NCBI GenBank assembly: GCA_942491945.1
Contig: CALODD010000037.1
Location: 67,500-131,499 of the forward strand
DNA: 64,000 nt
DNA from: an uncultured Gammaproteobacteria bacterium
GTDB taxonomy: Bacteria; Pseudomonadota; Gammaproteobacteria; JAJDYQ01
Direction: 5' to 3'
Shown here: positions 1 to 64,000 of the stretch, one piece after another
How the letters are laid out: each line of letters opens with the position of its first letter
Numbering within the stretch: the first letter of the stretch is position 1
Translations under genes and position numbers: made by a program
Notes under the pieces: generated by a model
The model's input: only the letters and a program-made list of their open reading frames with translations
The model's database searches: none
Told to the model about the DNA's origin: nothing

Positions 1-399
1 ATGAGAATCCCCTTCTTTGGCTTCTTCTGGAAACTACTGACTGGCAACAACCTGACCTTTCCCAAAATGCACATGGCCATCGTTAAATATGGTGACAACC
101 CATTATCGATGACCGTGGACTCATGGTGGTATCGAGGCAATGAACAGAACTATAGCCTCTACGACACCGAACAATGTTTTACCGATAGCAATGACGGCCT
201 CTCCTGTTTTCTCTCCCCATGGCATCTCGTAGGTCGCTATGAGAAGAAAAAGCACTGGTATCACGATTACCTGTTGCCACCGCTGGCAAAACTGTCTTAT
301 TTCATCGTCATGGCCATCATGGCTCCGTTTAACCGTAATGCAATGGCGCTCTATGCATTCATCTTTATTTTTACGCTATTTCAATTGCCCGTTATTTGA
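1..399 (+). CDS. Hypothetical protein with a hydrophobic C-terminus; possibly the left part of the integrative element next to tRNA-Phe
   Basis: Open frame starts at the window edge with ATG. No recognisable motifs. The C-terminal region resembles a TM segment. Confidence 0.2.
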   Translation: MRIPFFGFFWKLLTGNNLTFPKMHMAIVKYGDNPLSMTVDSWWYRGNEQNYSLYDTEQCFTDSNDGLSCFLSPWHLVGRYEKKKHWYHDYLLPPLAKLSYFIVMAIMAPFNRNAMALYAFIFIFTLFQLPVI

Positions 400-447
400 G
401 CTGGCGGGCAGCCGCAGGCTGACCTCCGGCTTAAATAACGGGTTAAG

Positions 448-514
448 AGACGTGCCTGTAACACGTCTTAAAAAAGGGGACTAAAACTTCCATACCAACA
501 CAGTAAACCACAGT
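448..514. repeat. ~68-bp conserved module with an 7-8-bp hairpin (agacgtg..cacgtct) upstream of rep. An inverted copy lies at 46523..46590.
   Basis: Direct comparison: the reverse complement of 448-514 matches 46523-46590 with about one mismatch. Confidence 0.75.
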
Positions 515-535
515 ACAACATAAAGGGGATTTAAC

Positions 536-1819
536 ATGGCAAGGTACAAAGCTAAGAAAATGGATCGTGAAGGCATGCTCTTCGCAACCGGACAAAAGAT
601 CTACGATTTATCCAATGTGAAGATCCTTCACAAAGGGGTCGACACCCTGAAATACCTCTACAAGGGCAAAGTAAACCTAGAAACCTACCAGCTCATCAAA
701 GATCTCTACGAGACAACCCACTCAGCCATCTTCGGATTTGCCGACCAAATGTGGATGCTCGGATCCGGTGGAGCCTCAGGCTACCGTTACAGACTTCAGA
801 ACAACGATCTCGGCATCATTCTGTTCTTCGGATCCAAGCACATCAAAATCGACGAAGACTGTAATCTCGAAGGCAATCACTTCAAAGCCGAACTATCGCC
901 TCACTTCATCCTTGCCAGAGAAGCCAAAGAAGTCGACCAGTTCATCGATAACCTCATGAAGCACTTCCTCACCGAATCAAACCGCCCACAACTGGCCGTA
1001 CACCTGTGTGCAGACGTCAAAGGTTGGGACATCCCACAGGACTTCGATCACCGCCTCAGAACACGTGCAAAGCGCCTCATGGACTACAAAGGCGTATCCG
1101 ATTATGAGTTCGACCTATCCGCTACATCAGTCACCTACGGCAATATGGAAACCATCACCTATGGCCGCGCAAACTCACTGCAATTCACCGTCTACGACAA
1201 GACATTAGCCAACAAAAAACAGGATAAAGTCGAGTTCTGGGAAAAGATCTGGAAGAAACAAACCAATGACAACTTCGAGCCCTACTACCAACCCGGCGAA
1301 AGAGTCAGACGAATAGAATTCCGCTTTCACCACACCGTCGTAGAACAGTTCTCAAGAACCCTTGCAACCGGCACAGATTCGGACGGAAACCCTTGTATCT
1401 GGGGCAATAAGAAAATCAGATCCTTCGTCGAACTAGAACAACACCTCACAGGCCTATGGCAATACGCCGCCATGAGCTTCCGCCTAGATCTCACCACAGA
1501 ATACATAGATCCCTTCTGGACAGTGATGATCGATGACGTTGAATTCCTGCCGCTCAAACCTGACCTGCTCTACAAGCGCGAATACAAAAGCCCAGGCACC
1601 GGATCCGATAGAAACGTCATCATGGCCATGGCCAACAAACTTTCAGTACTTGTACGCCGAGGCATGAAGAAAAAAGATATCTTCAAAACCTTCAAGAAAG
1701 ACGAAATCTGGCCAGATATCCAAGCATACTATTTCAACAAAGGATTCAACACAGAAGCCATCCGAGATCATATTTACCAGCTTGCAGACAGACGATTACT
1801 CCAGGGCAAAGCAGCGTGA
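536..1819 (+). CDS. Rolling-circle replication initiation protein (Rep_trans / filamentous-phage gene II-like family)
   Basis: 427-aa ORF. Inferred from its position as the first gene of an integrase-bearing element and from general Rep_trans-like sequence character. Overlaps the integrase start by 4 nt. Confidence 0.45.
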   Translation: MARYKAKKMDREGMLFATGQKIYDLSNVKILHKGVDTLKYLYKGKVNLETYQLIKDLYETTHSAIFGFADQMWMLGSGGASGYRYRLQNNDLGIILFFGSKHIKIDEDCNLEGNHFKAELSPHFILAREAKEVDQFIDNLMKHFLTESNRPQLAVHLCADVKGWDIPQDFDHRLRTRAKRLMDYKGVSDYEFDLSATSVTYGNMETITYGRANSLQFTVYDKTLANKKQDKVEFWEKIWKKQTNDNFEPYYQPGERVRRIEFRFHHTVVEQFSRTLATGTDSDGNPCIWGNKKIRSFVELEQHLTGLWQYAAMSFRLDLTTEYIDPFWTVMIDDVEFLPLKPDLLYKREYKSPGTGSDRNVIMAMANKLSVLVRRGMKKKDIFKTFKKDEIWPDIQAYYFNKGFNTEAIRDHIYQLADRRLLQGKAA

Positions 1820-2803
1820 TTCAGAAAACCGACAAAGGCTACAAAGTCGATGTACGCCCAGCAGGATCCAGAGGCATACGCATCAGAAAAACTTTCAAAA
1901 CCAGAAAGGAAGCCGTAGCCTATGAATCATGGATCCGAACACAAGCCAACCAACAAGAAGACTGGCAGCCACCCTCAAAAGACAAAAGAACACTCATAGA
2001 CCTCATCGATGAATGGTATGAAGCACACGGAAAAAACCTGAAAGACGGATCCAGAAGAAAAACAAAACTCCAAGCCATGGCCAAAGCCATGAATAACCCA
2101 CTAGCAACCAAATTCAAAGCCAATCAATTCACCGACTACCGATCAAACCGAATCACCAACGGCACACACCCAAACACACTAAATCACGAACTAGCCTACC
2201 TAAAAGCCGTATTCAATGAACTCAAACGTGCCGAGAAATGGCAAAGAAAGAACCCACTACAAAACACCAGAAAGATAAAGACCGACGAACCAGAAATGAC
2301 CTACCTCACCACAGAGGAAATCAAGGAACTACTCGAAGCACTAAAAAACAGAAAAAGTATGGATGCCTACCACGTATCACTCATCTGTCTAGCAACAGGC
2401 GCAAGATGGTCAGAAGCAGAAACAATCAGGGCTGAATACATCCAACCATACAAGATCACATTCAATGCCACCAAAAAGCGGCAAGTCCAGGACGATCCCA
2501 ATCAGCAAGGATCTCTACAAAACAATAAAAACCAAAGAGAGAGGGAGATTATTCAAATCATGCCTAGGTGCGTTCCGCATGGCCATGAAGGAAACCAATA
2601 TAAAACTACCAGATGGTCAAATGTCCCATGTACTCCGACATACCTTTGCCAGTCATTTCATAATCAATGGTGGCAATATACTAACCTTACAAACAGCTCT
2701 GGGTCATTCAAACATAACAGTAACCATGCGCTACGCTCATTTATTACGTGATCATCTGAAAGACACACTAAAATATAATCCCATTAGCTCGTTTCTATGT
2801 TGA
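1816..2803 (+). pseudogene. Tyrosine recombinase/phage integrase, frameshifted (+1 in an A5 run at 2473-2477). Paralog of the integrase at 46821-47813.
   Basis: The N-terminal 220 aa in one frame and the C-terminal 112 aa (HVLRHTFASHFIINGGNILTLQTALGHS..YAHL) in the +1 frame both align to the intact integrase at 46821. The expected junction is ...NATKSGKSRTIPI... Confidence 0.8.
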
Positions 2804-2856
2804 ATTTTTGCTTTTCGCCCTCACGTTATCATTTTCAACCAACAAGACAGATAAAT

Positions 2857-3072
2857 ATGAACGATTTAGATAGATTAAGAGATGCCATCCATACCTTATC
2901 GAACTTAGATAAAGTTGTTAAAGATAATCCTGACGTTACGTGCAATACCGCACTTCAAAGTTACGCAAACCTTGATATAGGAACTGAGCCTGATGTTGCG
3001 ACTTATATCTTTAAACTTATACAAGCTAACCCGAACATAACTTTTGGGGAATTCATTAAATATCTTACGTAA
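2857..3072 (+). CDS. Small hypothetical protein between the integrase and tRNA-Phe
   Basis: ORF with an internal ATG (MNDLDRLRD...). No homology recognised. Confidence 0.2.
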   Translation: MNDLDRLRDAIHTLSNLDKVVKDNPDVTCNTALQSYANLDIGTEPDVATYIFKLIQANPNITFGEFIKYLT

Positions 3073-3157
3073 AACTCAAAGTGGACATTATATGGGCACT
3101 ATGAATTAATGAGATAACCTTCAGTTATCATAACTTACTGATATTTAGATATTTAAA

Positions 3158-3233
3158 TGGTGGCCAGGGACAGAATCGAACTGCCGACACGGGGATTTTC
3201 AGTCCCCTGCTCTACCGACTGAGCTACCTGGCC
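3158..3233 (-). tRNA. tRNA-Phe (GAA)
   Basis: The reverse complement reads ggccaggtagctcagtcggtagagcaggggactgaaaatccccgtgtcggcagttcgattctgtccctggccacca. It has a cloverleaf, a GAA anticodon and a terminal CCA. Confidence 0.92.
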
Positions 3234-3288
3234 ATCAGGTGGGGCGCGTATTAAACTCGGAGACGGCTATAGAGTCAAGTAATTCGTC

Positions 3289-3552
3289 TTAGCCTTTGAA
3301 TTCAACGGGTTTTTCAGATCCATCACCGAAAAAATAGTTCTCCAGCTCGTTAAGTAAATACTCTTTTGCCTTGGGGTCGTTCAAGCTGAGGCGGTATTCG
3401 TTAATCAACATGGTTTGATGTAACAACCAGTCCTGCCACGCTTGTGCAGAGACGTTTCCCATGATTTTTTTACCCAGTTCGCCGGGTACGGGGGGGAATG
3501 CCAGCCCTTCCGCTTCAATACCCAGCTTAATGCATTGAACCTGTTTTGCCAT
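3289..3552 (-). CDS. yggX: Fe(2+)-trafficking protein YggX
   Basis: 87 aa. The KQTMLINE and GELGK motifs are typical of YggX. It is located downstream of mutY as in E. coli. Confidence 0.85.
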
Positions 3553-3627
3553 TGCTCTATTTCTCTATGATTTACGTGCAAATATACGCTATTTCGAACC
3601 AAATGCCGATTGCGTGCAGGAACATAA

Positions 3628-5061
3628 TTATTTCTGATTTCTGACGACGATGCTTTTGATTCTTTTTATCGCTTCATCGGCCGTTTGTATGCGGCGGCTA
3701 GGAGTTTTCATCAATAATTCCTGAATCACCATGTTCAACGGGCGCTTTGTATCTGGGAGACGCGGGATGTCGTCCGATACATGTGAGTACAGAATGTCAT
3801 TTACTGAACCTGAATTAAATGGAGGCTTTCCAGCCAGCATTTCATACAAAATGACGCCCATGAGATAGAGGTCACTACGACTATCTTCTGTATGTCCTTG
3901 TGCGCGCTCAGGACTACAGTAAGCAGGCTCATCAACGGCAGGAACTTCAGAAATATTACTCATGGCGTGTAACCGCCTGAATGCGCCGATGTCTGTAATA
4001 ACTGGTGTGTTTTCATCCCGAAATACCAGTTTATCTGGTCTAATATCCGAGACATAAAATCCGGCTGAGTGAATTTTCTGCAACGCCGACATCAGTTGCA
4101 AAAAGTATTTAATGGCTTCTTCTTCGGTCACGCCACGACGAGACAGACGGTCTGCCAATGTTTCGCCATGTAGTATTTCTTGCGTCACAATCAATCGAAA
4201 ATCGATAACCTGATAATCCAGCCAACGAATGATATTCGGATGATTCCAGGTCAGGATATCGCTGAGATCTTGCGTGCTTGCCTGTGACACGTCCTGCGCA
4301 CTCGCGGCTTTAAATGTCAGCAACTTGAGAAGTACCTTCTCAGACTCCCCCTCCTTCACTGCCTTAAAGGTCGTCGCATGCTGTCCTTTATCGATATATG
4401 AGATGATATTGTAACCGCCAATGGTTGCCTTACCGGCCAGAATGTCTTTGAAATCAAACGGCCATTCTTCGGCACCATGCAACATTGCCATTGCCAGATT
4501 AATTTCATGTTGGGTATGACGAGTGGCCAGTTCTAATTGGTCGGTTGGGCTAAGATCCTGCACAGGTTCTGAGACCTTTTTCTCACTTTCATATTCTTCA
4601 TCGGGGATATTTTTGAGCACGTCTTTAACGTACATCTCAGCTGTTTTCTTCAGCGGTGATTCGTAGCCGTGGGATTCCAGCACGGTTGAAACTAAACGTA
4701 CCAGCTGTTTGGAACGGATAGTGCGCTTAAAAAAGAAATCCTCAGCTCCAAGCTTCATGGCGCGAATCACATCGCGCGACATTTTCATGTCTTCTGGCGT
4801 TTTGTGAGAACTCATGAAAACCGTTGTCGGGAAGCCAGCTTCACTTCGATAACGTTCAAACCAATCGATACCGTTATCTTCCCCTTGCAGGTTGTCGATA
4901 ATGAGTAACTCGTAGTCTTTCCAGTTAACCATCACAGGCTCGCCCTGGATCTGAGGGTCGTATTCCTCCAGATGAACATCTGGAAAAATCTTTTCAATCA
5001 TATGCCGCAACACCTGACGGTGCTGCGCATGGCGATCAATAGTAAGAATCTTGTATTGCAT
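3628..5061 (-). CDS. Receiver (REC) domain - Ser/Thr protein kinase-like fusion with an atypical catalytic loop
   Basis: The N-terminal domain has an acceptor Asp (LLIIDNLQ), a conserved S and a conserved K. The kinase domain has VSDIRPDKL in place of HRDLKPxN, DIG for DFG and SPE for APE. The start ATG overlaps the mutY stop (TAATG). Confidence 0.7.
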   Translation of the reverse strand: MQYKILTIDRHAQHRQVLRHMIEKIFPDVHLEEYDPQIQGEPVMVNWKDYELLIIDNLQGEDNGIDWFERYRSEAGFPTTVFMSSHKTPEDMKMSRDVIRAMKLGAEDFFFKRTIRSKQLVRLVSTVLESHGYESPLKKTAEMYVKDVLKNIPDEEYESEKKVSEPVQDLSPTDQLELATRHTQHEINLAMAMLHGAEEWPFDFKDILAGKATIGGYNIISYIDKGQHATTFKAVKEGESEKVLLKLLTFKAASAQDVSQASTQDLSDILTWNHPNIIRWLDYQVIDFRLIVTQEILHGETLADRLSRRGVTEEEAIKYFLQLMSALQKIHSAGFYVSDIRPDKLVFRDENTPVITDIGAFRRLHAMSNISEVPAVDEPAYCSPERAQGHTEDSRSDLYLMGVILYEMLAGKPPFNSGSVNDILYSHVSDDIPRLPDTKRPLNMVIQELLMKTPSRRIQTADEAIKRIKSIVVRNQK

Positions 5062-6107
5062 TACAGACTTATTAACAAACTGGCGACGGGCTTTGGAAGA
5101 CCTAGCTCCTGCAATTTCTGTCTCGCAAACCATTCATAACCCGGTTCACTGACGCATGGGGTGCTGGAATCAACCTTGATATACCAAGGCTGTATATCAA
5201 GATGGTAATGACTAAACGTATGTCTAAAACTTATTCCCTTACTCATTGTGGTTATTTTTAATCCAAACTGATCGGAAATTATGTTCTGTATTCGCTCATC
5301 ATTCAACTCTCTGTCTACTTCCGGCAAACTCCATAACCCACCCCAAATTCCGACAGGTGGTCGCTTACAAAGTAGAAACTGTCCATCATAGTCACAGATC
5401 AACATATTCGTATGTTTACACGGTAACGTCTTCTTTGGCTTACGTGTGGGTAACTCTTCGGTCAGGTTTTGTTCGTATGCCTGGCAGTTATCGATCAAAG
5501 GGCAATCTCCACAACGCGGCTGTCTTCTCGTACAGAGTGTTGCACCCAGATCCATGATCGCCTGCGTATAATCGGCCAGTCGATCAACAGGCGTCAGCTG
5601 CTCGGCTAGCTGCCAGAGCTGTTTCTGTACGGCTGTAGTTCCCGTCCAGCCTTCGATCGCGGCATAGCGTGCCAGAACACGTTTAACGTTACCATCCAGA
5701 ATCACACCGCGCTCACCATAAGCCTGCGCCACAATCGCGCCAGCCGTTGAACGACCGATACCCGGTAATTGTTCAAGCCCTTCGACCGTTTCAGGAAATT
5801 TACCATTGTGTGATTTGACTACATCTTTCGCACAACGATGAAGATTGCGCGCTCTGGCGTAGTAACCCAGGCCTGCCCATAGCGCCATCACTTCATCATC
5901 TGAGGCAGATGCCAGTCCCCTAACAGTCGGAAACCGTTTAGTAAACTTCAGGAAATAAGGAATAACCGTTTTAACTTGTGTCTGCTGCAGCATGACCTCT
6001 GAGAGCCAGACACGATAAGCTGACCGATCTTGCTGCCAGGGTAAATCTTTACGTCCATGTTGATCAAACCAGCTCAGAAGACGCTGGCTGAAATGCGAGT
6101 CGCTCAT
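5061..6107 (-). CDS. mutY: A/G-specific adenine DNA glycosylase MutY
   Basis: 348 aa. HhH-GPD motifs, a 4Fe-4S Cys cluster (C..C..C..C) and a NUDIX-like C-terminal domain. Confidence 0.9.
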   Translation of the reverse strand: MSDSHFSQRLLSWFDQHGRKDLPWQQDRSAYRVWLSEVMLQQTQVKTVIPYFLKFTKRFPTVRGLASASDDEVMALWAGLGYYARARNLHRCAKDVVKSHNGKFPETVEGLEQLPGIGRSTAGAIVAQAYGERGVILDGNVKRVLARYAAIEGWTGTTAVQKQLWQLAEQLTPVDRLADYTQAIMDLGATLCTRRQPRCGDCPLIDNCQAYEQNLTEELPTRKPKKTLPCKHTNMLICDYDGQFLLCKRPPVGIWGGLWSLPEVDRELNDERIQNIISDQFGLKITTMSKGISFRHTFSHYHLDIQPWYIKVDSSTPCVSEPGYEWFARQKLQELGLPKPVASLLISL

Positions 6108-6713
6108 TTAATACAGGTCACCCGAATTGATAGTTGAGTCATCAACCTGTTGCAGACTGCAATCGGTTTTTCCCTGGTATTCGCATTCCATTCGTTGAAG
6201 CATACTCAATGTCGTTTCTTTCACCTGTGATTCCATCATGGTAGAGCCAATAAGCGGCGGCACCCAGAATGACGGCTGGCTTTCCGACTTGAAGCTAATA
6301 AGGCTTTGATGTTTGGCCAGCGGTTCTATCGTCCAGACAATATGGCCAAAATCAAAATCACTCTGTTCTGGTTCGATATCAAGGCGAATCTCGTTATCAG
6401 ATTCTTGCAACGTCAGGGTATTTCGATACTCAACACAAAATAATAAAACGCAGGTATAGGAGTGCTCTCTAATTCGACGAATGCCTGGTTGATCGGATGC
6501 AAGGTGCTCGACACTTTGTATAACGTCTTTCAGTACCACAACTCGATCAGGATCGGCTAAAACCTGCTTCGCATAGTTCGCACTGATATCGACTCTGGCC
6601 TGCAATTGCACTGTGTAAGTACCATTCTGCTCCGAGGCCGCATAATGTTCGATCTGAGCAGCCTGTGCACCGCTCATCAAAGCGATACACAAGGCTGCGG
6701 ACCGAATCCACAT
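6108..6713 (-). CDS. Secreted hypothetical protein (signal peptide), translationally adjacent to asmA
   Basis: N-terminal signal peptide ...SGAQAAQ. The start abuts the AsmA stop. No confident family assignment. Confidence 0.45.
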   Translation of the reverse strand: MWIRSAALCIALMSGAQAAQIEHYAASEQNGTYTVQLQARVDISANYAKQVLADPDRVVVLKDVIQSVEHLASDQPGIRRIREHSYTCVLLFCVEYRNTLTLQESDNEIRLDIEPEQSDFDFGHIVWTIEPLAKHQSLISFKSESQPSFWVPPLIGSTMMESQVKETTLSMLQRMECEYQGKTDCSLQQVDDSTINSGDLY

Positions 6714-8795
6714 TTAGAACAGGCCTTTCAGCTTATCTCCGAGCTTGTCCTTAATTTTATCTTTGACTTCTTCCTTCTTTTCTTCGACTTTCGCTTTAGC
6801 CTTCTCTTTGACCTTGTCAGACAGAGCCACCGATAAATCAGGCGTATAAGAAGGATCAGAAAACGGACCAGTCACTTTCACCGGAATGGTCACGCCTTTA
6901 AGCTTTTCCAGTTCATCACCACCCTGGCCTTGTAAGCTTCCCACAATGGATGCTTTCACAAGATAGTCCAGATATTCTTTGACCAGATCGGCTTTGCCTG
7001 CACCTTCAATACGCAGCAACGGGGACTTTAGAGAGAAGTCCTGATTATTTACCACACCATTGGTAATCTTGGCCGAACCTTTCAGTTCAGAGAAATCTGT
7101 TTTATCAGGCTCATTCGATGCCGTTGTCGATTTCCCCTGCAGCTTGGCCATACCTTCACGAATGACCTTGGCGATATTCACACCAACCAGCGCGCCGTTG
7201 GTAAAAGAAAACGTGGTGTTGCCATTGAGTGTTTTCTTCACTGCATTTTGTGAGTTACCGGTTGCCGTAATATTCACAGCGGCATCCGTTCGGCCAGCAA
7301 GCTTCGCCTCGCCCTGCATATCGGTCAGCAACGGTTCAATCTGTACACCATCCAGCTTTGAGCTGACCTTAAGACGCGGTGTTTTCTGACGCGCGTCGAC
7401 CGTTACATCAGCATTGTATTTACCCTGATACAGCGATGCCGATGGCTTCATATTCACGTGGCCGCCTTTTGCTTTCACCTGTACCACGATCTCGGTCGCC
7501 TTCACTTTCATCTTGGTGACTTCACCAATACGTGCAACGCCATTCATATTCAACTTACGCAACGTCTCGACTGGAAATAATTCCGCATTCGGATCACTTT
7601 CACCTTTCTCGGTCGGTGATTCAGATGGCGGTGGTAAATAACGATCCAGATCGATCTTGTCGATGGTCAGATCGAAGGTCAGCGCCTGAGTCGCAAAATC
7701 AGTCACAGCCAGCTTACCGTTCATTTTCGTGTCATCCAGCATCAGGTTGAGCTTATTCAAACTCGCCTGTTTCGTAGTGGCCGCCAACGCAAAGTCAGCA
7801 CTAACACGAGTCAATGCGCTTCCATCACCCGTCACAGGTGCATCCAGTCCCAGTGCCTTCATCAGATCACGCGCGTTGAACTGCGCCAAGGCAATCTGAC
7901 CATTGAAAGCGGGCTCACTCATAATGGATTTACCATTCAGGCTACCTGTCATTGCCAGTCCCATGGTATCGATACTCAGGCCTGCGAGTGACAGCGTCTG
8001 CGCCTTCAAATCGACGTTTAATGCGGTCGACTTCAGATCCAGTGCGACTTCGCCACCAGGTAGCGTTTTACCTTTGGCCTGAACATTCAGTGTCAGTGGT
8101 TCAATCGAAAACTGATTACCCTCAGCGTTTGCCTTGATGGTGCCCTTCATGTCGACACTCGCCGCAACAGCTGGATTGCTCATATTCAATTTAGTATTGA
8201 GCGCAATATCAACTGGATCACCCGCCGTCAGTGGGCCGCTTGTCAGATTAAAGTCACTGATCTTGATGTCCTGCCCCTGCTGTTCGTCCTGCCAGCTGAT
8301 ATTGGCATTCTCGATACGAATTCCACCGATTTTAATCGACTGCAGTTCAGGGCCATCGCCACTCTTATTCTTATGTTGATCCTCGGATTTATCACCCGCC
8401 AGATCATCCCAGTTGGTTTTACCGGTTTTATCTTTCTTCAGGTTCAGTGTCAGGCCATCAACGACGATTTCATCCATCTCGACCTGCTTATCCAGCAATG
8501 GCATCAGGGCAACCTGAATATTCACCGCATTCATCTGCGCAAAGGGTACATCACCAAAGCCAACCGCATTGCTCAGCTCGGTCTTACCCAGCGCCAGCCC
8601 GACTTTTGGAAACACACTCAAACCAAGATCACCTTCGATCTGCAGATCACGCCCGGTCTGCTGTTTCACTGCCTCAACAATCTGCGGTTTGAAGTCGTTT
8701 GGATTGATCACCAGCGGCAATATGACGGCCGCAGCAATAATGAGTACAAAACCGAGAACAACCAGTCCTGCGATAATCTTAATCAGCTTGCCCAT
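6714..8795 (-). CDS. asmA: AsmA family outer-membrane assembly protein
   Basis: 693 aa with an N-terminal TM anchor and a long beta-rich periplasmic region typical of the AsmA family. It is next to mutY, matching the Pseudomonas asmA-mutY-yggX synteny. Confidence 0.75.
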   Translation of the reverse strand: MGKLIKIIAGLVVLGFVLIIAAAVILPLVINPNDFKPQIVEAVKQQTGRDLQIEGDLGLSVFPKVGLALGKTELSNAVGFGDVPFAQMNAVNIQVALMPLLDKQVEMDEIVVDGLTLNLKKDKTGKTNWDDLAGDKSEDQHKNKSGDGPELQSIKIGGIRIENANISWQDEQQGQDIKISDFNLTSGPLTAGDPVDIALNTKLNMSNPAVAASVDMKGTIKANAEGNQFSIEPLTLNVQAKGKTLPGGEVALDLKSTALNVDLKAQTLSLAGLSIDTMGLAMTGSLNGKSIMSEPAFNGQIALAQFNARDLMKALGLDAPVTGDGSALTRVSADFALAATTKQASLNKLNLMLDDTKMNGKLAVTDFATQALTFDLTIDKIDLDRYLPPPSESPTEKGESDPNAELFPVETLRKLNMNGVARIGEVTKMKVKATEIVVQVKAKGGHVNMKPSASLYQGKYNADVTVDARQKTPRLKVSSKLDGVQIEPLLTDMQGEAKLAGRTDAAVNITATGNSQNAVKKTLNGNTTFSFTNGALVGVNIAKVIREGMAKLQGKSTTASNEPDKTDFSELKGSAKITNGVVNNQDFSLKSPLLRIEGAGKADLVKEYLDYLVKASIVGSLQGQGGDELEKLKGVTIPVKVTGPFSDPSYTPDLSVALSDKVKEKAKAKVEEKKEEVKDKIKDKLGDKLKGLF

Positions 8796-8832
8796 ATTCT
8801 CTTTCCTGTATGTATGAGTTTATCGATACGTC

Positions 8833-9303
8833 TTATTTGTTTTTTTGCATCGCCTGCAAAATCTTTTCCGGATGGTCGGCTGCCTTCGGCACCTTACGCC
8901 AGTGTTTGACGACTTTACCTTTACCGTCGATCCATACTGTGGAACGAATCACACCGATGAGTTTTTTGCCATACATCATCTTTTCACCCCAGGCGCCGTA
9001 TTTTTCCATAACCTTCTTCTCCGGATCGCATAACAGAGTAAAGGGTAGATCATATTTGGCGATAAATTTCTGATGCTTTTCTTCTTCGTCTGGTGAAATG
9101 CCTAATACCACGACACCCGCATCTTCATACTGCTGCCAGAGATCCCGAAAGCCACAGGCTTCCTTGGTGCAGCCCGGCGTATCATCCTTAGGATAAAAAT
9201 AGACGATCACATCAGAACCACGAAAATCTTTTAGCGCCACTTTATTACCGTCCTGATCCTTCAGGGTAAATAATGGTGCGGCTTTGCCTTCTTCAATTGG
9301 CAT
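8833..9303 (-). CDS. bcp: Thiol peroxidase/peroxiredoxin Bcp
   Basis: The FYPKDDTPGCTKEACGFRD active-site motif. Confidence 0.88.
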   Translation of the reverse strand: MPIEEGKAAPLFTLKDQDGNKVALKDFRGSDVIVYFYPKDDTPGCTKEACGFRDLWQQYEDAGVVVLGISPDEEEKHQKFIAKYDLPFTLLCDPEKKVMEKYGAWGEKMMYGKKLIGVIRSTVWIDGKGKVVKHWRKVPKAADHPEKILQAMQKNK

Positions 9304-9497
9304 GAAAACTCCTTTTTCTCATTGTTGCTTTAAATCTATTTTGGACAGCATAAGAGCTAATCACAAGTTAACCATATTACGGTTAACAACTCTTTACAAA
9401 AATGACCGATATCAGTTTTTTCGATTCTCCACCAGGCAGGAATCCTGCGTCATTATGATTCCCCATAACGCTACGTTATGATGCGCTTTGCCCTGTT

Positions 9498-10106
9498 TTG
9501 CTACGATCTACTATGTCAGCCAGCGACCTTAACCGTCTCCGCGAAGATATTCACTTCGAAACCACACTGTGTGAACAACCACTGAAATTCACCTCAACCT
9601 GGGGTATTTTTTCACCACGTGAGATCGATAGCGGCACCGACCTGTTGTTACGCTATCTCGAAGTTGATGCGGATAGCGATTGCCTGGACCTGGGCTGTGG
9701 CTATGGTCCTATCGGCATCACCATGGCCAGACTTGCGCCACAGGGTTCAACGCTAATGGTCGACAAGGACTTTATGGCCATTGAATATTCGAAAAAAAAT
9801 ATTGCGCAGAATCAGGTCAACAATGCACAGGCTCAGCTCAGCAACGGCTTTGATCATATTGATTCACAACGACGCTTTGATGTCATCGCTTCCAATATCC
9901 CGGCCAAAGTCGGTAAGGAACTGTTAACTCTTATATTGCACGATGGAAAACAGCGGCTCAATCCAGGGGGACGATTTTATGTTGTCACCGTGAATGGGCT
10001 ACGACAGTTTATGAAACGTTATATGACCGAGATCTTTGGTAACTATAAAAAGCTTAAACAGGGCAAGAATTATACCATCGCCTGCGCGACTCGAACTGAC
10101 GATTAA
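9498..10106 (+). CDS. Class I SAM-dependent methyltransferase (RsmC/RlmG-type small MTase domain)
   Basis: PREIDSGTDLLL, LDLGCGYGPIG (motif I) and NIPAKVG (NPPF-like motif IV). Confidence 0.65.
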   Translation: MLRSTMSASDLNRLREDIHFETTLCEQPLKFTSTWGIFSPREIDSGTDLLLRYLEVDADSDCLDLGCGYGPIGITMARLAPQGSTLMVDKDFMAIEYSKKNIAQNQVNNAQAQLSNGFDHIDSQRRFDVIASNIPAKVGKELLTLILHDGKQRLNPGGRFYVVTVNGLRQFMKRYMTEIFGNYKKLKQGKNYTIACATRTDD

Positions 10107-11461
10107 ACCAGACCTTCAGGTACATCTTCAGGGCTGATATCTTTTAAATGCCCAATAACCTGCGCACCATTATCAGGCCGATCCTCTGGTGACTTCGCCA
10201 ACAACACTTCGATAAGACCGTTCAATCCATCCCACTTATCAGTCAAAGCTGGGATCGGCTCACGTACATGCGCTGTAAATACCTGCAATGATGTCTTGCC
10301 TGTGAACGGGCGCTTACCTTCCAGCATTTCATACAGAATAACGCCCAGTGCGTACAGGTCGCAACGCTGATCAATCTTTCCGCCGACGGCCTGTTCAGGA
10401 CTAATGTAATACGGTGTACCGATGATCTGTCCTTCTTTCGTTAGATGCTTATCATGGCTATCAAAGGCCTTGGCAACACCAAAATCGACCAGCGCTAATG
10501 CGCCGTCTTCACGAAATAATATATTCGCTGGTTTTAAATCACGGTGCAGAATATTTAACTCATAAGCGGCCTGTAATCCTGCAGCGATTTGTGCCGCGTA
10601 CTGGATAGCTTCGGTCCGTGATACGCCTTCGCGAATTCTCGATTTTAAATCTCCACCTGGCAGGTATTCCATGACATTGTAAAAATATTCACCCTCAGCA
10701 ACATGCTCAAGAATTCGAACCACGTTCGGGTGATGAATTTCATTCAGTAATTCAAATTCCTGCGCAAATCGACGGGTTGAAACATCATCGATGAGCTGAT
10801 TATCCATTAGCTTTAGAGCATATAGCTGCTCGGATTGTCTGTGCCTGACTTTAAACACCGAAGCCGCACCTCCCATACCCAGATATTCCAGCACATCATA
10901 AGCACCCAGTCTGGCTTTACCTTCGGCGATCTCCAACATCGTGAACGGCCAGGTATTGTCCATCACCTCTTCGGGTAGCGTCAGCCATGCCCCAGAGAAC
11001 GGTGCATTAATTTGACTCATATCAGAAGGCTCGTCATCGACTTCCATGCTTTCTTTAGTGGCTTTCAATGTCGCAAGCCGCGCCAGTGATTCACGCAAGG
11101 TCTGGATATCCAGCATACTCATGGCCAGATAATCCAGCGCACCATGTCGCATCATCTCAGTGGATCGCTTCATGCTGTCTTTAAAGTCGATCACGATCAC
11201 TCGGCCAGCGATATCACTCTCGAGTTGCCCAAGAAAATCACTCGTAAACTCAAATTCCTTACCCGTCACCAGGAAAACAATATCGATAGAACTCAGGACT
11301 GAGGCGTTTAAATCTTGCAACGCCTGCCAGGAAAGACTGGTGGATGCAGAAAAAGCTTCGGTGAATAATGGTTCGAGCGCAGGCCGTAAACGAATATCAT
11401 CCAGCGCAATCAGCGCGGTATCAGCCTGCATGGCTGACATACGGTCATACTGCCCCGTCAC
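10103..11461 (-). CDS. Pseudo-receiver domain - Hanks-type Ser/Thr protein kinase
   Basis: Canonical HRDLKPANIL, DFGVAK and GTPYYISPE motifs. The N-terminal ~140 aa are REC-like but lack a clear acceptor Asp (IVFLVTGKEF). Confidence 0.8.
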   Translation of the reverse strand: MTGQYDRMSAMQADTALIALDDIRLRPALEPLFTEAFSASTSLSWQALQDLNASVLSSIDIVFLVTGKEFEFTSDFLGQLESDIAGRVIVIDFKDSMKRSTEMMRHGALDYLAMSMLDIQTLRESLARLATLKATKESMEVDDEPSDMSQINAPFSGAWLTLPEEVMDNTWPFTMLEIAEGKARLGAYDVLEYLGMGGAASVFKVRHRQSEQLYALKLMDNQLIDDVSTRRFAQEFELLNEIHHPNVVRILEHVAEGEYFYNVMEYLPGGDLKSRIREGVSRTEAIQYAAQIAAGLQAAYELNILHRDLKPANILFREDGALALVDFGVAKAFDSHDKHLTKEGQIIGTPYYISPEQAVGGKIDQRCDLYALGVILYEMLEGKRPFTGKTSLQVFTAHVREPIPALTDKWDGLNGLIEVLLAKSPEDRPDNGAQVIGHLKDISPEDVPEGLV

Positions 11462-11515
11462 GAAAATCTCCCTTATTAAATAAACTTAAAGTAGATCGTA
11501 CTGTAATTTTAGACC

Positions 11516-13519
11516 CTAACTGGCTTTAAGCAGTTTCTTTTCAATGGTATCTGGAATTGCCTGAGACAGCGCCTGAATCAAATCCTGTCCTGTGGCATAG
11601 CGATCTTCGCGTTCCTTTGCCAGTAAACAAGTGACTACATCATTCAATGGATCCTGTGGACTGGACAGTTGAGGCACTTCACCATTGACGTGCAGCCGCA
11701 TGATCTCGAGCGAAGATTCACCTCGATAAGGACGAACACGTTCCAGCATTTCATACAGAATGACACCAAGGGCATACAAATCACTACGCCCATCTAGCTG
11801 ACTTCCCACGGCCTGCTCTGGGCTCACGTAATGCGGTGTTCCAACGACCTGTCCTGAAAACGTTAGAGTCGTTTGTCCTTCAGCCATCAGTTTAGCTATA
11901 CCAAAATCAAGAATCGCCAGTTCACCATTGTCTCGAAACATAATATTAGAGGGCTTTAAATCACGATGCAGAATGTTCTTTTGGTGAGCTGCGTGCAGCG
12001 CTGAAGCAATCTGAGCTGTAAACCGAACCACATCCTGTCGATCAATACCTTCTTTGATGCGATCTTTCAGATCACCACCCGGAAAATATTCCATGATTGA
12101 ATAAGCACTATTCTGATATTGAGCAAGGTCACGAATTTTAACGACATGTTCGTGATTGACTTCTTCAATCAACTGATAACCACGCAAGAAGCGTTTCTGC
12201 CCCTGCTGATCACTGGTATCCATATCAAACAACTTCATAGCAGACAGTTGTTGTGTATCCTGGTGCTTCACTTTAAATACTGATGCTGTGCCCCCTACTG
12301 CAACAAACTCAATCACATCATAATTATTCAGTGAAGCTTTACCCGCTTCAATATCTGCAGGCGTAAAGGGCCAGCGCTGCCCCATACTAAATTCCACAGC
12401 CTTACCGTGATGTTCAGGTAGCTCGGCCTGCTCCGCCACATTATCACGTTCAAGAATAGACATCAGACCGGTAGTAATAAACGACGCCTCCGACGGTCGA
12501 TCGTTTAGTTCAATTTCCGGTTCATAGGCGTCCATCTCACCGGTATAACCAGTCTCAACATATGGCTGTGATTTGCCTTCGCGCAATTTATTCGGCACAT
12601 CATGTTCATCGGTATTACGTTCTACGATATCGATTAAACCGGGTGTTATAAATGACGCTTCAGATGGTTCATCTATTTCATATTCATCGTCATCATTGGC
12701 GGCCAGACTGTCATTAATATCCGTGGCCTCGAGGCTTTCAGCACGATATACCCGGTCATCCGGTAACTCGCTGACGCCGTAGGCCTGATTGTTCAGGCTG
12801 TGATCTTCCAGCTCATTAGTAACGACAGGTTCAAGCGTGGTGGGATCCAGCCTTGGCAACACCTCGGTAGGCTCATCGGTCATGCCGTCATCTTCCGGCA
12901 GTGCATCGAACCTGATTGGTTCGGCAGTTTTCGTAGACTCGGTAATTGGTCGAACTTCAGGTAACAGATCGGTGGTGGGTTCTGGCTCTGAGGCAGGTTC
13001 TACAATATTTTCTTTCGCGGCTTCTACTGGCTCCACGGATATGGGCTGGGCTTCACTGACATTTTCATCTTGCTGAGCCTTGACTGGTTGAGGAAAACGT
13101 TCTTCACGAAGATTAGCCGCCATCAGCAAGGCACGTGTTAATCGTTGTGCGCTAACTTTGGTGATATCAATATAATCAGCGCCGCCTGCACGAACCATAT
13201 CACCGGCATCATCGACCGTTGCTGACCGATCCAGAAAAATGGCCATCGGCAACGAAACCTGAGTGATCAAATCGAAATACCAGCTACGTATTGCTGGCTT
13301 ATTTTCGGACATATCGACAATGACCAGATCGACTTCAGACCAGTCATAGTCGTGCTCTGGCAATCCCTGCTCGAATGGATCAATGGCCGAAAACTGCGGC
13401 TTATCTAACAGGCGCAATAACGCCACGGCCAAACCTCGGCGATATTTCACCACTGACCCAATCACAAGAATGCGTTTAAACCCGCAATCCGCAAGATTGT
13501 CGATCATTTCCACAGCCAT
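11516..13519 (-). CDS. Receiver-like domain - acidic repeat linker - Hanks-type Ser/Thr protein kinase
   Basis: HRDLKPSNIM, DFGIAK and GTPHYVSPE motifs. N-terminal REC-like domain (VDLVIVDMSE). An internal ~35-aa repeat (..PSEASFITPGLIDIVERN.. and ..PSEASFITTGLMSILERD..). Confidence 0.8.
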   Translation of the reverse strand: MAVEMIDNLADCGFKRILVIGSVVKYRRGLAVALLRLLDKPQFSAIDPFEQGLPEHDYDWSEVDLVIVDMSENKPAIRSWYFDLITQVSLPMAIFLDRSATVDDAGDMVRAGGADYIDITKVSAQRLTRALLMAANLREERFPQPVKAQQDENVSEAQPISVEPVEAAKENIVEPASEPEPTTDLLPEVRPITESTKTAEPIRFDALPEDDGMTDEPTEVLPRLDPTTLEPVVTNELEDHSLNNQAYGVSELPDDRVYRAESLEATDINDSLAANDDDEYEIDEPSEASFITPGLIDIVERNTDEHDVPNKLREGKSQPYVETGYTGEMDAYEPEIELNDRPSEASFITTGLMSILERDNVAEQAELPEHHGKAVEFSMGQRWPFTPADIEAGKASLNNYDVIEFVAVGGTASVFKVKHQDTQQLSAMKLFDMDTSDQQGQKRFLRGYQLIEEVNHEHVVKIRDLAQYQNSAYSIMEYFPGGDLKDRIKEGIDRQDVVRFTAQIASALHAAHQKNILHRDLKPSNIMFRDNGELAILDFGIAKLMAEGQTTLTFSGQVVGTPHYVSPEQAVGSQLDGRSDLYALGVILYEMLERVRPYRGESSLEIMRLHVNGEVPQLSSPQDPLNDVVTCLLAKEREDRYATGQDLIQALSQAIPDTIEKKLLKAS

Positions 13520-13653
13520 CCCTCTTATATTTATGGTTATATCCTGTACTAAATACAGGGTTATTTTTATATGGACATGAGGATAGCAATAATTTCAGGG
13601 TGGGTATAGGAAACGAGTCACATTAACAGCGCCCATACCCCCTGTTATGATAC

Positions 13654-14109
13654 GTGGCCCTAAACCCTTTCCGATCTGAAATGCTGAAACAAACCGAATC
13701 ATTTGCCGCAGGTGAAAGCCTGCCCTGGACTGACGTCATAGACCAGCTACCATTCAATGCCGATGGCCTTTTACCCGCGATTGCCCAGCAATTCGACAGC
13801 AAGGAGGTACTGATGATGGCCTGGATGAATCGAGAGTCACTTCAAGAGACGATTGAGACCAGTCGGGTCTGTTATTTTTCCAGATCACGACAAAAACTCT
13901 GGCGTAAAGGCGAGTCATCGGGCCAGGTACAACTACTAAAAGAAATCCGCCTCGACTGTGATGGCGATACGATTTTATTGCTGGTGGACCAGACTGGCCC
14001 CGCCTGCCATACCGGCCGTAAAAGCTGTTTTTACAATCTGGTGGCAGACGACAAGGTCACGGTCGATAAAGAACCGTTGATCGACCCAAAAGAACTGTAC
14101 GGAAAATAA
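13654..14109 (+). CDS. hisI: Phosphoribosyl-AMP cyclohydrolase HisI
   Basis: The [15 protein letters not shown] motif. 151 aa. Confidence 0.85.
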
Positions 14110-14137
14110 TTGCGCAGGACGCGCTTAGGAAACCTCC

Positions 14138-15517
14138 ATGGCTTTACACATCCATAACACCCTGACACGGTCTAAAGAAGTATTCACACCGATCGATCCC
14201 GAACGGATCACCATGTATGTCTGTGGCCCGACGGTGTACAACTATGTGCATATCGGTAATGCACGACCTGCCGTGGTATTCGATGTGCTATTTCGCTTGC
14301 TACAGAAACTATACCCACAGGTGATTTATGCACGCAACATCACCGATGTCGATGACAAGATTATGAATGCCGCCAAAGAACAGGGCGTCAGCATTGAAGA
14401 AATCACCACGCGTTATACCGAGGCTTATCACCAGGACATGAAAGACCTCGGCGTACTCGAGCCCACCATTGAACCGTTTGCGACCGGACACATCGATCCG
14501 ATGCTGAACATGATTCAACAACTCATCGACAAAGATCACGCTTATGAAGCCGATGGCAATGTCATGTTTAAAGTTGGCTCAATGGAAGAATATGGAAAAC
14601 TCTCGGGCCGCGATCAGGAAGACATGATGGCTGGCGCGCGGGTCGATGTTGCCGACTACAAAGACAACCCAAATGACTTTGTATTATGGAAGCCATCAGA
14701 TGATGATCAACCTGGCTGGGACAGCCCCTGGGGTCGTGGACGACCGGGCTGGCATCTGGAATGCTCTGCCATGATCGAAACCCATCTCGGTGAAGTCATT
14801 GATATTCACGGTGGTGGTCAGGACCTCATCTTCCCGCACCACGAGAACGAAATCGCCCAGGGACGCTGCGCCCACGATACCGACGGTTATGTTAATTACT
14901 GGATGCATAACGGCTATCTCACCATTGATGGTGAAAAAATGTCGAAGTCACTCGGCAACTTTCTGACCATTCACGATGCGTTGAAAAATGCGCCGGGTGA
15001 GTCACTGCGATATGCCCTGCTGAGTGCGCAATACCGTCAACCTCTGGACTGGTCAGAAGAAACGCTGAAACAGGCTCGTGCCAGTATCGACCGACTGTAT
15101 AACGCTTTGCGTAAAGTACAGGATATCGAACCTGCGCCAACCGACACACCGCAAGAGGTTATTGATGCACTGGAAGATGACCTGAATACCCCCATCGCGT
15201 TATCCCATTTGCATGACCTTGCCACCCAGTTGAACAAAGCAAAAAATGATGGCGTAAAGGCACAGCTCAAAGCACAGCTACTTGCTGGTGGCGCGATAAT
15301 GGGAATACTTTTACTGAATCCTGAAGACTGGTTCCGCTGGCAACCGGCAGATAATGACGGTCTCAGTGATGACGATATAGATACGCTGATTCAGGAACGA
15401 CGTGATGCGCGCTCGAACAAAGACTTCCAGCGTGCCGATGAAATTCGTGGCCAATTGACTGAAGCGGGTATTGAACTCGAAGACAACCCTGATGGCACCA
15501 TCTGGCGTCGTACTTAA
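14138..15517 (+). CDS. cysS: Cysteine--tRNA ligase
   Basis: HIGNARP (HIGH) and KMSKSLGN (KMSKS) motifs. 459 aa. Confidence 0.92.
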
Positions 15518-15537
15518 TTCCAAAGTCATAGACGTTC

Positions 15538-16458
15538 ATGGAACTCACGCTATGCATGATCGTCAAGGACGAAGAAGACAATATCGCTGACTGTCTGCGA
15601 CCGATACACGATCTGGTCAGTGATATTCAAATTATTGATACGGGATCGAGTGATCGTACGGTCGAAATCCTGCAGGGTGAGTTCAATATACACCCACGCA
15701 CTATCCTATTAAGAGACCGACATTGCTTTAGCTTTGGTGGTGCACGAACACTCTGTTTCCAACAGGCAAAAACAGACTGGATAATGCTGCTGGACGCCGA
15801 TGAAAGAATCGAACGAGGAGAATTAGAACAACTCATCGAATACCCGATGCCACAGAAAACTCATGGCTTGTTTGTGAGATGGGTCACACAGACTAAAAGC
15901 CACACGATTGAAGATTACAAACTTCCAATCTTCTCGAAAGATACCCGACACCGCGGTCGCATGCATGACACTGCTCAACCTGACTTCAGAAAGAAAGGTC
16001 GTATTGCAAAATGGTATAACGATTTAACTATCAGTCATTTTCCCAAAGAATCCAGCCGAGCCGACAAATCTAACTGGCGCTTAAAAGTCATGTCCTGCGG
16101 TTTACGCTATTCACCAAAATGGTATCGACATAGCTGGTTTCTCGGATACACCTATTACAAGGACAATGATTTAGACAATGCCCTGCAGCATCTACAACGT
16201 TGCGCTAATTCTAATTCTGAACGTTTTCCTGTTGAGCGTATAAATAGCCTGATGGTAATGACAGAAATTTATGCGCAGCAGAATGACATGATGTTAGCTA
16301 GTGCCTCTTTAAATAAGGCATTACAACTATATTTATCACATGAAAATGATTTTGAAGTAAGCATCAATTTTCGAATGAAACACTGGCTATACCTAACATC
16401 ACAATATCTAACTCATGGTGAGTTACACCATATCAAAGCCTATGAGTTTTCGTACTAA
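15538..16458 (+). CDS. Family 2 glycosyltransferase with C-terminal TPR-like helical region
   Basis: MIVKDEEDNI...DTGSSDRT...LDADE, typical GT2 DxD-type N-terminus. Confidence 0.6.
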   Translation: MELTLCMIVKDEEDNIADCLRPIHDLVSDIQIIDTGSSDRTVEILQGEFNIHPRTILLRDRHCFSFGGARTLCFQQAKTDWIMLLDADERIERGELEQLIEYPMPQKTHGLFVRWVTQTKSHTIEDYKLPIFSKDTRHRGRMHDTAQPDFRKKGRIAKWYNDLTISHFPKESSRADKSNWRLKVMSCGLRYSPKWYRHSWFLGYTYYKDNDLDNALQHLQRCANSNSERFPVERINSLMVMTEIYAQQNDMMLASASLNKALQLYLSHENDFEVSINFRMKHWLYLTSQYLTHGELHHIKAYEFSY

Positions 16459-17849
16459 GACATCAACTCCGACCTGAAATCCTCATACTTGCCTGCGGCG
16501 CTGCGCGGTACGTCAGAAACCTGATTTACCTTAATCGTCATTCCCGGCAAGTCCTGTTCAAACATTCTCTGGAGCTGCATCTGCTCAGTATTTGTCAGCT
16601 CTCGTGTACAAACAAGATCAGCACGAACAAGATCGTATTGCTGCTGCACAATTTGAAATTGTTTCACTGGTGCAATACCACGCAGCCGAGGTTCATTAAT
16701 CAAAGGCCAGAATGACGTACCATCTTCTCGGAGAAATATATTCCTGTATCGACCCATGATTTTGTTGAGTACTTTTAGACCACGTCCACAGGAACATGGT
16801 GTATGCCCAACTTCAGCCAGATCACCGATTTCATAACGTATTAATGGCATAGAAAAATTATGTAGATCTGTTACCACGACTTTACCCGTTTCGCCCGGTG
16901 CGCAAGGCTGGCCTTGCTCGTTCAATACTTCCATAAACACATCTTCTTCCATAATATGATAATGACTATGTTCCGGACACTGGAGTGCCAGATAGCCAAC
17001 TTCCCCACAACTATAGCCATCGACTAAATCCATACCAAGCACTTGCCTCGACAGTTCCCTCAAACCCTCAGGAATCTGTTCACTAAACGTCATGACCTGT
17101 TTTAACTTAGGTGCGTTATTATTTTCCTGCCAGTAATAAAGCAAGGTTTTTAGATTAGAGGGGTAGGTCAGTAAGTAATCAATAGATTCCGCTTTAATCC
17201 ACTCTGTCTGATGCGCGACATCGGCATAAATACTCAAGCTGGCAGCTTCGCCCGTCACGAATACTCGAGCTGCCGCTTCCCCCCAACGATCATGACTGTA
17301 CGCCGTCGGATGATCGCCATCATGAAAATCCGTATAGCGAATTGCACCAAATTTTGCATGCAAATCCCGCTCATGCCATAGATGACCTCGCAAGGTCATG
17401 GCTTGCCAGAACATATCGGTTAACTGGTTTTTTATAGAATAGACCGGCATCCCGGTTGAACCAGAGCTATGACTGAAAATTGATAGACCATGCTGGCGAG
17501 ATGGGAAAGCACTTAGCAGTTCTTTCTGATGGTGTTGTAGCTGTTCTCGAGTCAGAACAGGTAACTGCAACCAACGGTCCATTGATAGTGGAAAATTAAA
17601 ACTTAGATTCAGCTCTCGATAATGCTGCTGATAAAAAGGTACTGTATCTACTGCGTGTTCCAGCAGGTGTTCAAGCTGAAATAATTGCAACGTCTGTATT
17701 TCACTGGCTGACAACCATTGGCTTTTTTCGAGTTGATATTGCACCGAAGCCATCGCATTCGCCTGATCACTCTGCTGCACGGGCCAGACGATACCTGGGA
17801 CATGTAACTCATCACTTCGAAACGTATGATTCAAATCAGGCAACCGCAC
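16455..17849 (-). CDS. PaaK/CapK/F390-synthetase-like adenylate-forming enzyme (paralog 1)
   Basis: SSGSTGMPV P-loop and YSCGEVGY. The C-terminus GKYEDFRSEL is shared with the paralogs. Overlaps the next gene by 14 nt. Confidence 0.65.
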   Translation of the reverse strand: MRLPDLNHTFRSDELHVPGIVWPVQQSDQANAMASVQYQLEKSQWLSASEIQTLQLFQLEHLLEHAVDTVPFYQQHYRELNLSFNFPLSMDRWLQLPVLTREQLQHHQKELLSAFPSRQHGLSIFSHSSGSTGMPVYSIKNQLTDMFWQAMTLRGHLWHERDLHAKFGAIRYTDFHDGDHPTAYSHDRWGEAAARVFVTGEAASLSIYADVAHQTEWIKAESIDYLLTYPSNLKTLLYYWQENNNAPKLKQVMTFSEQIPEGLRELSRQVLGMDLVDGYSCGEVGYLALQCPEHSHYHIMEEDVFMEVLNEQGQPCAPGETGKVVVTDLHNFSMPLIRYEIGDLAEVGHTPCSCGRGLKVLNKIMGRYRNIFLREDGTSFWPLINEPRLRGIAPVKQFQIVQQQYDLVRADLVCTRELTNTEQMQLQRMFEQDLPGMTIKVNQVSDVPRSAAGKYEDFRSELMS

Positions 17850-19407
17850 TCGACTTTCTTATAAATTCAATCGGTACACCATCCATATACTCGGGAACAG
17901 GCTGCCCCATCAAATCGAGCAGTGTTGCAGTCAGATTGATCGCATGTGTTTCAGGCAGGCGCTGGCCTTGCGGAATGGACTGACCGGAAAACAGGGCAAA
18001 GCCATACGGACGATGTCCACCCGTTCTGAAGTAAGGCACTGGGCCAATCAGACCGGCATTTTCATCACGCACACTATCGAAAGGCTGTTGGTCATTCCAT
18101 TGCACGATTAAATCGGCATCTGGTAACCCAGATTGACCAAGCTGCTTGCTAGTTCTGGTTCGAACAATATTTTTAACAACTGACTGTCCTGAACGACCAT
18201 CCTTCAGCTGCGACACTTGTGAAGCAAGCTGATCACAATAGTCATCGTACTGTTCTGCTGAAATCATGCCATCGCGCTCACGCCCTTCAAGATTGATTCG
18301 TATGTACCCATCGGAATAACTCGGTAAGGCAAATGCCGACATCTGAGACCAGACCGTTCGATACCAGTTCGCTGGCATCCAGTCGAGCAGATCCTGACGA
18401 GCAATCTGCTCATCCGGTGATTCAAGTTTGTGGCCCGCCTTGTCAGACAATCGCCGCCACATCTCATATTTCCAGTGCAGCGGGAAGTTATAATCCAGCC
18501 CATCCTGATAAAATTTATCGGGGTCACCCAACGCCATTTCGCCGGGGAATGCCCAGCGATACATCGACTCAGGTAACAGCAACATGCTTGAGACATCCAT
18601 CACATTCGCCTGCATGCCATGAATAGAAAATACTGCGATGGTTGTCGAGTCATCGGCATCATCCATCAACTTACCGATCAGTTCATCACTGCGGATATAA
18701 ATATCCCTGACCCCCTGCTCACTCTCATCAGAATCATTCAATGGGTAATCCAGCCCCAGATGCCAGAGCGAGTGCCCTGCAGGGTGTGTTTCACCAATCG
18801 CACATAGAAACAAATCCCAGTCATCACTCTGGTAAGTTTCCATGAAGAGTTGTTCACGCATATCCAGCCCCTGCATGAACTCCTGCTTTAATACCGCCAG
18901 TTCCTCTCGGTCATAGCAGTTACGATGATCCCGCATCAAGGTCGGATGACAGCCAATCCGTTCACGAACATCGGCCAGCCAGTCGGCTGGTATCGACTCA
19001 CTGGGTGCCTGTGGTGAATGCGCACCCCAGCCAATCAATTGCTTTCCATTGACATCAACATGTGGACGACTATGCGGCATATCCATCACAGCCACTTTGG
19101 CTTTGTCACCCAGGGCATAAAACGGTGCGATATCTTTAAAATCATTCGCACCGGATTCAGTTGCTGTATATGTCTCAGGATCATAGGTCAGCATGCCCCA
19201 GTAACCACTGGTTTCCGGTAGACAACCAGTCAGAAAGTTAGTCCAGGGCGTTTCTGATTGGTAGATTTCCATATTACGCAAGGGTACGTAACTACCCTGC
19301 TCAGCTAATCGGGAAAGATTCGGCAGATAACCATCGGTCATCCAACGCTCAACTAACAGCGAATCTGCCGCATCAATCGCAATCGCTAGTAAACGGGATT
19401 TCCTCAT
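17836..19407 (-). CDS. Type I phosphodiesterase/nucleotide pyrophosphatase (alkaline-phosphatase superfamily) protein
   Basis: The N-terminus AIDAADSLLVERWMTDGYLPNLSRL and SETPWTNFLTG (putative Thr nucleophile) resemble the NPP/AlkP core. It is coupled by 4-nt and 14-nt overlaps to the flanking PaaK-like genes. Confidence 0.55.
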   Translation of the reverse strand: MRKSRLLAIAIDAADSLLVERWMTDGYLPNLSRLAEQGSYVPLRNMEIYQSETPWTNFLTGCLPETSGYWGMLTYDPETYTATESGANDFKDIAPFYALGDKAKVAVMDMPHSRPHVDVNGKQLIGWGAHSPQAPSESIPADWLADVRERIGCHPTLMRDHRNCYDREELAVLKQEFMQGLDMREQLFMETYQSDDWDLFLCAIGETHPAGHSLWHLGLDYPLNDSDESEQGVRDIYIRSDELIGKLMDDADDSTTIAVFSIHGMQANVMDVSSMLLLPESMYRWAFPGEMALGDPDKFYQDGLDYNFPLHWKYEMWRRLSDKAGHKLESPDEQIARQDLLDWMPANWYRTVWSQMSAFALPSYSDGYIRINLEGRERDGMISAEQYDDYCDQLASQVSQLKDGRSGQSVVKNIVRTRTSKQLGQSGLPDADLIVQWNDQQPFDSVRDENAGLIGPVPYFRTGGHRPYGFALFSGQSIPQGQRLPETHAINLTATLLDLMGQPVPEYMDGVPIEFIRKSSAVA

Positions 19408-20789
19408 AGCTCTGATTTGAAATCCTCGTATTTCCCCGTTGGGGATCGTTCAATTTCATCCGGATAGACAAAACGAAATTCAAACGCATGCCGTAATTCT
19501 TTCGTCAGCATGTCACTGATGGTTTGCTGCTCATTCGTATTCAGCTCTCGGTCAGCGACCAGACGTACCTCGATCACTTCTGATTCGATCTGAGCGAGTT
19601 GTAACTGCGTCACTGGCGCGATCTCCGTAATACGTCGCGTTGAAAAGACCGGCCAGTGCGAGGAACCATCTGGTAGCTTCAACATATTCCTGGTACGACC
19701 CAGAATACGTTTCAGGGTTAGCGACCCTCGACCACAGGCACAGGGCTCTCCCACCTCAGCGTAATCTCCAATTTCATAACGAATCAGAGGCATCGCAAAA
19801 TTATGCAATGGGGTGACGACGACTCGCCCTGTTTCTCTGCTCTTACAGGGCTGATATTCGTCATTTAAGACTTCGACAAGCATCGTTTCAGAACAAACGT
19901 GATAACTACCATGCTCAGGACATTGGAAAGCAATATTTCCAACTTCCATTGCGCTGTAAATATCGGCAATCGATGTATCAAAAACTTTCTCGCAATAAGC
20001 TCGGTCCTCAGCAGTTAAGACTTCGCCAATCGTACGAATTTGTTCAATCGATTGTAGTTCTGCATCAGATTGATCCATCAACTCCGCGAGCGCTCTCAGA
20101 TTCGAGGGATAAGTTAATAGATAATCAGGTTGCTCATCCAACAGCCAACGCAGCTGATCGGCAACATCACATTCTATGCTCAGCATGACGGTCATACCGC
20201 CGGAGTAGACTTCATCAATCGGGTGGCCCCAACCGGCAGAGCGTATGCCAGGCGGTGACCGGGCTTCCTCACTATCACCGGTATAGCGAATCGATGCGAG
20301 TTTTTTACGATGATTCCGTCCATGCCATTCATGTTCTCGTAAAGTCTGCGCGTACCACATAAATTGCTGCATATCGGTGACATAGACATTGACTGGCAAA
20401 CCTGTTGAACCGGATGAGCCTGTTTCAAGGATATCGCCATGCTCTTTCGGTATTGCCGTACTGGTCAAATCGGCTGAGTGCCGCTGTAAAGCCCAGCGTT
20501 GAAGTACGGGGATAGACTGCCATTCATCGATACTAATACCCGGCCGGGAGAGATTGATACGTTGTAATTCGGATAGACTTCGATAGTAGGATACCGTCCG
20601 AATCGCATGATCCAGTAAGGCATGAAGTTGTTTTAGCTGTTGTTGCTGAATTTCACCACAGCTAAGCCGTTCAGACTGGCTAAACTGGAACTGCATAGAT
20701 AGCAGGGAGGCGGCCGTTGGTGAGGGTAAAGCCGGCCACATAACACCCTGCAATGTGGAGTCAGCGACTACCGGTGGCATTTCCATCAT
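19404..20789 (-). CDS. PaaK/CapK/F390-synthetase-like adenylate-forming enzyme (paralog 2)
   Basis: SSGSTGLPV P-loop and C-terminal GKYEDFKSEL. Confidence 0.65.
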   Translation of the reverse strand: MMEMPPVVADSTLQGVMWPALPSPTAASLLSMQFQFSQSERLSCGEIQQQQLKQLHALLDHAIRTVSYYRSLSELQRINLSRPGISIDEWQSIPVLQRWALQRHSADLTSTAIPKEHGDILETGSSGSTGLPVNVYVTDMQQFMWYAQTLREHEWHGRNHRKKLASIRYTGDSEEARSPPGIRSAGWGHPIDEVYSGGMTVMLSIECDVADQLRWLLDEQPDYLLTYPSNLRALAELMDQSDAELQSIEQIRTIGEVLTAEDRAYCEKVFDTSIADIYSAMEVGNIAFQCPEHGSYHVCSETMLVEVLNDEYQPCKSRETGRVVVTPLHNFAMPLIRYEIGDYAEVGEPCACGRGSLTLKRILGRTRNMLKLPDGSSHWPVFSTRRITEIAPVTQLQLAQIESEVIEVRLVADRELNTNEQQTISDMLTKELRHAFEFRFVYPDEIERSPTGKYEDFKSEL

Positions 20790-20877
20790 TGCTAACCCAA
20801 ATAAAATCCGCCGGGAATTACCTGCTATTGGGAATCAAAGCATCATGAGTCCCGACGATTGCATAATTAGCGATCTA

Positions 20878-22164
20878 CTACCTTGCAAGCGGCCGCGAAG
20901 TCGCATGAAACGTATCTGCACGATCAGATTGTGTCAGGGCACCTCTCATCAAGGTCGCGCCGATAATATCAGCCCCCGTTGATCCAATAAATGAAGCATC
21001 GACGACACCACCATCTACCGAATTTCCAAAATTCTGCACAATCGTACCTGTCAACACAGATCCACTGAACGTACCGCCCGCATCAAAGTTAGGCCCAGTA
21101 CCACCTGTCCATGAGCCCGTCCAGGTTTTATTCGTAAAATTCACTGTCATCCCAATGTTTTTAGTGCCTTTATGAGAACGCCCAATAAAGTTGACCGCAC
21201 CCAGATTTGACATCCCGTTAATGGTGGCAGCAGCAGTCGGACGGCCGGCAACAAAACTACCGTTTAATCTACCAGCCCCCTCAGCACCGTTCGCACCTGG
21301 AACAACTCGGTCGATAAATAAGAAGTTTAGGCGACCTTCCAGACCATCCGGCTCACCGTGACCCGTCGTAAAAGTACTCGGCGCATTAAACCCGAACCAA
21401 CCGGGTGCTTCATTAAGCGCTCCACCATACGTAAAAAAGTTAGTTCCACCCATACCGCCACCAGCAGTTATTTGACCACCAGTAGCTACCCCACCGATTT
21501 TAATTGGGGCCGGAGCAGCAGCACCTTTCATCGATAAATGGATACTCTGTTGAGCATTATTTGTAATTTTCTGCCATGGAGCCACTGGAACCGCAGGTAC
21601 TGGATTTATTGCGTCAACCGTTAGCGCACCGCCGCCCAAATTCGAAAAATTTGTTATTGAATAACTCATTGTCGTTACCACGTCTTTAGTGGTATTCACT
21701 GGAACCGTCGTCGGATCAGCATCACTGAGCTTAATAGCCAATCGACCAATTCCACCGACTTGTGGTTTATCGAGAGCACTGTGATTTAAACCACCGGTTG
21801 TAATATCACTAATACGACCTTCAGCCGCTACAAAACCACGGAAGTCACCTTTTGCAAGACGTGTTGTACTGCCTGTATTTGTAGTTCCGGGTCTAAAGTT
21901 TTGCTTCGGGTTATTCGCAACGCCGCTCTGACCTCCGGGACCTTTGCCGTTATTATCACCATTACTGCCGTCATTCTTAACGACAACCAGGCGTCCAGCA
22001 GCCGTCCTGTGAACAACGACGGGCTTAGTACTCGTACCAGCGCCGGCTAACCACGGACCCCAGTCGGTTACATCATCTGCAATCGCTGCTGGTGCAGCTA
22101 CAGCCATTGCTATGGAACAACTTAGTGTTGTTTTACGTCCATTCATGTTTTTCATGTTTACCAT
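20878..22164 (-). CDS. Gly/Thr-rich secreted beta-rich protein. Candidate surface-exposed cargo of the adjacent Slam-like OMP.
   Basis: Signal peptide with an AIA-DD cleavage site. No canonical lipobox. The C-terminal region has G/T-rich, amphipathic beta-barrel-like repeats (GTFSGSVLTGTIVQNFG...). Confidence 0.4.
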   Translation of the reverse strand: MVNMKNMNGRKTTLSCSIAMAVAAPAAIADDVTDWGPWLAGAGTSTKPVVVHRTAAGRLVVVKNDGSNGDNNGKGPGGQSGVANNPKQNFRPGTTNTGSTTRLAKGDFRGFVAAEGRISDITTGGLNHSALDKPQVGGIGRLAIKLSDADPTTVPVNTTKDVVTTMSYSITNFSNLGGGALTVDAINPVPAVPVAPWQKITNNAQQSIHLSMKGAAAPAPIKIGGVATGGQITAGGGMGGTNFFTYGGALNEAPGWFGFNAPSTFTTGHGEPDGLEGRLNFLFIDRVVPGANGAEGAGRLNGSFVAGRPTAAATINGMSNLGAVNFIGRSHKGTKNIGMTVNFTNKTWTGSWTGGTGPNFDAGGTFSGSVLTGTIVQNFGNSVDGGVVDASFIGSTGADIIGATLMRGALTQSDRADTFHATSRPLAR

Positions 22165-22236
22165 CCTGCCATCCAGAGATGACTTTAATCCGTTTCTGAA
22201 TTAAATAATTCTAGTTCAGTTTGTAATAACTGCTGT

Positions 22237-23505
22237 TTAGTTCCACTGTTTACCGATACTAATACCGGCCTGCTGGCGATCGTAGGAATAACCAATGGTA
22301 TTGCTATTGTTGTCGGTATCACTGAAATAGCCGCTGACAATCCAGTTCTTCAGACGCCCACTTTGAAAAGTATGATTCACACCCAGTGAAGTAGAACGAT
22401 AGGATTCATCACGATCATCAACCGACAGCAATGCGCTTATAGTGTCTTTGTATTTGGTGTCTTTATCTGTATAACGCAGCGATACAGTACCGCCCTTCCA
22501 GGCGTTCCAGCTACCTCCAACAAAGTATTCTTCACCTCGACTAGAGTAAGCATCAACCTTGGCGCTTTCATCAAAACTGGTTACTCCAGCAGATAGCGTG
22601 ACTTTATCGTTGATCTGATAGGCAACAGCCGCACTGATGGCTTTATAGGTACTATCGCGTCCCAAATTATCGTTTGTCTGGTCAGTGTAGTCGCGATCCT
22701 GAACCTCTGCAGATAGACTAATTTCGGCTTTTTTGTATTGCCAGGACACACCTGGAGCAATCGAAACATAGTTCGCTAAATTGGTATTCCCGAGACGAAT
22801 ATGATCAGCCTGCAGACTGATGGAACCACGTAGTTCATTTGCGATAACAAATGCTGGGCCGGTACGCACTGTCAGCACATCAAGATCGAAATCATTTTCA
22901 GAATCGTAGTCATCGCGGAAAAAAGCTAAATCTGTCAGCCACATCCAGGCAACGTCTTTGCCGCGCAGTTTGGTCGTTTTGTCAAACAAGTAACGATGGG
23001 TAGCTGACGCGTTGTAATTCGTACCTTCGTCCGACTGAGGATTACTCGTCGCTGGCAATGTCACGCCACCAATTGTTCCAGCACCGGCACCGACATTGAC
23101 GTTGTCATCGCTAGTACGGCCGACGAAGATTGAACCTGACCATTTATGCTTCTTACTCTCGTCTTGCAGACGTTGCATGAATTCACGAATCGTGACTTTC
23201 ACACCCTCAGGTGTTTTTGGATCATTCAGAACTTCTTCTGCCATGCCGCGCGCTTCCTGGAAATTCAGGGTATAAAAACGAGTCAGAGCAAGTTCCAGAC
23301 GAGCACGCGCAAGTGACGGCTCCTTATTAACAATTTGCTGAAGCAGGCCTACCGCGTCATGATAGTTACCCTGCTCACGTTGCTGCAGTGCTTCATCGAA
23401 CGCTTTCTGGATATCTTCAGAGACTGCATACGCAGGCGCTGCGACAGCTAGCGATAACACTAAGGCCGTCGATAAAGAAACCAATTGTTGTTTTAGTGAG
23501 CGCAT
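22237..23505 (-). CDS. TPR-domain plus C-terminal beta-barrel outer-membrane protein (Slam/DUF560-like)
   Basis: Signal peptide (..AAPAYA). ~100-aa TPR-like helical domain. C-terminal region of alternating amphipathic beta strands ending in W-rich residues. GGGGGAGTAATG RBS/start at 23505. Confidence 0.45.
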   Translation of the reverse strand: MRSLKQQLVSLSTALVLSLAVAAPAYAVSEDIQKAFDEALQQREQGNYHDAVGLLQQIVNKEPSLARARLELALTRFYTLNFQEARGMAEEVLNDPKTPEGVKVTIREFMQRLQDESKKHKWSGSIFVGRTSDDNVNVGAGAGTIGGVTLPATSNPQSDEGTNYNASATHRYLFDKTTKLRGKDVAWMWLTDLAFFRDDYDSENDFDLDVLTVRTGPAFVIANELRGSISLQADHIRLGNTNLANYVSIAPGVSWQYKKAEISLSAEVQDRDYTDQTNDNLGRDSTYKAISAAVAYQINDKVTLSAGVTSFDESAKVDAYSSRGEEYFVGGSWNAWKGGTVSLRYTDKDTKYKDTISALLSVDDRDESYRSTSLGVNHTFQSGRLKNWIVSGYFSDTDNNSNTIGYSYDRQQAGISIGKQWN

Positions 23506-23687
23506 TACTCCCCCCAGAGATGATAAAAGTGCGCTAGTCGCATAATGTATTGCATACGGACTACCATTAAATAGATAGCAATAATTCACAATATGATAAA
23601 TGTACTACCAATCCAGATATAATAGGGTAATAGCCTACATATTTAAATAGAAGATTTCAAAAGTCTACACACTAATTAACCGGATAA

Positions 23688-24356
23688 ATGTTACTTAAAA
23701 TTAACCATCACAAGCTCAGAGAGCCGTTGTCACTTCGTCAGGGCTCCAGCGATGAACACAACTATCAACAGATTTTTGTCGACGATGAATACTGTATTGA
23801 GACGAAGATTGCCCCAAAAACCATAGTAGATCTTGGGGCGAATATCGGTTTGTCAGCGATCTGGTTTGCTTCGCACTACCCAGACAGCCTTATTATTGCA
23901 ATTGAACCAGAACGGTCGAATTACCAATTACTAGCGGAGAACGCCTCTGTCTACGAAAATATTCGGACACTGCGTGCCGCAGTCTGGTTTGAAGAGACTG
24001 AGCTTCATCTTACAGATCCGGGAAAGGGCCACTGGGGGTTTCAAACTCAAGAACAAGACTCCCCTAATGCATTCGATCGCATCAGCACCGTAACTGTCCG
24101 ATCAATTATGAAAAACCACAATATCAATCACATCGATATTCTAAAAATCGATATTGAAGGCGCTGAAGTCGAATTACTTTCAGATAATTCCCAATGGATC
24201 TCTCAGGTGAATATGATCATCATTGAACTGCATGATCGTTTTCGCGAGGGGTGCCAGGAAGCCCTGCATAACATTGCACACCATTTTGATCAGCAATGGC
24301 AACAGGGCGAAAATATCGTACTGGCGAAATCTTCGTTTATTAACAGGGCGGCCTAA
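23688..24356 (+). CDS. FkbM-family SAM-dependent methyltransferase
   Basis: VDLGANIGLSAIWFA, typical FkbM motif I. Confidence 0.65.
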   Translation: MLLKINHHKLREPLSLRQGSSDEHNYQQIFVDDEYCIETKIAPKTIVDLGANIGLSAIWFASHYPDSLIIAIEPERSNYQLLAENASVYENIRTLRAAVWFEETELHLTDPGKGHWGFQTQEQDSPNAFDRISTVTVRSIMKNHNINHIDILKIDIEGAEVELLSDNSQWISQVNMIIIELHDRFREGCQEALHNIAHHFDQQWQQGENIVLAKSSFINRAA

Positions 24357-25735
24357 TCCAGCTCACTCATGAAATCTTCGTATTTACCAGATGCTGACCT
24401 GGGAATATCATCGACGTAGCGATAGTTGATTTTGAATGGATAACCCAGGCTCTCTTGCAAGACGTCATCCATTTTTCGAGTCTGCTCATAATCCAGAGAT
24501 TCTGACAACACCAGCTGCAATTCCAGTGTATCCAATGTTTTCTGGATTAATCGGTACTGACGAATATCTGCTATCGCATTGAACCGTCCATCCTCCATCA
24601 TCGGCCAGAAATAAGCACCATCGGGGCGTCGTAACATATTTCGTGCACGACCATAGACGCGGTTCAGCACAGGCAGGGTTCGCCCGCAACTACAGGCATT
24701 ACCCAGTTCTGCGTAATCCCCCACTTCGTATCGAATTAAGGGCGTTGCGAAACTGTGCAAAGAGGTTATGACCACTCGGCCTGTTTGTCCTGGTAAACAA
24801 GGTTCATCATTCTCATCGAGAATTTCGATGTAATTGGCTTCGGCTAGCTGATGATAATGGTCCTGTTCGGGGCACTGCAAAGCCAAATGACCCGTCTCTT
24901 GTGCTGAATAAACATCTTGCAGTTCCGCGCCAAGCACTTCTTCGCACAGTTGCCGCAAACCATCAGGCAACTGTTCTGCCATGGTCACAACGACCTTTAT
25001 CGACAGTGATTCATCACGAGACTGCAGAATACGACAAATTGCCCGTAGGTTGCTCGGGTAGGTCAACAAGTATTGCGGTCGCTCTTTCAATAACCAGTCG
25101 ACCTGCTCGCCAACGTCATCAATCACGTTTTTAACAGCACACTCGCCACTCTTAAACGCCATTGCTGTCGCTGAACCCCAGTCATCCAGGATGTACTCAG
25201 TCGATGCCTCGTGCGTATTCCCCAGGAAACGGATAACTGCAACTTTGTCACCTACTTCCCGCTGATGCCAGATATCGTCACGCATACTCTGCGCCATCCA
25301 CATCAACTGATTAACTTCCGTTCGATACACCGTAATCGATTTACCCGTTGAGCCCGAGGTACTGACTGAACTAATACCGCCATGCTCTTCAGGAGTGCGG
25401 TTGCAGCTAATCTCTGATAGGTTCTGCTGCAACTCGGTACGCGTGAGTATCGGTAACCTGCACAGGAAATCCGCATCAATCTTCATCCCCTGCCGATAAT
25501 TAACCTGATCTAGTCGTTCTCGATACCAGAGACTGTGCTTCCAGGCATGTTCAAAGAGCAATCCCAGCTGACGAAACTGCAGCCACTGAATTTCCTCCAG
25601 CGGCATTCGCTCCGATTGCTGCAGCTGGCGTTGCATAGCGAGTAATGTCGCATTCTCTGATGTAGGGACACCGGGCCAGACGATATTGGGAATTGCGGTC
25701 TTCACTTGCATCGCACTAGTGTGCCGGAACGACAT
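24353..25735 (-). CDS. PaaK/CapK/F390-synthetase-like adenylate-forming enzyme (paralog 3)
   Basis: TSGSTGKSI P-loop and C-terminal GKYEDFMSEL. Confidence 0.65.
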   Translation of the reverse strand: MSFRHTSAMQVKTAIPNIVWPGVPTSENATLLAMQRQLQQSERMPLEEIQWLQFRQLGLLFEHAWKHSLWYRERLDQVNYRQGMKIDADFLCRLPILTRTELQQNLSEISCNRTPEEHGGISSVSTSGSTGKSITVYRTEVNQLMWMAQSMRDDIWHQREVGDKVAVIRFLGNTHEASTEYILDDWGSATAMAFKSGECAVKNVIDDVGEQVDWLLKERPQYLLTYPSNLRAICRILQSRDESLSIKVVVTMAEQLPDGLRQLCEEVLGAELQDVYSAQETGHLALQCPEQDHYHQLAEANYIEILDENDEPCLPGQTGRVVITSLHSFATPLIRYEVGDYAELGNACSCGRTLPVLNRVYGRARNMLRRPDGAYFWPMMEDGRFNAIADIRQYRLIQKTLDTLELQLVLSESLDYEQTRKMDDVLQESLGYPFKINYRYVDDIPRSASGKYEDFMSELD

Positions 25736-25778
25736 TTATTAAGCTATGATTCGCCCGTCATAAATCGATTAGACCATC

Positions 25779-25979
25779 ATGAACATTACTTTAAACGGCG
25801 ACACACATCCGCTTGACGAGCAAGCCACGGTTCAAACTTTGATTGAACAGCAGGGTCTGATCGGCAAACGCATTGCTGTCGAAGTTAATCAGGAAATCGT
25901 GCCGCGCAGTTTGCATGAGGAGCACCAGCTGCAGGACGGGGATCAGGTAGAAATCGTTCACGCCATCGGTGGTGGCTAA
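25779..25979 (+). CDS. thiS: Sulfur-carrier protein ThiS
   Basis: 66 aa ending in GG, upstream of thiG. Confidence 0.8.
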   Translation: MNITLNGDTHPLDEQATVQTLIEQQGLIGKRIAVEVNQEIVPRSLHEEHQLQDGDQVEIVHAIGGG

Positions 25980-26084
25980 GAACATTTGAATACCGCGCAC
26001 ATTGGGAATCTGGCTCAAGTACGATAGACTTCCACACCTCGTCAGGACGACGATTTTCTTACACTCTCAACACGTGTTTATAAA

Positions 26085-26867
26085 ATGACGACAGATATTC
26101 TTAAAGTCGGTGAACGGGAATTCACCTCACGCCTGCTGGTTGGCACAGGCAAATATAAAGATATGGAAGAAACCCGTCTGGCGATTGAAGCCAGTGGTGC
26201 TGAAATTGTGACGGTGGCAATTCGCCGCAGCAATATCGGCCAGAATCCGGATGAACCCAATCTGCTGGAAGTCATACCACCTGAGAAGTACACCATACTG
26301 CCCAATACCGCGGGCTGCTATACGGTTGAAGATACCGTGCGCACCTGTCGTCTGGCGCGTGAACTACTCGATGGGCACGACCTCGTAAAACTGGAAGTCC
26401 TGGGTGATGAAAAAACCCTGTTTCCAGATATCACCGCTACTCTGGAAGCCACTGAAATTCTGGTCAAAGATGGTTTTAAAATCATGGTCTATACCAATGA
26501 TGACCCCATCATTGCCAAACGTCTGGAAGAAATGGGTTGTGTCGCTGTGATGCCTCTGGCTGCTCCAATTGGCTCTGGCCTCGGCATTCGTAATCCTTAC
26601 AACATTCTGGAAATCGTCGAAAACGCCAACGTGCCAATTATCGTTGATGCCGGTGTCGGTACAGCTTCTGATGCGGCGGTTGCTATGGAACTGGGTTGTG
26701 ACGGCGTGCTGATGAATACTGCTATTGCTGCCGCTCAGGATCCAGTTCTGATGGCTTCTGCAATGAAGAAAGGTATTGAGGCCGGACGTGAAGCTTTCAA
26801 AGCGGGTCGCATGCCACGCAAACGCTATGCGTCGGCATCGTCTCCAATCGACGGCACATTCTTCTAA
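26085..26867 (+). CDS. thiG: Thiazole synthase ThiG
   Basis: Strong similarity to ThiG, with LLVGTGKY and a conserved Lys region. Confidence 0.9.
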
Positions 26868-26912
26868 ACCATTTGCTGAGATAACTTCAGCAAACGGTTT
26901 AAATATTCAATC

Positions 26913-27593
26913 ATGGAAGAAAACTCCCGGGCGCATCATCGCCCTATCCGTAGTTTTGTTAAACGCGAAGGACGGCTAACTCCAGGTCAGGAACGCGCGC
27001 TTAAGGAACTGCTGCCTAAATATCAGCTACCAGATAGCAAGAATACTCTGGATCTGGCCACAGTCTTTGGTAATGACAACCCCGTGATCATGGAAATTGG
27101 TTTTGGCAATGGCAAGCTACTGGCACAACAGGCTCAAGATCACCCGGATTACAATTTCATCGGCCTGGAGGTGCATCGGCCCGGTGTTGGACATCTGCTG
27201 CAAAAGCTCGAACAGAACAATTCTGAGAACGTCCGCATTGCCAATGAGGATGCTATTGAAGTCCTGACGCAGTTAATCCCTGAACATAGCCTCTATGCTC
27301 TGTGGTTGTTCTTCCCTGACCCATGGCCAAAGAAAAAACATCATAAACGTCGTATCGTTAACCCACGTTTTCTCAAGCTGGTACATCAGCGATTAATCGA
27401 TACTGGCATGCTGCATATGGCAACAGATTGGCAAGACTATGCCGAACATATGCAATTAGAAGTGGATGCATCCAATCTATATCGCGAAGCAGATATATCC
27501 TCTTATCCTTTTCAACGACCACAAACCCATTTTGAACAACGAGGTCTTCGTAAAGGCCACAAAATTAAAGACCTGTTTTATCAGAAAAAATAA
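26913..27593 (+). CDS. trmB: tRNA (guanine-N7)-methyltransferase TrmB
   Basis: EIGFGNG SAM motif. FPDPWPKKKHHKRR is typical of TrmB. Confidence 0.85.
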   Translation: MEENSRAHHRPIRSFVKREGRLTPGQERALKELLPKYQLPDSKNTLDLATVFGNDNPVIMEIGFGNGKLLAQQAQDHPDYNFIGLEVHRPGVGHLLQKLEQNNSENVRIANEDAIEVLTQLIPEHSLYALWLFFPDPWPKKKHHKRRIVNPRFLKLVHQRLIDTGMLHMATDWQDYAEHMQLEVDASNLYREADISSYPFQRPQTHFEQRGLRKGHKIKDLFYQKK

Positions 27594-27683
27594 GGTCAAA
27601 GATTGTTACTCGATATTGGTACAACCGAATTGCTGGTATATTAACCAGTTGAATATGAAGACATAGCTAAATACGATTTTTTC

Positions 27684-30197
27684 ATGGCAATTTTGGGATC
27701 ATTCAGTCTTGGCGGCGCGCTAGACAAAATACTGACCACAGGCGATATTGAAGCGCCTGCAGTTCAGTCCGCGCTGAAGAAACTGACTGATAACCCCAAG
27801 GCCGCGATGGAGAAAGTGCTCAATGTAATCGCTTCCGGTCCGAGACTGCATCACTCAACAGCGTATAAGCTGGTTAGCCGCTTACTGGACAACACAACGG
27901 TTGGCATGGTGATGCAGGCATTACCCTCCTTTCCCGATGACGCTCAGGCACAAATTGCTACAACTCTAAATACCAGCAATCAATATGACCCACATTTGTT
28001 ACTACCGTATTTGCGCACACCACTAAATACCTCACTCTGTAAAGATATGCTCACAGCGCATCGCCGAGATTTTAAAGCTGCAAAATTACTCTCCGCAGTC
28101 ATCAAAATTGACCCGGATTTACAGGACAATGTATTCGAACTCATTCATGCCAATGTCGATGAAACAGCGCTTGCTGAAGCGATCGCCCTGAGTCATAGCA
28201 AAGACGACAATATTCGAACACAGGTCACCAGCATCATCGCCGAGTTTGACAATCCGGCGGCCCAGGAAGCACTGATGACCCTGTTGAATGACAACAGTCA
28301 AAAGGTTCGTCTTAATGCCCTGCGAGGTCTTGTCAAAATACGTGCTGATCTAGCAACAGGTGATTTATTCCGTTTGATGTCAAAAGCAAAGAAAGAAGAA
28401 TCGCCTTTAGTAAAGGCATTAATTAGCTGCTCCACCGACCCTAAGCTACTAGAAAACTTCATCGAGGCACTATTCGCACCGAAAGGCAAAATGAAGCCAC
28501 TTGCCATCGCTGGCCTGTCTGAATTAATGAATAAAGACGTGCTATATGAAATTTTTTACGAATTGCATGATAAGCCAGAAGCCACGCAGGATTCTATGAT
28601 CCGTTCACTACAGGATGCAGGTGGCGAAAAGTTTCTGACGGCCGCCAATGAATTACTCAGTCACTACGACGAAGATATACGACGACTGGCGGCGAATGCA
28701 TTCCATGAACAGGATACCGGTGAAGAAACTGTGATTGAAGGTATGTTGAATGGCCTAGCCGTCGACATACCTAACAATTTAAAGCTGGAATACATTGAAA
28801 AACTCGGACACGCTGGTGTCACTAGCGCAGTCGATCCACTCATTAAAATTTTAGGCAGCGAAGACACCGAACTATTCGCGCCTTCGCTAGATGCACTGGC
28901 AAGTATTGGCGACCCAAAAGCACTGGCTGCGGCTTTTGAAGCTCTGAACGCCAAAGACATTGAAATCCAGACAAGTGCGCTGAAGTGTCTAAATGCCATT
29001 ACACCAGACAAGTTTGCTGAACGCTTACGTGACCAGTTATTAGAGCTATCCAACCATGTCCATGAAGATGTCATAGAGGAACTAGTCAATACGGTTGAAA
29101 CACTGACTGACAAGCACAACCTTCGCACCACAACGCATTACAAACGCACGATTGAGTCGCTTAAAAAATCCGATAACGATGAATTTGGATTTGCGCCCGA
29201 AGCTTCGTCAGCGAATAGCATGTTTGCTCCTGAAGAAGAATCGAGTTCGTCTTACTCCATGTTCGGTAAGGATGAAGCTGATAATGGCGTCTTTGGCGTG
29301 GTCGATGAAACCGATAGCGGATCTGGAGATGAATCAGCTGAGCCAGCAGAAGAACCTGTCTTTGCGGTCAATCTCGAAGAAGGGCTAGTACTGAATGACC
29401 GCTATGAGTTGATCCGAGAAATTGGCCGTGGTGGTTATGGTTCCGTCTGGCTAATAAAAGACAACTTCATCCAGGAAGAAATGGTGATGAAGTTTCTTCA
29501 TCAACAGCTGGTATCAGACGATATTGCTATTGAACGTTTTATTCGCGAGCTACGACTGGCACGAAAGATTACTCACAAGAACATTATTCGTTTGTTCGAC
29601 TATCTCGATCTAGGCAAGGTCACTGCGATCTCCATGGAATACTTCGAGGGCGCAGCACTCTCCAGCCTCATCAAAGACGGGCCGATAGAAATTAATGCGA
29701 TTGCCAAGATTGCATCCATCACCTGCGATGCCCTGCATTCGGCGCATGAAGCCGGCGTTATTCACCGCGATATGAAACCGGCAAACATTCTGGTCGACAC
29801 TAACCATGAAATAAAAATTGTCGACTTCGGCATTGCAGCGGCCAGCAAACATGCAGAATCCAGACTAACCCGTACCGGTACTCTCATTGGTACGCCGACC
29901 TATATTTCACCCGAGCAAATTCAGGGTAAAGCGGTTGATGCCAGAACGGACATCTATAGTCTGGGCATCATCATGTACGAAATGTTATCCGGCTCACCGC
30001 CATATCTGGCTGATGACCCGATGGCACTAATTTTCATGCATGTTGAAGGCAGTGCACGACGAATTGATGACGTCAATCCGCTGGTTCCAAAGGAATTCGC
30101 TGATATCGTTCATAAGTGCATATTGCCTGATCCTGATGAACGCTTTCAGAGCATGCTAGAACTACGCGAAGCAATTTCTCAAACAGGTTTAGCCTGA
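27684..30197 (+). CDS. HEAT/PBS-lyase-repeat protein fused to C-terminal Hanks-type Ser/Thr kinase
   Basis: N-terminal ~530 aa of HEAT-like repeats. Kinase motifs GRGGYGSVW, HRDMKPANIL, DFGIA and GTPTYISPE. Confidence 0.8.
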   Translation: MAILGSFSLGGALDKILTTGDIEAPAVQSALKKLTDNPKAAMEKVLNVIASGPRLHHSTAYKLVSRLLDNTTVGMVMQALPSFPDDAQAQIATTLNTSNQYDPHLLLPYLRTPLNTSLCKDMLTAHRRDFKAAKLLSAVIKIDPDLQDNVFELIHANVDETALAEAIALSHSKDDNIRTQVTSIIAEFDNPAAQEALMTLLNDNSQKVRLNALRGLVKIRADLATGDLFRLMSKAKKEESPLVKALISCSTDPKLLENFIEALFAPKGKMKPLAIAGLSELMNKDVLYEIFYELHDKPEATQDSMIRSLQDAGGEKFLTAANELLSHYDEDIRRLAANAFHEQDTGEETVIEGMLNGLAVDIPNNLKLEYIEKLGHAGVTSAVDPLIKILGSEDTELFAPSLDALASIGDPKALAAAFEALNAKDIEIQTSALKCLNAITPDKFAERLRDQLLELSNHVHEDVIEELVNTVETLTDKHNLRTTTHYKRTIESLKKSDNDEFGFAPEASSANSMFAPEEESSSSYSMFGKDEADNGVFGVVDETDSGSGDESAEPAEEPVFAVNLEEGLVLNDRYELIREIGRGGYGSVWLIKDNFIQEEMVMKFLHQQLVSDDIAIERFIRELRLARKITHKNIIRLFDYLDLGKVTAISMEYFEGAALSSLIKDGPIEINAIAKIASITCDALHSAHEAGVIHRDMKPANILVDTNHEIKIVDFGIAAASKHAESRLTRTGTLIGTPTYISPEQIQGKAVDARTDIYSLGIIMYEMLSGSPPYLADDPMALIFMHVEGSARRIDDVNPLVPKEFADIVHKCILPDPDERFQSMLELREAISQTGLA

Positions 30198-30223
30198 ATA
30201 ATCGCATCTCCAGGTAACAGGCT

Positions 30224-30832
30224 TTGCTAGATATCCAGAATCTTAAGACCTGTTGCCACGATAACATCTGTCTTACTGTTACTTTAGGTGAATCCATTAG
30301 CATTGGCGGGCCATCCGGCTGTGGAAAGAGCGTTTTCCTTAGAGCAGTGAGTGATCTCGACCCACACGAAGGTAGCATCACTCTCGACAATCAGAACCAG
30401 CAGGACACACCAGCTCCACAATGGCGTAAGCAAGTGGGCTTCCTACCGGCAGAATATTTCTTCTGGACTGAAACTGTCACAACCTGCTTCGATGACACAC
30501 AGCAACCCGGCTGGCTGTCTTCATCCATGCTGGAACTTGGATTGAATACTTCAATTTTAGCGCGTCCGGTAAACCAGCTTTCAGCTGGAGAAAAACAGCG
30601 TATGGCCTTTCTGCGCTTACTGATGAATCAACCACGCTGCCTGTTACTTGATGAGTCATGTTCACATCTCGATGACGAAACAACGTTAGCCGTTGAAAAA
30701 ATCATTCTGAATTACCAACAGCAATCTAACGCTATGGTCATATGGGTAAGTCATGACAAGCAACAACGGCAACGAGTTGCTTCACGTCACTTAATGCTGA
30801 CAGATACCGGGCTGGTAGAGGCATCGTCATGA
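30224..30832 (+). CDS. ABC transporter ATP-binding protein (FetA/YbbL-like), TTG start
   Basis: Walker A GPSGCGKS, signature LSAGEKQR and Walker B LLLDE. Confidence 0.7.
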   Translation: MLDIQNLKTCCHDNICLTVTLGESISIGGPSGCGKSVFLRAVSDLDPHEGSITLDNQNQQDTPAPQWRKQVGFLPAEYFFWTETVTTCFDDTQQPGWLSSSMLELGLNTSILARPVNQLSAGEKQRMAFLRLLMNQPRCLLLDESCSHLDDETTLAVEKIILNYQQQSNAMVIWVSHDKQQRQRVASRHLMLTDTGLVEASS

Positions 30833-31635
30833 ATCTGGTGATACCACTGACTGCGATTGACCTGGCAATATCGGCTTTACTCGTACTGCTTCTAGCGGGT
30901 GTCACCATCATCCAGCAATTGCAGCTCGCAAAAATACTAATCATCTCGGCAGTGCGTGCGTTCTTACAGCTGTTGTTACTTGGCTATATTCTGAACATCA
31001 TTTTCGAGTTGCAGGAAGTCACCTGGATACTCGCCATCACCATCGTCATGCTGTTGGTTGCCGGCTATGAAGTAATGTCTCGGCAACATCGTAAACTCAA
31101 AGGCTGGTGGGGGTTTGGTACTGGAACTGTTTCACTCTTTATCTCATCTTTTTGCGTCATGCTCATCACTTTGACCAGCATCATAAATATTGACCCCTGG
31201 TATGAGCCGCAATATTTGATTCCAATCATGGGCATGTTACTGGGAAATACCATGACCGGGATTGCCGTCAGCATGGATCGTCTGCTGGAAGACACCTGGG
31301 TACAACGCGGCATGATAGAAACTCGTTTGTGTCTGGGACATACCGCTTCTGAGGCCATTTCTGATTTACGCCGCAAAGCCTTGCGCAGTGGTTTAATTCC
31401 CCTGATTAATTCCATGGCAGTTGCGGGAAATGTCAGTCTGCCAGGCATGATGACAGGGCAGATACTCGCAGGCGTGGAACCACTGGAAGCAGCCAAGTAC
31501 CAGATCCTTATTTTCTTTCTCATTACGGCAGGAACCGGCTTCGGTGCCTGGGGTGCAGTCACATTGGCAAGCTATCGCCTGTTTGATGATCGTCATCGAC
31601 TACGGCTGGAGCGACTGAAACAACCTGATGCATAA
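30829..31635 (+). CDS. ABC transporter permease (FetB/YbbM UPF0014-like)
   Basis: Multi-TM protein that overlaps the ATPase gene by 4 nt. Confidence 0.6.
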   Translation: MNLVIPLTAIDLAISALLVLLLAGVTIIQQLQLAKILIISAVRAFLQLLLLGYILNIIFELQEVTWILAITIVMLLVAGYEVMSRQHRKLKGWWGFGTGTVSLFISSFCVMLITLTSIINIDPWYEPQYLIPIMGMLLGNTMTGIAVSMDRLLEDTWVQRGMIETRLCLGHTASEAISDLRRKALRSGLIPLINSMAVAGNVSLPGMMTGQILAGVEPLEAAKYQILIFFLITAGTGFGAWGAVTLASYRLFDDRHRLRLERLKQPDA

Positions 31636-31729
31636 CCGACCTTTTTGTTCACTGTAGTTATTCCTAATCAGGGTTATCTACCCGTCATAGTTGCATCCGC
31701 TATAATCCGCACCACACACGGGGGCTCCA

Positions 31730-32854
31730 ATGACAACTATCGCAATTATCGGATCAGGCTTTGCCAGCTGCACGGCAGTCAAAACACTCAGAAGCAATGG
31801 CTACCAGGGTGATATCACTGTTGTTTCACCTAAGGCAGAATTATTTTATTTTCCAAGCCTGATCTGGGTCGCGAGCGGTGGCCGTGATGAAAGCAGCCTG
31901 CGAGTCGACCTGAGCAACTTCTATAAGCGCCATAAGGTCACTCATGTTACTGCACGTGCCACTGGGCTTGATGCCGGTAGCAATACACTTAAAACCAGTG
32001 CCGACGATATTAGTTATGACTATCTCATCATAGCCAGTGGTGGTCGCTATATCCGTAAACTACCGGGCATAGAGCACGCACATATCGCCTGCGCGGGTTG
32101 GGAACCAACCAAAGCCTGGGCCGACAAACTCAACAGCATGGAGTCAGGAAAACTGGCCTTCGGTTTCGCCAGCAATCCCAAAGAGCCTTCAGCCATGCGA
32201 GGCGGCCCGGTGTTCGAATTTCTATTTGGTACGGACACGCTACTCAAACAGCGTGGCAAACGTGATAATTTTGAACTGCATTTCTTCTCGCCAGCTCCGA
32301 AGCCCGGTGCGCGCATGGGAGAAAAAGCGGTCGACCGCCTGCTTGGGGAGATGAAAAAGCGTGGTATCACAACCCATCTTGGCAACAAGATGAAAGGCAT
32401 GGAAGCCAATAACGTCATGACCGAAGCCGAAAGCTTCGACGCCGACCTGATTATGTTTATCCCAGGGATGACTGGCCCAGATTGGGCTGCAGACAGCGGA
32501 CTTACACTGTCGGATGGAGGCTTTTTCAAGGCTGAAGAAAACTGTCGAGTAGCAGACTCAGAAAATGTTTATGTCGCCGGTGATGCCGGTAGCTTCCCAG
32601 GCCCAGACTGGAAACCGAAACAAGCTCACATGGCTGATTTACAGGCAGAAGCTGCTGCCAAAAATATTATCGGCCAGATAGAAGGTAAGGCAACAGACCA
32701 TACGTTCAAGACCGAGCTCATCTGTATTGTTGATAGCATCAACAATGGCACTATGGTGTATCGCGATCCAAAACGTACCATGCAATTACGTGGCATTGTC
32801 TTTCACTGGGCTAAGTCACTGTTTGAGTGGAATTATCTGCGCCCCTATCGCTAG
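31730..32854 (+). CDS. FAD/NAD(P)-dependent oxidoreductase, sulfide:quinone oxidoreductase/NDH-2-like
   Basis: The IAIIGSGFAS dinucleotide-binding motif. A second Rossmann fold at YVAGDAG. Confidence 0.6.
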   Translation: MTTIAIIGSGFASCTAVKTLRSNGYQGDITVVSPKAELFYFPSLIWVASGGRDESSLRVDLSNFYKRHKVTHVTARATGLDAGSNTLKTSADDISYDYLIIASGGRYIRKLPGIEHAHIACAGWEPTKAWADKLNSMESGKLAFGFASNPKEPSAMRGGPVFEFLFGTDTLLKQRGKRDNFELHFFSPAPKPGARMGEKAVDRLLGEMKKRGITTHLGNKMKGMEANNVMTEAESFDADLIMFIPGMTGPDWAADSGLTLSDGGFFKAEENCRVADSENVYVAGDAGSFPGPDWKPKQAHMADLQAEAAAKNIIGQIEGKATDHTFKTELICIVDSINNGTMVYRDPKRTMQLRGIVFHWAKSLFEWNYLRPYR

Positions 32855-32878
32855 TAAGTTTTTAGTTCACCCATTCAA

Positions 32879-34156
32879 TTACGCGCTAGACACCCAGCTG
32901 GTTTTGACCTGATTTCGTCCTGCGTCTTTTGCTTCATACAGCGCACGATCCGCTTCTGTGATTAATATCGAGTAATCATCGGTTTTTGCTTCATCCACAA
33001 CCATTGAACCAATACTGACCGTGACATACTCAGCCGCTGCAGATGATTTATGTGGGATAGCCAGGGCTTCCACAGCCTGCCTGACTTTGTCCGCGACTTT
33101 CAATGCACATTCTCGTGAACAGTCGGCCAGTATCAGGGCAAATTCTTCACCGCCATATCGTGCAGCCGTATCGCCTGGACGTCTAGCACAGTCACTGAGA
33201 ACTTGAGCAATTGTTTTCAACACTTCATCACCGGCCTGATGCATATAAGTATCGTTATAGGCCTTAAAGTAATCGACATCGATGATCAGTAAAGCGATCG
33301 GTCGCTCATCGCGACGACAGCGCGCCCACTCTCGAGCAATTCCCGCATCGAAACTACGGCGATTAGCAATTAATGTCAGTGAGTCAATCGAAGAGAGATA
33401 CTCCAGTCTGCCGACTGCTTCCTCCAGCTCAGCCTTAACCTTCTGTAAATCTTTTTCAATAATCTTACGTTCGGATAGCTCGGAATCCAGTTCAGATTTA
33501 GCCACCTGCAACTCATCATTCAAACGTTTTTGCTCAAGACGTAATTCGATAGCTTCACGATAACTATGATTCAGGCGCCAGGCTGAAATAATGAGGTATG
33601 AACCATATACCACTGTCATGATGCCGATAATAATCCCCGACATTCCCCCTGAGACTAGCCAGACCGCAGCCATTGGCAACAGGATCGGAAAAATAAAACC
33701 GTAATAGGCATAGACCAAGGCTGCATTAGAGGTCAGTGCACCACCAGCCATACCTGTCATCATCAGTACACCCATGAGTGGATATAACTGATCATCTCCA
33801 AATGGCATGAAGGAAAATAAGCCCCAGGCCACGCCAAGCAAGCATGTCACCAGCACGTAATGACGGGCACTTACCCGTGCCTGTTGCGCATCAAATGAGG
33901 CAGAGTCTGCATCTCTCAGGACATAGAATCGCAGTGCATTAATGGCCATCACCGCTGCAAACCACCACCAAAGTAACGCAATATCAACATCGTGAGCAAA
34001 AAACCACACGGCACCAATCGATACCAGAAAATTAGAGGCAATTGCCAGCGGCAACTGCTGCCGCACCATACGAACCAGTTCGATTAACGCCGCTTCCGAC
34101 TTTGCAAAATGTAATCCAGCTGAAACCAACACCACCCCCCAGTTTACCTGTCGCAC
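32879..34156 (-). CDS. Membrane-anchored diguanylate cyclase (GGDEF domain)
   Basis: N-terminal multi-TM sensor region. RYGGEEF active site. Confidence 0.8.
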   Translation of the reverse strand: MRQVNWGVVLVSAGLHFAKSEAALIELVRMVRQQLPLAIASNFLVSIGAVWFFAHDVDIALLWWWFAAVMAINALRFYVLRDADSASFDAQQARVSARHYVLVTCLLGVAWGLFSFMPFGDDQLYPLMGVLMMTGMAGGALTSNAALVYAYYGFIFPILLPMAAVWLVSGGMSGIIIGIMTVVYGSYLIISAWRLNHSYREAIELRLEQKRLNDELQVAKSELDSELSERKIIEKDLQKVKAELEEAVGRLEYLSSIDSLTLIANRRSFDAGIAREWARCRRDERPIALLIIDVDYFKAYNDTYMHQAGDEVLKTIAQVLSDCARRPGDTAARYGGEEFALILADCSRECALKVADKVRQAVEALAIPHKSSAAAEYVTVSIGSMVVDEAKTDDYSILITEADRALYEAKDAGRNQVKTSWVSSA

Positions 34157-34413
34157 AGTGTAAGCCTGCCCATATATGAGACACTGTCTAATATGGGTAT
34201 TTTCTTACCACTTAACATTTATTTACATTTCGGGAATGCATAATTAAGCCCCAGCGTGCAACGTTTACGCGAAATTTCTGTCATAAATTAGCGATTGCTT
34301 AACATTTGTTAACCGCAACAGGCTTTCATCATGCTGATTTTTCAATATAATCCGCATGGAAATTTTTAACGGGCTAACCCCCGAATATGTACCGATACCC
34401 TTGGAGGTTCTGA

Positions 34414-34722
34414 ATGAAAATCGTAAACACTGCAATTATTGCTATTTCTATGATGGCTGCAGCTCCTGCTATGGCAGGTGATGCTGGCGCTGGTGAAGCT
34501 GCATACAACGGCAAAGGCTGCTCAGGCTGCCATGGTGCTGGTGGTAACAGCCAGATTCCTACTTACCCTAAATTAAGTGGTAAAGGCGCTGACGTTATTG
34601 CTAAAGCACTGACTGATTTCAAATCTGGCGCACGTAAAGAGCCAACTATGAACGCTATGGCTGCTGGCCTGAGCGATGCGGATGTTGCTAACATCGCTGC
34701 TTATCTAGGCGCTCAAAAGTAA
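34414..34722 (+). CDS. Class I c-type cytochrome (c551/c552-like)
   Basis: Signal peptide. CSGCHG heme-binding motif. 102 aa. Confidence 0.8.
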   Translation: MKIVNTAIIAISMMAAAPAMAGDAGAGEAAYNGKGCSGCHGAGGNSQIPTYPKLSGKGADVIAKALTDFKSGARKEPTMNAMAAGLSDADVANIAAYLGAQK

Positions 34723-34753
34723 TCATTGATTACTTTTCAGGCTTTGCCTGAAA

Positions 34754-34785
34754 TAAAAAAGCCGACCATTGGTCGGCTTTTTTTA
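34754..34785. terminator. Rho-independent terminator, bidirectional, between cytochrome c and the downstream minus-strand gene
   Basis: aaaaaagccgaccattggtcggcttttttt: perfect 7-bp GC stem flanked by an A-run and a T-run. Confidence 0.8.
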
Positions 34786-34804
34786 TGTCTGCTCGAATGA
34801 ACTA

Positions 34805-35062
34805 TCAGAAGTTTTTCATGCCAAAGTGACCGCGTTCACCTGAATCACTGTCGACCATTTTGTCGGTCTCAATCGCCAGCTCAACGGCCATACTGATGGC
34901 TTTTTGCATGGCGCTCTTCTGATTATCCTCGGTGACTTTGCCACTGCCCACCATTTGCGAAAAAATTGCTGTCGCTGCTTCATAGATAACAGTTGGAAGA
35001 ACCAGGTCACTGCGCGCCACCCGAATTCGTGTCATTTCCGACATATCACGTAGATCAGACAT
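34805..35062 (-). CDS. Small hypothetical protein (85 aa)
   Basis: ORF bounded by the terminator. No family recognised. Confidence 0.35.
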   Translation of the reverse strand: MSDLRDMSEMTRIRVARSDLVLPTVIYEAATAIFSQMVGSGKVTEDNQKSAMQKAISMAVELAIETDKMVDSDSGERGHFGMKNF

Positions 35063-35161
35063 CTCATTCTCCTTGAGTGCTAGTTTATTATCGTGCCGTT
35101 AATCATAGCCTGTTTACCGCCTATGTCCCATACTCAACTATCAGATATGGACTGAACTGAC

Positions 35162-35785
35162 ATGAATAACAAAGTTGATAATGCAGTAAAACGACTACAA
35201 AACATCTTACCTCTGGAACAAAACTTAACCGCGTTATCTACCCAGGATATCAACGACTACCACAGTATTCTTCGTCAGTTTCTGGAGCATGGTCAGGTAA
35301 CCCAGAGCAATATCTACGCTGCCAGTAAATTAGCGGAACTCGGCTTTATTGTACTCAACGAAGAGAATGGTATTACCGGCGCTTACCCGTTTACCTCCGA
35401 GGATAGAATACACAAGGTACATTCGCCCTATGGGATATCACGTTGTATGTGTGCACTCGATGCGTTGGCGATCGCTCCAATGTATGAACTCACCACAACC
35501 GTCATGTCTCAATGCCATAGTAGCCGCGCTGAAATCATGGTTCAGCAGGATAACAAGCAAATCATCAATCCAGATGAATTAGACGAGACGGTGTTTGCCA
35601 TAAACTGGAATGCCTCATGCGCGGCGACCAGTTGCTCTGATTCACTTTGTGGGGAAATGATATTCCTGAGAGGGGAAAATCACATCGAAAACTGGCTGAA
35701 TGAAGACAAAGAACAACGAGAAATCTTCAATCTTACAGAGGCTGTTGAATTCGCGGCTGCGTTCTTCAAACCCCTCGTTGACTGA
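35162..35785 (+). CDS. MerB-like organomercurial lyase family protein (orphan)
   Basis: RCMCALDALAIAPMYEL aligns to the MerB YAWCALDTLIFPALIG region (catalytic Cys/Asp). A second Cys cluster (WNASCAATSCSD) sits where MerB C159 lies. Confidence 0.55.
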   Translation: MNNKVDNAVKRLQNILPLEQNLTALSTQDINDYHSILRQFLEHGQVTQSNIYAASKLAELGFIVLNEENGITGAYPFTSEDRIHKVHSPYGISRCMCALDALAIAPMYELTTTVMSQCHSSRAEIMVQQDNKQIINPDELDETVFAINWNASCAATSCSDSLCGEMIFLRGENHIENWLNEDKEQREIFNLTEAVEFAAAFFKPLVD

Positions 35786-35805
35786 CTACGCTAGCAAATA
35801 CCCGG

Positions 35806-36696
35806 TCAGCTAGGTAATGAGATAAAACGACCGGACGTATCGAGTGTTTTCGCGTTCGGATATAACTCACGCAAGGCTTTCTCAACATCAAAAGCAAAGG
35901 CTGTGGCCGATTGATAGCGATCAGAATCTGCTTTTGCCATCGCCCGTTTAACGATGTGTTCTACAACATCCGGAATACCATCACGCAGCGAGCTCATTGG
36001 CTCGGGATCATCGTGCATAATCTGAAAAGCCGTATGGCGGTTATCGAACGGATATTTACCGGTGAGAATCCGATACATGGTTGAGCCCAGGGCAAAGATG
36101 TCTGTTAGCTCAGAGATACGACGCTCGCGGTCAAAATGTTCGGGGGCCATATATGCAATAGTACCGGTATCCCGCGAAGGCGGCTCCTCGATTTTATGCG
36201 ACACACCAAAGTCCATAATCTTCACCATACCCTGGGCTGGGTGGTACATGATATTGCCGGGTTTGATATCGCGATGTATGACACCGTGATAATGGATATA
36301 TTCCAGTCCAAGACAGCACTTGTAGATAATATCCAGGGTCTCTTCTACATCTAGCGGCCCGGTGGCGTCCATATAGTCCTGAACAGAACGTCCAGGTACA
36401 TACTCAACAACCATGTAATCGATCATGCCATTATCGATCACATCATAAATAGTAATGATATTGGGGTGCGCGAATTTACCAGCGATGCGAGCTTCGTGAT
36501 AAAACTCTTCGATCACCATTTTTAAGTCGTCTTTGCTCAAGGCTTCCGCCTTGGCTTTCTTGATCGCTACTTCACGGTCAAGCAATGGATCATAAGCACG
36601 GTATACGATGCCTGAAGCACCTTCACCGGCTTTTGTCTTCAATTCATAACGACCAATGTAGTTATTTGAACCAGAATTTCTGGCTGGAGCTCCCAT
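35806..36696 (-). CDS. Hanks-type Ser/Thr protein kinase (stand-alone catalytic domain)
   Basis: GEGASGIVY, AIKK, HRDIKPGNIM, DFGVS and APE motifs. Confidence 0.82.
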   Translation of the reverse strand: MGAPARNSGSNNYIGRYELKTKAGEGASGIVYRAYDPLLDREVAIKKAKAEALSKDDLKMVIEEFYHEARIAGKFAHPNIITIYDVIDNGMIDYMVVEYVPGRSVQDYMDATGPLDVEETLDIIYKCCLGLEYIHYHGVIHRDIKPGNIMYHPAQGMVKIMDFGVSHKIEEPPSRDTGTIAYMAPEHFDRERRISELTDIFALGSTMYRILTGKYPFDNRHTAFQIMHDDPEPMSSLRDGIPDVVEHIVKRAMAKADSDRYQSATAFAFDVEKALRELYPNAKTLDTSGRFISLPS

Positions 36697-36732
36697 TACG
36701 TAATGATCCCTGGTTATTAATTATTTTCAGTG

Positions 36733-37233
36733 TTAATGAGAATGGCCACAGCCACCCTCAGCATGGACATGTCCATGAGACAACTCTTCTTCAGTTGCCT
36801 CGCGGACATCGACGATATTCACATCAAAATGCAGGTTCATCCCTGCCATCGTATGGTTACCATCGATAGTCACTTCATCACCATCGATCTCAGTCACAGT
36901 AATGACCATCATCTCGCCTTCCGGTGACTGCGCCTGGAACTGCATACCCGGCTGAATATCAGCACCTTCCTCAAACATATTCCGTGGCACAACCTGGATA
37001 CGCTCAGGGTCAACCGCACCATAAGCATCTTTCGGTTCGATACTGACGCTGACAGAATCACCAGCCTGTTTACCGTCTAAAGCAGTCTCCAGACCAGGAA
37101 TAATATTTTGTGCACCGTGCAGATAGGCAAACTCGCCATTTTCCGAGTTATCCATAACCTCGCCATCATCATCCTTGAGAGTGTAGTCCATAGTGACCAC
37201 ACTGTTGGCCGCAATCTGCATTGTGAAATCCAT
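36733..37233 (-). CDS. slyD: FKBP-type peptidyl-prolyl isomerase SlyD with His-rich metal-binding tail
   Basis: FKBP and IF domains. C-terminal HGHVHAEGGCGHSH. Confidence 0.8.
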   Translation of the reverse strand: MDFTMQIAANSVVTMDYTLKDDDGEVMDNSENGEFAYLHGAQNIIPGLETALDGKQAGDSVSVSIEPKDAYGAVDPERIQVVPRNMFEEGADIQPGMQFQAQSPEGEMMVITVTEIDGDEVTIDGNHTMAGMNLHFDVNIVDVREATEEELSHGHVHAEGGCGHSH

Positions 37234-37466
37234 TCGATAGTGAAAAAAATGATTTTAGCATGCAGATGCAATAAGTTCCTGCGATCTTAGCCAATTCATT
37301 ACCATTTAATCTGTAAGACTTTATGGCTAAACAACATAAATACCGAGGTTATACAGAGGCTTTATAGATCGCCGGATTAGACACTATTTGACTCAGGTCA
37401 GAATGGAAGAAATCCATTCTCAGGATAATTAAACCATAGAATTTTTAGCATCCTCGGAGAAAACCA

Positions 37467-37595
37467 ATGGAACAAATTATTAACCTGCTGTTTGGTAGCT
37501 TTACCGGTCAATTAACGTTGGCTGTAATGGGCACAATACTGGCTATGACCATCTACTTCATTTACCTGTTCATGAAAAAGCCAGAAGATATCTAG
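37467..37595 (+). CDS. Putative 42-aa small membrane protein
   Basis: GGAG RBS 8 nt upstream. A single hydrophobic helix. Below the ORF-track cutoff. Confidence 0.25.
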   Translation: MEQIINLLFGSFTGQLTLAVMGTILAMTIYFIYLFMKKPEDI

Positions 37596-37599
37596 CCAG

Positions 37600-38754
37600 T
37601 TATTTGATGAGCGCCTGTAACTGCTCAATCAGTTTACGGGCGCTATCAGCACTATTCTTTACATAAAGCTCTAACAAGGGGCGCATCCGTTCCAGGAGAT
37701 CGTCAAGCTGGCCGGTCACCTGTTCTTCACGATCTTTCTTTAATAGATAGAGCGCCTGTTCGACATTCAGGATCGGCGTGTTCGCATTACTAATCGCGCT
37801 TTCGTCATAGCTGACCTGATTCCCGCCTTTCTGCTGAGCTTCCTGCAGATATTCACCAGCCGCATCCATCAGGTCAATTACTCGTGTCGCGCCATCCACA
37901 TTAACTTTGGCCAAACCTATACTGGCACTAAAACCGACCTGTTCATTCTGATGTTGTAAAGAGACCGCATCGACCATTTCACGCACACGCCGCATCATCC
38001 GAATCGCGCCGGCAGAATCACGAGTACTCAACAACGCCGCAAACTCATTGAGTCCAGTTCGGCAAAGCATGTCTTCCTGCCGGGTATGGCGAGAAAGAAT
38101 TTCACCGACCTTTTTCACTACACTGTTGGACTTATCTTTGCCGATTTTAAGAAATAAAGATTTAAAATCATCAATTGCCAATCTGACGATCACCAAGTCA
38201 TGGTGGTTACGTTTCGCGTAAGACAGGGCCTGCATCGCGGATTTTTCAAAAAATGCCCTGGTACCAAGCCCAGTTAACTCATCAACTGCAGCGATTTCCT
38301 GTAATTCGGTATCTTTATCTGCCAGCTCATCTGTTGTGCGGACTAATTTACTATGTACCTGAATAGCCGCGCGTAACTGGGCAGAATCAAAAGGTTTGGA
38401 TAAAAACCCGGTTGCTCCCGCCTCAAAAATTCGGGTGCGGTTTTCTTCGGTATCTTCCTGCCCAGTGACAATGATGACAGGCATAGCTTTAATACGGTCA
38501 TCTTCTGAGCCGCGCACTTTCTCGAGAAAGCCGTAACCATCCATGACAGGCATGGATAAATCACAGCAAACGATCTTTATACTCTTATCCTTCTGCAGCA
38601 GATTCCAGGCTTCTTCACCATCTCCTGCTTCGACAACATCGTTAAGCCCTTTCAGAATCCTGGAGACAGATTTACGCATCACACGAGCATCATCTACGAT
38701 CATGATGCGCATTAGCGTTTCGTCTGTGCTAGCAGGTTGTGCTGCAGAGTTCAT
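37600..38754 (-). CDS. Response-regulator receiver plus degenerate GGDEF domain protein
   Basis: REC with D..D and an acceptor Asp (CCDLSMP). The GGDEF fold has TGLNEF in place of GG[DE]EF. Confidence 0.72.
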   Translation of the reverse strand: MNSAAQPASTDETLMRIMIVDDARVMRKSVSRILKGLNDVVEAGDGEEAWNLLQKDKSIKIVCCDLSMPVMDGYGFLEKVRGSEDDRIKAMPVIIVTGQEDTEENRTRIFEAGATGFLSKPFDSAQLRAAIQVHSKLVRTTDELADKDTELQEIAAVDELTGLGTRAFFEKSAMQALSYAKRNHHDLVIVRLAIDDFKSLFLKIGKDKSNSVVKKVGEILSRHTRQEDMLCRTGLNEFAALLSTRDSAGAIRMMRRVREMVDAVSLQHQNEQVGFSASIGLAKVNVDGATRVIDLMDAAGEYLQEAQQKGGNQVSYDESAISNANTPILNVEQALYLLKKDREEQVTGQLDDLLERMRPLLELYVKNSADSARKLIEQLQALIK

Positions 38755-38865
38755 TTATTCACTTGTCCAATATCAATTCACATTCTTTAACAGTGTATAT
38801 CTAGCTTACAAAGCCCGCCTACCCTACCATCGGCCTGTTAAAAAATCACTAACAAGGAGATACGA

Positions 38866-39678
38866 ATGGAATCTATATTAGCCGATGCACAGGGGCTCCT
38901 AATGGAGTATGGCATCAAGGTCGTGGCTGCAATTGCCATATTTATCATTGGTAAATGGATCGCACGTTTCCTGGTCAACTTACTAAAGAAAGTAATGCAA
39001 CGCTCCAATATTGAAGTGACTCTCATCGACTTCGCTGGCAATCTTTCCTATGCCGCCCTGATAGTGTTTGTCGTCCTGGCTGCCTTGAATCAGCTCGGTA
39101 TCCAGACCACATCCTTCATCGCAGTCATCGGTGCAGCAGGTCTAGCCATTGGCCTGGCGATGCAAGACTCGCTGTCGAATTTTGCTGCCGGTGTCATGAT
39201 GATTATCTTTCGCCCCTTCAAAGTCGGCGATTTCATCGAAGCTGCTGGTACGTCTGGCACAGCAACCAGTATCAATATATTTACAACCACTTTAAAGACC
39301 GGCGATAACCGAGTCATCCATATTCCGAATGGTAATATCCTGAGCGGCAATATCATCAATTATTCAGCCAACGACACTCGACGCATCGATATGGTTTTTG
39401 GCATCGGATACGAAGACAACATCAAACAGGCCAAGAGCATTATTGAAGAGGCCCTCAAAGCCGATGAACGTGTGTTACAGGATCCAGCTCCTACGATTGG
39501 TGTGGGTGAACTGGCCGACAGCAGCGTAAACATCGTGGTCCGCCCCTGGGTTAAAACCGACGACTACTGGCCGACTCACTTTGCACTGCATGAAGACATC
39601 AAAGAGCGTTTTGATTCTGCCAACATATCGATCCCTTATCCGCAAACCGATGTGCATCTGCACAAAACCGCAGCGTAA
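38866..39678 (+). CDS. Small-conductance mechanosensitive channel (MscS family)
   Basis: Three TM helices plus a conserved MscS beta domain (IHIPNGNI). Confidence 0.8.
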   Translation: MESILADAQGLLMEYGIKVVAAIAIFIIGKWIARFLVNLLKKVMQRSNIEVTLIDFAGNLSYAALIVFVVLAALNQLGIQTTSFIAVIGAAGLAIGLAMQDSLSNFAAGVMMIIFRPFKVGDFIEAAGTSGTATSINIFTTTLKTGDNRVIHIPNGNILSGNIINYSANDTRRIDMVFGIGYEDNIKQAKSIIEEALKADERVLQDPAPTIGVGELADSSVNIVVRPWVKTDDYWPTHFALHEDIKERFDSANISIPYPQTDVHLHKTAA

Positions 39679-39850
39679 TACTCACTATTAACCAACCACA
39701 TGATGGATAAGATTTACTTATCATGGAGGACAAACTCCTGAGATAGAATGCGCAGCCCGCTGAGGTACATGGATACCTCCGGGCTGATTCGCATTGCCTG
39801 GCAATGCCGCGGCATTTTAGCCGCCCGAATTCTAAATACAGGAGCACATC

Positions 39851-40723
39851 ATGTCTCAAAAACATCCAGTCGTGGCAGTTACCGGATCTTCTGGTGCTGG
39901 TACCACCACAGTAAAGCGTGCATTCGAACACATCTTCCTGCGCGAGAGCATCAAACCGGCGATCATCGAAGGTGATAGCTATCACCGCTATGAGCGTGCC
40001 GAAATGAAAGTCAAAATGGCACAGGAAAACCTCAGCCATTTCGGCCCTGAAGCAAACGAGTTTGGCATCCTGGCTGATACCTTCAAAGCCTATGGCGATA
40101 CCGGCATGTGCAAGCGTCGCTATTATTTACATAGCGATGAAGAAGCCGTTCACCACAATGGTCGTCTGGGCGTAGACAAAGCACCCGGTGAATTTACACC
40201 GTGGGAAGACATCGAAGAAAATACTGACATTCTGTTTTATGAAGGCCTGCACGGTCTGGCAAAATCAGATGAACATGATGTTTCTCAACACGTCGACCTC
40301 GGAGTTGGCGTTGTTCCAATCGTGAACCTTGAATGGATTCAGAAAATCCATCGTGACAATAAGGAACGTGGTTATTCAGCTGAAGCGATTGTTGATAGCA
40401 TCCTGCGCCGTATGCCAGATTACATCAACTACATCACGCCTCAGTTCTCAGAGACTGACATCAACTTCCAGCGTGTACCAACCGTTGACACATCCGATCC
40501 TTTCATCGCTCGTGATATACCAACACCCGATGAAAGCTTCATCGTGATCCGTTTCAAAGACCCAAGAAAATTCGATACTGATTTCCAGTATCTACTTTCA
40601 ATGATTGATGGCTCTTTCATGTCACGCCGTAATTCAATCGTGGTTCCGGGTGGCAAGATGGGTTTTGCAATGGAGATCATCCTGGCGCCAATCATTCATA
40701 AAATGATGGAAGGTCGCGGCTAA
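39851..40723 (+). CDS. prk: Phosphoribulokinase
   Basis: Near full-length match to bacterial CbbP/PrkB: VTGSSGAGTTTV, VPIVNLEWIQKIHRD, PQFSETDINFQRVPTVDTSDPF. Confidence 0.88.
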   Translation: MSQKHPVVAVTGSSGAGTTTVKRAFEHIFLRESIKPAIIEGDSYHRYERAEMKVKMAQENLSHFGPEANEFGILADTFKAYGDTGMCKRRYYLHSDEEAVHHNGRLGVDKAPGEFTPWEDIEENTDILFYEGLHGLAKSDEHDVSQHVDLGVGVVPIVNLEWIQKIHRDNKERGYSAEAIVDSILRRMPDYINYITPQFSETDINFQRVPTVDTSDPFIARDIPTPDESFIVIRFKDPRKFDTDFQYLLSMIDGSFMSRRNSIVVPGGKMGFAMEIILAPIIHKMMEGRG

Positions 40724-40727
40724 CCGA

Positions 40728-41847
40728 ATGCCGTTTCTTTCTGCCTACTCGGCACAACCAGATTGGGAACAGGCTGTTGACGAGTGTATAGCGCAAATCG
40801 CTGAACAAGCCCAGGGCATGACCCTGGGCTTTGTTTATGCATCAGATAGTTTTTCTCACCTTCTGCAGCCTATCATTGAGAAACTAAGCAATTCGACACA
40901 GCTACAGGACTGGATTGGCACAGTCGGACTCGGCATCTGCCATGGACGAGAAGAGGTTTATGAGCAGCCAGCTCTATCTCTCCTTATCACCGATATAGAC
41001 CCGGATAATTATCGATTGATCGAAGGGCTGGATAACCAACTAGAAAATTTACATAAACATCAGGCATGGTATGCCGACAACTTCGCCACCGTAGGCATCC
41101 TGCATGCAGACCCCTTTAACCAGTCCCTGCCTGAGATGTTAAATGAAATTTCCGAAACTGTTCCTGAAGGGTTTCTGGTTGGCGGGCTCTCATCATCGCG
41201 CCAGGATAACCCACAAATCATTGGGCAAGCACTCAGTGAAGGCAGCGTATCTGGAGCACTATTTTCAGAGAATGTGCCTGTAGCGACCGCTATCACTCAG
41301 GGGATGCTCACCTATCGCTCCCAAACGAACCATCACAGAATCACAACGTAACGTTATTATTTCAATCGATAACCGACCAGCGCTGGATGTCATGAAAGAA
41401 GACATCGGCGAAGATCTGTTAAAAAATCCAGATGAACTCGGCAGCACCATCTTTGTTGGTTTCCCTGTCAGCGGCTCCGACACTGGTGATTACCTGGTTA
41501 GAAATCTGATGGGCATCGATGAGAACTCGAATGTGATTGCCGTTGGTGAAATGGTCGAAGAAGGTCGTAGCATGATGTTCTGTCGACGCGATCGAGACAC
41601 TGCTCATGAAGACATGCATCGTATGCTGAGTAATTTACAGAAACGCATTGGTCATCAGCCCCCGAAAGGCGCTATTTATTATTCCTGCCTGGGTCGAGGC
41701 CGCTCACTATTCGGTCGCGACTCTGTTGAACTCAATATGATCCAGGATACGCTTGGCGATATCCCTCTCACCGGTTTTTTCTGCAATGGAGAAATCGCCC
41801 ACAACCAGCTCTATGGATTTACTGGCGTACTCACTGTATTTTTGTAG
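40728..41847 (+). pseudogene. FIST (N+C) domain sensor protein, interrupted by a +1 frameshift in a G4 run at 41300-41303
   Basis: FIST_N in frame 0 up to 41351. The +1 frame continues from ~41284 (..RGCSPIAPKRTITESQRNVIISIDNRPALDV..) into FIST_C. Confidence 0.6.
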
Positions 41848-41849
41848 GC

Positions 41850-42944
41850 ATGGAATATACCCAGCTAGGCCATACCGATATACAAGTTAGCCGCTTATGC
41901 CTTGGCAGCATGACCTGGGGTGAGCAAAACACAGTAGCTGAGGCCCATCAACAACTCGACTATGCCGTTGAACACGGGATCAACTTTGTTGATACCGCTG
42001 AGCTTTATCCTTCACCGCCTAGAGCAGAAACCCAGGGCCGAACAGAAGAATATATTGGTAGCTGGATAGCGAAAGGCAATCGCGACAAGATCATACTTGC
42101 CAGTAAGGTCTGTGGCCCTGCAAGAACGCTCCCCTGGATACGACAGGGTGAAACACGTTTTACGGAGACAACGCTTAGAGAAGCTCTAGACGACAGCCTA
42201 CAGCGCTTACAAACCGACTATATCGATCTTTACCAGCTGCACTGGCCTGATCGAATTACCAACATTTTTGGTCAGCTCAATTATCCATATATTGATGACG
42301 AGCAAGGCACCACAATAGACGAGGTTTTAACAACACTAAAAAGCTTTATTGACGCTGGAAAAATTCGTGCAATAGGGCTGTCCAATGAAACACCCTGGGG
42401 CATGATGCAATTTTTACACATCGCGCAGCAACATGATTTGCCTGTCGCCGCTTCGATCCAGAACCCTTACAACCTGCTGAACAGAAGCTTTGAAACCAGT
42501 CATAGTGAGATCTGTCATCGAGAAGGTATCAGGCTTCTAGCCTATTCCCCTTTGGCGTTTGGTGTATTAACAGGCAAGTATCTAAACAACCAACAACCCG
42601 CAGGCTCGCGTCTGGCATTATCAAAACATTTTAAACGCTATTCCAGTGAAGCAGCGACAACGACGGTAACACAATATCAGCAGCTGGCATCCCAGCATAA
42701 TCAGACATTAACTCAGCTGGCTTTAAGTTTTATCTATCAACAACCCTTTGTAACCAGCATCATTCTAGGCGCGTCAAACCTTAAACAGCTCGAAGAAAAT
42801 ATTAATAGTATTGAAAACCCACTAACGCCTGATCAGATTAAACAGATCAACAAGATTCACCTGAGAATGACCCAACCCCTGCCCCTGATTAACTACTTAT
42901 CAGACCAGACCGCCAGCCTGTTACCGCTTGGCTCAGTAAAATGA
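41850..42944 (+). CDS. NADP-dependent aldo/keto reductase (Tas-like)
   Basis: LGSMTWGE, FVDTAELY and the catalytic tetrad region. Confidence 0.8.
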   Translation: MEYTQLGHTDIQVSRLCLGSMTWGEQNTVAEAHQQLDYAVEHGINFVDTAELYPSPPRAETQGRTEEYIGSWIAKGNRDKIILASKVCGPARTLPWIRQGETRFTETTLREALDDSLQRLQTDYIDLYQLHWPDRITNIFGQLNYPYIDDEQGTTIDEVLTTLKSFIDAGKIRAIGLSNETPWGMMQFLHIAQQHDLPVAASIQNPYNLLNRSFETSHSEICHREGIRLLAYSPLAFGVLTGKYLNNQQPAGSRLALSKHFKRYSSEAATTTVTQYQQLASQHNQTLTQLALSFIYQQPFVTSIILGASNLKQLEENINSIENPLTPDQIKQINKIHLRMTQPLPLINYLSDQTASLLPLGSVK

Positions 42945-43269
42945 AAGCGACGCCCGCCAGGAAAAGAGAAAGTATCCTGCACAATCTTTCCACCTGCCTC
43001 AACTATCCTGGCCTGGGTAGCATCAAGATCATGACTATAGAAAACGATTAAAGCGCCACCACTGCTAGGATGCGTTTGCCTTATCTGGCTCTATAGAAAC
43101 TGCCCTCCAGCTTACGGTCACTAAATGCCCGGTAATCCTCTCCGTATGATTGGAATGTCCAACTAAATACCTGTTCAAAGAAAGCCTGAGTGGCTTCCAG
43201 ATCCCGTGCTGCAAACTCCACATAATTGATTGCTTCGTGTTCCATCGCCATTACGTTAACCCAGTTTAT

Positions 43270-43686
43270 TCAATTGATAACCACGCGGCTCAACATAAAG
43301 CGAAGAGAGCCAAGTTCAAAACCAAGATCATCGATTAAGGCGACAATACCGGTGGAATCACTTCGAGTCTGCAACAGTATTTCACATGTCCGACCCAGCT
43401 TTCCAATAACTGACGTGATCAGAAAACGCGCAATCCCCTGACGTCTAAATGCTGGTTCTATTGCAATACTGTATATCTCACTTCTATTCTTGGACGTATG
43501 CATCACCCAGATATACCCAACAGGTTGCCTCTCAACCTCAGCTACATCGATAAATGCGCGGAACTTATTACCGCTGATAACGCAGTGACCGTCATTAATT
43601 ATAGATTCAACTTGTTGAATGAGTACGGCCTTGCCCCTGCGCTGACTCAAACAGCGTGTTAAATGCCGTTTTCGCATGCTGCACAA
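43270..43686 (-). CDS. GNAT family N-acetyltransferase
   Basis: IAIEPAFRRQGIARFL acetyl-CoA binding motif. Confidence 0.6.
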   Translation of the reverse strand: MCSMRKRHLTRCLSQRRGKAVLIQQVESIINDGHCVISGNKFRAFIDVAEVERQPVGYIWVMHTSKNRSEIYSIAIEPAFRRQGIARFLITSVIGKLGRTCEILLQTRSDSTGIVALIDDLGFELGSLRFMLSRVVIN

Positions 43687-43889
43687 TCAAACCAATTATG
43701 AGGTGCCCATCATCAAGACGTGCTGGGCGAAGAGTAAAACCAGTTGCCATTTAGAAACCACTTACAACCGGTAGCCCAGGATATGAAAAAGCGACTTTAA
43801 AAGTCACAAGGCGTATAAACCCACACCGAAAGAATTCCTGCACAAAAACATATCGGGTAGCTAGTCGCTACCCGATATAAATTCCGTAT

Positions 43890-44126
43890 TTAGTCAAGTT
43901 GATAGCCAACACAACGTAACAGAATTACATAGGTCTCCAGACCGATACCCATGCCGTGCTCCAGATGATGCACAGTCGACACACTAATACCTGTTTGTGC
44001 ACGAACTTCTTCGTGGGTCAGGCCTGCTGCCAGACGCTTCTTTTTGAAATCCTGACCTAGACGTGCGAGTTCGTCACGCGCATATTTTTGCTCTTCGATC
44101 TTGGTTTTGTTTTTTCTCATTGCCAT
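43890..44126 (-). CDS. XRE-family helix-turn-helix transcriptional regulator
   Basis: RLAAGLTHEEVRAQTGISVSTVHHLEHG HTH_3 pattern. Confidence 0.55.
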   Translation of the reverse strand: MAMRKNKTKIEEQKYARDELARLGQDFKKKRLAAGLTHEEVRAQTGISVSTVHHLEHGMGIGLETYVILLRCVGYQLD

Positions 44127-44433
44127 GGTTAATTCTCCAGCTAATATAAATTTACCGGCACGTTTTTAACAACATACTCGGCGTGTGTCTGCATTGTCAT
44201 AAATGATGGCATGACTATCCAAGCGTCTCAGATATGAGACATAAGAAATAACAGCCTTTATCGCACATGAGGAAAATGCAACCCATTGATTTACATGGAT
44301 TTATAATACGGCACCAGATGGCACTATAAATACATCGTTATAAACGACTGATTGTTAAACTTTGTAAACTATTGTCACATTCAAAAATCAGTGAACAACC
44401 GAAGATTTATATGAGTCATCAAGAGAAATATAA

Positions 44434-44493
44434 GATGGTGCCCGGGGCCGGAATCGAACCGGCACGAGGTTGCCCTCGAGGGATTTTAAGTCC
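44434..44493. repeat. attL-type direct repeat: duplicated 3' ~58-60 nt of tRNA-Leu (anticodon loop through CCA)
   Basis: Identical to 50587-50646 (atggtgcccggggccggaatcgaaccggcacgaggttgccctcgagggattttaagtcc). Confidence 0.9.
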
Positions 44494-44612
44494 ATTAAGT
44501 TGCACCACAGTGATGCACATACTACTACACAAATCAGGAGGTTATATTCTGGGGCTACTCACTGAAACACTGTGTTTCACAATAAATGTGGACAATTTGT
44601 GGCCATCTTTGG

Positions 44613-45440
44613 CTAGTTGATTTGCTGCTCACCAAATGCAGACGGATCGTAGCTTAGAACATCTACATGTCTATTGATTAACGAGGATAGATCTAGATTA
44701 TCAAAGAGTGCATATTTCTCAGCTAAAGGCTTGAAATTTATTCCGTGCTCTGAATTACCATTGTAGAAGAGCATTGCTAACTCAGGGTTGGATAGCTGAG
44801 CCCTGAAAATGCCCGTGTACTCTTTTTTGTTAGCTACATTACTCTCATCGATAAATTTCATAATTCTGTAAATAAATCGAAAATAATGAGCCAGATCTGA
44901 ATTGTATTTCTGGAATGCCGCCTCATAAGAGCTTGAGATACGTTCATTGTACGCTATGTCGCCATTTTGACCCGCAAAGTGATTCCTTAGGAACTTATAA
45001 ATAAATGCAATTGAGTCCCTTCCAGCCTCTATAGTGCTGCCTCCGCCCTTTTTACGCATATCAATATCTTTAACTATCTCGTGATGCAGCGAAAACATAC
45101 TAAAAAGCCGATTTTCAAAATTCTGTAGTTCTAGAGCTTCACTTTGCTTGTTTAAAGCGACAGCTGAGTTTTCTAACTCTCTTGATGAATTCCTTAACTC
45201 GATTGTTTGAAGCTTAAGAGTTAACAGCAGTGCTATTAATGCCAGAAATGCATACGAAGCGCCTAATACACCACCGATATAATCACCAAAAGCTCCCCAA
45301 TCAGAGGATTTTTCTGAAAGGTCGGAGTTAAAGAAATGAGTAATGTAAAAAGTTAGAGCTATAACAGTAATTATCCAAGCCAGATTGGCAATAAATAATA
45401 TTGGAGGGCCGTCATTTTTCTTACTAGTAGATGCCTGCAT
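44613..45440 (-). CDS. Membrane protein, possible abortive-infection (Abi)-like protein
   Basis: Two to three N-terminal TM helices followed by a helical cytoplasmic domain. Island location. Confidence 0.35.
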   Translation of the reverse strand: MQASTSKKNDGPPILFIANLAWIITVIALTFYITHFFNSDLSEKSSDWGAFGDYIGGVLGASYAFLALIALLLTLKLQTIELRNSSRELENSAVALNKQSEALELQNFENRLFSMFSLHHEIVKDIDMRKKGGGSTIEAGRDSIAFIYKFLRNHFAGQNGDIAYNERISSSYEAAFQKYNSDLAHYFRFIYRIMKFIDESNVANKKEYTGIFRAQLSNPELAMLFYNGNSEHGINFKPLAEKYALFDNLDLSSLINRHVDVLSYDPSAFGEQQIN

Positions 45441-45455
45441 AAAGTAATTTGCCCT

Positions 45456-45677
45456 CTAAACTAGAGTTAGATTTGCTGTAGAGTGGGAGCTTCGCACCCG
45501 ATCTAATTCAGCATTGATACTTTTGAGCTCTTTATTGAGATATTTAATCACATTTCCTACATCAATCGCAGAAGCATCGTCATTACATGAAAGTATATAG
45601 AGGCTATCAAATGCATCTACCAGCTCATCATGACGATCTGAAATTCGTAATAAACTATGTTGAATCGTTCCTTTCAA
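45456..45677 (-). CDS. Small hypothetical protein (73 aa), possible toxin partner of the upstream RHH gene
   Basis: Overlaps the RHH gene stop by 23 nt. Confidence 0.3.
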   Translation of the reverse strand: MKGTIQHSLLRISDRHDELVDAFDSLYILSCNDDASAIDVGNVIKYLNKELKSINAELDRVRSSHSTANLTLV

Positions 45678-45849
45678 AGTAATCCAGCAAAATAACTCGT
45701 ATCAAGGAGCTGACAGACCTGTGGTCTTTCTCAGCCATTTGTTTAAGTTTCTCAGCTTCATCCTCATCTAGCTGGATCGAAACTGTACGCTTACGTGGAG
45801 CTTTACCTGGCCCCCGCTGTCCTCTTTTCTTTTTAGCTATATCTGGCAT
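45655..45849 (-). CDS. Ribbon-helix-helix (CopG/Arc family) DNA-binding protein
   Basis: KRTVSIQLDEDEAEKLKQMAEKDHRSVSSLIRVIL RHH signature. Confidence 0.5.
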   Translation of the reverse strand: MPDIAKKKRGQRGPGKAPRKRTVSIQLDEDEAEKLKQMAEKDHRSVSSLIRVILLDYFERNDST

Positions 45850-45955
45850 TTATTTTAAATAACTTTTATTTACTGTCAATATCTTTTTTAAATAACTTTC
45901 AATAATTCTGCTTAGTATTAAAGAAATATTCAAGTGTTCTTAATAGAACGAGGCA

Positions 45956-46384
45956 CTACTCTACTTCAGTTGATATGTATTTCTTTACGGCAAGGCGAAT
46001 AACTGAGCTTAAAGTTCTATCATCTCTCTCTGCAATTAATCTAAGTGCGTCCAGGTCTGATCTATCGATCTGTATCGAGGTGGCCACCTTCGATGGATTT
46101 TTACCTGGTCCACGTGTTCGTTTCTGCACCGGTTCGTTGATCGGATCAGCCTGTTCCGTACTTCTAGGTTGATTCCCATCTTCAGCCGGAACGGGATTTA
46201 GGGCTTTGTATCTAATTGGGTCTTTAATGCGGCCATCTACTACTCCTGCATCATAGACTTCTCTAGCCTTTTCTTTAGATGCCTTACTGAGAAATGCTTT
46301 AGCTCTAGTTGCAGACATACCATCTGCCTTCATTGCCTCTATAAGCCTTTTCCGTTCATTTGTAGTTAATTTATTACTTATCAT
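45956..46384 (-). CDS. RHH-domain protein with N-terminal extension (paralog of 45655-45849)
   Basis: The C-terminal ATSIQIDRSDLDALRLIAERDDRTLSSVIRLAV aligns to the neighbouring RHH protein. Confidence 0.5.
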   Translation of the reverse strand: MISNKLTTNERKRLIEAMKADGMSATRAKAFLSKASKEKAREVYDAGVVDGRIKDPIRYKALNPVPAEDGNQPRSTEQADPINEPVQKRTRGPGKNPSKVATSIQIDRSDLDALRLIAERDDRTLSSVIRLAVKKYISTEVE

Positions 46385-46522
46385 CCATGAAATTTAGCTT
46401 ATTCCGACTTTATGTCAATATGTTTTGGTATCTATTGGTATATTTTTACACTCCTTAGATTTGGTCATTTGTTTATTTTGGGATTGATTCTTGTCCTCTA
46501 TGTAAAAACCTTACATGTAACA

Positions 46523-46590
46523 GTGTGGTTTACTGTGCTGGTATGGAAGTTTTAGTCCCCTTTTTTAAGACGTGTTACAGGCACGTCTTA
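46523..46590. repeat. Inverted copy of the 68-bp hairpin-containing module found upstream of rep at 448-514
   Basis: Near-identical sequence. Lies ~130 bp upstream of the RHH gene start. Confidence 0.75.
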
Positions 46591-46820
46591 ATGGCAGTGC
46601 TGTGCTCCATGGCCTACCTGCAGTACGCCACCGCGCACAGCACTCCTATCAATTCCCGTAGTTTTTTATATTTATCTGATCGTTTATGGTCTATTACTTC
46701 GAATAAACAACATTCAAGTGGAATCAACATACCCACCCTTTGTCCACAGCTCTGGCTCTAAAGGAGCGAGCCGCTGTGGACAAAGCATGGATATGTTGAG
46801 GTGAGATCAAGGAAGGATTT

Positions 46821-47813
46821 ATGGGGCTACAAAAGCTAGAGGATGGCTGGAAATTAGATATTCGTCCTGGCGGTCGCTATGGAAAGCGCATCAGAAGGAC
46901 ATTCAAAACGAAAAAAGATGCTCAGAGGTTTGAGGCTTGGGCGAAGACACAGGCCACCCAGAAAGAAGACTGGGAACCTCCTGTGCGAGATCCCAGACGA
47001 TTAAAAGACCTGGTGAAAGAGTGGTATGGCCATCATGGAAAAACCCTGAAGGACGGCAAGAACAGAAAGAAGAAGCTCGACACAATCGCAAACCATTTAG
47101 ACAATCCTTTGGCCAGAGACATAAAGGCAGAAGTCTTCACTAAGTATCGCTCTCAGAGACTGGATGGCGGTGTCAGCGCAAATACTATGAATCATGAGCT
47201 TGCCTACCTGAAGGCCATGTTTAACGAACTGAGACGGATTGGGAAATGGGACAAACCTAACCCTTTGGCGAATACGAGGATGCTGAAGTTCGATGAGAAG
47301 GAAATGACTTTCCTCGATGGAAACGAAATTAAAATGCTCCTGGATGAACTCAAGAATCGACGATCATTGGACGCTTACTACATTACTCGGATCTGTTTGG
47401 AGACTGGTGCCAGGTGGTCAGAGGCCGAGACATTAAGAGCTGAGAGTGTTCATCCTGACCGGATTGTTTATTCGGGAACCAAGAGTGGAAAGACCAGGAC
47501 TGTACCGATTAACAAGGAACTACATGACCTGGTTAAACTGAAAGATCGGGGAAGATTATTTAAGCCTTCCTATGAATCATTTAAAGTGTCGATCGACAAT
47601 TTAGATATTGAATTACCTAAAGGTCAGATGACACATGTATTGAGGCACACATTTGCCAGTCATTTCATTATGAACGGTGGGAATATTTTAACCTTGCAAA
47701 AAACGTTAGGCCATTCAACACTTATGATGACAATGAAGTATGCTCATTTAGCACCAAATCATTTAGAAGAAGTGAAAACCTTGAATCCTATTCGTAAAAC
47801 CACGACCAGTTAA
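46821..47813 (+). CDS. Tyrosine recombinase / phage-type integrase (intact)
   Basis: 330 aa. ARWSEAETLRAE, HVLRHTFASHFIMNGGNILTLQKTLGHS and YAHL (catalytic R, H-x-x-R, Y). Confidence 0.88.
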   Translation: MGLQKLEDGWKLDIRPGGRYGKRIRRTFKTKKDAQRFEAWAKTQATQKEDWEPPVRDPRRLKDLVKEWYGHHGKTLKDGKNRKKKLDTIANHLDNPLARDIKAEVFTKYRSQRLDGGVSANTMNHELAYLKAMFNELRRIGKWDKPNPLANTRMLKFDEKEMTFLDGNEIKMLLDELKNRRSLDAYYITRICLETGARWSEAETLRAESVHPDRIVYSGTKSGKTRTVPINKELHDLVKLKDRGRLFKPSYESFKVSIDNLDIELPKGQMTHVLRHTFASHFIMNGGNILTLQKTLGHSTLMMTMKYAHLAPNHLEEVKTLNPIRKTTTS

Positions 47814-48682
47814 GTCTGATCGTTGAGCACACTACTTCTTACAAGATCTTTGATACGCTTCTTAAGTGTAAGGTTCTTCTTATGCATAAACTTTTTCAAA
47901 ACAGTTTTTTGCTTTCGTTGCTCTCGAGTTAACCCGGAGTCAGACTCATGGCAAAACAAGGCTTCTTCTAACAATATCTGAAGATTTAACAATAAAAGGT
48001 TAGTAATACCGTAAAACTGTATGCACTGACGTTCGACATCATGATCTAATAATTCTTTATTTTTTGTTGGTGCCGAATATATATCATAAACACCCAATTC
48101 AAACATGCAACCATACAGAGTTCCATGCAGTGCCTCAGAAGCATCCTCATACAAATACGAAAGATATGGAGACAAGGAAACATTATATTTCTGCTCAACG
48201 ACTTTCGAGCGAGCATCAATACTAGACTTAGTCCACCTAGGAACTTCACGACCATTGACACTAGTAAACTTTGAAACAGCATCCTGCAATTCATCAGGAA
48301 GGCTTTCATGCCAACCATCTTCGGAGAGTTTCAATCTAACTTTACCCTTAACAATAATCTTTCTATCGTATTTCCTAACACCCTTGTTTTTAGAATAGTC
48401 AACAAAATTATCTAGCTCTGATTTATCGCTAGCATACAGATAACCGATATTAACGACCTTTTCCAATATTGATCGGCCCACCATGTATGCCTGGCTTAGG
48501 AGCTGCGCCTTTAGTAGCAAATCAACAGCCTTACAGTCGAGTGATATCATTCTCCATAGAGGGGCAGTATATGTGGATTGTTCGACATTCATTGAAAACA
48601 AACCGATTGATATGCGTTCGCATAAATCAGACAGCTCACTCAATTGCTGAGAAAGATCAGTGATACTATTGCTTTCACTCAC
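47810..48682 (-). CDS. Hypothetical protein (290 aa), island cargo
   Basis: Long ORF with no recognised domain. Confidence 0.4.
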   Translation of the reverse strand: MSESNSITDLSQQLSELSDLCERISIGLFSMNVEQSTYTAPLWRMISLDCKAVDLLLKAQLLSQAYMVGRSILEKVVNIGYLYASDKSELDNFVDYSKNKGVRKYDRKIIVKGKVRLKLSEDGWHESLPDELQDAVSKFTSVNGREVPRWTKSSIDARSKVVEQKYNVSLSPYLSYLYEDASEALHGTLYGCMFELGVYDIYSAPTKNKELLDHDVERQCIQFYGITNLLLLNLQILLEEALFCHESDSGLTREQRKQKTVLKKFMHKKNLTLKKRIKDLVRSSVLNDQT

Positions 48683-48764
48683 AAGAAATAAGAATAAGAA
48701 AGTCAGTTATCGAACGACATAATAAGTCGAATCAATTCAAGACTTATAGACATTTAAATTACAA

Positions 48765-49280
48765 TCAAACATCTGCATCAGCTTCTCTATCCTCCCTTTT
48801 ACTATGAAGATCGTTAATAAACATAATATTACTGTAGATAACGTAAAACACCGACTGTATTTGAAGCAATCCTAGAATAATGACGAATGCTAGCGTCAAA
48901 TACTTAGCATGAAAGACATACCCTTCGTTGATTAATAGTACACCGAAAACCACCTTCAACAGGTACAAGACCATAATTGCAGTAACGACAAATGCAGAAA
49001 TCAACACACTACCAACCAATCCCTCTAATCTTTTAGTCTCAGTCAAAGTTTCACTGAAATCAGCATTTTCTATTGTAGAGGGGTTAACTAAACGACTAAG
49101 TGCATTAGGGTACAAAAATGCTATCCAGATACCCATTATTGTAAAAACCATAGTTGAGGCTGTCAGCAAGGCTGTCAGATAATCTTTTAAGTCAGAGTAT
49201 TCGTAATCCATCTCTAAATAATGGAAAACTGAAAGCAGCAGAAAGAATATAGCCACATATACTAATAAGCGAGGCACCAT
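48765..49280 (-). CDS. Four-TM small membrane protein, island cargo
   Basis: Four hydrophobic helices. Its start abuts the stop of the upstream 351-aa gene. Confidence 0.45.
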   Translation of the reverse strand: MVPRLLVYVAIFFLLLSVFHYLEMDYEYSDLKDYLTALLTASTMVFTIMGIWIAFLYPNALSRLVNPSTIENADFSETLTETKRLEGLVGSVLISAFVVTAIMVLYLLKVVFGVLLINEGYVFHAKYLTLAFVIILGLLQIQSVFYVIYSNIMFINDLHSKREDREADADV

Positions 49281-49281
49281 C

Positions 49282-50337
49282 TTATGCTCTCATCTGTTTC
49301 TTTACTGTATCTTTCTTCAAAGGCTTTAAGAGATTTCCGCGCTCTTTATCGATTGCATCTGCAAGCTGAATGGCATTTAACAGAACATCTTTTCTTTCAG
49401 GAACTACGATGCTGTCTCTTAACCTATATCGATCAACCCATCTTATGCCTGTGTCTGTAGTAAAGCCTACGTTATCCCAATCATGGGGCTTCCTCCCTTC
49501 TATAGCACTTTTCTCTATTATCTCTTTAATCTCTTTAACACTAGGCTTTGCTTCAGCTTTTACCTCTATCCTTCTACTTCTAGACCTTGGTTTTGGCGAT
49601 AGATACGGAATATAGTCATCAAACTTTTTAACCCATTCGGCTCTTTCATCGTTAGTATTAACTAACACAGTCTCTCTCCTAACAATGTGAGTAACTTTAT
49701 TTGCCAGTTCCTGCAGTTTACTGCTAGATGTCTTAAGGCTCATTAAACTCATTTTAAAGCGATACATAAATAGAGTTTTATCATCTTCTGTATGAGATAT
49801 CCGAACAAAGCCTTTCTCAGTATGTTGTTTTTTTCGTTTTGGGTTGTCGACACGATTATTTATGCACGAAATAACATAATCTTCAAAAAGTTGAGCATCA
49901 GTTACAGAATGATCAAATTTTATGGACGCAATAGAATTATATTCAGGAATTACCCAGTAGTAACATGGCCTACCCCAAATGACTTTTTTTCCATCATAGT
50001 CATTTGTATATTTGACATAAGTCCCATTTCCAGTTTTATTTTCTTCTTCTGCCCCCCATATTGTACCTGCGCCATCTGAATCAGACTTCCAAAGAACAAA
50101 AAAATAGTCCCCAGTGTCCTCATTTTTATACACATCGCTACAATAGCATTTAGGCATATTGCGCTTAGCGTTCAACGGATCCCAGGGCAGGGTCGCTGGT
50201 AATTTTCGACCTTTAAGCCACCCCATGATGAGCGAAAACGTCTCGTCTACCTCATATCCATGGGTTTTATCTGACCCAACTTTATGAAGTCCACAGTGAT
50301 CAATCTTAAAAAAGTTAATATGACCTACGTCTGACAT
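49282..50337 (-). CDS. Hypothetical cytoplasmic protein (351 aa), first gene of a two-gene cassette
   Basis: Long low-GC ORF with no recognised domain. Confidence 0.45.
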   Translation of the reverse strand: MSDVGHINFFKIDHCGLHKVGSDKTHGYEVDETFSLIMGWLKGRKLPATLPWDPLNAKRNMPKCYCSDVYKNEDTGDYFFVLWKSDSDGAGTIWGAEEENKTGNGTYVKYTNDYDGKKVIWGRPCYYWVIPEYNSIASIKFDHSVTDAQLFEDYVISCINNRVDNPKRKKQHTEKGFVRISHTEDDKTLFMYRFKMSLMSLKTSSSKLQELANKVTHIVRRETVLVNTNDERAEWVKKFDDYIPYLSPKPRSRSRRIEVKAEAKPSVKEIKEIIEKSAIEGRKPHDWDNVGFTTDTGIRWVDRYRLRDSIVVPERKDVLLNAIQLADAIDKERGNLLKPLKKDTVKKQMRA

Positions 50338-50588
50338 ATCTACTCCTTAACGCCTGAAAATGAAGGTGTACTATCTTACTATTAATATCAGAATAAGACA
50401 TAAGAATATAGCGCGAACGCCTCACGCTGCATAACTTGTAGACAGCTCACTCTCGTTAGAGAGTTGAAATAGCTGAATAGCATTCAGTAATCACCTCATT
50501 CGAATAACGAGAAGGTTAGCATGTGGACAATATGTGGACGATTAAGAATGGAGCCACACTTCACTAGAACGTAACTCATTGATTTGAA

Positions 50589-50675
50589 TGGTGCCCGGGG
50601 CCGGAATCGAACCGGCACGAGGTTGCCCTCGAGGGATTTTAAGTCCCTTGCGTCTACCAATTTCACCACCCGGGC
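50589..50675 (-). tRNA. tRNA-Leu (UAA)
   Basis: The reverse complement reads gcccgggtggtgaaattggtagacgcaagggacttaaaatccctcgagggcaacctcgtgccggttcgattccggccccgggcacca. Long variable arm and TAA anticodon. Confidence 0.92.
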
Positions 50676-50775
50676 AATACAGAAAAGTACCGAGTTAACT
50701 ATTTTAGTTGGGTTGCTTCCCAACATTATGCGATCGGTCGCAGAAGCTCTACTGTGTGATCACATTTAAAGAATA

Positions 50776-50849
50776 TGGAGGCTGAGCGCGGAATCGAACC
50801 GCGGTCCACGGCTTTGCAGGCCGCTGCATAACCACTCTGCCACCCAGCC
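50776..50849 (-). tRNA. tRNA-Cys (GCA)
   Basis: The reverse complement reads ggctgggtggcagagtggttatgcagcggcctgcaaagccgtggaccgcggttcgattccgcgctcagcctcca. Confidence 0.92.
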
Positions 50850-50870
50850 AGGATTGCATTGTCATTATAA

Positions 50871-50899
50871 TAAAAAACCCCGGCTTAACCGGGGTTTTG
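50871..50899. other. GC hairpin (aaccccgg..ccggggtt) flanked by A- and T-runs, between tRNA-Gly and tRNA-Cys
   Basis: Perfect 8-bp stem. Could be a terminator/attenuator or a processing site. Confidence 0.5.
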
Positions 50900-50904
50900 A
50901 AATC

Positions 50905-50980
50905 TGGAGCGGGAAACGAGATTCGAACTCGCGACCCCAACCTTGGCAAGGTTGTGCTCTACCAACTGAGCTATTCCCGC
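50905..50980 (-). tRNA. tRNA-Gly (GCC)
   Basis: The reverse complement reads gcgggaatagctcagttggtagagcacaaccttgccaaggttggggtcgcgagttcgaatctcgtttcccgctcca. Confidence 0.92.
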
Positions 50981-51017
50981 AAACAGGAGCGCGATTGTAC
51001 AGCGCGTTATCCGCCTG

Positions 51018-51581
51018 TCAAGCGTCTGTATCACGCATTGCCGGCCATGCGGCAATCAAATAACTGAACATTGACCACAGGGTCAGAACAACCGAGATAT
51101 ACAGCATAATCAATCCCGCGGTGTATGTCGGGAAAATCCGCTTACGCACCTTGTAAGCAATAGTAGTTATCGCCAGCATTTGCGCCGCTGTCTTGAATTT
51201 CCCTACCCAGGAGACGGCGACATTGGTGCGCTGACCTATTTCCGCCATCCACTCACGTAGTGCTGAAATCGTGATCTCACGGCCGATAATCACCACTGTT
51301 GCCACCATGAATGAAAACGTCGGGTTGTCCTGTAGCAAAACAATCAAGGCGGCAGCAACCATCAGTTTATCCGCCACCGGGTCAAGAAAAGCACCAAAAC
51401 GTGAAGTTAAATCCAGTTTTCTAGCCAGATAACCATCCAGCCAATCGCTAAACGCCGCAACCATAAAAATAACCGCGGCAATGATTCGAGAATGTTCAAG
51501 CGGCAGATAAAAAACCAGTATCAGCACAGGTATGAGTACGATTCGCAGCAGCGTCAGAATTGTTGGGATATTGAGTTTCAT
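51018..51581 (-). CDS. pgsA: CDP-diacylglycerol--glycerol-3-phosphate 3-phosphatidyltransferase
   Basis: The FSDWLDGYLARK and GAFLDPVADK CDP-alcohol phosphatidyltransferase motifs. The ATG overlaps the uvrC stop (TAATG). The N-terminal 100 aa of the 287-aa ORF are rejected. Confidence 0.85.
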   Translation of the reverse strand: MKLNIPTILTLLRIVLIPVLILVFYLPLEHSRIIAAVIFMVAAFSDWLDGYLARKLDLTSRFGAFLDPVADKLMVAAALIVLLQDNPTFSFMVATVVIIGREITISALREWMAEIGQRTNVAVSWVGKFKTAAQMLAITTIAYKVRKRIFPTYTAGLIMLYISVVLTLWSMFSYLIAAWPAMRDTDA

Positions 51582-53469
51582 TAATGTGAGTGCAGATGCT
51601 CGTAAATTTTTCGTGCCAGTGACTGACTGATGCCTTTTATTTGTTGCAAGTCTTCGATACCGGCCCGTTTTATACCATGAATGCCACCCAAAGTACTTGA
51701 TCAAGGGCCTGTCGCCGTTTTGGCACCAATCCCGGGATTTGCTTCCAACGACCGAAGTGCGGCGGTTTATCGCGCCGCTGTTTATGGCCGGTAACGGCAA
51801 AACGATGAGCCTCATCCCGTATCTGCTGTAATAAGTGCAGTGCGGGATGTTGGCTATCCAGTACTTTTTCATGCCAACCATTTTTCTCTACACCTTGTTT
51901 ATCAACTGATGGCAATATCAAGGTTTCAAAACCCGCTTTACGCGTACTACCTTTAGCAATACCCAGTAATCTAATATCTTGTAACTGTAAACTTTCCAAC
52001 ACTTCTTTTGCTTGTGTTAACTGCCCTTTTCCACCATCGATCAACAAAATATCCGGCAACTTTCCCTCTTCCTCCTGCACACGAGTATATCGCCTCTCTA
52101 AAGCTTGCTTCATGGCGGCATAATCATCAGCGGCTGTGATATCAGCAATATTAAAACGACGATAATCAGACTTCACAGCACCCTGATCATTAAACACCAC
52201 ACAGGAGGCAACCGTTGCTTCCCCTGAGCTATGACTGATATCAAAACATTCCATGCGCTGCGGCAGTTCATCAAGTGACAGTGCCTCCTGCAGGGTTCGC
52301 AAACGCTGTTGCAAACTATTGCGCGAACTCAGGTAGGTATGCGAACGCCTCCTGAGCATTATGTCAGCGCAATCTGCACCCATCGTGCACGGTCACTGCG
52401 TACTTTATTCTTTATAGCGACCTTGCGAGCCGGCCTGCCTGCTCAAGGCTAAACTCATCAATGAGCGCGTCTGTCTTCCAGGTGATGACTCACCACCAGC
52501 TCCGGCGGTATCTCATGTGCCAGGTAATACTGTGGCATAAAAGCCTCGAGCACTTCGGCTGCGTGATTCCATGACGCGTATCGCGGATAAAAAACCTTGT
52601 TACCCTGCATATTCCGCCGCGATACGAAGACCAGCACGCAGGCCTGCCCGCCCGGTATCGCGCAGGCCACTACATCAGTAGAGACATCCTGTTTGCCCAC
52701 TGACATACTGTTTTTCCTGTATCTGCCTGCAGATGGCCACCTGGTCGCGGAATAACGCCGCCTGTTCAAACTCCAGCTGTTCAGAGGCCCGCTCCATTTT
52801 GGCAACCAGATCATCAATGATCTGAGCCGTCTTACCCTTTAGGAATAATCGTGTGTGTTCTATATCACGCGCATATTCTTCTTTTGATATCAGGCCAACA
52901 CAGGGGCCACTACAACGCTTGATCTGGTATTGCAGACAAGGGCGACTACGATTTTTGAAATAGCTATCTGTACATTGACGTAGTCGAAAGATCTTGTGCA
53001 GTAGATGAATCGATTGCCGCACCGCTCCGGAACTTGGAAATGGCCCGAAGAATGTCCCCTTACGTGATTTCGTTGTGCCACGATAAAGCGATAACCGAGG
53101 AAAATCGTTCTGTGTACTAAGGTAGATATAGGGGTAAGTTTTGTCATCTCTGAGTAGAACGTTATAGCGAGGCAGGTATTTCTTGATCAGTGTATCTTCA
53201 AGTAATAGCGCTTCACTCTCTGTATGTGTGACTGTGGTTTCTATAGAAGCTATCTGGCCGACCAGTGCCAGTGTTTTACTGTTATGGGCCTTATTGAAAT
53301 AACTGCTGACACGTTTTTTTAAATGACGTGCCTTACCAACGTAAATGACCTCTCCAGCAGCATTCAACATTCGATAGACACCCGGCCCGGTAGAAACAGT
53401 GGCCAGGAATTCACGATGGTCAAAGATGCCATCTTCAACTTTATCGTCGGTTATCGATGCGTCATCCAT
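51581..53469 (-). pseudogene. uvrC: Excinuclease ABC subunit C (uvrC), disrupted by at least four +1 frameshifts
   Basis: The GIY-YIG N-terminus, the UvrBC-interaction and RNaseH-like middle, and the (HhH)2 C-terminus (..[32 protein letters not shown]) are all present but spread over four reading frames. Two shifts map to a CCC run and a GGG run near 51700-51760. Confidence 0.8.
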
Positions 53470-53475
53470 TCTTGG

Positions 53476-54120
53476 CTAAATCAGTTCTGCCGCCCGTTCA
53501 AAAACCGCTTCAAACATTTCTGTGGTTAATCGACGCGTTTGCGTGTTGTAGCGTGAACAGTGATAAGAATCGAGCAGCACGAGTTCATTGGGTAATAGAT
53601 GCTCGGCGGCATGAGCAAACTTATATGCACTCAATTTCAATCCCTGAGCTCTCAATACTGCATCATGCGCAATTTTCCCCAGGGCAATGATCACTGCATT
53701 ATCGGGCAAGTCATTTAGTTCGGCTTGCAGAAAGGAATTACATTGCCTAATTTCACTACCCGTTGGCTTGTTCGCAGGCGGCAGGCATTTAACCGCATTG
53801 GTAATCCGGCATCCTTTCATCTGTAAGTCATCGTCCGCAGCAACTGATTCAGGCTTATTTGAAAAACCATATTTATGAAGGGTTTCATACAGCAGAAGAC
53901 CCGCATGATCACCAGTAAACGGACGCCCACTACGATTCGCTCCATGCATACCTGGTGCTAAACCAACCACAAGCAGACGGGCATCAGTATCTCCGAATGA
54001 CGGCACTGGCTTACAGAAATAGTCTGGGTACTTTTTCTGGGTATCGCTCAGAAATTGCGACAAGCGACTACAGGCGGTGCATTCAGCATCGTAATGAGAT
54101 TTTGACATGATGCGCATCAT
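53476..54120 (-). CDS. Uracil-DNA glycosylase, family 4 (UdgA-like, 4Fe-4S)
   Basis: GLAPGMHGANRSGRPFTGDHAG and the conserved Cys ligands. Confidence 0.72.
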   Translation of the reverse strand: MMRIMSKSHYDAECTACSRLSQFLSDTQKKYPDYFCKPVPSFGDTDARLLVVGLAPGMHGANRSGRPFTGDHAGLLLYETLHKYGFSNKPESVAADDDLQMKGCRITNAVKCLPPANKPTGSEIRQCNSFLQAELNDLPDNAVIIALGKIAHDAVLRAQGLKLSAYKFAHAAEHLLPNELVLLDSYHCSRYNTQTRRLTTEMFEAVFERAAELI

Positions 54121-54223
54121 ATCTGCATTGCATGCTACTGATCAAAACCATGGCCTTACCGTATCGGTAAGATGGGAAATTAGACGTAGAAGTACGCCAG
54201 GGCTAAAGATTCTAAGATCGAGA

Positions 54224-55033
54224 TCAGTTCGGAAATAAAGGTTCGCCTGTAACTGGGACAATGCGAGGGGAAATAATACCTAACAGGATAACTTTGGCGA
54301 TCGCTTGCTGACGGTTACTGACATTTAATTTACGAATGATATTACGCATATGGAACGTTACTGTGCTCGCTGAAATATCGAGAATGTCTGCCGTCTCTTC
54401 AGTCGTTTTACCTTCCGCACTCCAGTAAAGACACTCTTTTTCACGCTCACTCAATTCAACGATTTCCTGTGGCTCATGTTTAACCAGATTACGATCTATC
54501 GCTGCCTGCATATGCACTGCGAACAAAGACAAATAAGGCATCATAGCTTCCACATCACTTGCGGTAATACCATTGCGACTATTGCTATAGATAAAGCTCA
54601 GAACACCATTACGTTTCAGCCCTGAGTGTATAGGAATACTAACGCCGTCATGGATGCCATGCTGGCTCGCCAGGTGCATAAACCGGATATCATTGGTTGT
54701 TTTCAGATAGTTCGAGGCATCTTGCCAAAGCAAGGGCAGATTCTGCTCCATGCAATAACGAAAGATTGGGTCTTCGTCAATCAAGCCATCTTTTCGATAT
54801 TGCGTCCACCAGGGCACAGGTAAATTATTGACGTGCAGATATTCGGGTGATTGCAAAGATACGGGTATAACAAGTGAATACTGGAAATACTGAAAATCGA
54901 GTTCGCCCGTAAACTCACTGGAGATACAGTAAATATCATGCAATGCATCGGCTTCGGCCAGCTGTTTGCTCGCTGAATCCAGTATCATTTGGCATGTTTT
55001 TTCTTCACAGACAGACATACTGCAACCAACCAT
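54224..55033 (-). CDS. LuxR-family transcriptional regulator with N-terminal autoinducer (AHL)-binding domain
   Basis: W..Y....D.DP pattern (WTQYRKDGLIDEDPIF). C-terminal HTH LuxR (EREKECLYWSAEGKTTEETADILDISASTVTFHMRNI). Confidence 0.62.
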   Translation of the reverse strand: MVGCSMSVCEEKTCQMILDSASKQLAEADALHDIYCISSEFTGELDFQYFQYSLVIPVSLQSPEYLHVNNLPVPWWTQYRKDGLIDEDPIFRYCMEQNLPLLWQDASNYLKTTNDIRFMHLASQHGIHDGVSIPIHSGLKRNGVLSFIYSNSRNGITASDVEAMMPYLSLFAVHMQAAIDRNLVKHEPQEIVELSEREKECLYWSAEGKTTEETADILDISASTVTFHMRNIIRKLNVSNRQQAIAKVILLGIISPRIVPVTGEPLFPN

Positions 55034-55122
55034 TTAATCAGGTCGCACACAGTACTCTTTTACCTTGAACAAATCAATTATTATAGCTAACTTTTCCGGT
55101 GCGTCATCCAGAACGCAATGCC

Positions 55123-56067
55123 CTAAGCATTTAATTTTGCATCATCAGCAACCAGCATATTAGCCTTATCCTCTTCTAAATCAGGGTTATTTTTCATCAC
55201 TCGCTGGCTTAGATAGGTCATCAACCACGCTTCCATTTCAGCTTCAATTGCTTCCATATCACCTGATGAAATCGATTCCGCCTTCTCGATATATTGATCG
55301 ATATCCGCATGTAATTGCTTCGCTACGGCCTCAACACCTGTAAGGCGGCCATAGTGAGTCAAGTACATCTGCTGAGGCTTAAAGCTTAATAGGCGGTCAA
55401 TTGATTGATGCAATGCATCCGGATCAAACTGCACTGGTGTCGTCGTCGGAAACCCTGTTGTGGTTTCAGCATAATCAAATTCACGATAGGAAATACCAAA
55501 CGTATCGCCGGTAAATATGCCCTGACTTATCTGATCAACCACGCAAAAGTGATGACGGGCATGGCCGGGCGTATCGATAAAGAGTAACTCACGCCCACGA
55601 AAATCCAGGAGAAACTCATCCCCAGCTTCGATGACACGCCCTGCATCGACCGGCAATAAATCACCATAAAGATTTTTGAAGTTTTCTTCGCCATAGACCG
55701 CTGAGGCACCAGCAATCAATTTGGAGGGGTCGATCATATGTCGGGCACCATAGGGATGAATCACCAGCTTTGCCTTCGGATAGAGTTGCATGAGCTGCCC
55801 CACACCACCAGCATGATCCAGATGCACGTGAGTTGGAATAATGTAGTCGACCTGTCCTTTGCTGTAACCACGCTCTTCTATCAAGGCAGCGATACCCGGC
55901 ACGTTGGCATTAACACCCGTTTCAATCACGGCAACACCACCGTCCTGCTCCATCAGATAACAGGCGGTCATACGCGGACGCGTATAGCCAGTATCCATCA
56001 GAGTGATTCCATGACTAAGATTTTCGAATTCGATTGTTGACATGTTTCTTTCCCTTACAGGGCTCAC
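55123..56067 (-). CDS. MBL-fold metallo-hydrolase
   Basis: THVHLDHAGG (HxHxDH). The true start is probably the internal Met (MSTIEF...). Confidence 0.7.
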   Translation of the reverse strand: MSPVRERNMSTIEFENLSHGITLMDTGYTRPRMTACYLMEQDGGVAVIETGVNANVPGIAALIEERGYSKGQVDYIIPTHVHLDHAGGVGQLMQLYPKAKLVIHPYGARHMIDPSKLIAGASAVYGEENFKNLYGDLLPVDAGRVIEAGDEFLLDFRGRELLFIDTPGHARHHFCVVDQISQGIFTGDTFGISYREFDYAETTTGFPTTTPVQFDPDALHQSIDRLLSFKPQQMYLTHYGRLTGVEAVAKQLHADIDQYIEKAESISSGDMEAIEAEMEAWLMTYLSQRVMKNNPDLEEDKANMLVADDAKLNA

Positions 56068-56120
56068 GATACGGGCATATTAAGGTATTATGCCGGCCTC
56101 TCGCTATTGACTGACTTTAA

Positions 56121-57500
<1,380 letters not shown>

Positions 57501-58081
57501 ACATGTAAAAAATTGTGAAGCAATTCCGATAATCCTTTATCGAAATCGCCACACTTCATACCAAGAAGGACGGGGCGGCCAGCTTAGCTTCTCTCCATAT
57601 CCCCCTTAAGCGCGTTCCGCCCTTCTTTTGATCAAGCCGGGTTGTGTCTTCTCCCCCTTTGATACAGCCCGGCTCATTCATTCCAGCAGACACCCACTAA
57701 AAGGTAATGGAAATAATAGCGCCAATCTGACTATAGATACCAGCACATAATGACCCTCATCAGGCCAGACAAAGAGTTATCCACAACCCTGAATAAGTGA
57801 AAATCATCATTAAAACCTCAAGCACTGCTTGAATTAAAATCCAATAACCCACTGATTTTAATGAAGATATTCAAAATATCGCTCTTGTAAAAACCGGCTA
57901 ACCTGCCGTTTTGTGATTAATTTGGCACTTTTTTTTGCAGAAACTGTCCATACTTATTCGTAACAACTGATTTGCTCCTCCCAGATCAGTCAGGTATTCA
58001 AGGGCTGTACTCCTTCCCCCGGGATGCAGCCCTATTTTTTTGCCCTCGCAAAACGCCCGTAAAATACATTAAAGTGCGCTC

Positions 58082-59224
58082 ATGTTGACACATCTAGGCA
58101 CATTCCCCGTCGAAGACTTCCTGCAACAATACTGGCAACAAAAGCCCTTATTGATTCGGCAAGCCTTCCCCGATTTCAACTCCCCCATCTCTGCCGACGA
58201 ACTAGCAGGGTTAGCGCTGGAAAGTGAAGTCACTTCTCGCATTGTGCTGGAAAAGGACGGGCAACATCCCTGGGATTGCCGGCATGGGCCATTTGATGAA
58301 GAAACCTTCCAGACACTTCCCGAGAGCCACTGGACTCTGCTGGTACAGGATGTTGAAAAACATTTGCCAGAACTTGCCGTCTTACTTGAACCATTTCAGT
58401 TTATTCCACGCTGGCGCATTGACGACCTGATGATCAGCTATGCCGCTGACCAGGGCTCAGTCGGGCCACATCTGGACCAATACGATGTCTTTCTATTACA
58501 GGCTGAGGGACAGCGTCACTGGCAAATTCAGAACCAGCCCGATACCGAAAACCTGATTGCAGGAATCGACTTACAGATATTAGAAAACTTCGCAGCCGAT
58601 GAGGACTGGGTACTAAACCCTGGTGATATGCTTTATCTGCCACCAGGCATTGCTCATCATGGTATCGCCCTGGGAGACTGTATGACATTTTCAATCGGCT
58701 TTCGCGCACCTACTGCGGCTGAATTACTCAATTCAATGGCGCATGATCTCGCTGAGGTATTTGAGAGTAACCTTCGATTCCAGGATACATTGCTCAATAT
58801 GCAGAGCGACAGCGGCCAACTTACAGAGCAAAGTATTCAGTCACTCACCGACTTAATGATAGAAGCCATTCATCAACCTGCTTTCGTCCAGGGCGTGATT
58901 GCAAAACACCTGTCCGAACCAGCGCCCGTCATGCCTAACTATGAAGTTCATAAAGAAGACTTCGAAACATTCAAACTGCTGCTCACTCAGTCAACATCAA
59001 TCAACTTTCATCCAGCCTTGCGTATGCTCTATACCGTACAGGAACAGGGTGTCGAATGGTTTGTTGATGGAGAACAGATACCGGCACATACAGCTGATGC
59101 AGGCGCCGTCAAAACAATCTGTAATGAATATAAAATTGCGTCAGAGATATTGGCGAATTCGCATTCCCTGTTGGCGCCAGCGTTTAATCTCTATCTAATT
59201 GGCGGAATCGAATTTGAAGATTGA
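58082..59224 (+). CDS. Cupin-4/JmjC-type ribosomal oxygenase (RoxA/YcfD-like, L16 Arg hydroxylase family)
   Basis: The N-terminal 200 aa align to E. coli YcfD (WRIDDLMIS...GPHLDQYDVF..Q..G.R.W). Confidence 0.68.
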   Translation: MLTHLGTFPVEDFLQQYWQQKPLLIRQAFPDFNSPISADELAGLALESEVTSRIVLEKDGQHPWDCRHGPFDEETFQTLPESHWTLLVQDVEKHLPELAVLLEPFQFIPRWRIDDLMISYAADQGSVGPHLDQYDVFLLQAEGQRHWQIQNQPDTENLIAGIDLQILENFAADEDWVLNPGDMLYLPPGIAHHGIALGDCMTFSIGFRAPTAAELLNSMAHDLAEVFESNLRFQDTLLNMQSDSGQLTEQSIQSLTDLMIEAIHQPAFVQGVIAKHLSEPAPVMPNYEVHKEDFETFKLLLTQSTSINFHPALRMLYTVQEQGVEWFVDGEQIPAHTADAGAVKTICNEYKIASEILANSHSLLAPAFNLYLIGGIEFED

Positions 59225-59636
59225 GATTCTCCACTGGCAACAGGCCAGGAAGTCAGCCTGCGAAATACGCCGTACTGTCTTTATTAATGAACAGCACGTC
59301 CCTGAAGAACTGGAGTGGGACAGCTCCGAAATTGAATCTGAATGCAGGCATGCTCTGGCATGGGATAGTCAAAATCAAGCCGTAGGCTATGCTCGCCTGC
59401 TGCCTAATTCACAGATCGGTCGTATGGCAGTGCTGTCTAACTACCGCCGACAGGGTATCGGACATGCCCTGTTAAGCGCGCTTGAGACAGAAGCCCAAAA
59501 GCTGGGCATGACTCACATATTTCTTCACGCCCAAACTCATGTCAGAGACTTCTACGTAAACTTTGGCTATGAAGAAACCGGCGATGAATTTGACGAAGTA
59601 GATATCCCTCATATTAAAATGATCAAAACGCTATGA
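59199..59636 (+). CDS. GNAT family N-acetyltransferase
   Basis: RRQGIGHALLSALE motif. Confidence 0.6.
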   Translation: MAESNLKIEILHWQQARKSACEIRRTVFINEQHVPEELEWDSSEIESECRHALAWDSQNQAVGYARLLPNSQIGRMAVLSNYRRQGIGHALLSALETEAQKLGMTHIFLHAQTHVRDFYVNFGYEETGDEFDEVDIPHIKMIKTL

Positions 59637-60160
59637 CCAATAACGAAGACAACACTCAAAGCGAACTGATCCTGGGCGAGAGTAAGCAGGTATTTGAACT
59701 CGAAAGCCTGCAGGATAACTCAACCCATGTGATGGGCATGCTTGCGCAGGCAACTCGCCACCTGCGTATATTTTCTCGCGATCTGGATCGGAGGCTGTTT
59801 GATAACAGTGACTTTATTGCTGCATGCAAAACACTGGCGCTACGTAGTCATTTTTGCCGAATTGAAATTCTGCTAATGAATTCACGTCAGATCACTGCCC
59901 AGGGGCATCGGCTGCTTAATCTGGCACGCGCATTGTCTTCACGTATCGAGATAAGACGTCCGGAAAAGCAGTTTGAAAAACTTCGTCACTTCTCTCTGAC
60001 GGTGGACGGCCAGGGCTATATCTACCGCACAATCAATGACCGTTACGAAGGCACCGCCAGTTACCATGATCCAAGATATTGCCGGGAGCTAGATAAAGAC
60101 TTCGATACAATCTGGCAGAGAAGTAATGTCGACCCTGAATTACGAAGCCTTAAAATATAA
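59633..60160 (+). CDS. Hypothetical protein (175 aa)
   Basis: ORF coupled to the GNAT gene by a 4-nt overlap. No family recognised. Confidence 0.4.
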   Translation: MTNNEDNTQSELILGESKQVFELESLQDNSTHVMGMLAQATRHLRIFSRDLDRRLFDNSDFIAACKTLALRSHFCRIEILLMNSRQITAQGHRLLNLARALSSRIEIRRPEKQFEKLRHFSLTVDGQGYIYRTINDRYEGTASYHDPRYCRELDKDFDTIWQRSNVDPELRSLKI

Positions 60161-60244
60161 AACATAAAAACGCGAACTTTTTCACACTGTGTATCCAATC
60201 ATCGCGTATGGTTCACACATGAATGAGCTTAAGGGATCGGAAAT

Positions 60245-61126
60245 ATGATTTTACAGCGCACATTACTTTTATTGTTGTTTGTTACTATTAGCTTGAGTAA
60301 TACTTGGGCCAACACCTCGGCAGCGGTCGTCCAGGGACTACAAATGCCAGCATGGGTAGAACGAGATGGACAACGCCGTGCACTCACTGCCAATCAGCCC
60401 CTGCAGTCTGGCGATAAAATCATTACCGGTAAATCTGCACGTGTATTACTGGCACTGGAAGAAGGTAGCCATATCAAGCTAGGTGAAAATGCCCAGCTAA
60501 ACCTCGCTGAAGTCCAGGCGCCAGAGCAACCATCTGGCGTGTTTACTGGTCTGGTCGATGTACTCAGTGGCGCTTTTCGTTTTACCACCAGCCTTATCGG
60601 CGCAACTAGACAACGTAATATCGATTTTCGTATTGGAACGGTTACGGCGGGGATACGCGGTACCGATATCTGGGGACGCTCGAATAACGAAAAAGATATC
60701 GTGTGTTTGATCGAAGGCAAAATTAATGTCGCTTCCGGTAATGACAACTTCGATATGTCTGACCCTCTTAGTTTTTATATCAAACCTAAGAATGCACCCG
60801 CAGATCCAGTCTCTCGCGTATCAGAAGAACAGCTGACGCAATGGGCCCAGGAAACAGAATTGCAAAAAGGTTTTGGTGTCGTTCAGGATAATGGCCGATA
60901 CGCACTTAATATTATGTCCGTACAGTCTTTAAATAATGCTCAGCTCAATCAAAATACGTTAAGCCATGCCGGCTATGCCAGCGAGATTCATGAAGCTAAC
61001 GTTAGTGGTCAAACATGGTATCGGCTTCGTATCACACACCTGGCTTCGCACGCGGATGCCCGGCAATTAAGCGAGCGATTACAACAGGATATTGCTGTCG
61101 GTACACCATGGATATCAACCATGTAA
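60245..61126 (+). CDS. Secreted FecR-domain protein
   Basis: Signal peptide. The FecR-like beta region is (SGDKIITGKSARVLLALEEGSHIKLGENAQL). Confidence 0.45.
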   Translation: MILQRTLLLLLFVTISLSNTWANTSAAVVQGLQMPAWVERDGQRRALTANQPLQSGDKIITGKSARVLLALEEGSHIKLGENAQLNLAEVQAPEQPSGVFTGLVDVLSGAFRFTTSLIGATRQRNIDFRIGTVTAGIRGTDIWGRSNNEKDIVCLIEGKINVASGNDNFDMSDPLSFYIKPKNAPADPVSRVSEEQLTQWAQETELQKGFGVVQDNGRYALNIMSVQSLNNAQLNQNTLSHAGYASEIHEANVSGQTWYRLRITHLASHADARQLSERLQQDIAVGTPWISTM

Positions 61127-61210
61127 TGGACATTTAATACACAGGCATTCTCAATATAGGCCATTCCTGTTATAAACACGCCTGAATCATGTTCTGGCGT
61201 AAACATCATT

Positions 61211-62584
61211 GTGATCGACAACCCATTAAAACGATTTAACAGTTACAGATCATTCATTCTTTGCTGTCTGCTTCTATGCTCACCATTATCTGGCTGGGCA
61301 GAAACCGAATATGAAAAAGGCTGGGATAAATTCCAGACCGGCCACTATGAAATTGCACACTCCATCTGGCTACCTCTCGCCGAGGAGGGTGACGGTGATG
61401 CCGCACTGGGACTGGCGATTATTTATGAGAACGGCCTGGGCCTCAGTCGCGACATCACAGCTTCGGTAAAGTGGTATCAAATCGCCGCCGATAATAATAT
61501 TGCCGAGGCACAACATGACCTGGGCATTAAATATTTCAGTGGCACTGGCGTAGAACGCAATCCGCGTAAAGCCTATGAACTCTGGAGACAGGCCGCAGAA
61601 TCAGGACTGAGTGCAGCTCAGACAAAATTTGCCTTCCTACATATTCAGGGCATGGGCACACGCCAGAACATCCCTGAAGCATTGAAATGGTATCGCCAGG
61701 CAGCAACACAGGGCAATACCGAAGCTATGTATAACCTCAGCCTGATGTATCAAAAAGGTACGGGCGTCCGTAAAGACCCACACCAACGTAGACACTGGCT
61801 CACCAGAGCATCTGACCTCGGTTATCCGAGAGCACAATATGATCTGGGATTGATGAAGCTGCACGGCAAAGATATCGAGAAAAGTGTCTCAGGTGGCAAA
61901 CAACTTTTACTAAAAGCAGCGGAGAATGGTTCGGTCGACGCTCAGTACTATCTCGGTACGCTTTATCTAAACGGTCATATCTTGCGCCCTGATCGCGAAC
62001 TTGCCGTGCAACTACTCGAATCCGCTTCTCGTAAAGGCCATAAAGGCGCGAAACAGGCGCTTGTCGATATTGATTCTCTAGATAAAGGTAACAGCCGTGT
62101 CCTTGGCCAGTTACCAAAACAAAAGACGGACGCCAAATTAAAAAAGAAGACGGCACCAGTTACCCGAACAACACCAAAGCCTGCACCTAAGAAAAACAAT
62201 ACTGTAGTGTTAAACGAAAAACTGGCAACGCAATCTCCACCACCGGCCGCACCTAAACCGGCTCCATCAGCGCCGCCTACTGGCCATGACCGTACAGAAT
62301 GGCTACTGGAGCAAAGTGACGATATTTATACCATTCAACTGCTGGCAACGACCGATAGATTGGGTGCCGTTAAAAGCCGGGCAAAATACCCAGCCTCGAT
62401 GGACACATTTATTTATCGTTTCAAACGTAAGGGAGAACTCTGGTATGCCGTCGGCGCTGGATTACACGATGATTACAAACAGGCCAAAAACGCAATTAAG
62501 CAATTCCCTGCCAAAGTGCGGAAAAATAAACCCTGGGTTCGTAGCCTGAAAGTCCTCAAACCGATTCTATCCCAGTCTCAATAA
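61211..62584 (+). CDS. Sel1-repeat (TPR-like) protein with C-terminal SPOR peptidoglycan-binding domain
   Basis: Multiple Sel1 repeats (A..GD..AQ..LG..Y..G). Pro/Lys linker. C-terminal YTIQLLAT..WYAV..G SPOR pattern. Confidence 0.65.
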   Translation: MIDNPLKRFNSYRSFILCCLLLCSPLSGWAETEYEKGWDKFQTGHYEIAHSIWLPLAEEGDGDAALGLAIIYENGLGLSRDITASVKWYQIAADNNIAEAQHDLGIKYFSGTGVERNPRKAYELWRQAAESGLSAAQTKFAFLHIQGMGTRQNIPEALKWYRQAATQGNTEAMYNLSLMYQKGTGVRKDPHQRRHWLTRASDLGYPRAQYDLGLMKLHGKDIEKSVSGGKQLLLKAAENGSVDAQYYLGTLYLNGHILRPDRELAVQLLESASRKGHKGAKQALVDIDSLDKGNSRVLGQLPKQKTDAKLKKKTAPVTRTTPKPAPKKNNTVVLNEKLATQSPPPAAPKPAPSAPPTGHDRTEWLLEQSDDIYTIQLLATTDRLGAVKSRAKYPASMDTFIYRFKRKGELWYAVGAGLHDDYKQAKNAIKQFPAKVRKNKPWVRSLKVLKPILSQSQ

Positions 62585-62661
62585 GGTAATTGCATTCCCC
62601 CATATACGAATATGACTGGTTTTTAGGGTGCAGTCATAGGCATAATCCGCGTTTTCGTTAG

Positions 62662-63333
<672 letters not shown>

Positions 63334-63349
63334 TCAAACTAAAGTACTA

Positions 63350-63380
63350 AAAAAGCCGGGACATGTTCCCGGCTTTTTTA
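63350..63380 (+). terminator. Rho-independent terminator downstream of adk
   Basis: aaaaaagccgggacatgttcccggctttttta. Confidence 0.8.
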
Positions 63381-63466
63381 TGCCTGCCATCTATACCCCG
63401 TTGGGTATTTACGACACGTTCCTCATTGGTAAACTCCTGATCATTCAAGTTTTTTCAGGTACCGAT

Positions 63467-63691
63467 ATGCCTTATTACGTTTACAAACTATTCCCGAATC
63501 GTACGTGTGAGCACGTCAACGATTTCGAGAGCTACAAGGAAGCCCGCGAACTGGCACGCGAAACTCGTGCTAATGTCACCGTGCAGGACAATTGCAATGT
63601 CAAAGTCGTGTTTGCCAAAGACAGTAAGGAAGCTGAAACGCTAATTCTGACACCTCGTGAACGCCCTATCCTCATGGAGCACGAGAAGTAA
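63467..63691 (+). CDS. Small hypothetical protein (74 aa)
   Basis: ATG just after the adk terminator. The longer 63242 start is rejected because it overlaps adk and the terminator. Confidence 0.35.
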   Translation: MPYYVYKLFPNRTCEHVNDFESYKEARELARETRANVTVQDNCNVKVVFAKDSKEAETLILTPRERPILMEHEK

Positions 63692-63703
63692 GACCGCAAT
63701 ACG

Positions 63704-64000
63704 ATGGAAGAAAACGAATACCGATCGACCTATAACGAGGTTAATCAGATTCGATGCGCCTTCGAAAAGGCCATATTGTCACGCCGTTGTAGCTGTAGTC
63801 AGTCGCATAAATTCTGTCTTGCGGAACGCGAAGGTGTTTCCTGCCAGTCCGCTCTGAAACAGGAACGCTGTCAAACTTTCCTGAAGGCCGCACGCGAGAA
63901 GGCCCTGTTTGTCTTTAAGCTCACTCAGTTTGATGGCGTACTACCCCATGCCAAGGAAATACGCGTGCAGATCGGTAGCTTGTCAGGCCTTGCTGAAAGC
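63704..64000 (+). CDS. Cys-rich protein (DUF1289-like putative Fe-S protein), 3'-partial
   Basis: ATG 63704. C-x-x-x-C.. C-x-C Cys pattern. The frame is open to the window end. Confidence 0.3.
   Translation, partial: MEENEYRSTYNEVNQIRCAFEKAILSRRCSCSQSHKFCLAEREGVSCQSALKQERCQTFLKAAREKALFVFKLTQFDGVLPHAKEIRVQIGSLSGLAES

Follow-up and report, generated by a model that had tools for sequence, protein, structure and literature searches.

A conserved hairpin module common to a Pf-like prophage and a rep-less tRNA-Leu island is a candidate replication origin of Pf-type filamentous phages

The stretch of DNA analysed here, 64,000 nucleotides of an uncultured Gammaproteobacteria bacterium and called the window in the following, carries two integrase-bearing elements. 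An earlier reading made from the letters of the sequence only (the sequence-only reading) had noticed that both contain the same hairpin module in inverted orientation. Element 1 lies at the left edge of the window and comprises the following genes:

1–399, plus strand: C-terminal part of a pI/Zot-type morphogenesis protein (phrog_1675, 'morphogenesis (protein I of M13)', E 5.5e-25)
536–1819, plus strand: rep, an initiator of the Pf1 ORF430 / Pf4 PA0727 family according to homology and fold match
1816–2803, plus strand: Pf-type tyrosine integrase, its Int_N and Phage_integrase domains split over two frames; overlaps the rep stop codon
3158–3233, minus strand: tRNA-Phe (ARAGORN), adjoining the right end of the prophage

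The identity of the first ORF is taken from the PHROG profile, as BLASTP against two Zot proteins was uninformative. In relatives zot is located directly upstream of the hairpin and rep, and complete inovirus genomes encoding close relatives of the Rep show the order capsid, zot, rep, int. Based on the pI/Zot fragment, the PA0727 homologue and the gene order of the relatives we assign element 1 to the right end of a Pf-like filamentous prophage that is cut by the window edge; the small integrase element as which it had first been described is not what we found. The tRNA-Phe gene is the presumed attachment site, and the left end of the prophage lies outside the window. The nearest relatives originate from marine and saline samples. 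A tblastn alignment in two frames placed the frameshift of the integrase gene in an A5 run at 2471–2475.

The Rep protein is 36% identical to PA0727/ORF430 over the full length. PA0727 is the genetically proven initiator of Pf: it is needed for Pf production, its tyrosine is essential, and it was reported to contain a Pfam02486 domain (PMC4863604). In the alignment columns the candidate catalytic residue is Tyr220, located in an invariant Q216-x3-Y220-x-K222 motif. The name Rep_trans protein, given to it by the sequence-only reading, holds in part. Searches with the Rep returned neither a Pfam Rep_trans match nor a PDB sequence match; the best fold match of the structural model (pLDDT 86), however, was to the Rep_trans proteins RepDE (4cwc/4cwe) and RepD (E 7e-6, probability 1.0) with TM-scores of only 0.27 and 0.39, in addition to the homology to PA0727.

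Element 2 is a 6.2-kb island at a tRNA-Leu gene. It has no rep gene and no virion or morphogenesis genes, its content being restricted to the integrase, RHH proteins and defence-type cargo:

44435–44496: attL, which repeats 62 nt from the 3' part of tRNA-Leu(taa) in direct orientation with 98% identity
44613–45440, minus strand: AbiC/AbiP-like abortive-infection protein, cargo (PF16872, E 2e-23; PADLOC AbiP and AbiC)
45456–45849, minus strand: two small genes, a 73-aa ORF (45456–45677) and a 64-aa RHH protein, Arc/CopG-like (45655–45849)
45956–46384, minus strand: RHH142, with a C-terminal RHH domain, family-specific; first gene past the hairpin in all rep-less elements examined
46391–46418, minus strand: promoter-like site (TTGACA, 16-nt spacer, TAAATT), a consensus match only; just upstream of RHH142 and ~105 nt from the module
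46821–47813, plus strand: integrase with Int_N and Phage_integrase domains, divergent from the hairpin
47810–48682, minus strand: DUF5677 protein, cargo
48765–50337, minus strand: PDC-M18B (48765–49280) and PDC-M18A (49282–50337), cargo, a candidate defence pair
50588–50675, minus strand: tRNA-Leu(taa) (50589–50675) with attR (50588–50649)

The integrase of element 2 is 56–59% identical to that of the prophage, which agrees with the relationship at roughly 55% identity noted earlier, and 40–55% identical to the integrases of Pf-like phages. At the DNA level the two integrase genes of the window are ~70% identical.

The two copies of the module are far more similar than that. A repeat search of the window returned inverted arms of 86 nt (448–533 and 46503–46588) with 88% complementarity, and alignment narrowed the near-perfect core to 66 nt (448–513 versus 46523–46588), in which 65 of 66 bases are identical. 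The single mismatch is located at window position 498 (A versus G, read in rep sense). Beyond the core a weaker similarity extends for ~20 nt toward rep, while on the other side identity ends abruptly at the base of the hairpin. The repeat had been described as 68 bp long with one mismatch: it is real and inverted, and its block measures 66 nt and ends at 46588 instead of 46590. Allowing up to 3 mismatches, a 49-nt core occurs twice in the window and in none of 100 shuffles, and the exact 11-mer CCTGTAACACG is found in the window at 455–465 (plus strand) and 46571–46581 (minus strand) only. DNA searches of the repeat, which had been proposed as a check, gave the two copies within the window and no match in phage and plasmid collections. 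In exact-pattern scans the window-specific part of the module was absent from viral contigs and species-representative genomes; the metagenomes contributed one further rep-bearing phage. An Rfam search of 46300–46900 yielded just a chance microRNA match far below threshold. Both copies had also been placed immediately upstream of the first gene of their elements. This is correct for copy 1, which ends 22 nt before the rep ATG (536), and does not apply to copy 2, since the distance to the 142-aa ORF is 138 nt from the first ATG (46384) and ~200 nt from the publicly annotated start.

The structures in and around the two copies are:

388–442, plus strand: long G+C-rich hairpin, an inverted repeat with 26-nt arms, 85% complementary
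448–468, plus strand: copy 1 hairpin with a 7-bp stem (AGACGTG/CACGTCT) and a 7-nt loop (CCTGTAA); proposed nick-site hairpin
469–513, plus strand: 3' flank of copy 1, lineage-specific and common to copy 2; proposed Rep binding/specificity site
46523–46564, minus strand: 3' flank of copy 2, part of the near-identical block 46523–46588
46565–46591, minus strand: copy 2 hairpin, loop CCTGTAA; its stem of 10 bp (TTAAGACGTG/CACGTCTTAA) is perfect
46592–46820, minus strand: structured non-coding region from the hairpin to the integrase start, seen in the single-strand DNA fold

Both hairpins appear in single-strand folds, and the perfect stem with a 7-nt loop expected from the first reading is present in copy 1. 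The flank of copy 1 holds an imperfect dyad, GGGGACTAAAACTTCC (476–491), whose centre is ~24 nt from the loop tip, and in or at this flank two CACAGTA repeats are spaced 10 bp apart (499–505 and 509–515). The long hairpin at 388–442 also appears in the single-strand DNA fold (z = -4.2 for 370–540), and relatives have G+C-rich hairpins at the equivalent place; it could represent a terminator, a minus-strand origin or a packaging signal. In element 2 the region 46592–46820 contains two more long hairpins (~46594–46648 and 46722–46800). The fold of 46500–46830 reached z = -9.2, with none of 100 shuffles as stable, and 46592–46820 is a candidate for a minus-strand origin or packaging signal.

The motif within the hairpin is conserved far beyond the window. 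CCTGTAACACG, or a variant of it with one or two base changes, is present once, in forward orientation and ~60–132 nt upstream of rep, in all 86 of 86 Rep-bearing loci, which take in Pf1, a Pf4-like prophage and marine phages with a Rep of only 31–49% identity. In 77 of the 86 the 11-mer is exact, located 63–132 nt before the estimated rep start and nowhere else on either strand of these ~10-kb loci; the remaining 9 carry a variant with one or two changed bases at the equivalent place. The consensus of the 86 loci on the coding strand is YYTGTARCACG, matched by both window copies. Pf1 has the same 11-mer at 4340–4350, the Pf4-like prophage 63 nt upstream of PA0727. A genome-wide scan for the motif only returned 93 matches, of which 80 were examined, and 70 of these 80 have rep directly downstream. 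Copy 1 fits this layout, its 11-mer core starting 81 nt before the rep ATG and zot ending at 399. Copy 2 departs from it, with no rep and the RHH142 gene downstream. Two phages without a detectable integrase (L041, L087) as well as Pf1 with its truncated integrase retain the motif, which ties it to Rep and not to the integrase.

Stem arms differ between lineages (AGACGTG/CACGTCT, ATACGTG/CACGTAT, CGAGAC/GTCTCG, TGAGAC/GTCTCA, CTGACG/CGTCAG, AGGC/GCCT), the inverted repeat of the family around the motif being GAC...GTC plus variable outer pairs. The mean stem length is 5.3 bp compared to 4.26 with shuffled 3' flanks, a value that none of 2000 shuffles reached. Since the arms change from lineage to lineage while pairing is kept, and since stems are longer than in the shuffled sequences, the hairpin appears to be under selection. 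The ~45 nt on its 3' side are lineage-specific. In many lineages they contain palindromes particular to the lineage, with the centre +21 to +25 nt from the loop tip and a mean arm of 4.23 versus 3.63 in shuffled sequences. The sequence-only reading had treated the module as specific, with a generic genomic repeat as the finding that would speak against it. Two copies in 64 kb and a fixed context in ~170 loci of other genomes bear this out and support the view of a specific, conserved cis element tied to the rep family.

We found the architecture of element 2 in eight other distinct sequence contexts (L088, L113, L140/L153, L181, L182, L183, L184/L185), two of them represented by two contigs each. 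These elements are located at tRNA-Leu or tRNA-Met sites, and their genes and att repeats are intact. Their Pf-type integrase points away from the hairpin, downstream of which an RHH-family gene follows. This family-specific RHH gene is absent from ~160 rep-bearing loci; with RHH142 alone the word-indexed search gave no homologues, and its relatives were found only with a four-member alignment. Two assemblers gave one rep-less member as a circle of 2546 bp, in which the only attP is ~900 nt away from the hairpin. Circularity was counted for this contig (L184) only, where the 127-nt overlap corresponds to the assembly k-mer and exceeds the att length, with an identical 2546-bp unit in L185; the terminal overlaps of L182 and L185 equal, or fall within, the att repeat or k-mer size and alone are weak evidence of a circle. 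Element 2 had been suggested to be a rep-less derivative. A simple deletion does not account for it: we find a separate, recurrent architecture with a divergent integrase and an RHH gene in place of rep.

Sharing of the module between rep-less elements and phages is not restricted to the window, in which copy 2 is 98.5% identical to copy 1 over 65 nt. The rep-less L113 matches the rep-bearing loci L042 (95.6% identity over 68 nt) and L089 (92.6% over 68 nt), and the module has the same boundaries in these two independent cases. Between L181 and the loci L011 and L094 a shorter stretch of 46–47 nt is 85–87% identical. In at least three rep-less members the module is the only DNA in common with rep-bearing phages, att and int sequences aside. 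Among the rep-less elements, L113, L181 and L184 carry separate repeated palindromes (CCTATATAGGT) between the module and the RHH gene, which look like real operators. A small plasmid-like contig, L108, has both a Rep_1 gene and a CTTGATA origin of its own besides the module.

We favour, with moderate confidence, the explanation that the module is the core of the plus-strand origin of Pf-type phages and that the island copies this origin, perhaps being replicated and exported by a helper phage. Judged by its conservation and by analogy, the module is probably the rolling-circle origin of these phages. The hairpin would be extruded from supercoiled replicative-form DNA and thereby present the nick site to an initiator of the PA0727 family, whose tyrosine-dependent nick is predicted inside CCTGTAACAC, and specificity would be conferred by the ~45 bp 3' of the hairpin, as binding site of the cognate initiator. 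Copy 1 would then be the origin of the resident Pf-like prophage at its usual place between zot and rep. The island would excise as a circle and be nicked and replicated by the phage Rep, which it could use in trans because its origin core matches that of the resident phage at 65 of 66 positions; it may also be exported in phage filaments as a natural integrative phagemid. That element 2 could be mobilised in trans, as proposed before, gains real support from the comparison of these sequences. The same 65/66 identity within one genome could, on the other hand, come from gene conversion instead of selection for matching, which counts against the origin reading.

No mapping of the nick site or origin of a Pf-type phage was found in the literature searched, including the papers on its initiator and regulation, and the papers retrieved with the motif string deal with hepatitis B virus or with mouse and plant genes and are unrelated. 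We therefore infer the origin function of the module from conservation and analogy only, and likewise infer nicking, binding of Rep to the flank, replication in trans and packaging. The resident prophage has a frameshifted integrase and its left part lies outside the window, which leaves it a putative helper. As a tentative extension, quite possible rather than probable, element 2 may belong to an undescribed and widespread family of minimal integrative satellites that have neither initiator nor virion genes, match their origin core to a helper lineage, are replicated by the Rep of the helper and are exported as ssDNA in filaments. Their core of ~2.5 kb would consist of the integrase, the RHH protein and the origin hairpin, to which some members would have added defence genes. 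If true, such elements would in effect be naturally occurring phagemids resident in the chromosome and would disseminate anti-phage systems while leaving the cell alive.

The hairpin may instead be a different single-strand signal acting in cis, namely a minus-strand origin for priming by the host primase or RNA polymerase, or a packaging signal, carried by the island and the small plasmid for conversion to the double strand or for packaging. Ff phages hold the packaging signal and both origins within one intergenic region, and here the hairpin lies in the only sizeable intergenic region of the phages, beside other strong hairpins. The plasmid-like L108 still carries the module next to its own Rep_1 gene and CTTGATA origin, and an autonomous rolling-circle plasmid needs only a packaging signal, as has been argued for pDolos (bioRxiv 10.1101/2023.11.28.569023); for the module of L108, a packaging or sensing role is no less plausible than a second origin. 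The motif is on the coding strand, the one that is packaged, and this agrees with each of the roles considered. We nevertheless consider this explanation rather unlikely. Packaging signals and minus origins of the Ff type are conserved in shape rather than sequence. Near-invariance of 11 nt across phages of very different hosts suggests recognition by a conserved enzyme; the structural genes of Pf split into two lineages, and PA0727 is conserved (PMC7549136). Moreover, the flank differs between lineages and has a dyad ~23 nt downstream, as expected of a Rep_trans origin (PMC4797284), and the rep-less islands would still need a plus origin, with no other DNA in common with the phages. A control function was weighed as well: the module would govern transcription of the rep-int operon, either as its promoter or as an operator, with a phage regulator such as a Xis/Cox-type activator, or Rep itself as autoregulator, binding to it. 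The island would have copied it to have its own genes switched on at induction of the helper. In Pf4, XisF4 binds a 229-bp promoter fragment upstream of PA0727 that includes the hairpin, with promoter activity up 2.2-fold (PMC7379572), so part of the module could indeed be a regulator site. It ends 20–40 nt before the rep start in phages, and the rep promoter must therefore overlap it. The rep-less elements have it in the interval from which the int and RHH genes diverge, as is usual for control regions, and the flanks of several lineages contain direct repeats at 10-bp spacing. However, excisionases and repressors differ between Pf groups (PMC7549136) while the loop is near-invariant across genera, and compensatory changes in the stem point to an extruded hairpin and not to a duplex operator. 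A sigma-70-like promoter was not called in 300–700, and the single promoter-like site preceding RHH142 in element 2 is ~105 nt downstream of the module. The CCTATATAGGT palindromes of the three rep-less members offer separate operator candidates. We regard regulation as the main function of the module as unlikely.

Copy 2 could also be without function, either a remnant of recombination or gene conversion or a piece of a decayed second Pf-like prophage. Both copies are in one genome, their identity by far exceeds that of the integrase genes, and the prophage integrase looks damaged. Yet the same architecture recurs with intact genes and att repeats in the eight other contexts, the orientation of the integrase differs from that in phages and thus excludes a simple deletion, one member is a closed circle of 2546 bp, and the stem of copy 2 is longer than that of copy 1 and perfect, all of which makes a decayed remnant very unlikely. 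That the module is a dispersed repeat (REP, MITE or IS fragment), an intrinsic terminator or part of an integrase attachment site is hardly credible. This idea draws on a sequence with an inverted repeat that occurs twice in the window, and on a 17-nt stretch (475–491) resembling the anticodon arm of tRNA-Phe in inverted orientation; it is contradicted by only two copies in 64 kb, no DNA match in the plasmid and phage collections and a constant genetic context elsewhere. Terminators were called neither in 300–700 nor in 46250–46900, and on the coding strand the stem is followed by an A-run, not a T-run. The attachment sites of element 2 are the tRNA-Leu repeats at its ends (44435–44496 and 50588–50649), whereas the hairpin is internal, as it is in the relatives. 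An integrase-binding site is rejected because phages without an integrase keep the motif. The likeness of 475–491 to the tRNA has the wrong orientation and is at chance level, with 14 other chance inverted repeats of at least equal strength in the same 3.4 kb; the imperfect dyad of the flank is the better reading of this stretch.

Pf phages shape biofilms and chronic infection of Pseudomonas aeruginosa. The 11-mer hairpin, conserved from Pf1 and Pf4 to marine phages of Marinobacter, Halomonas and Alcanivorax, is a precise and easily tested candidate for the Pf origin. If confirmed, it would open the way to Pf-based phagemids and to a targeted block of Pf replication, and inoviruses could be annotated better. 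With the rep-less islands, the mimicry of origins and oriT sites, known in conjugative elements, would extend to filamentous phages. The islands would constitute a third kind of inovirus satellite, with no initiator of its own and with defence cargo, and would explain how small tRNA-linked islands with an integrase only might move.

Among known systems, Pf1 and Pf4 (genus Primolicivirus) share with the window prophage the order zot, hairpin, rep (PA0727), int beside a tRNA gene and the same 11-mer; the window prophage differs from them in a Rep of just 36% identity, an unrelated 3' flank and a different host. The sequence-only reading had suggested a comparison with the dso of Rep_trans replicons, which turned out to agree in layout, resembling ICRII plus ICRIII, and to disagree in the loop sequence, which is unlike that of pT181/pC221. 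Origins of the pT181 family consist of a conserved stem-loop that is nicked at the tip and a replicon-specific repeat centred 23 bp downstream (PMC4797284, PMC5775427). In oriD of pC221 the specificity repeat is thus 23 bp from the nick, similar to the palindromes 21–25 nt from the loop tip in Pf-type lineages, although the dyad of the window (476–491) is imperfect in comparison with a pT181-type repeat. The modelled fold of the Pf-type initiator is Rep_trans-like, as in the pT181 family. The plasmids of this family use PcrA, a Gram-positive helicase of the UvrD type. The Pf initiator works with UvrD and has been grouped with UvrD-dependent initiators of Vibrio phages (PMC4863604). Unlike in pT181/pC221, the loop CCTGTAACACG is unrelated, and the initiator has ~430 aa with extra domains and no Pfam Rep_trans match. 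The candidate origin of the Pf type precedes rep, whereas that of the plasmids is within rep; it belongs to the replicon of a filamentous phage, and its nick site is putative.

With the Ff phages (f1/M13) the Pf-type phages have in common a single hairpin-packed intergenic region beside the initiator gene. Ff differs in its gpII initiator family and in the use of the Rep helicase, and there is no sequence similarity. DNA containing only the Ff intergenic region can be replicated and packaged by a helper, which is a model for the possible behaviour of element 2. Element 2, in contrast to the man-made phagemid plasmids, is an island in the chromosome that carries an integrase.

RS1 and TLC of Vibrio cholerae and pDolos of Shewanella have no virion genes and need an inovirus for export; element 2 is without virion genes, too, and its dependence is putative. 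RS1 encodes RstA and TLC encodes Cri, and both integrate via XerCD, unlike the rep-less islands with their own tyrosine integrase and tRNA genes as sites. pDolos, like L108, is a small rolling-circle plasmid; it has its own Rep gene, whereas the rep-less family has no initiator and carries a putative origin core of the helper type. The mobilizable islands (MGIs) of Vibrio, as far as they are cited in PMC11389934, mimic the oriT of SXT/R391: they are small integrase islands with cargo that have copied no more of the helper than its cis-acting site for DNA processing and use its nicking enzyme in trans. There the helper is conjugative and the mimicked site is an oriT for a relaxase; the rep-less islands would depend on a filamentous phage and mimic a candidate replication origin.

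The window contains a single long inverted repeat pair, 448-533 against 46503-46588 (86 nt, 88% complementary). Alignment of both copies gave a core of 66 nt, 448-513 against 46523-46588, with 1 mismatch. Beyond the core the likeness decays across ~20 nt on the rep-proximal side and stops abruptly at the hairpin foot on the other. Allowing up to 3 mismatches, a 49-nt core was found at only 2 sites in the window and at 0 in shuffled sequence. Both copies form a hairpin in single-strand DNA folds:

448-468: copy 1 hairpin, 7-bp stem, 7-nt loop CCTGTAA (near-invariant 11-mer in and around the loop at 455-465, forward strand)
46565-46591: copy 2 hairpin, perfect 10-bp stem (11-mer at 46571-46581, reverse strand)

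Alignment and folds thus confirm the repeat and hairpin described in the sequence-only reading, apart from small coordinate errors; the placing of copy 2 "immediately" upstream of a gene was wrong. One-mismatch copies of the 11-mer lie at 4281-4291, 7478-7488 and 39471-39481, and together with the two exact copies the window holds 5 matches versus 0.8 expected. Positions 475-491, which coincide with an imperfect dyad in the flank of the putative origin, resemble the tRNA-Phe anticodon arm at 3192-3208 (17 nt, inverted, 82% complementary). We regard this as chance; the same 3.4 kb holds 14 other inverted repeats of similar quality.

Copy 1 precedes the rep gene at 536-1819, whose 427-aa product had no match in Pfam or NCBIfam. 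Its whole length matches phrog_1159, and end-to-end alignment with Pf1 ORF430 and with the PA0727 protein of a Pf4-like prophage gave 36% identity. Rolling-circle replication of Pf is initiated by PA0727; deleting PA0727, or exchanging Tyr for Phe in its SIYNK motif, abolishes phage production, and Pf replication also needs UvrD and HU (PMC4863604). The counterpart of SIYNK, Q-x3-Y-x-K, is invariant in our Rep alignments. For an AlphaFold model of Rep (37 homologues, pLDDT 86), significant PDB matches were confined to the Rep_trans initiators RepDE and RepD (4cwc, 4cwe; E 7e-6), with low TM-scores. As in Pf phages, the tyrosine integrase gene that follows (Int_N and Phage_integrase) overlaps the stop codon of rep. 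It is split over two frames by an extra A in the A5 run 2471-2475 (gccaccAAAAAgcggc; within 2440-2480), either a homopolymer sequencing error or a real inactivating mutation, which would trap the prophage. ORF 1-399 encodes the C-terminal portion of a morphogenesis protein of pI/Zot type (phrog_1675, E 5.5e-25), and the closest Rep relatives (63% and 49% identity) reside in complete inovirus genomes with the order repressor, capsid, zot, rep, int. Because of this context and the Pf-type rep-int genes, element 1 is what the window start leaves of a Pf-like prophage at tRNA-Phe, namely its right end, and not a miniature rep-int element. A 501-aa ORF adjoining tRNA-Phe has a response-regulator-like N-terminus. 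Paralogous stretches at 3628-5133, 10305-10445 and 11727-11867 (repeat families D2 and D3, 69-74% identity) fall in apparent Ser/Thr protein-kinase genes and have no bearing on the hairpin.

The three nearest relatives, Pf1, the Pf4-like prophage and a marine phage all have the same hairpin between zot and rep, at 63-90 nt before rep. Adding 80 further Rep-bearing loci from IMG/VR gave a total of 86. In 77 of them a single forward-oriented copy of the exact 11-mer CCTGTAACACG lies 63-132 nt ahead of the estimated start of rep, and there is no copy elsewhere on either strand of the Rep-bearing loci; the remaining 9 carry CCTGTAGCACG, CTTGTARCACG or TCTGTAGCACG at the equivalent position. Stem arms vary by lineage with pairing kept (AGACGTG/CACGTCT, ATACGTG/CACGTAT, CGAGAC/GTCTCG, TGAGAC/GTCTCA, CCGACG/CGTCGG, CTGACG/CGTCAG). 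Stem length was 5.3 bp compared with 4.26 bp when 3' flanks were exchanged among sequences, and 0 of 2000 shuffles reached the observed 5.3 bp, although kinship of the sequences weakens this control. The sequence 3' of the hairpin is lineage-specific; many lineages have there either a small palindrome, with its centre 21-25 nt from the tip of the loop, or short direct repeats at 10-bp spacing. That the window module is this Pf-type zot-rep hairpin is near certain.

Because rep and int co-occur, either could be the gene to which the motif belongs. It is kept by two phages that have Rep but in which no integrase was detected (L041, L087), and by Pf1, with an integrase truncated at 100 aa, and att sites are located away from it. 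In phages the motif therefore goes with Rep and not with the integrase. A motif-only scan of one genome per species yielded 93 matches; 70 of the 80 examined have rep, usually with int, directly downstream (Marinobacter, Halomonas/Vreelandella, Salinicola, Alcanivorax and others). On a Candidatus Albibeggiatoa contig (L112, 107-3203) an MmeI-type restriction-modification methyltransferase gene (953 aa) takes the place of rep after the hairpin, with a rep fragment at the far contig end; this may reflect a moron inserted into a phage between its origin and rep, or permutation of the assembly.

Copy 2 lies in element 2, an island between two copies of a 62-nt repeat that corresponds to the 3' half of tRNA-Leu(taa) (44435-44496 and 50588-50649). 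Its integrase is 56-59% identical to the prophage integrase. Besides two RHH proteins and a small ORF, element 2 encodes an AbiC/AbiP-like protein, a PDC-M18A/B pair and a DUF5677 protein; it lacks rep and virion genes. All genes but int are on the motif-bearing strand, and the hairpin-to-int region has a very strong single-stranded DNA fold (z = -9.2), which could represent a minus origin or packaging signal. The cargo (47810-50337 and 44613-45440: the PDC-M18A/PDC-M18B candidate pair, DUF5677 protein and AbiC/AbiP-like membrane protein) has the look of anti-phage defence. Minimal relatives of ~2.5 kb lack any such genes, so these were acquired by a small core.

Two of these relatives came to light as exceptions in the motif-only scan, namely 2.5-2.6-kb elements with tRNA-derived end repeats in a gammaproteobacterial MAG (L088, at tRNA-Met) and in Chromohalobacter canadensis (L113, at tRNA-Leu(taa)), each with a divergent integrase, the hairpin and a protein whose C-terminal RHH domain is related to RHH142, the 142-aa RHH protein of element 2. 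At 4158-4220 of L088, 464 nt past the element end, a third, degraded copy of the tRNA-Met att repeat (73% identity) points to a former tandem insertion at this site, of which it would be the remnant. In a Sedimenticola MAG (L140/L153), a further exception in the scan, the hairpin and RHH gene adjoin a different recombinase (350 aa, Xer-like, itself adjoining an 870-aa protein), and four TATTACGA-like iterons with 10-11 bp spacing lie between hairpin and RHH gene (~4330-4500). A profile of these four RHH proteins retrieved further members, with the same layout and the hairpin in every context fetched (L181, L182, L183, and L184 with L185); no homologue of the RHH protein was found among ~160 rep-bearing loci. 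L181 (Vreelandella profundi) occupies the same pgsA, tRNA-Gly, tRNA-Cys, tRNA-Leu locus as in the window. L184 (2673 nt) and L185 (2576 nt), assembled independently from a single salt-marsh run (ERR731876) with two assemblers, share the stem variant AGGC/GCCT, a compensatory change at an otherwise constant pair. Both close into an identical 2546-bp circle of the int-hairpin-RHH element with a single attP (L184 1463-1522, matching tRNA-Leu nt 28-87); the terminal overlap of L184, 127 nt, equals the assembly k-mer and exceeds the att repeat length. The circle also has a long G+C-rich palindrome between attP and the small ORF. In the Halomonadaceae members L113 (6100-6230), L181 and L184, 3-4 copies of the palindrome CCTATATAGGT between module and RHH gene are probably operators serving the promoters of int and RHH, which diverge; in the corresponding stretch of element 2 we noticed none.

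Copies 1 and 2 are 98.5% identical over 65 nt. Likewise L113 matches a rep-bearing phage (L042) at 95.6% and a Chromohalobacter beijerinckii prophage (L089) at 92.6%, each over 68 nt, while the matches of L181 are to two rep-bearing phages of Halomonas type (85-87% over 46-47 nt). For the window pair and L113 the match limits are alike, from the hairpin 5' foot to ~58 nt past the 11-mer start. In whole-element comparisons no other DNA was common to them except the att region with its arm and the conserved portion of int. Hairpin plus ~45 bp is thus a unit exchanged or co-selected between phages and rep-less islands.

The closest known model for the module is the pT181-family origin, where the conserved stem-loop ICRII shows the nick site at its tip, the plasmid-specific repeat ICRIII, whose centre lies 23 bp downstream, is bound by the cognate Rep and confers specificity, and fast nicking needs hairpin extrusion from supercoiled DNA (PMC4797284, PMC5775427). 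The Pf-type module likewise has a near-invariant loop, co-varying stems and, in many lineages, a lineage-specific dyad at the same distance, in a system with a Rep_trans-like initiator and a UvrD-type helicase requirement. Because these features fit, we rather favour, by analogy, reading hairpin and flank as the core plus-strand origin used by Rep. Element 2 could then be replicated, and perhaps packaged, by proteins of the resident phage; that it is such a helper-dependent hitcher has, in our view, slightly less than an even chance.

The hairpin could instead be another single-strand signal, a minus origin or packaging signal. This fits a plasmid-like Vreelandella hamiltonii contig (L108, 2528 nt) that has the module (motif 312-333) besides its own pC194-type Rep_1 gene (250-1359) and a CTTGATA-type origin after a long palindrome (1711), and that is reminiscent of pDolos, an inovirus-packaged rolling-circle plasmid. 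This contig may be a pDolos-like plasmid satellite; it also carries a MobC-like RHH ORF, and 43-78 nt of its hairpin flank resemble Halomonas Pf-like phages. A regulator site is suggested by Pf4, where XisF4 binds a 229-bp PA0727 promoter fragment. However, regulators differ among Pf groups whereas the loop is constant, compensatory stem changes favour an extruded hairpin, and in element 2 ~105 nt separate the module from the sole promoter-like site before RHH142. A functionless remnant, dispersed repeat, terminator or att site are each contradicted by specific tests.

If the module is the phage origin, this would newly pinpoint a feature to be expected in a known phage family. We found no paper mapping a Pf origin or naming the motif in a literature survey of incomplete coverage, and a prior description may exist. 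Copying of a helper's DNA-processing site is known from mobilizable genomic islands, which imitate the oriT of a conjugative element. The satellite or hitcher theme seems to have a new form in the rep-less int-hairpin-RHH islands. The inovirus satellites RS1 and pDolos, as well as the TLC satellite of filamentous phage, encode their own initiator, whereas these islands do without one.

Follow-up and report, generated by a model that had tools for sequence, protein, structure and literature searches.

Regulators in which a CheY-like receiver and a Hanks-type kinase share one polypeptide are represented in the databases by proteins carrying both the Pfam Response_reg (PF00072) and Pkinase (PF00069) domains, and no characterised member of this architecture was found in the literature searched. 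The separate halves have better-described counterparts. Pseudo-receivers and aspartate-less receivers include the N-terminal domains of CpaE/TadZ, CikA PsR, AmiR and RitR, and the searched text of the two reviews on these domains makes no mention of a Hanks-kinase output (PMC12632262, PMC4395418). PMC12632262 also cites yeast Rim15, a protein kinase with a pseudo-receiver domain. Bacterial Ser/Thr pseudokinases have been sorted into the families ActPs1-3, GLW, CP1, DYD and DLHK (PMC12599244; bioRxiv 10.1101/2025.01.12.632604), and receivers are mentioned in neither source. The marks of these families are GLW in place of HRD with a transmembrane segment, a DLHK motif with a helicase, a COG3899 ATPase partner, a DYD motif with a membrane anchor, and an actinobacterial distribution (PMC12599244).

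The window, the whole 64-kb stretch of DNA analysed here, contains a conserved, kinase-rich part of the core chromosome of an uncultured gammaproteobacterial lineage, in which five Hanks-fold genes (K1-K5) lie among housekeeping genes. All five ORFs were found where a first-pass annotation had placed them and all are intact. Its count of five Hanks-type kinases is borne out by matches to Pfam Pkinase far beyond chance (E 3e-30 to 3e-53), with scores of 105.7 bits for K1 (E 3.5e-30), 180.1 for K2, 171.3 for K3, 181.4 for K4 and 173.6 for K5, each above the whole-protein gathering score of 31.7 bits. For every one of the five kinase domains the best-scoring NCBIfam model is that of the PknB/Stk1 PASTA kinases (NF033483), at 117-286 bits, short of the 450-bit equivalog cut-off. 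K2-K5 carry the same catalytic motifs as the PASTA kinases, but none of the five proteins has a transmembrane helix or a PASTA domain, and the regulatory part, C-terminal in PASTA kinases, is N-terminal in the window's kinases. No 19-residue window in K1-K5 reaches transmembrane-like hydropathy, and all five are predicted to be cytoplasmic, soluble proteins. The window also contains two integrase-bearing islands and several split genes, namely uvrC (three ORFs), an integrase (two) and FIST (two).

K1-K3 group as paralogues of a single subfamily built from a receiver, a linker, an invariant 'WPF..I..GKA' motif and a kinase. The layout of an N-terminal CheY-like domain, a linker and a C-terminal Pkinase domain is that of the Response_reg + Pkinase regulators, and the WPF motif is common to K1-K3 and the relatives P0147 and P0149. 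In an NJ tree of the kinase domains the K1 clade (100/100) sits on a long stem and K2 and K3 join P0027, P0036 and P0037 (100/100). Bootstrap for the inclusive K1+K2+K3 clade is weak (34/100), and K1 is grouped with K2/K3 because of the shared architecture and WPF motif. K4 and K5 branch apart from the REC-kinases and are unrelated to them. A local expansion of kinases had been proposed for this region; the idea survives for K2 and K3, which are in tandem, 48% identical and the sole local duplicates, but not for K1, a paralogue of older origin with a conserved location of its own, nor for K4 and K5. Such fusions had also been called rare in characterised gammaproteobacteria. The literature searched yielded no characterised example, but in sequence space the architecture is not rare: both Pfam domains are present in 12 of the 120 best database matches to K2 (42-45% identical to its kinase domain), and related MAGs show synteny for the genes. 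The window's proteins are a variant of a known architecture, in a REC-'WPF'-kinase family that is undescribed in the literature searched.

K1 (3628..5061, minus strand; 477 aa) consists of a receiver (~4687-5061), the WPF motif (4456-4464) and a kinase-like domain (~3670-4410). Its start at 5061 agrees with the database protein P0002 (477 aa) and with the N-termini of orthologues. The ATG overlaps the stop codon (TA[A]TG) of mutY, which lies directly upstream (5061..6107, minus strand; Pfam HhH-GPD, NUDIX_4 and EndIII_4Fe-2S), as it also does in L002, L008 and L011. Directly downstream is yggX, for an Fe2+-trafficking protein (3289..3552, minus strand; Pfam Iron_traffic, E 3.8e-35), and this succession of a K1-clade gene and yggX is found on five contigs (the window, L002, L008, L011 and L012).

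The K1 N-terminus matches Response_reg at 22.1 bits (E 1.8e-4), under the gathering score of 30.2 bits. All 11 K1-clade members match the same model at E <= 0.01 (best 2.2e-10), and a profile of K1-like N-termini matches 258 receivers of solved structure, the best at E 1.8e-13. Four of the five active-site residues are present (D9, D56, S85 and K112); the second acid is replaced by Arg, and this position is variable across the clade. D9, D56, S84, S85, K112 and W200-P201-F202 are invariant columns, which suggests that the receiver site is still under selection. Because the second acid of the metal-binding pair is missing, the K1 receiver may itself not be phosphorylatable, and its standing as a pseudo-receiver is borderline.

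The kinase-like half of K1 departs from the canonical motifs, with DKGQHA at the G-loop, VSD for HRD, DIRPDK for DLKPxN, DIG for DFG, and Lys at the Mg-binding Asn position. Among the 12 proteins of the K1 clade (30-65% identity), the catalytic-loop Lys is missing from all 12, the HRD-position Asp from 11 (the window's copy alone has it) and the DFG Asp from nine (three keep it); most have lost the Mg-binding Asn, and the catalytic loops read x-G-x...P. The beta3 (VAIK) Lys is kept in most members, including the window's K1. The invariant columns extend into the C-lobe (P384, E385, D393, R395 and R457) and comprise no catalytic residues. This pattern of loss argues that the K1 clade is a pseudokinase in which C-lobe and substrate-binding residues have been kept. 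The clade resembles the described bacterial pseudokinase families in that all members combine degraded catalytic-loop and DFG motifs with a retained kinase fold. It differs in that GLW and DLHK motifs are absent, as are a transmembrane segment and any COG3899 or helicase partner, Response_reg and Pkinase being its sole Pfam domains. It also has a receiver at the N-terminus, and the beta3 Lys is retained by most members. By these motifs and partners, K1 would fall outside GLW, DLHK, CP1, DYD and ActPs1-3 (PMC12599244).

An alternative, though an unlikely one, is that the window's K1 does act as a kinase, if a weak or atypical one, with coupling in cis confined to K1. It retains the beta3 Lys, the catalytic-position Asp and the DFG Asp (VLLK, VSD, DIG), and non-canonical ATP binding occurs in some pseudokinase families (PMC12599244). 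Against this, the closest orthologue (P0126, 65% identical) has Asn in place of the HRD Asp, which the remaining clade members lack as well; in K1 itself the Mg-binding Asn has become Lys, the G-loop reads DKGQHA, and the Pkinase score is 105 bits versus 171-181 for the other four. Since the catalytic residues are not kept across the clade, selection would not be maintaining catalysis there. Nonetheless, some 'pseudokinases' (WNK-type and others) have proved active, so the missing canonical residues are not proof that K1 is inactive.

The converse arrangement is seen in K2 and K3. K3 (11516..13519, minus strand; 667 aa, against 665 aa for the database protein) comprises a pseudo-receiver (~13100-13480), an acidic disordered linker of ~240 aa, the WPF motif and a kinase (~11591-12316). 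K2 (10103..11461, minus strand; 452 aa) has an Asp-less pseudo-receiver (~11057-11425), a short linker, the WPF motif and a canonical kinase (~10172-10900). The two genes are separated on the same strand by a 54-bp spacer (11462..11515, minus strand), in which an AAGGGAG Shine-Dalgarno sequence precedes the GTG start of K2, and a scan of the minus strand there turned up nothing resembling a promoter or a terminator. Co-transcription of the pair, suspected from the outset, is probable, and the tandem recurs in L002 and L005.

Neither K2 nor K3 has a Pfam Response_reg match. The K2-group N-terminal profile matches solved (PDB) receivers at E 2e-7; the K3-group profile shows weak similarity to solved receivers (E 0.3), and hhalign matches it to those of K2 and K1 with probabilities of 99.1-99.2% (E 7e-19 and 6e-20). 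AlphaFold2 models of the N-termini are (beta-alpha)5 folds in both cases (pLDDT 87.8 for K3 and 82.9 for K2). In Foldseek, the 50 best PDB matches to these models consist solely of CheY-like receivers and pseudo-receivers of CpaE type (TM-score 0.5-0.7), the latter among the best structural matches. Profile searches and hhalign for K1-K3, together with the models of K2 and K3, thus uphold the description of three N-termini as receiver-like, with an alpha/beta fold predicted for K2 and K3 and a sub-threshold Response_reg match for K1.

K2 has Val at the acceptor position, where its orthologues carry Gly or Ala, and has Asp and Met in place of T87 and K109, respectively. K3 keeps the beta3 acceptor Asp but has neither the beta1 acidic pair nor K109. 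Both N-termini are classed here as pseudo-receivers, and K3 differs from the aspartate-less receivers in its retained Asp. The earlier count of one plausible acceptor Asp and two degenerate domains therefore needs amending, as the Asp is present in both K1 and K3; K1 alone also has the Ser/Thr and Lys, though with Arg as its second acid. Unlike the pseudo-receivers described in the sources above, those of K2 and K3 are fused to a Hanks kinase. Rim15 likewise joins a Ser/Thr kinase to a non-phosphorylatable receiver-like domain, but it is a eukaryotic kinase of AGC/Greatwall type, unlike the window's REC-kinases. Its receiver-like domain is C-terminal. We take the likeness as analogy only, with no sign of common descent with K1-K3.

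The kinase halves of K2 and K3 keep their catalytic motifs. HRDLKPxN and DFG are found in all 14 K2-group and all 9 K3-group proteins, the VAIK Lys is retained in K2 and K3, and K2-K5 all possess the beta3 Lys, HRD Asp, loop Lys and Asn, and DFG Asp. Kinase activity of K3 is uncertain because the alpha-C Glu has been lost (Gly in 9/9 K3-group members).

No protein among K1, K2 and K3 combines a complete receiver site with a complete kinase site (0/3). The first-pass annotation had taken the fusions to imply direct coupling of receiver phosphorylation to Ser/Thr phosphorylation. This is not supported for the window's proteins, in which K1 pairs a plausible receiver with a decayed kinase, and K2 and K3 pair kinase motifs with receivers that lack phosphotransfer residues. 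The corresponding alternative, that all the REC-kinases are genuine response regulators in which histidine-kinase-driven Asp phosphorylation switches on the kinase of the same protein, is unlikely. Relatives elsewhere in the subfamily do have both halves intact (P0147, P0149, P0247, P0079 and P0124), and in P0147 and P0149 the receivers are DD-type or nearly so, the WPF motif is present and neither HRD nor DFG is altered. The P0149 gene follows a partial mutY, forms a tandem with another REC-kinase gene and adjoins a 4HB_MCP-HisKA-HATPase-REC-Hpt gene (a hybrid histidine kinase with HPt); the acceptor Asp, moreover, is kept in K1 and K3. However, the acceptor Asp is missing from K2, and the acidic pair and conserved Lys from K3; K1 lacks HRD, the loop Lys and the loop Asn in its kinase domain, and its orthologues mostly lack the DFG Asp. 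Partner genes for a PP2C phosphatase, an FHA protein or a histidine kinase were looked for across the 64 kb, and none turned up.

We instead favor, with a probability of roughly 60%, a reciprocal decay of the REC-kinase halves, with K1 a pseudokinase, K2 and K3 active kinases bearing pseudo-receivers, and any link between Asp and Ser/Thr phosphorylation acting in trans. Subfamily members in other bacteria have both halves intact, and in the window's lineage they would have decayed reciprocally, with K1 inserted into a mutY-K1-yggX operon. K2 and K3 would be active Ser/Thr kinases regulated by a pseudo-receiver that cannot itself be phosphorylated and that would dimerise or bind a partner via its highly conserved alpha4-beta5 face; the long acidic linker, with its conserved short motifs, would also take part in the control. 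K1 would be response-regulator-like with a non-catalytic output, its kinase fold serving as a scaffold or allosteric partner. The pairing of a usable-looking receiver with a dead kinase, and of live kinases with dead receivers, argues that any coupling would run in trans and not inside a single polypeptide.

A third possibility, which we regard as improbable, is that the degenerate halves are merely decaying, with K1 and the K2 N-terminus functionless and on the way to becoming pseudogenes. Gene decay is evident elsewhere in the window (the split uvrC, integrase and FIST genes), the K2 N-terminus is fast-evolving and far less conserved than the K2 kinase (30-33% versus 62-65% identity), the K2 linker measures 38 aa versus 140-265 aa in full-length orthologues, and the closest relative has no K2. 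All five kinase ORFs are nonetheless intact, K1 shares invariant residues in the receiver and the C-lobe with a clade at 30-65% identity and has a fixed operon site on five contigs, and the pseudo-receiver is the best-conserved part of K3 (72-88% identity, versus 62-72% for its kinase). The gene order cysS-hisI-K3(-K2)-MTS-bcp-asmA-x-mutY(-K1-yggX) recurs in related metagenome contigs (L001-L005, L008 and L011). The deeper MAGs L001, L003 and L004 have K3 and a mutY locus without K1 and the closest relative lacks K2, so K1-K3 are not an obligate set.

It is very improbable that the kinases are part of mobile or anti-phage defence systems and not of core signalling: sub-threshold NCBIfam similarity to MADS6 and BREX PglW kinases and the two integrase-bearing islands speak for it, but those matches are generic to the kinase domain (99-162 bits versus a cut-off of 460, and 35-90 versus 990), and the five genes are flanked by housekeeping genes in conserved synteny, outside the islands and at core-like G+C.

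K4 and K5 would be independent soluble kinases. K4 (27684..30197, plus strand; 837 aa) had been described as a kinase with ~530 aa of HEAT repeats, and Pfam confirms its character: the N-terminal arm measures ~570 aa, with HEAT similarity detectable over ~400 of them (~27981-29168, plus strand). HEAT_2 (67 bits, cut-off 27.7; three stretches), HEAT (26.1 bits, cut-off 23.5) and Adaptin_N all match between residues ~106 and 492. An acidic, Ser-rich linker of ~75 aa leads to the canonical kinase domain (29403-30149, plus strand; residues 574-822). The K4 orthologue in L007 is 67% identical and occupies the same trmB-K4-fetA position. K5 (35806..36696, minus strand; 296 aa) is a kinase domain alone, separated by 36 bp from an upstream slyD-like FKBP gene (36733-37233), and its orthologue in L007, 93% identical, likewise follows an FKBP gene.

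The window encodes five Hanks-type kinase-fold proteins: K1 (3628-5061, minus strand), K2 (10103-11461, minus) and K3 (11516-13519, minus), each with an N-terminal receiver-type domain, the HEAT-repeat kinase K4 (27684-30197, plus), and K5 (35806-36696, minus), which consists of a kinase domain only. We conclude that K1-K3 are a paralogous set of receiver-kinase fusions in which loss of function is reciprocal, fixed at conserved chromosomal sites, and that K4 and K5 are unrelated soluble kinases. The ORF listing places all five genes at coordinates identical to those of the first-pass annotation, whose observation is confirmed as a whole and whose interpretation is supported in part. All five clear the Pfam Pkinase gathering score by a wide margin (105.7 to 181.4 bits), and no NCBIfam model claims any of them. 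For K1, 5061 is judged to be the correct (shorter) start, based on an exact 477-aa product in the protein collection, the same Met in orthologues, and an overlap with mutY in which the K1 ATG shares bases with the mutY stop codon (TA[A]TG); K1 is translationally coupled to mutY. Since transmembrane-like hydropathy is found in no 19-residue window of K1-K5 (highest Kyte-Doolittle value, 1.52), all five are soluble, in which they differ from the common PknB-type receptor kinases. PASTA-kinase identity and defence-system membership were each considered and rejected.

All five kinase ORFs are intact and consistent with their orthologues. Several split genes in the window (uvrC, integrase, FIST) make indel errors in the assembly possible. 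The uvrC gene is spread over three ORFs (GIY-YIG and UVR, 52675-53469; UvrC_RNaseH, 52458-52817; UvrC_RNaseH_dom, 51670-52383), and FIST_N and FIST_C lie on separate neighbouring ORFs (40728-41351 and 41392-41847); these are either real pseudogenes or indel errors in the assembly.

Pfam alone is unconvincing for the N-terminal domains, as the Response_reg score of K1 (22 bits) falls short of the 30.2-bit cut-off and K2 and K3 receive no score; relatives were therefore gathered and N-terminal alignments built for each orthologue group (A1, K3 group; A2, K2 group; A4, K1-like). A word-indexed search for homologues of the K2 N-terminus on its own returned no match. The A4 profile matches 258 solved receiver sequences (best E 1.8e-13), and the A2 profile matches the FleR, PmrA, NtrC1, and FixJ receivers across the whole domain (best E 2e-7). 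The A1 profile reaches E 0.3 at best against solved receivers, with receivers as all of its top five matches, and hhalign joins it to A2 (probability 99.1%, E 7e-19) and to A4 (99.2%, E 6e-20). AlphaFold2 models of the window N-termini of K3 (pLDDT 87.8) and K2 (pLDDT 82.9) have the order beta1-alpha1...beta5-alpha5, and the best 50 Foldseek matches in the PDB for each model are all CheY-like receivers or CpaE/TadZ pseudo-receivers. Two motifs are common to the three groups, an alpha1-beta3 stretch ('..YDP....LP....(F)xW..(Y)DL(V/I)..D') and an invariant 'WPF..(D/E)I..GKA' directly before the kinase domain. The N-terminal domains of K1-K3 are receivers by descent and fold, and the initial assignment of receiver-type N-termini to three of the kinases is upheld by profile matches, hhalign, and, for K2 and K3, structure models.

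Residue states of the receiver quintet (acidic pair, acceptor Asp, Thr/Ser, and Lys) and of the kinase catalytic motifs were tabulated for 12 K1-clade, 14 K2-group, and 9 K3-group proteins, with acidic-pair states read from group alignments and from HMM alignments to solved receivers. The K1-clade receiver keeps D9 after beta1, acceptor D56, Ser84/Ser85, and Lys112 invariant at a clade identity of 30-65%; the second acidic-pair residue varies and is Arg in the window copy. The catalytic-loop Lys is missing from 12/12 of its kinase domains, the DFG Asp is retained in only 3/12, and the HRD position reads VSD in window K1 and IGN, VGE, AGN, AGY, AGA, IGR, etc. in other members. The G-loop has degenerated, most members retain the beta3 Lys, and the Mg-binding Asn position of window K1 is occupied by Lys. 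Window K1 retains Lys, Asp, and Asp; in its orthologue P0126 (65% identical) the residue at the catalytic position is already Asn. Three residues never vary within the clade: the APE Glu, the subdomain IX Asp, and the subdomain XI Arg. Read from sequence, this is the signature of a pseudokinase in which the kinase fold and C-lobe surface are still used.

Kinase motifs are canonical throughout the K2 group, and its receiver has Gly, Ala, or Val at the acceptor position, Asp for the beta4 Thr, and Ser, Ala, Gly, or Met for the beta5 Lys. K3-group kinases have the canonical VAIK Lys, HRDLKPxN, and DFG, and the alpha-C Glu, the normal partner of the beta3 Lys, is Gly in 9/9 proteins, window K3 included. 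The K3-group receiver has its acceptor Asp, with Ser and Val replacing the acidic pair and Ile, Leu, or Met replacing the Lys. From these residue states, none of K1-K3 unites a complete receiver site with a complete kinase site, and the proposed coupling in cis of phosphotransfer to Ser/Thr phosphorylation is not supported for the window proteins. The coupling idea may hold for relatives such as P0147 and P0149, members of the same subfamily with near-complete receivers, the WPF motif, and intact HRD and DFG.

Across orthologues, the K3 pseudo-receiver is 72-88% identical as compared to 62-72% for the kinase, which argues that it is functional in some way other than phosphotransfer; its alpha4-beta5 segment 'ATVDDAGDMVRAGGADYID' is almost invariant. 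For K2, the N-terminus is 30-33% identical as compared to 62-65% for the kinase, and the linker measures 38 aa as compared to 140-265 aa in full-length orthologues. As different searches supplied the sequence sets (K2 and K3 from 90% clusters, K1 from 50% representatives), the within-clade diversity of K1 is not directly comparable with that of K2 and K3; same-genome comparisons, the by-domain identities among them, are free of this bias. The linkers of K3 (residues ~140-380) and of the K2 and K3 orthologues are long and acidic and contain conserved short motifs: 'SEASF(I/L)TTGLMSILER' (two copies in the window) and 'TDEPTEVLPRL' in the K3 group, and 'APFSGAWLRMPDSVGEQAWPF' with repeated 'TEV(M/L)P' or 'TQVLHMP' units in the K2 group. 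Their T-x-x-L/M spacing appears similar to that of phospho-Thr docking sites.

Gene order is common to related contigs: cysS-hisI-K3(-K2)-rsmC-like MTS-bcp-asmA-x-mutY(-K1-yggX). Deeper MAGs have K3 only (L001/L004, from a 2.5-Mb chromosome, and L003), and the K3-K2 tandem is found in L002 and L005. The closest relative, Logan contig SRR14866217_7412 (L007 and L008; CysS 85% identical), has K1, K3, K4, and K5 in the same places as the window, with K2 absent. Relative to it the window has insertions at 15538-25735, 32879-34156 (a GGDEF gene), and 35162-35785 (a merB-like gene), so the ancestral kinase neighbourhood was tighter still, about 22 kb. CysS relatives at least 72% identical in the CysS search are all MAG or metagenome proteins. 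A genome scan with the K3 N-terminal alignment found four MAG loci only, labelled 'Gammaproteobacteria bacterium' or Minwuiaceae, and a scan with exact K2 peptides found no match.

The K1-clade gene is followed by yggX in 5/5 contexts (window, L002, L008, L011, and L012) and preceded by mutY wherever the contig extends far enough upstream; the exception is L012, with a second K1-like gene in that place. L012 thus holds two K1-like genes in tandem and then yggX (1-1985), and L010 holds two canonical REC-kinase genes in tandem downstream of mutY, adjoining a hybrid HK-HPt gene (883-6677); together they point to repeated duplication at the mutY-linked site in different lineages. The P0149 gene lies downstream of a partial mutY and is followed by a second REC-kinase gene and a convergent hybrid histidine kinase gene with an HPt domain. 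This context, together with the canonical sites of P0147 and P0149, suggests that the mutY-linked ancestral gene was a genuine receiver-kinase.

In a neighbour-joining tree of kinase domains, the K1 clade is recovered on a long stem (100/100), as is the group of K2 and K3 with database proteins P0027, P0036, and P0037 (100/100). K1 joins P0147 and P0149 at 53/100, one inclusive clade is found at only 34/100, and K4 and K5 are placed elsewhere. The local expansion of kinases originally proposed thus stands for K2 and K3 and fails for K1, K4, and K5.

Beyond the homology, fold, residue states, paralogy, and synteny observed here, catalytic competence is predicted from motifs only. K2, K4, and K5 would be active soluble kinases, with K3 probably active too; the pseudo-receivers of K2 and K3 would serve as regulatory or dimerisation modules, and K1 would be a non-catalytic protein of kinase fold under receiver control. 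K3 and K2 probably share a transcript, in line with the first-pass annotation. Near the kinases lie mutY, yggX, bcp (peroxiredoxin), fetA/fetB-like ABC/UPF0014 genes, cytochrome c, and a slyD-like FKBP gene (K5 follows 36 bp downstream of it), as well as a REC-GGDEF gene at 37600-38754 and the GGDEF gene already mentioned (32879-34156). Within the 64 kb, Pfam scans covering virtually every ORF of at least 100 aa turned up neither a PP2C phosphatase nor an FHA protein nor a histidine kinase.

A split relay would carry two-component input to Ser/Thr phosphorylation in trans. A histidine kinase or a small phosphodonor would phosphorylate K1 Asp56, and the K1 pseudokinase would bind and allosterically activate K3, K2, or both. 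Contact could be made between two kinase folds, as in eukaryotic pseudokinase-kinase pairs, or between the receiver and a pseudo-receiver. Given the fixed place of K1 in the mutY-yggX operon, the signal entering the relay would be linked to oxidative or iron stress. The presence of K3 without K1 at the same locus in deeper MAGs weighs against this scheme, which we consider a long shot.

The Response_reg plus Pkinase architecture appears in censuses of response-regulator outputs and is present in 12/120 best database matches to K2. The architecture is thus already known, and the reciprocally decayed paralogue set is a new form of it; neither a REC-Hanks kinase nor a REC-pseudokinase was found characterised in the searchable literature. 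Bacterial Ser/Thr kinases are known to connect with two-component systems mainly through cross-phosphorylation of separate proteins. An atlas of bacterial Ser/Thr kinases (bioRxiv 10.1101/2025.01.12.632604) and a pseudokinase review (PMC12599244) define seven pseudokinase families and leave receivers unmentioned; the K1 clade has none of the defining features of the seven. Kinase outputs are not discussed in the passages searched of two pseudo-receiver reviews (PMC12632262, PMC4395418).

The locus is a natural dissection of a receiver-kinase fusion: three paralogues in one genome, one with receiver chemistry and two with kinase chemistry, in a system that is experimentally tractable in vitro. 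If confirmed by experiment, it would offer a receiver-controlled bacterial pseudokinase family outside the seven catalogued so far, a pseudo-receiver as regulatory module of an active Hanks kinase, and a testable connection of a kinase-fold protein with the conserved mutY-yggX oxidative-damage/iron operon. If unconfirmed, it would still show cleanly how paralogues in an uncultured lineage sub-functionalise through reciprocal domain decay.

Several other features of the window were recorded. A 201-aa protein that matches nothing in Pfam or NCBIfam (6108-6713) is conserved between asmA and mutY in L002, L008, and L011. Beside yggX, tRNA-Phe (3158-3233, minus) is followed by a phage-type integrase in two frames (Int_N, 1816-2751; catalytic part, 2465-2803), and 1816-3233 looks like a remnant island integrated at the tRNA; an unknown 427-aa ORF (536-1819) lies near the split integrase. 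The ~10 kb between cysS and thiG at 15538-25735, absent from L007/L008, encodes a GT2 glycosyltransferase, two AMP-binding-like enzymes, a type I phosphodiesterase, an FkbM methyltransferase, a TPR_Slam-like protein, and two Pfam-less ORFs (19404-20789 and 20878-22164), an inserted cluster possibly for surface or lipid modification. A low-G+C block (~43000-50600; 0.37-0.42 against ~0.47), probably a second genomic island that may carry defence genes, borders a tRNA-Leu/Cys/Gly cluster (50589-50980). Besides several unknown ORFs, it encodes an intact integrase (46821-47813), a DUF5677 protein, and an AbiC-like abortive-infection protein (44613-45440). Finally, a LuxR-type autoinducer-binding regulator (54224-55033) with no adjacent LuxI gene adjoins a metallo-beta-lactamase-fold protein (55123-56067), and 54224-56067 may represent a LuxR solo with a lactonase-like enzyme.

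Follow-up and report, generated by a model that had tools for sequence, protein, structure and literature searches.

Our analysis favours a model in which the 477-aa receiver-kinase protein encoded between mutY and yggX, here called pK, is a doubly degenerate signalling protein that has become fixed at this position and that probably works as a non-catalytic binding or allosteric module, with its active paralogues as the likely partners. The gene was found in the window, a stretch of 64,000 nucleotides from an uncultured Gammaproteobacteria bacterium (GCA_942491945.1, contig CALODD010000037.1). The two halves of this two-domain protein seem to have become binding modules in concert, and the catalytic motifs have been lost throughout a clade whose members are nevertheless held under constraint and, in ten loci, beside the same operon partners.

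The mutY-pK-yggX locus

As the earlier note had stated, and as can be read directly from the sequence, a 477-aa gene lies between mutY and yggX, and its ATG overlaps the mutY stop codon (TAATG); the minus strand across this junction reads ...GTCTGTAATGCAATAC. The intervening pK gene is 1434 nt long and leaves the order and strand of the pair unchanged. The features to which we refer, all on the minus strand, are the following.

11516..13519 (-), win667, a REC-like N-terminus and an intact Ser/Thr kinase (HRDLKPSN, DFG; Pkinase E 3e-50)
10103..11461 (-), win452, an active Ser/Thr kinase with HRDLKPAN, DFG, GMGGAA and the WPF motif (Pkinase E 7e-53)
6714..8795 (-), asmA-family gene, the first in the tightly packed run asmA-hyp201-mutY-pK (PF05170 E 1e-79)
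6108..6713 (-), gene for a 201-aa secreted START/SRPBCC-like protein, joined to asmA and to mutY by a TAAATG junction each
5061..6107 (-), mutY, A/G-specific adenine glycosylase, 348 aa, the upstream operon partner (Pfam HhH-GPD, HHH, NUDIX_4, EndIII_4Fe-2S)
5059..5063 (-), TAATG junction, in which the mutY stop TAA shares one base with the pK ATG (read from the sequence)
3628..5061 (-), pK, an open reading frame for 477 aa: pseudo-receiver, linker and degenerate Hanks-type kinase domain
4672..5061 (-), pseudo-receiver domain of pK, residues 1-130 (alignment to CheY and active relatives; HMMER against H. pylori CheY1)
4468..4671 (-), linker of pK, residues 131-198, mostly predicted to be disordered
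4450..4467 (-), EWPFDF motif of pK, residues 199-204, a pre-kinase hallmark
3670..4410 (-), degenerate kinase domain of pK, residues 218-464 (Pkinase profile; motif table anchored on PknB)
3553..3627 (-), pK-yggX spacer, 75 nt from the pK stop to the yggX start (promoter and terminator scan)
3289..3552 (-), yggX, Fe(2+)-trafficking protein, 87 aa, Cys7 present (PF04362 E 4e-35)

A longer in-frame start of pK at 5133, inside mutY, would give a protein of 501 aa and is not supported by the orthologue N-termini, which all follow the pattern M-x-x-x-I-L-x-I-D and are located at the mutY stop. The MutY translation of the window contains the FeS Cys and FSH motifs; its identity to the MutY proteins of the related loci is 49-63%, and the nearest named MutY proteins are those of Halieaceae, Cellvibrionaceae and Hahella (55-59% identity). 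YggX is 59-85% identical to its counterparts in the related loci. The assignment of the 201-aa protein draws on a remote homologue that carries PF03364 and on fold matches from a low-confidence model; its gene usually co-occurs with pK. The position of asmA is kept in L001-L004, L089, L091 and L096.

In the promoter and terminator scan, the 75-nt spacer between pK and yggX (11-216 nt in relatives) contained no terminator-like site and one weak promoter-like match. The scan returned fewer promoter-like sites than shuffled sequence did, and the weak sites at 3609..3581 and 5306..5278 are no evidence of function. The GC content of pK is 45.7%, against 46.2% for the window. Rfam matches in the window consist of four tRNAs only.

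Degeneration of the kinase and receiver domains

The kinase half of pK has a clear Hanks-type match: residues 218-464 score 105.8 bits with the Pkinase profile (PF00069), above the gathering score of 31.7 bits (E 3e-30), phmmer gives the PDB entries 4eqm and 9ymt as the best sequence matches (E 1e-23), and the best Foldseek match of an AF2 model with a mean pLDDT of 74.7 is S. aureus PknB/Stk1 (E 2e-17), the same two entries being matched with E 2e-17 to 2e-16 and a TM-score (target) of about 0.7. The motif changes reported in the earlier note were borne out. The catalytic loop is VSDIRPDK (residues 337-344, nt 4030-4053), in which only the Asp of HRDxKxxN is retained and Val, Ser, Arg and Lys stand in place of the His, Arg, Lys and Asn; DFG is replaced by DIG (residues 357-359, within nt 3979-3996); and the G-loop, DKGQHA, does not follow the GxGxxG pattern. 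The alphaC Glu is changed to Asp. The domain retains the beta3 Lys246, the Asp of DIG and the subdomain XI Arg, the APE motif is present as SPE, and the alphaF region is intact. The activation loop FRRLHAMSN is modelled as a helix (DSSP helix 360-368) that spans a conserved RLHAxN and contains no conserved Ser/Thr. E. coli MutY, E. coli CheY and M. tuberculosis PknB served as references for numbering or as outgroups, and the PknB reference gave the expected positions K40, D138 and D156.

The receiver half, which had earlier been described as canonical, proved to be degenerate. Its Response_reg (PF00072) score of 22.1 bits lies below the gathering cut-off of 30.2, its best PDB receiver match has an E value of 0.02, and the beta4-alpha4 loop carries an insertion of 5-8 residues. 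DD1 is kept as Asp9, and the metal-binding DD2 (CheY D13) is Arg10 in two independent alignments, the CheY-based one agreeing with a HMMER alignment to PDB 3gwg. pK keeps Asp56 (the phospho-acceptor), Ser84/85 and Lys112, as does every relative in which the receiver region is present; the alpha4-beta5-alpha5 face is likewise conserved, and residues 3-130 of the AF2 model follow a (beta-alpha)5-like pattern. A pseudo-receiver has been defined as a receiver without any one of the five active-site residues, of which DD2 binds the metal directly and is the position lost most often, about 80% of pseudo-receivers being non-acidic there (PMC12632262). Judged by its aligned residues, the receiver of pK is a pseudo-receiver under this definition. 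The Arg at DD2 makes normal receiver phosphorylation unlikely, and the retained acceptor Asp, Ser and Lys mean that phosphorylation could still occur. Of the 18 clade members, 16 have a non-acidic residue at DD2 and the other two form the P0133 subtype; among the active relatives the DD pair is present in P0145, P0148, P0206 and P0241 and absent in P0242 and win667.

Between the two domains, residues 137-198 have a pLDDT below 50. The linker ends in the conserved helix TQHEINLAMAML (residues 183-194; T183, E186, L189 and M191 invariant), followed by the WPF motif, in which W200, P201 and F202 are invariant and which is common to the pK clade and the active REC-Ser/Thr kinases (the window paralogues, P0145 and P0148).

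A small clade under constraint

The orthologues of pK (P0002-P0008 and P0126-P0128) are 37-65% identical to it, and a profile search of 1.84 billion cluster representatives yielded about 12 full-length representatives of the pK type. In the kinase-domain tree about 18 relatives form one clade (72% bootstrap), which is sister to active REC-Ser/Thr kinases including win452 and win667. None of the 18 members retains the His-Arg of HRD; the HRD-Asp survives in 2, the DFG-Asp in 3, the Asn of the catalytic loop in 6 and the beta3 Lys in 14. All 18 have a degenerate G-loop, and the alphaC Glu varies among them. The near-absence of the two aspartates, together with a G-loop that is degenerate throughout the clade, indicates that selection is not preserving catalysis. 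The protein itself is under constraint, as its dN between the window and L001 (0.26) compared with that of mutY (0.31) implies; asmA has a dN of 0.18, and dN is reported alone, not as dN/dS, because dS is saturated in this pair. Across eight orthologues about 55 alignment columns never vary, and they cluster mainly in the C-lobe, the WPF motif and the receiver alpha4-beta5 region; none of them is a Cys, and the alignment contains no conserved redox or iron-binding feature. We conclude that the pK gene is real and under purifying selection.

The clade is small and has so far been found in uncultured gammaproteobacteria only, and our literature search found no published description of it. A scan of a genome collection with the orthologue alignment returned mostly generic kinases, L008 being the sole family member among the matches listed; L007, a further candidate, is an ordinary 788-aa active kinase. 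Related pseudokinase subtypes elsewhere lie beside CBS-domain genes. Related genomes give pK itself no known function, only automatic names such as 'response regulator', so that annotation does not speak against the proposal of the earlier note that pK may be a pseudokinase or scaffold co-expressed with base-excision repair; that proposal gains support from the clade-wide motif loss, the dN and the close mutY-pK junctions.

The comparative data thus support classing the clade as putative pseudokinases. The bacterial Ser/Thr kinase atlas defines a pseudokinase by the absence of at least one of the VAIK-Lys, HRD-Asp and DFG-Asp. At least one of these is missing in 17 of the 18 members, while the window pK alone keeps Lys246, Asp339 and Asp357 together; by the strict triad definition it is therefore not formally a pseudokinase, and its other motif losses and its clade membership make it pseudokinase-like as far as residues can tell. 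Because it keeps the triad, residual or unconventional activity is conceivable from the sequence. The window pK might then be a still active unconventional kinase in which Lys344 may replace the metal-binding Asn in a metal-independent mechanism resembling that of CASK, directed at MutY, YggX or another target and perhaps controlled by the receiver. The intact SPE and alphaF region and the retained receiver acceptor Asp, Ser and Lys would suit such an enzyme. We nevertheless consider this reading unlikely: substitutions affect the HRD His-Arg, the glycines of the G-loop, the Asn of the catalytic loop and the alphaC Glu, the Arg at DD2 speaks against normal phosphorylation of the receiver, and the catalytic Asp is missing from 16 of the 18 members, among them the nearest orthologue (65% identity), in which it is an Asn. 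The retained triad may therefore be incidental.

Position in the operon across relatives

YggX is directly preceded on its 5' side by MutY in gammaproteobacteria, and in E. coli the pair is under SoxRS control (PMC11078426). The comparison of mutY loci in relatives that had been suggested earlier proved informative: in 10 loci pK is a same-strand neighbour of mutY, of yggX or of both (the window, L001, L002, L003, L004/L005, L006, L089, L090, L094 and L096) and is absent in L091. The mutY stop and the pK start are -4 to +15 nt apart in six loci with both genes readable, the values beyond the window being -4, +1, +3, +3, +3 and +15 nt; a seventh locus, L096, is an exception with a gap of about 80-95 nt. 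Two pK genes stand in tandem within the mutY-yggX slot in L004 and L090. An upstream ORF in L090, considered as a possible mutY end, was identified by tblastn as the C-terminus of the second pseudokinase. We conclude that the insertion of pK is old and lineage-wide and not special to this genome.

The site is also variable. In L091, a close relative, mutY and yggX are immediate neighbours within a stable bcp-asmA-mutY-yggX order, and the empty site represents a secondary loss; the spacers of L091 and L092 contain no remnant of pK or of the 201-aa gene. In L093 a 455-aa gene sits between mutY and yggX, and it is unrelated to pK (BLASTP E 7, no Pfam match). In L008 and L096 pK is split by frameshifts. 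This combination of loss, unrelated insertion and frameshifted copies implies that the gene is dispensable in some lineages, and the stability of the gene order without pK in L091 means that the conserved position could partly reflect phylogenetic inertia.

These observations bear on two further readings. pK could be a dedicated non-catalytic partner of MutY and/or YggX, a scaffold, chaperone-like adaptor or regulator whose position reflects a physical complex. Its place directly 3' of mutY with coupling-type junctions in six loci and directly 5' of yggX in ten, coupled translation that would favour matched stoichiometry, and tandem duplicates that remain in the same slot are all in keeping with this idea. 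We hold it to be rather improbable, however, because the invariant columns are devoid of Cys, sister subtypes occur in other contexts and L091 keeps its mutY-yggX pair without pK. It is still less probable that pK is a decaying paralogue kept by inertia in a permissive intergenic site, with a function that is unrelated to its neighbours or absent. The turnover of the site, the frameshifted copies and the erosion of catalytic residues in both domains would be expected of such a gene, but the ORF has stayed full-length across lineages in which MutY identity is only 49-61%, pK has a lower dN than mutY in the same genome pair, and the invariant columns and the stop-start geometry have been conserved.

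That pK belongs to the anti-phage defence kinases of PD-T4-6 or MADS type, as matches to PADLOC PD-T4-6 models (E 5e-42) and to NCBIfam MAD6 (E 2e-28) might suggest, is very improbable, since these are generic kinase-domain matches (on the same PADLOC models win452 and win667 score 237 and 236 bits and pK 142), all NCBIfam matches are far below their cut-offs (MAD6 99 bits against 460) and pK lies in a housekeeping operon with synteny across genera and not in a defence island.

A model for pK function

We therefore return to pK as a probable non-catalytic module that acts on its active paralogues. In this model, the ancestor of pK would have been an active REC-Ser/Thr kinase of the same genomes, which came to be fixed between mutY and yggX in an uncultured gammaproteobacterial lineage. 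There it would be co-transcribed with mutY, and its translation would probably proceed by termination-reinitiation coupling, as suggested by the overlapping or abutting stop and start codons and the lack of a good Shine-Dalgarno sequence; with coupled translation, the dosage of pK would follow that of MutY. Candidate interaction surfaces are the C-lobe, the helical activation loop, the WPF pre-kinase motif and the receiver alpha4-beta5-alpha5 face. The most plausible partners would be the active REC-Ser/Thr kinase paralogues, and pK would in this way couple a kinase signalling network to the state of expression of an oxidative-damage and iron operon. The two paralogues in the window, win452 and win667, are located 5-8 kb from pK. 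A kinase gene stands beside a methyltransferase gene in the window and in L001, and in L091 pK, the 201-aa gene and the kinase paralogues are all missing from the locus, a co-variation seen across three genomes only.

A bolder version of the model, which we regard as doubtful, would make pK an adaptor that is stoichiometrically coupled to the Fe-S glycosylase MutY and to YggX and that physically links Ser/Thr-kinase signalling to base-excision repair or Fe-S protection. pK would then be, as far as we have found, the first bacterial signalling pseudoenzyme dedicated to an oxidative-DNA-damage repair operon, and its clade an eighth bacterial pseudokinase family, one that keeps the ATP-site Lys and is without the metal-binding and catalytic aspartates.

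Bacterial pseudokinases are almost unexplored experimentally. For pK, the same genomes supply natural controls in the form of the active sister paralogues, and its compact operon context, with stop-start coupling to mutY and yggX downstream, suggests partners and phenotypes that can be tested. A functional linkage would join the Ser/Thr-kinase networks of bacteria to their iron homeostasis and their repair of oxidative DNA damage; otherwise pK would be a clean example of a duplicated kinase decaying into a constrained non-catalytic protein. With about 12 cluster representatives, the immediate reach is limited.

Comparison with known systems

The bacterial Hanks-type Ser/Thr kinases S. aureus PknB/Stk1 and M. 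tuberculosis PknB and PknA share the bilobal fold of pK, including the SPE motif, alphaF and the subdomain XI Arg. Compared with them, pK has a pseudo-receiver at its N-terminus, is without PASTA or transmembrane regions, and is changed at the G-loop, the HRD His-Arg, the catalytic-loop Lys and Asn and the alphaC Glu. Closer to pK are the active REC-Ser/Thr kinases of the sister clade (win452, win667, P0145, P0148 and P0242), which have the same order of receiver-like domain, linker, WPF motif and kinase domain; in contrast to pK, they keep HRDLKPxN, DFG, GxGG and mostly the DD pair (not P0242 and win667), and they do not lie between mutY and yggX.

Seven bacterial pseudokinase families have been published, ActPs1, ActPs2, ActPs3, GLW, CP1, DYD and DLHK, and the VAIK-Lys is substituted in all seven, completely in five families and partly in CP1 (34% of members) and DYD (60%); GLW and DYD have transmembrane regions, CP1 has COG3899 and DLHK a DEAD-like helicase or DNA2, and none is described with a receiver (bioRxiv 10.1101/2025.01.12.632604, PMC12599244). 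The pK clade resembles these families as a conserved Hanks-fold clade with degraded catalytic motifs. It differs from all of them in its fused receiver and in a Lys kept in 14 of 18 members, a distinction drawn from the family descriptions and not from their sequences. pK matches no other Pfam domain, and the GLW, LLLL and DYD motifs are absent from the alignment.

Like other pseudo-receivers and atypical response regulators (PMC12632262), pK is without DD2 and conserves the alpha4-beta5-alpha5 face. Its output domain is a putative pseudokinase, however, and not a DNA-binding or enzymatic domain, and pK retains the acceptor Asp together with the Ser/Thr and the Lys. For signalling by binding, a functional analogy is provided by B. 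subtilis YukC/EssB (PMC9600267), a kinase-fold protein that shares only the fold with pK and has a different context; DivL (bioRxiv 10.1101/812529), a pseudo-histidine-kinase, is likewise analogous in function, although it is not homologous to pK and its context differs.

Finally, the E. coli operon is given as mutY-yggX-mltC-nupG (Gifford & Wallace 1999; Pomposiello 2003, as cited in PMC11078426). The window and its relatives share the order and strand of mutY and yggX with this operon, but they have one gene between the two (two in L004 and L090), and asmA and the START-like gene before mutY.

Results

A receiver-kinase-like gene ends a packed gene run at mutY

The degenerate receiver-kinase gene (pK) lies on the minus strand with mutY before it and yggX after it, as the earlier note had described, and the reported overlap of its ATG with the mutY stop codon reads TAATG at the junction, the two codons having one base in common. 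It belongs to a tightly packed gene run that ends in mutY-pK and is followed by yggX after a short spacer.

8795..6714, minus strand, asmA
6713..6108, minus strand, 201-aa START-like ORF
6107..5061, minus strand, mutY (348 aa)
5061..3628, minus strand, REC-kinase-like gene pK (477 aa)
75 nt, minus strand, spacer between pK and yggX
3552..3289, minus strand, yggX (87 aa)
3233..3158, minus strand, tRNA-Phe, directly 3' of yggX

The asmA/201-aa ORF and 201-aa ORF/mutY junctions both read TAAATG. MutY has HhH-GPD and NUDIX_4 domains and the Fe-S motif, YggX has Cys7, and the composition of pK is native (GC 45.7% versus 46.2% for the window). An alternative, longer in-frame start of pK exists at 5133; because the orthologues all start at the mutY stop with M-x-x-x-I-L-x-I-D, the 477-aa reading is correct. 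The distance from mutY stop to pK start is -4, -1, +1, +3, +3, +3 and +15 nt (six loci with both genes readable), L096 being exceptional at ~80-95 nt. Because no strong Shine-Dalgarno sequence is evident at the pK start, it is reasonable to infer that translation of pK would be coupled to that of mutY through termination-reinitiation. The window pK-yggX spacer contains no terminator-like site, and spacers before yggX range from 11 to 216 nt across loci.

The 201-aa protein (6108-6713, minus strand) has a signal-peptide-like N-terminus and a remote homologue with PF03364 (polyketide cyclase/SRPBCC), and its AF2 model, of low confidence (pLDDT 58.5), matches START/Bet v1 folds only; the protein may act with AsmA as a lipid-binding partner. 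Its gene is found in most pseudokinase-bearing loci and is missing from the empty-site locus L091. Beyond tRNA-Phe lies a frameshift-split tyrosine integrase (1816-2751, Int_N; 2465-2803, C-terminal catalytic part), together with a 427-aa ORF (536-1819) without Pfam or NCBIfam match and a 91-aa ORF. Window positions 1-3233 look like an element integrated at tRNA-Phe with a decayed integrase.

The N-terminal domain lacks a receiver active-site residue

The receiver domain had been thought to look canonical, a description at odds with its profile score, its DD2 residue and a loop insertion. Pfam Response_reg scores 22.1 bits on the pK N-terminus, under the gathering score of 30.2, and the best PDB receiver match has an E of 0.02. 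Aligned with CheY by MAFFT and, independently, with H. pylori CheY1 by HMMER, the domain has in both cases Asp9 at DD1, Arg10 at DD2 (CheY D13), Asp56 as the acceptor, Ser84/85 at the T position and Lys112 at the K position. At DD2, 16 of the 18 clade members carry a non-acidic residue (R, C, S, Q, M, V, A, P or K), the other two being of the P0133 subtype, and the beta4-alpha4 loop of the clade receivers has an extra 5-8 residues. A receiver without any one of five active-site residues is a pseudo-receiver, and DD2, a direct metal ligand, is the most frequently lost position (PMC12632262); because DD2 is missing, the pK N-terminal domain is, judged from its sequence, a pseudo-receiver under this definition. 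DD is retained in the active REC-Ser/Thr kinase relatives P0145, P0148, P0206 and P0241, but not in P0242 or in win667, an active paralogue inside the window. In the receiver-like N-terminus of win667 (11516-13519, minus strand), DD1 is Gly ('ILVIGS') and the K position lacks a Lys; intact kinases of this family, too, therefore carry pseudo-receivers.

Kinase motifs are degenerate across a constrained clade

The kinase motifs are as earlier described, with G-loop DKGQHA, catalytic loop VSDIRPDK and DIG; pK also has beta3 Lys246 and SPE. Searched by word index, 5.8 billion proteins gave eight close relatives at 37-65% identity, including one identical NCBI copy, before a sharp fall to generic kinases; ~10 further relatives came from a HMMER profile search against 1.84 billion cluster representatives, some of the same clade and others active REC-Ser/Thr kinases of like architecture. 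In a rough NJ tree, 18 pseudokinase-type sequences form one clade (72% bootstrap) with active REC-Ser/Thr kinases, including win667 and win452 (10103..11461), as sister group, and a pre-kinase WPF motif is common to both groups. In a motif comparison with PknB as the anchor, none of the 18 sequences had HRD His-Arg or an intact G-loop (0/18 each), whereas HRD-Asp was kept in 2/18, DFG-Asp in 3/18, the catalytic-loop Asn in 6/18 and the beta3 Lys in 14/18. By its motifs, the clade evidently does not maintain catalysis.

In the AF2 model of pK (mean pLDDT 74.7), a predicted disordered linker (residues 137-198) separates two folded domains, and the activation loop is modelled as a helix over a conserved RLHAxN motif; among solved structures, S. 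aureus PknB/Stk1 and M. tuberculosis PknB and PknA match best. Among eight orthologues ~55 columns are invariant, clustered in receiver alpha4-beta5, the linker helix, the WPF motif and the C-lobe, and dN between the window and L001 is 0.26 for pK, 0.31 for mutY and 0.18 for asmA, synonymous sites being saturated. Because of these invariant columns and this dN, the pK protein is judged to be under constraint.

The gene adjoins mutY and/or yggX at ten loci

Comparison of related mutY loci, which the earlier note had proposed, found pK next to mutY and/or yggX on the same strand in 10 loci; L091 and L092 are empty, and L093 has an unrelated ORF.

Gene order at pseudokinase-bearing mutY-yggX loci
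Window, L001, L002, L003, L089: bcp-asmA-START-like-mutY-pK-yggX
L006: mutY-pK-yggX; short contig
L004/L005: mutY, two tandem pseudokinase genes, yggX
L090: C-terminus of a window-like copy, then the orthologue P0128, then yggX
L094: pK-yggX
L096: asmA-START-like-mutY-pK-yggX; pK frameshift-split

The MutY proteins of L091/L092 are the closest to that of the window (63-64% identity); the order there is MTase-bcp-asmA-mutY-yggX, and pseudokinase, START-like gene and remnants of either are absent. An NJ tree of MutY groups L091 with the window and L001 (88% bootstrap), so its lack of pK would most simply reflect secondary loss. The mutY-yggX gap of L093 (4255-5924) contains a hydrophobic 455-aa ORF on the opposite strand without Pfam match and a 66-aa ORF. 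The mutY-yggX junction is a recurrent insertion site.

Inside this slot, L004 (4484-7359) and L005 have a 'THFD/THFN' pseudokinase subtype followed by a 'MYFI' subtype, and in L090 (1-1690) the window-like C-terminus precedes P0128, which points to repeated pseudokinase duplication in place. The copies split by frameshift into two ORFs in the metagenome-derived loci L096 (2740-4126) and L008 (87-964) are either pseudogenes or assembly errors. Two other subtypes lie elsewhere, directly 3' of CBS-domain genes (L087, 76-5018; L088, 75-2109), and one of them also stands in tandem with a mutY-linked subtype in L004. L087 additionally contains a gene for a CitMHS-type transporter and a convergent sufE, and it shares its MAG (GCA_006227945.1) with the mutY-linked copy of L006. 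Active kinase paralogues, lacking at the L091 locus, lie beside the methyltransferase gene in the window and in L001, a hint from three genomes that pseudokinase and active sisters go together.

Four apparently active Hanks-type kinases besides pK are encoded in the 64-kb window (10103-13519, 27684-30197, 35806-36696): 452-aa and 667-aa REC-like, 837-aa HEAT-repeat and 296-aa proteins. For a gammaproteobacterium, this density strikes us as high. At 35162-36696, an ORF resembling MerB (alkylmercury lyase) adjoins the gene for the 296-aa Ser/Thr kinase. A cluster at 16455-25735 encodes two AMP-binding enzymes, a type I phosphodiesterase, an FkbM methyltransferase, a GT2 glycosyltransferase, a TPR_Slam-like protein and two products without Pfam match (19404-20789, 20878-22164), and may be a surface-modification cluster.

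Discussion

Altogether, the sequences show a constrained two-domain protein that descends from active paralogues and, across its clade, has lost catalytic residues in both halves. We think it somewhat probable that pK is a non-catalytic protein acting as a binding adaptor or allosteric partner rather than a catalyst; its most plausible partners would be the active REC-Ser/Thr kinases that gave rise to it, and its synthesis would be coupled to that of MutY.

The earlier suggestion of a pseudokinase or scaffold co-expressed with mutY is thereby supported and sharpened, save that the window copy, alone among the 18, retains Lys, Asp and Asp together and so does not formally qualify as a pseudokinase by the triad definition. 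This triad is what favours an unconventional kinase activity retained by the window copy; its 65%-identical orthologue has Asn in place of the catalytic Asp, and we regard such activity as unlikely. A variant of the non-catalytic model, to which the operon position lends itself, makes MutY and/or YggX the true partners. The invariant columns of the eight orthologues include neither a Cys nor any other feature for redox chemistry or iron binding, and the conserved residues give no chemical link to the Fe-S theme of the neighbours; we consider this variant similarly doubtful. The reading of pK as a passenger that decays in a permissive site would fit the empty and split loci, sits poorly with the constraint on the protein, and seems to us very improbable. 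A defence kinase, for which generic kinase-domain matches are the only support, is scarcely credible.

Both the design of the pK protein and its conserved place in the operon are unusual and experimentally tractable. The reach of the finding is limited by the small clade, the uncultured carriers, the dispensability of the gene in a close relative and a DNA-repair link that is putative. It is established that mutY and yggX are adjacent in gammaproteobacteria and that SoxRS regulates them in E. coli (PMC11078426, citing Gifford & Wallace 1999, Pomposiello 2003); in the literature searched we found neither a report of a kinase-like gene inside this pair nor a description of this pseudo-receiver/pseudokinase clade. 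NCBIfam has no specific model for pK (best match 117 bits versus a cut-off of 450), and no related genome was found to name it with a known function, the source annotations being automatic, such as 'response regulator'.

Seven bacterial pseudokinase families are described in the literature searched, ActPs1-3, GLW, CP1, DYD and DLHK, in all of which the VAIK-Lys is substituted, fully in five and partly in CP1 and DYD (bioRxiv 10.1101/2025.01.12.632604; PMC12599244). In contrast, the pK clade retains the Lys and has a pseudo-receiver as its N-terminal domain, while the seven families have other architectures, none described with a receiver domain, a distinction drawn from the family descriptions and not from sequence. 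The clade has its place inside the mutY-yggX operon in an uncultured lineage of gammaproteobacteria and falls among known kinds, bacterial pseudokinases and atypical response regulators, rather than being a new kind of system.

Follow-up and report, generated by a model that had tools for sequence, protein, structure and literature searches.

A Slam-like exporter and its candidate cargo encoded with PaaK-like ligases in an uncultured Gammaproteobacteria bacterium: possible tailoring of a surface protein before export

Background

What would an outer-membrane exporter and its secreted cargo share with three PaaK-like ligases and an alkaline-phosphatase-superfamily (AlkP) enzyme encoded in the same block of genes? 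We addressed this question for one locus of an uncultured Gammaproteobacteria bacterium, using the whole 64-kb stretch of DNA analysed (hereafter, the window) and related loci in other genomes. The combination of a Slam-type exporter and its cargo with PaaK-like ligases is described in none of the papers found in our literature search.

Results

Eight open reading frames were found between 15538 and 25735, exactly where the preliminary description had placed them, and its family assignments were upheld by HMM searches (Glycos_transf_2 with TPR, AMP-binding/PaaK-like, Phosphodiest and FkbM), with TPR_Slam remaining below its cutoff. The predicted features are as follows.

15538..16458, plus strand: GT2 glycosyltransferase (GT-A fold, DAD motif) with a C-terminal TPR region (Pfam GT2 and TPR)
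16455..17849, minus strand: ligase A, AMP-binding/PaaK-like, at the end of the operon, with GTG as start codon
17836..19407, minus strand: cytoplasmic AlkP-superfamily enzyme (NPP/COG3379-like), overlapping both adjoining ligase genes
19404..20789, minus strand: ligase B, AMP-binding/PaaK-like, first enzyme gene of the operon
20878..22164, minus strand: T11SS cargo with a Gly/Thr/Asn-rich passenger, Sec-exported, no lipobox, C-terminal 8-strand TbpB-type barrel
20893..21243, minus strand: C-terminal helix and 8-strand barrel of the cargo, residues 308-424 (AF2 model; Foldseek)
21994..22005, minus strand: TAAG, cargo residues 54-57, fitting the [T/A/P]AAG LapG/DvhG cleavage consensus, 15 residues past WGPW
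22051..22062, minus strand: WGPW motif, cargo residues 35-38, immediately following the signal-peptidase I site predicted at AIA|DD
22169..22182, minus strand: leader motif TCATCTCTGG(ATGG), 8 nt ahead of the cargo start codon
22237..23505, minus strand: divergent Slam/T11SS (DUF560-superfamily) outer-membrane protein (OMP) with Sec signal peptide, periplasmic TPR domain and 14-strand beta-barrel
23510..23523, minus strand: leader motif TCATCTCTGG(GGGG), 8 nt ahead of the OMP start codon
23688..24356, plus strand: FkbM-family SAM methyltransferase, pointing away from the OMP gene (Methyltransf_21 61.6 bits, TIGR01444 93 bits)
24353..25735, minus strand: ligase C, AMP-binding/PaaK-like, a transcription unit of its own that points away from thiS and towards FkbM

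The minus-strand order is OMP, cargo, ligase B, AlkP and ligase A, and the genes from the cargo to ligase A are co-directional with short gaps or overlaps. The overlaps, as already described, amount to 4 nt between ligase B and AlkP (19404-19407) and 14 nt between AlkP and ligase A (17836-17849), while the OMP-cargo and cargo-ligase B gaps measure 72 and 88 bp, with no terminator-like site called in either. In addition, the OMP and cargo start codons are preceded, at equal distance, by the leader 10-mer, which has no further copies in the 64 kb. The block is flanked by hisI-cysS on one side and by thiS (~25779-25979), thiG and trmB on the other, and its base composition is not markedly foreign, only the GT2-TPR (0.418) and FkbM (0.442) genes having a GC content under the window mean of 0.462. 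It is not a capsule or O-antigen locus, one of the outcomes that would have changed its interpretation: Wzx, Wzy, Wza and ABC exporter genes, an initiating transferase and NDP-sugar genes are absent from the block.

The OMP reading frame is open from a GTG at 23589 (22237-23589), and the start is likely the ATG at 23505, which is preceded by a GGGAG Shine-Dalgarno sequence. With Pfam models, the window OMP scored 30.3 bits against TPR_Slam (cutoff 35.2) and gave no match to SlipAM; among the 18 members of its family, TPR_Slam was found in all 18 and SlipAM in 8. The family profile aligned with a canonical DUF560 protein in hhalign (99.1% probability, E 5e-19, 375 columns), and the AF2 model (pLDDT 81) displays helices at residues 58-145 followed by 14 strands at 148-449. 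Profile and model together identify the OMP as a predicted DUF560-superfamily protein with TPR and 14-strand barrel, a divergent Slam/T11SS member as first proposed, and not an alginate or PGA porin.

The Gly-rich protein, which had been suggested as the substrate of this exporter, appears indeed to be its cargo, since the only matches to its modelled C-terminal 8-strand barrel are TbpB, fHbp and NHBA, all of them Slam substrates. These three accounted for all of the best 50 Foldseek matches in the PDB (as an example, TM 0.73 and rmsd 2.9 against the fHbp C-barrel 4ayn), and the barrel is presumed to be the T11SS recognition domain. The C-terminal helix and barrel are the sole confidently modelled part of the protein, the N-terminal 300 residues having pLDDT <50. 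At E<=0.001, the whole cargo matched only its own sequence (8000 candidates from 5.8 billion proteins); distant relatives, most of them with TbpB_B_D, were reached by an exhaustive search through the C-terminal domain, and an 18-sequence family alignment showed that the cargo can be aligned with proteins encoded beside homologous OMPs. A cargo gene adjoins the OMP in 34 of 36 de-duplicated related loci, and we regard a T11SS OMP-cargo pair as very probable.

This comparison revealed an apparently undescribed, large cargo family with an N-terminal WGPW...[T/P/A]AAG signature. W35, G36 and W38 of the cargo are invariant in the 18-sequence alignment, 68 of the 72 distinct full-length members contain W[GA]xW, and [TPA]AAG follows it in 61 of these 68, at an offset of 4-5 in 57 cases and of 15 in only four (the window cargo, L006 twice and L140). 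The [T/A/P]AAG consensus for LapG/DvhG cleavage and the DvhD architecture are known from earlier work (PMC13090378). Genes for a LapG-like protease and for a DvhD-like receptor with a degenerate HD-GYP domain adjoin the OMP gene in 28 of 42 de-duplicated related loci; the proteases match Peptidase_C93 and the NCBIfam LapG model, and the receptors combine two TM segments ~300 residues apart with a PAS domain and HD_5, the HHExxDGxGYP motif being found in none of the 37 receptors tested. Tether-and-release is the reading that we lean towards for the wider cargo family. In contrast, profile HMMs at E<=1 found no LapG-like or DvhD-like gene in the 64-kb window, and the window TAAG lacks the helix-DP context present in L006 and L140. 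Since these genes are missing from the window and the TAAG offset is atypical, release may be absent or may use a protease encoded elsewhere, and LapG-type release of the window cargo is rather doubtful.

Judged by sequence, the three PaaK/CapK-like ligases carry intact adenylation motifs, with the SSGSTG P-loop and the C-terminal GKYEDF lysine both kept. They share 41% identity between A and B and 39-40% between C and the other two, and over 550 genomic relatives match ligase B at 41-47% identity. The nearest PDB relatives of ligase B are PaaK and PaaK-like ligases, while its scores against the NCBIfam FlxY, DVU_1553 and PaaK models, as all equivalog scores of the PaaK-like genes, fall far under cutoff.

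The exporter-cargo pair and PaaK-like ligases, pointed out in the preliminary description as an unusual combination, were found together in other genomes. The PaaK subfamily occurs in 7 of 80 OMP loci retrieved with the OMP alone and at 2 of 8 OMP homologues followed by contig look-up, which together make up 8 of 61 de-duplicated OMP clusters; L172 and the window are added to these. These loci span at least seven cargo sequence clusters and at least three gene orders, in which PaaK follows the cargo, lies within the LapG/DvhD operon or follows LapG; as an example, L172, among the closest OMP relatives (38% identity), reads LapG, then OMP-cargo-PaaK-PaaK-GT1. Full-length PaaK genes number 12 in 0.96 Mb of OMP loci, against at least ~600 subfamily matches in 596 Gb of genomes, and the subfamily thus accompanies the OMP-cargo pair well beyond chance expectation. 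As the association returns in other genomes with the genes in several arrangements, the link appears real, and the ligases are likely to be functionally connected to the OMP-cargo module, of which they would form an optional part since only ~10-15% of OMP loci have them.

The PaaK subfamily was also found beside other kinds of adhesin-related gene: beside canonical DUF560 OMPs with FecR-domain/slam_lipo cargo and GT41-TPR (L045, L049, L056 and L068), beside HMW1/EtpA-like two-partner-secretion adhesins (L020 and L063, plus L025 and L033), and beside an RTX adhesin with DvhD/LapG (L053); GT41 is present in 9 of 80 PaaK-subfamily loci. Most of these loci are without a recognisable adhesin, only 22 of the 80 having one within 10 kb, and the other recurrent neighbours (ornithine cyclodeaminase-like, P450, radical SAM, macrolide-type GT1 and SAM methyltransferase genes) look like small-molecule biosynthesis. 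PaaK-like enzymes with a solved structure or curated name often form amides or esters without CoA in natural-product pathways, and AjiA1, BagE/FevW, DdaG and FlxY are among the ligase matches. The enzymes of the block could therefore make a small molecule or glycolipid (e.g., an amide- or ester-linked acyl or aryl glycoside) that an unmodified cargo binds, carries or is anchored by, much as hemophilin binds haem; known T11SS cargos do bind small ligands or metals (PMC12282271). However, a small-molecule exporter, carrier protein, PKS and NRPS are absent from the block, and a common small-molecule ligand fits poorly because the subfamily adjoins adhesins of three secretion routes and protein-type glycosyltransferases (GT41 and GmaR/SunS-like). 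We consider this explanation unlikely, and tailoring of the protein rather than synthesis of a small molecule is itself proposed only tentatively.

The AlkP enzyme scored 65 bits against Phosphodiest (cutoff 23), and its D12, T56, H208, H212 and H465, invariant in the family alignment, are read by analogy with NPP as metal ligands and Thr nucleophile. Its profile gave weak PDB matches only, the best being phosphonoacetate hydrolase (E 6e-4). NPP-family enzymes cleave nucleotide phosphodiester and pyrophosphate bonds, and the AlkP gene is translationally coupled between two ligase genes, an adjacency with the PaaK subfamily seen only once more, in L014. These points would agree with the preliminary description, in which a surface protein or glycoconjugate is adenylylated or acylated by the PaaK-like enzymes and the NPP-type enzyme removes the modification. 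Our results do not favour such a cycle, which we judge very improbable: none of the enzymes has a signal peptide, and a regulatory cycle makes little sense because writer and eraser would share one compartment before export. Moreover, the adenylate is an intermediate in ANL enzymes, which do not transfer AMP, and AlkP is absent from all OMP-PaaK loci examined other than the window.

Most homologues of AlkP come from cyanobacteria. Two of their neighbourhoods were inspected, one of them in Gloeothece PCC 7424, and both are clusters of EPS type that include GT2, GT4, Wzy, Wza and sulfotransferase genes. This raises the question of whether the juxtaposition is partly incidental, with a self-contained T11SS module beside enzymes of an unrelated pathway that modifies EPS, capsule or LPS and has its core genes at another site in the genome. 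The name 'CapK', the Pfam CapK_C domain of homologues, and FkbM and GT2 as typical genes of polysaccharide loci agree with this, as do the opposite strand and lower GC of GT2-TPR and FkbM. However, the excess of PaaK genes beside OMP-cargo pairs in independent gene orders, the compact arrangement from cargo to ligase A, and the lack of polymerase, flippase, exporter and sugar-nucleotide genes in the block make a partly incidental juxtaposition improbable.

The flanking genes are present where they had been reported, but in other loci the module occurs essentially without FkbM and GT2-TPR. FkbM had no match in related OMP loci, and its link to the system is weak for this reason. GT2-TPR begins 20 bp past cysS and is convergent with ligase A; its nearest solved relatives are two glycosyltransferases of proteins and peptides, GmaR (E 1.9e-11) and SunS (E 8.8e-7, query residues 4-251), and the single GT2 match among related OMP loci (L095) is without TPR. 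Elsewhere, AlkP, FkbM and GT2-TPR almost never accompany the OMP-cargo module.

Discussion

Altogether, we propose a T11SS pair with cytoplasmic tailoring enzymes that would act on the surface protein before its export, a package for which we see the balance as even. The cargo would pass the inner membrane via Sec, and the OMP would bind its C-terminal barrel and deliver the Gly/Thr-rich passenger to the cell surface, while the short N-terminal WGPW peptide would remain periplasmic and tether the protein. Release, in most relatives, may come from cleavage of the AA bond by a LapG-like cysteine protease of the periplasm, which would be restrained by the DvhD-like receptor (periplasmic domain, TM, PAS and degenerate HD-GYP). 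This pairing of the WGPW...[T/P/A]AAG family with putative c-di-GMP proteolysis genes in most relatives goes beyond what had been noted for this DNA.

In the cytoplasm, the three ligases and the translationally coupled AlkP may decorate the cargo or its glycan before export, the ligases possibly attaching carboxylic-acid-derived substituents via acyl-adenylates; the GmaR/SunS-like GT2-TPR and FkbM could join this decoration, with less support than the ligases and AlkP. To our knowledge, no ANL/PaaK-family enzyme modifies a secreted protein, and cytoplasmic decoration before export has precedents in HMW1C, EtpC, Aah/TibC and GmaR.

Organization of the locus

The window encodes a T11SS-type outer-membrane protein (OMP) and its cognate cargo, in what appears to be a single operon with the genes for two PaaK-like ligases and for an enzyme of the alkaline-phosphatase (AlkP) superfamily. 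The eight open reading frames of the block lie where the preliminary description had placed them, their family assignments were confirmed with both Pfam and NCBIfam, and the overlaps of 4 nt and 14 nt within the ligase-AlkP-ligase stretch are real. The OMP-cargo and cargo-PaaK gaps measure 72 bp and 88 bp, respectively, and no terminator is predicted in either. The block lies between hisI-cysS and thiS-thiG-trmB. The features used most often below are as follows.

22237-23505, minus strand: OMP, a Slam/DUF560-like protein
20878-22164, minus strand: cargo, a Gly/Thr-rich secreted protein
17836-19407, minus strand: AlkP, an NPP-like enzyme
23510-23523, minus strand: site of the 10-mer TCATCTCTGG before the OMP gene
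22169-22182, minus strand: site of the same 10-mer before the cargo gene

The 10-mer TCATCTCTGG precedes the ATG of the OMP gene and that of the cargo gene in identical form, exactly 8 nt upstream in each case, and has no further copy in the 64-kb window; the two genes may share it as a site of translational or post-transcriptional control. Promoter and terminator scans of the window remained at background level, and Rfam found only tRNAs. A foreign base composition was tested as well, with the result that the GC content of the block is near the window mean and shows merely a mild dip at the genes for the GT2-TPR glycosyltransferase (0.418) and the FkbM methyltransferase (0.442). Note that four Hanks-type Ser/Thr kinase genes were observed in 27 kb of the window, two of them flanking the locus, a density that is unusual for a bacterial segment.

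3628-5133, minus strand: Hanks-type Ser/Thr kinase
10103-11461, minus strand: Hanks-type Ser/Thr kinase
11516-13519, minus strand: Hanks-type Ser/Thr kinase
27684-30197, plus strand: Hanks-type Ser/Thr kinase with HEAT repeats

A divergent T11SS exporter and its cargo

In Pfam, the sole specific match of the window OMP is TPR_Slam (30.3 bits, E 6e-7), which lies under the curated cutoff of 35.2, and SlipAM gives no direct match. Seventeen homologues were found with 29-42% identity, and within the family TPR_Slam is matched by all 18 members (best E 1.6e-10) and SlipAM/DUF560 by 8 of the 18. The decisive test was the alignment of the family profile, headed by the window protein, to the OMP of locus L056, a canonical member of DUF560 (SlipAM, 84 bits), and it returned a probability of 99.1% (E 5e-19) over 375 columns covering the TPR and the entire barrel. 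In addition, the AlphaFold model (AF2, pLDDT 81) predicts a signal peptide, TPR helices at residues 58-145 and 14 beta-strands. When this model was compared to the PDB with Foldseek, only generic barrels were returned, with OmpG and CymA (which we take to be 14-stranded barrels) fitting best, and no Slam structure was among the matches listed; at the sequence level, the PDB gave nothing useful for the OMP, the cargo or AlkP. Profile and model together identify the window OMP as a divergent Slam/T11SS protein, which bears out the Slam-like assignment made in the preliminary description.

The cargo, a Gly/Thr-rich protein of 428 aa, is a sequence orphan: it has no family match of its own in Pfam or NCBIfam, and a word-indexed search returned only its own sequence. 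Exhaustive HMMER searching tied its last ~130 residues to proteins mostly carrying TbpB_B_D, and its relatives match TbpB_B_D and slam_lipo. The AlphaFold model is confident only at residues 308-424, which form a helix and eight strands, that is, a predicted C-terminal eight-stranded barrel of the slam_lipo type (TbpB/fHbp); the best 50 Foldseek matches in the PDB are all Slam substrates (TbpB, fHbp or NHBA), with a TM of 0.73 to the fHbp C-barrel. No lipobox or N-terminal lipid anchor was found in the cargo, whose sole cysteine (C16) precedes the hydrophobic core outside any lipobox context, and the predicted cleavage at AIA/DD is a signal-peptidase I site. In both traits, the protein is closer to the soluble T11SS cargo of hemophilin type than to a surface lipoprotein. 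Altogether, sequence and modelled fold indicate that the Gly-rich protein is the cargo of the window OMP.

Alignment with proteins encoded beside homologous OMPs highlighted an invariant W-G-x-W straight after the signal peptide, with the consensus DSVxEWGPW. Of 72 distinct, full-length members of the family, drawn from 90 OMP loci, 68 carry the W motif, and in 61 of these 68 it is shortly followed by [T/P/A]AAG, at offset 4-5 in 57 cases and at offset 15 in 4. The latter are the window cargo (DWGPWLAGAGTSTKPVVVHRTAAGRL), two cargos of L006 and one of L140; in the window cargo, TAAG occupies residues 54-57, 15 residues past WGPW. The [T/A/P]AAG sequence is the experimentally defined scissile motif of LapG/DvhG (PMC13090378). 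By these sequence traits, the window cargo appears as a non-lipoprotein member of a new, widespread family.

A probable release circuit in related loci

Scanning metagenomes with the trimmed OMP alignment gave 229 relatives, from which 80 loci were kept; these loci and the contigs of OMP protein homologues were annotated with HMMs and de-duplicated at 80% OMP identity, leaving 61 clusters. A cargo gene is adjacent to the OMP in 34 of the 36 clusters having at least 1.5 kb downstream. Among the 42 clusters having at least 3 kb upstream, a Peptidase_C93/LapG-like gene occurs in 29, and in 28 a DvhD-like protein of 680 aa is encoded alongside the protease, the pair being usually divergent from the OMP gene. 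This putative receptor has two TM segments ~300 residues apart, PAS and HD_5 (one member also matches dCache_1), and the canonical HHExxDGxGYP motif was found in none of the 37 receptors tested. DvhD of Desulfovibrio, a degenerate HD-GYP receptor of c-di-GMP, has a matching architecture (PMC13090378).

A four-gene module was thus observed, in which a DvhD-like TM-PAS-degenerate HD-GYP gene and a LapG-like Peptidase_C93 gene are usually divergent from a T11SS OMP gene and a cargo gene whose product carries DSVxEWGPWxxxxPAAG.

L004-L005, L016, L092-L171: loci with the four-gene module
L005:5491-12698: example of the module
L092:3994-13024: example of the module

Within the 64-kb window, a LapG-like (BTLCP) gene was found neither by tblastn nor by phmmer nor by a 45-sequence profile HMM at E<=1, and a DvhD-like or LapD-like receptor gene was likewise absent from searches including a profile HMM at E<=1. 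The block contains no type I secretion (LapEBC-like) genes, its export features being a Sec signal peptide and the T11SS OMP. The sole c-di-GMP-related gene noticed in the window encodes a GGDEF diguanylate cyclase (32879-34156, minus strand) and lies ~9 kb away from the operon of the cargo.

Within T11SS, the exporter and cargo of the window make up a new and divergent pair, and, as the preliminary description had supposed of the gene set as a whole, no account of its combination with PaaK-like ligases was found in the literature searched. The family-level combination with LapG/DvhD-type regulators is also new: LapG/BTLCP was not found together with DUF560, Slam or T11SS in the same literature. 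When the T11SS cargo survey (PMC12282271) was searched by keyword, neither the WGPW...[T/P/A]AAG N-terminus nor any match for ligase, phosphatase or glycosyltransferase appeared.

Association of PaaK-like ligases with the OMP-cargo module

The three ligases (A and B in the operon, C in its flank) are mutually 39-41% identical. Phenylacetate-CoA ligase was ruled out as their identity, since the PaaK equivalog TIGR02155 gives 55-71 bits against a cutoff of 646 and no paa catabolic genes are near; other equivalog models also score far under cutoff. On sequence grounds, we assign them to the PaaK-like/CapK-like superfamily only. A genome scan with the PaaK alignment showed that the subfamily is widespread: over 550 genomic loci were confirmed (37-47% identity), and 2-3 copies often stand in tandem.

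Seven of the 80 loci retrieved by the OMP alone carry this subfamily (L092, L095, L112, L117, L119, L134 and L166), as do 2 of the 8 OMP protein homologues whose contigs were looked up (L005 and L172). In total, it is found in 8 of the 61 de-duplicated OMP clusters, plus L172 and the window. The OMP of L172 is among the closest to that of the window (38% identity), and its order, LapG / OMP-cargo-PaaK-PaaK-GT1, is that of the window minus AlkP.

Gene orders of PaaK-bearing loci
L005, L016, L166, L172: OMP-cargo-PaaK(-PaaK-GT1)
L092, L095, L117: LapG-DvhD-PaaK-PaaK in one operon
L112, L134: LapG-PaaK convergent with OMP-cargo

We considered whether PaaK presence tracks a single cargo subfamily, and it does not. 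PaaK-bearing loci span at least 7 cargo sequence clusters and their gene order varies; therefore, the association is not one inherited accident. The link between ligases and module is genuine and non-random.

A macrolide/EryCIII-type GT1 was also seen to recur as the next gene behind either PaaK-PaaK or the cargo, at the sites below, which suggests that PaaK-PaaK-GT1 is a conserved cassette, missing from the window.

L016:12874-13513, EryCIII-type GT1
L172:6518-6787, EryCIII-type GT1
L006:12632-13882, EryCIII-type GT1
L136:11030-12220, EryCIII-type GT1
L044:12745-14034, EryCIII-type GT1

The ligase subfamily beside other surface proteins

A sample of 80 loci retrieved with the PaaK alignment extended this picture to other surface proteins, and by our own tally at least one adhesin-related neighbour is present in 22 of the 80. 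In L045, L049, L056 and L068, a canonical DUF560 OMP is followed by FecR-domain proteins, then by GT41-TPR, then by PaaK. The FecR-domain protein of L056 at 6256-7674, the only one scanned, matches slam_lipo at its C-terminus and, weakly, a LapA retention module at its N-terminus. Adhesins of two-partner secretion, HMW1/EtpA-like, lie within 10 kb of the subfamily in L020, L063, L025 and L033, and in L053 the ligase comes directly after an adhesin of more than 2800 aa, beside DvhD-like and LapG-like genes. HMW1 and EtpA are the textbook case of adhesins that GT41 enzymes glycosylate in the cytoplasm; among the 80 loci, GT41-TPR occurs in 9 and a macrolide-type GT1 in 4.

L056:3375-11332 (Ca. 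Desulfobacillus denitrificans): DUF560 OMP, two FecR-domain proteins, GT41-TPR, PaaK-subfamily ligase
L020:370-5853: adhesin, EtpA match (E 9e-62)
L063:3330-7400: adhesin, HMW1 match (E 3e-45)
L053:3-13346: cadherin/LamG/RTX adhesin, PaaK-subfamily ligase, DvhD-like and LapG-like genes

In other genomes, FecR-domain and Sel1-repeat genes recur near the subfamily (12 and 10 of the 80 loci, respectively), and the window itself has, 35 kb from the locus, a FecR-domain protein (60245-61126, plus strand) followed by a Sel1-repeat protein (61211-62584, plus strand).

The accompanying enzymes

AlkP belongs to the NPP-like AlkP superfamily by its Phosphodiest score (65 bits against a cutoff of 23) and its conserved residues: across 15 homologues D12, T56, H208, H212 and H465 are invariant and H263 nearly so, and by analogy these may be read as NPP-like metal ligands and nucleophile. 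Its family profile gave only weak matches in the PDB, the best being phosphonoacetate hydrolase (E 6e-4). AlkP homologues are mostly cyanobacterial; in the two neighbourhoods examined, two or three paralogues, often in tandem, lie inside EPS-type clusters with GT2, GT4, hexapeptide acyltransferase, Wzy, Wza and sulfotransferase genes.

L001:3308-10350 (metagenome): EPS-type cluster with AlkP homologues
L002:5584-13476 (Gloeothece citriformis PCC 7424): EPS-type cluster with AlkP homologues

Such company is what would be expected if the window enzymes formed an incidental polysaccharide-modification cassette. Among the eight genes of the block, none belongs to the Wzy/Wzx, ABC exporter, Wza-type export, initiating transferase or NDP-sugar families, and we regard the cassette as less likely than a product acting with the cargo. 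A common capsule, O-antigen or EPS biosynthesis locus, which the preliminary description had named as a reading that would overturn its own, was rejected, since export, polymerase and sugar-nucleotide genes are all missing from the block.

In the GT2-TPR protein, the GT2 domain spans residues 5-102, LLDADE supplies a DAD motif, and TPR matches cover 202-284. Its best PDB matches are GmaR (E 1.9e-11) and SunS (E 8.8e-7, over residues 4-251), a flagellin glycosyltransferase and a peptide S-glycosyltransferase, respectively; it shares their architecture of a GT-A domain with DxD followed by a helical/TPR domain, and its substrate is putatively a protein. The FkbM methyltransferase was confirmed as such by Pfam and NCBIfam. 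In L014, an AlkP homologue (43-44% identity) stands directly after a PaaK-subfamily ligase. AlkP was found in no other OMP-PaaK locus examined, and FkbM and GT2-TPR are essentially non-recurrent, so that membership is argued from translational coupling for AlkP and from proximity only for the other two. As to the interpretation offered in the preliminary description, its exporter-cargo pair and its link to PaaK stand, and AlkP is indeed NPP-like; the cycle of adenylylation (or acylation) and removal that it proposed is unlikely.

Proposed mechanism and its main rival

We propose that the cargo would be tethered via its N-terminal WGPW peptide and that, for most relatives, the LapG-like protease would free it, itself controlled by c-di-GMP through the DvhD-like receptor. 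With lower confidence, we also propose that the cytoplasmic enzymes might tailor the cargo protein itself, or a glycan borne by it, prior to Sec export. Taken as a whole, an unrecognised class of T11SS surface proteins, with a WGPW hold at the OMP, LapG/DvhD release and cytoplasmic tailoring by PaaK-like enzymes (plus AlkP), is a tentative and rather doubtful proposal. Tailoring is favoured by the absence of a small-molecule exporter from the block, by the adhesin-centred neighbourhoods and by the protein-type glycosyltransferases. Its main rival is a small-molecule or glycolipid product acting together with the cargo: neighbours of secondary-metabolite type (ornithine cyclodeaminase-like, P450, radical SAM and GT1) speak against tailoring, and no ANL enzyme is known to us to act on secreted proteins. 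If tailoring were true, ANL-family enzymes would here serve adhesin maturation as their dedicated role for the first time, across adhesins of T11SS, two-partner secretion and T1SS. The recurrence of one PaaK-like subfamily beside adhesins of three secretion routes points to a new post-translational or ligand chemistry on bacterial surface proteins.

Nearly all work on T11SS/Slam concerns host-associated bacteria, where the cargo is a lipoprotein or a hemophore. Our results describe a large environmental branch of T11SS carrying a different cargo family, mostly wired to a LapG/DvhD proteolysis circuit of c-di-GMP that was so far known only for T1SS adhesins and CdrA. If the mechanism holds, regulated surface retention and release by periplasmic proteolysis would be a general module, pluggable into different secretion systems.

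Comparison with known systems

Like Slam1/Slam2 of Neisseria (with TbpB, LbpB, fHbp and HpuA) and the T11SS/DUF560 pairs NilB-NilC and HrpB-hemophilin, the window OMP combines an N-terminal periplasmic TPR domain with a C-terminal DUF560 barrel of 14 strands (predicted from family profile and AF2 model), and the cargo encoded next to it ends in an eight-stranded barrel of the TbpB/fHbp (TbpBBD) type. A Sec type-I signal peptide, together with the lack of a lipid anchor, is a feature that this cargo shares with hemophilin. However, the OMP subfamily is very divergent, the window protein falling below Pfam thresholds; no TonB-dependent receptor, TonB or haem genes are near the window locus; and the relatives of the OMP are paired with LapG/DvhD-like genes and, in a subset, with PaaK-like ligases.

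The related loci share with the Lap (LapA/LapG/LapD), Dvh (DvhA/DvhG/DvhD) and CdrA-LapG systems the pairing of a LapG-like periplasmic protease with a DvhD-type membrane receptor, as well as a presumed substrate with [T/A/P]AAG near its N-terminus. In contrast to the Lap and Dvh systems, this presumed substrate is a Sec/T11SS cargo of 340-450 aa and not a giant T1SS RTX adhesin, and upstream of the cut lies a WGPW peptide of ~20 residues instead of a folded retention module; in the window, moreover, the protease and receptor genes are absent and TAAG is displaced.

The ligases share with PaaK, CapK and F390-synthetase-like ANL enzymes the fold, the SSGSTG P-loop and the C-terminal catalytic lysine, and their homologues carry Pfam CapK_C, whereas the subfamily is distinct in its four conserved cysteines (QCPE...C...CxCGR) and its frequent tandem copies. 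To our knowledge, none of the HMW1C/EtpC (GT41), Aah/TibC, GmaR and FlmG systems has an adenylate-forming ligase or an AlkP-family enzyme. The window resembles all of these in encoding putative cytoplasmic modifying enzymes beside a secreted surface protein, and elsewhere the PaaK subfamily itself lies beside GT41-TPR genes and HMW1/EtpA-like adhesins.
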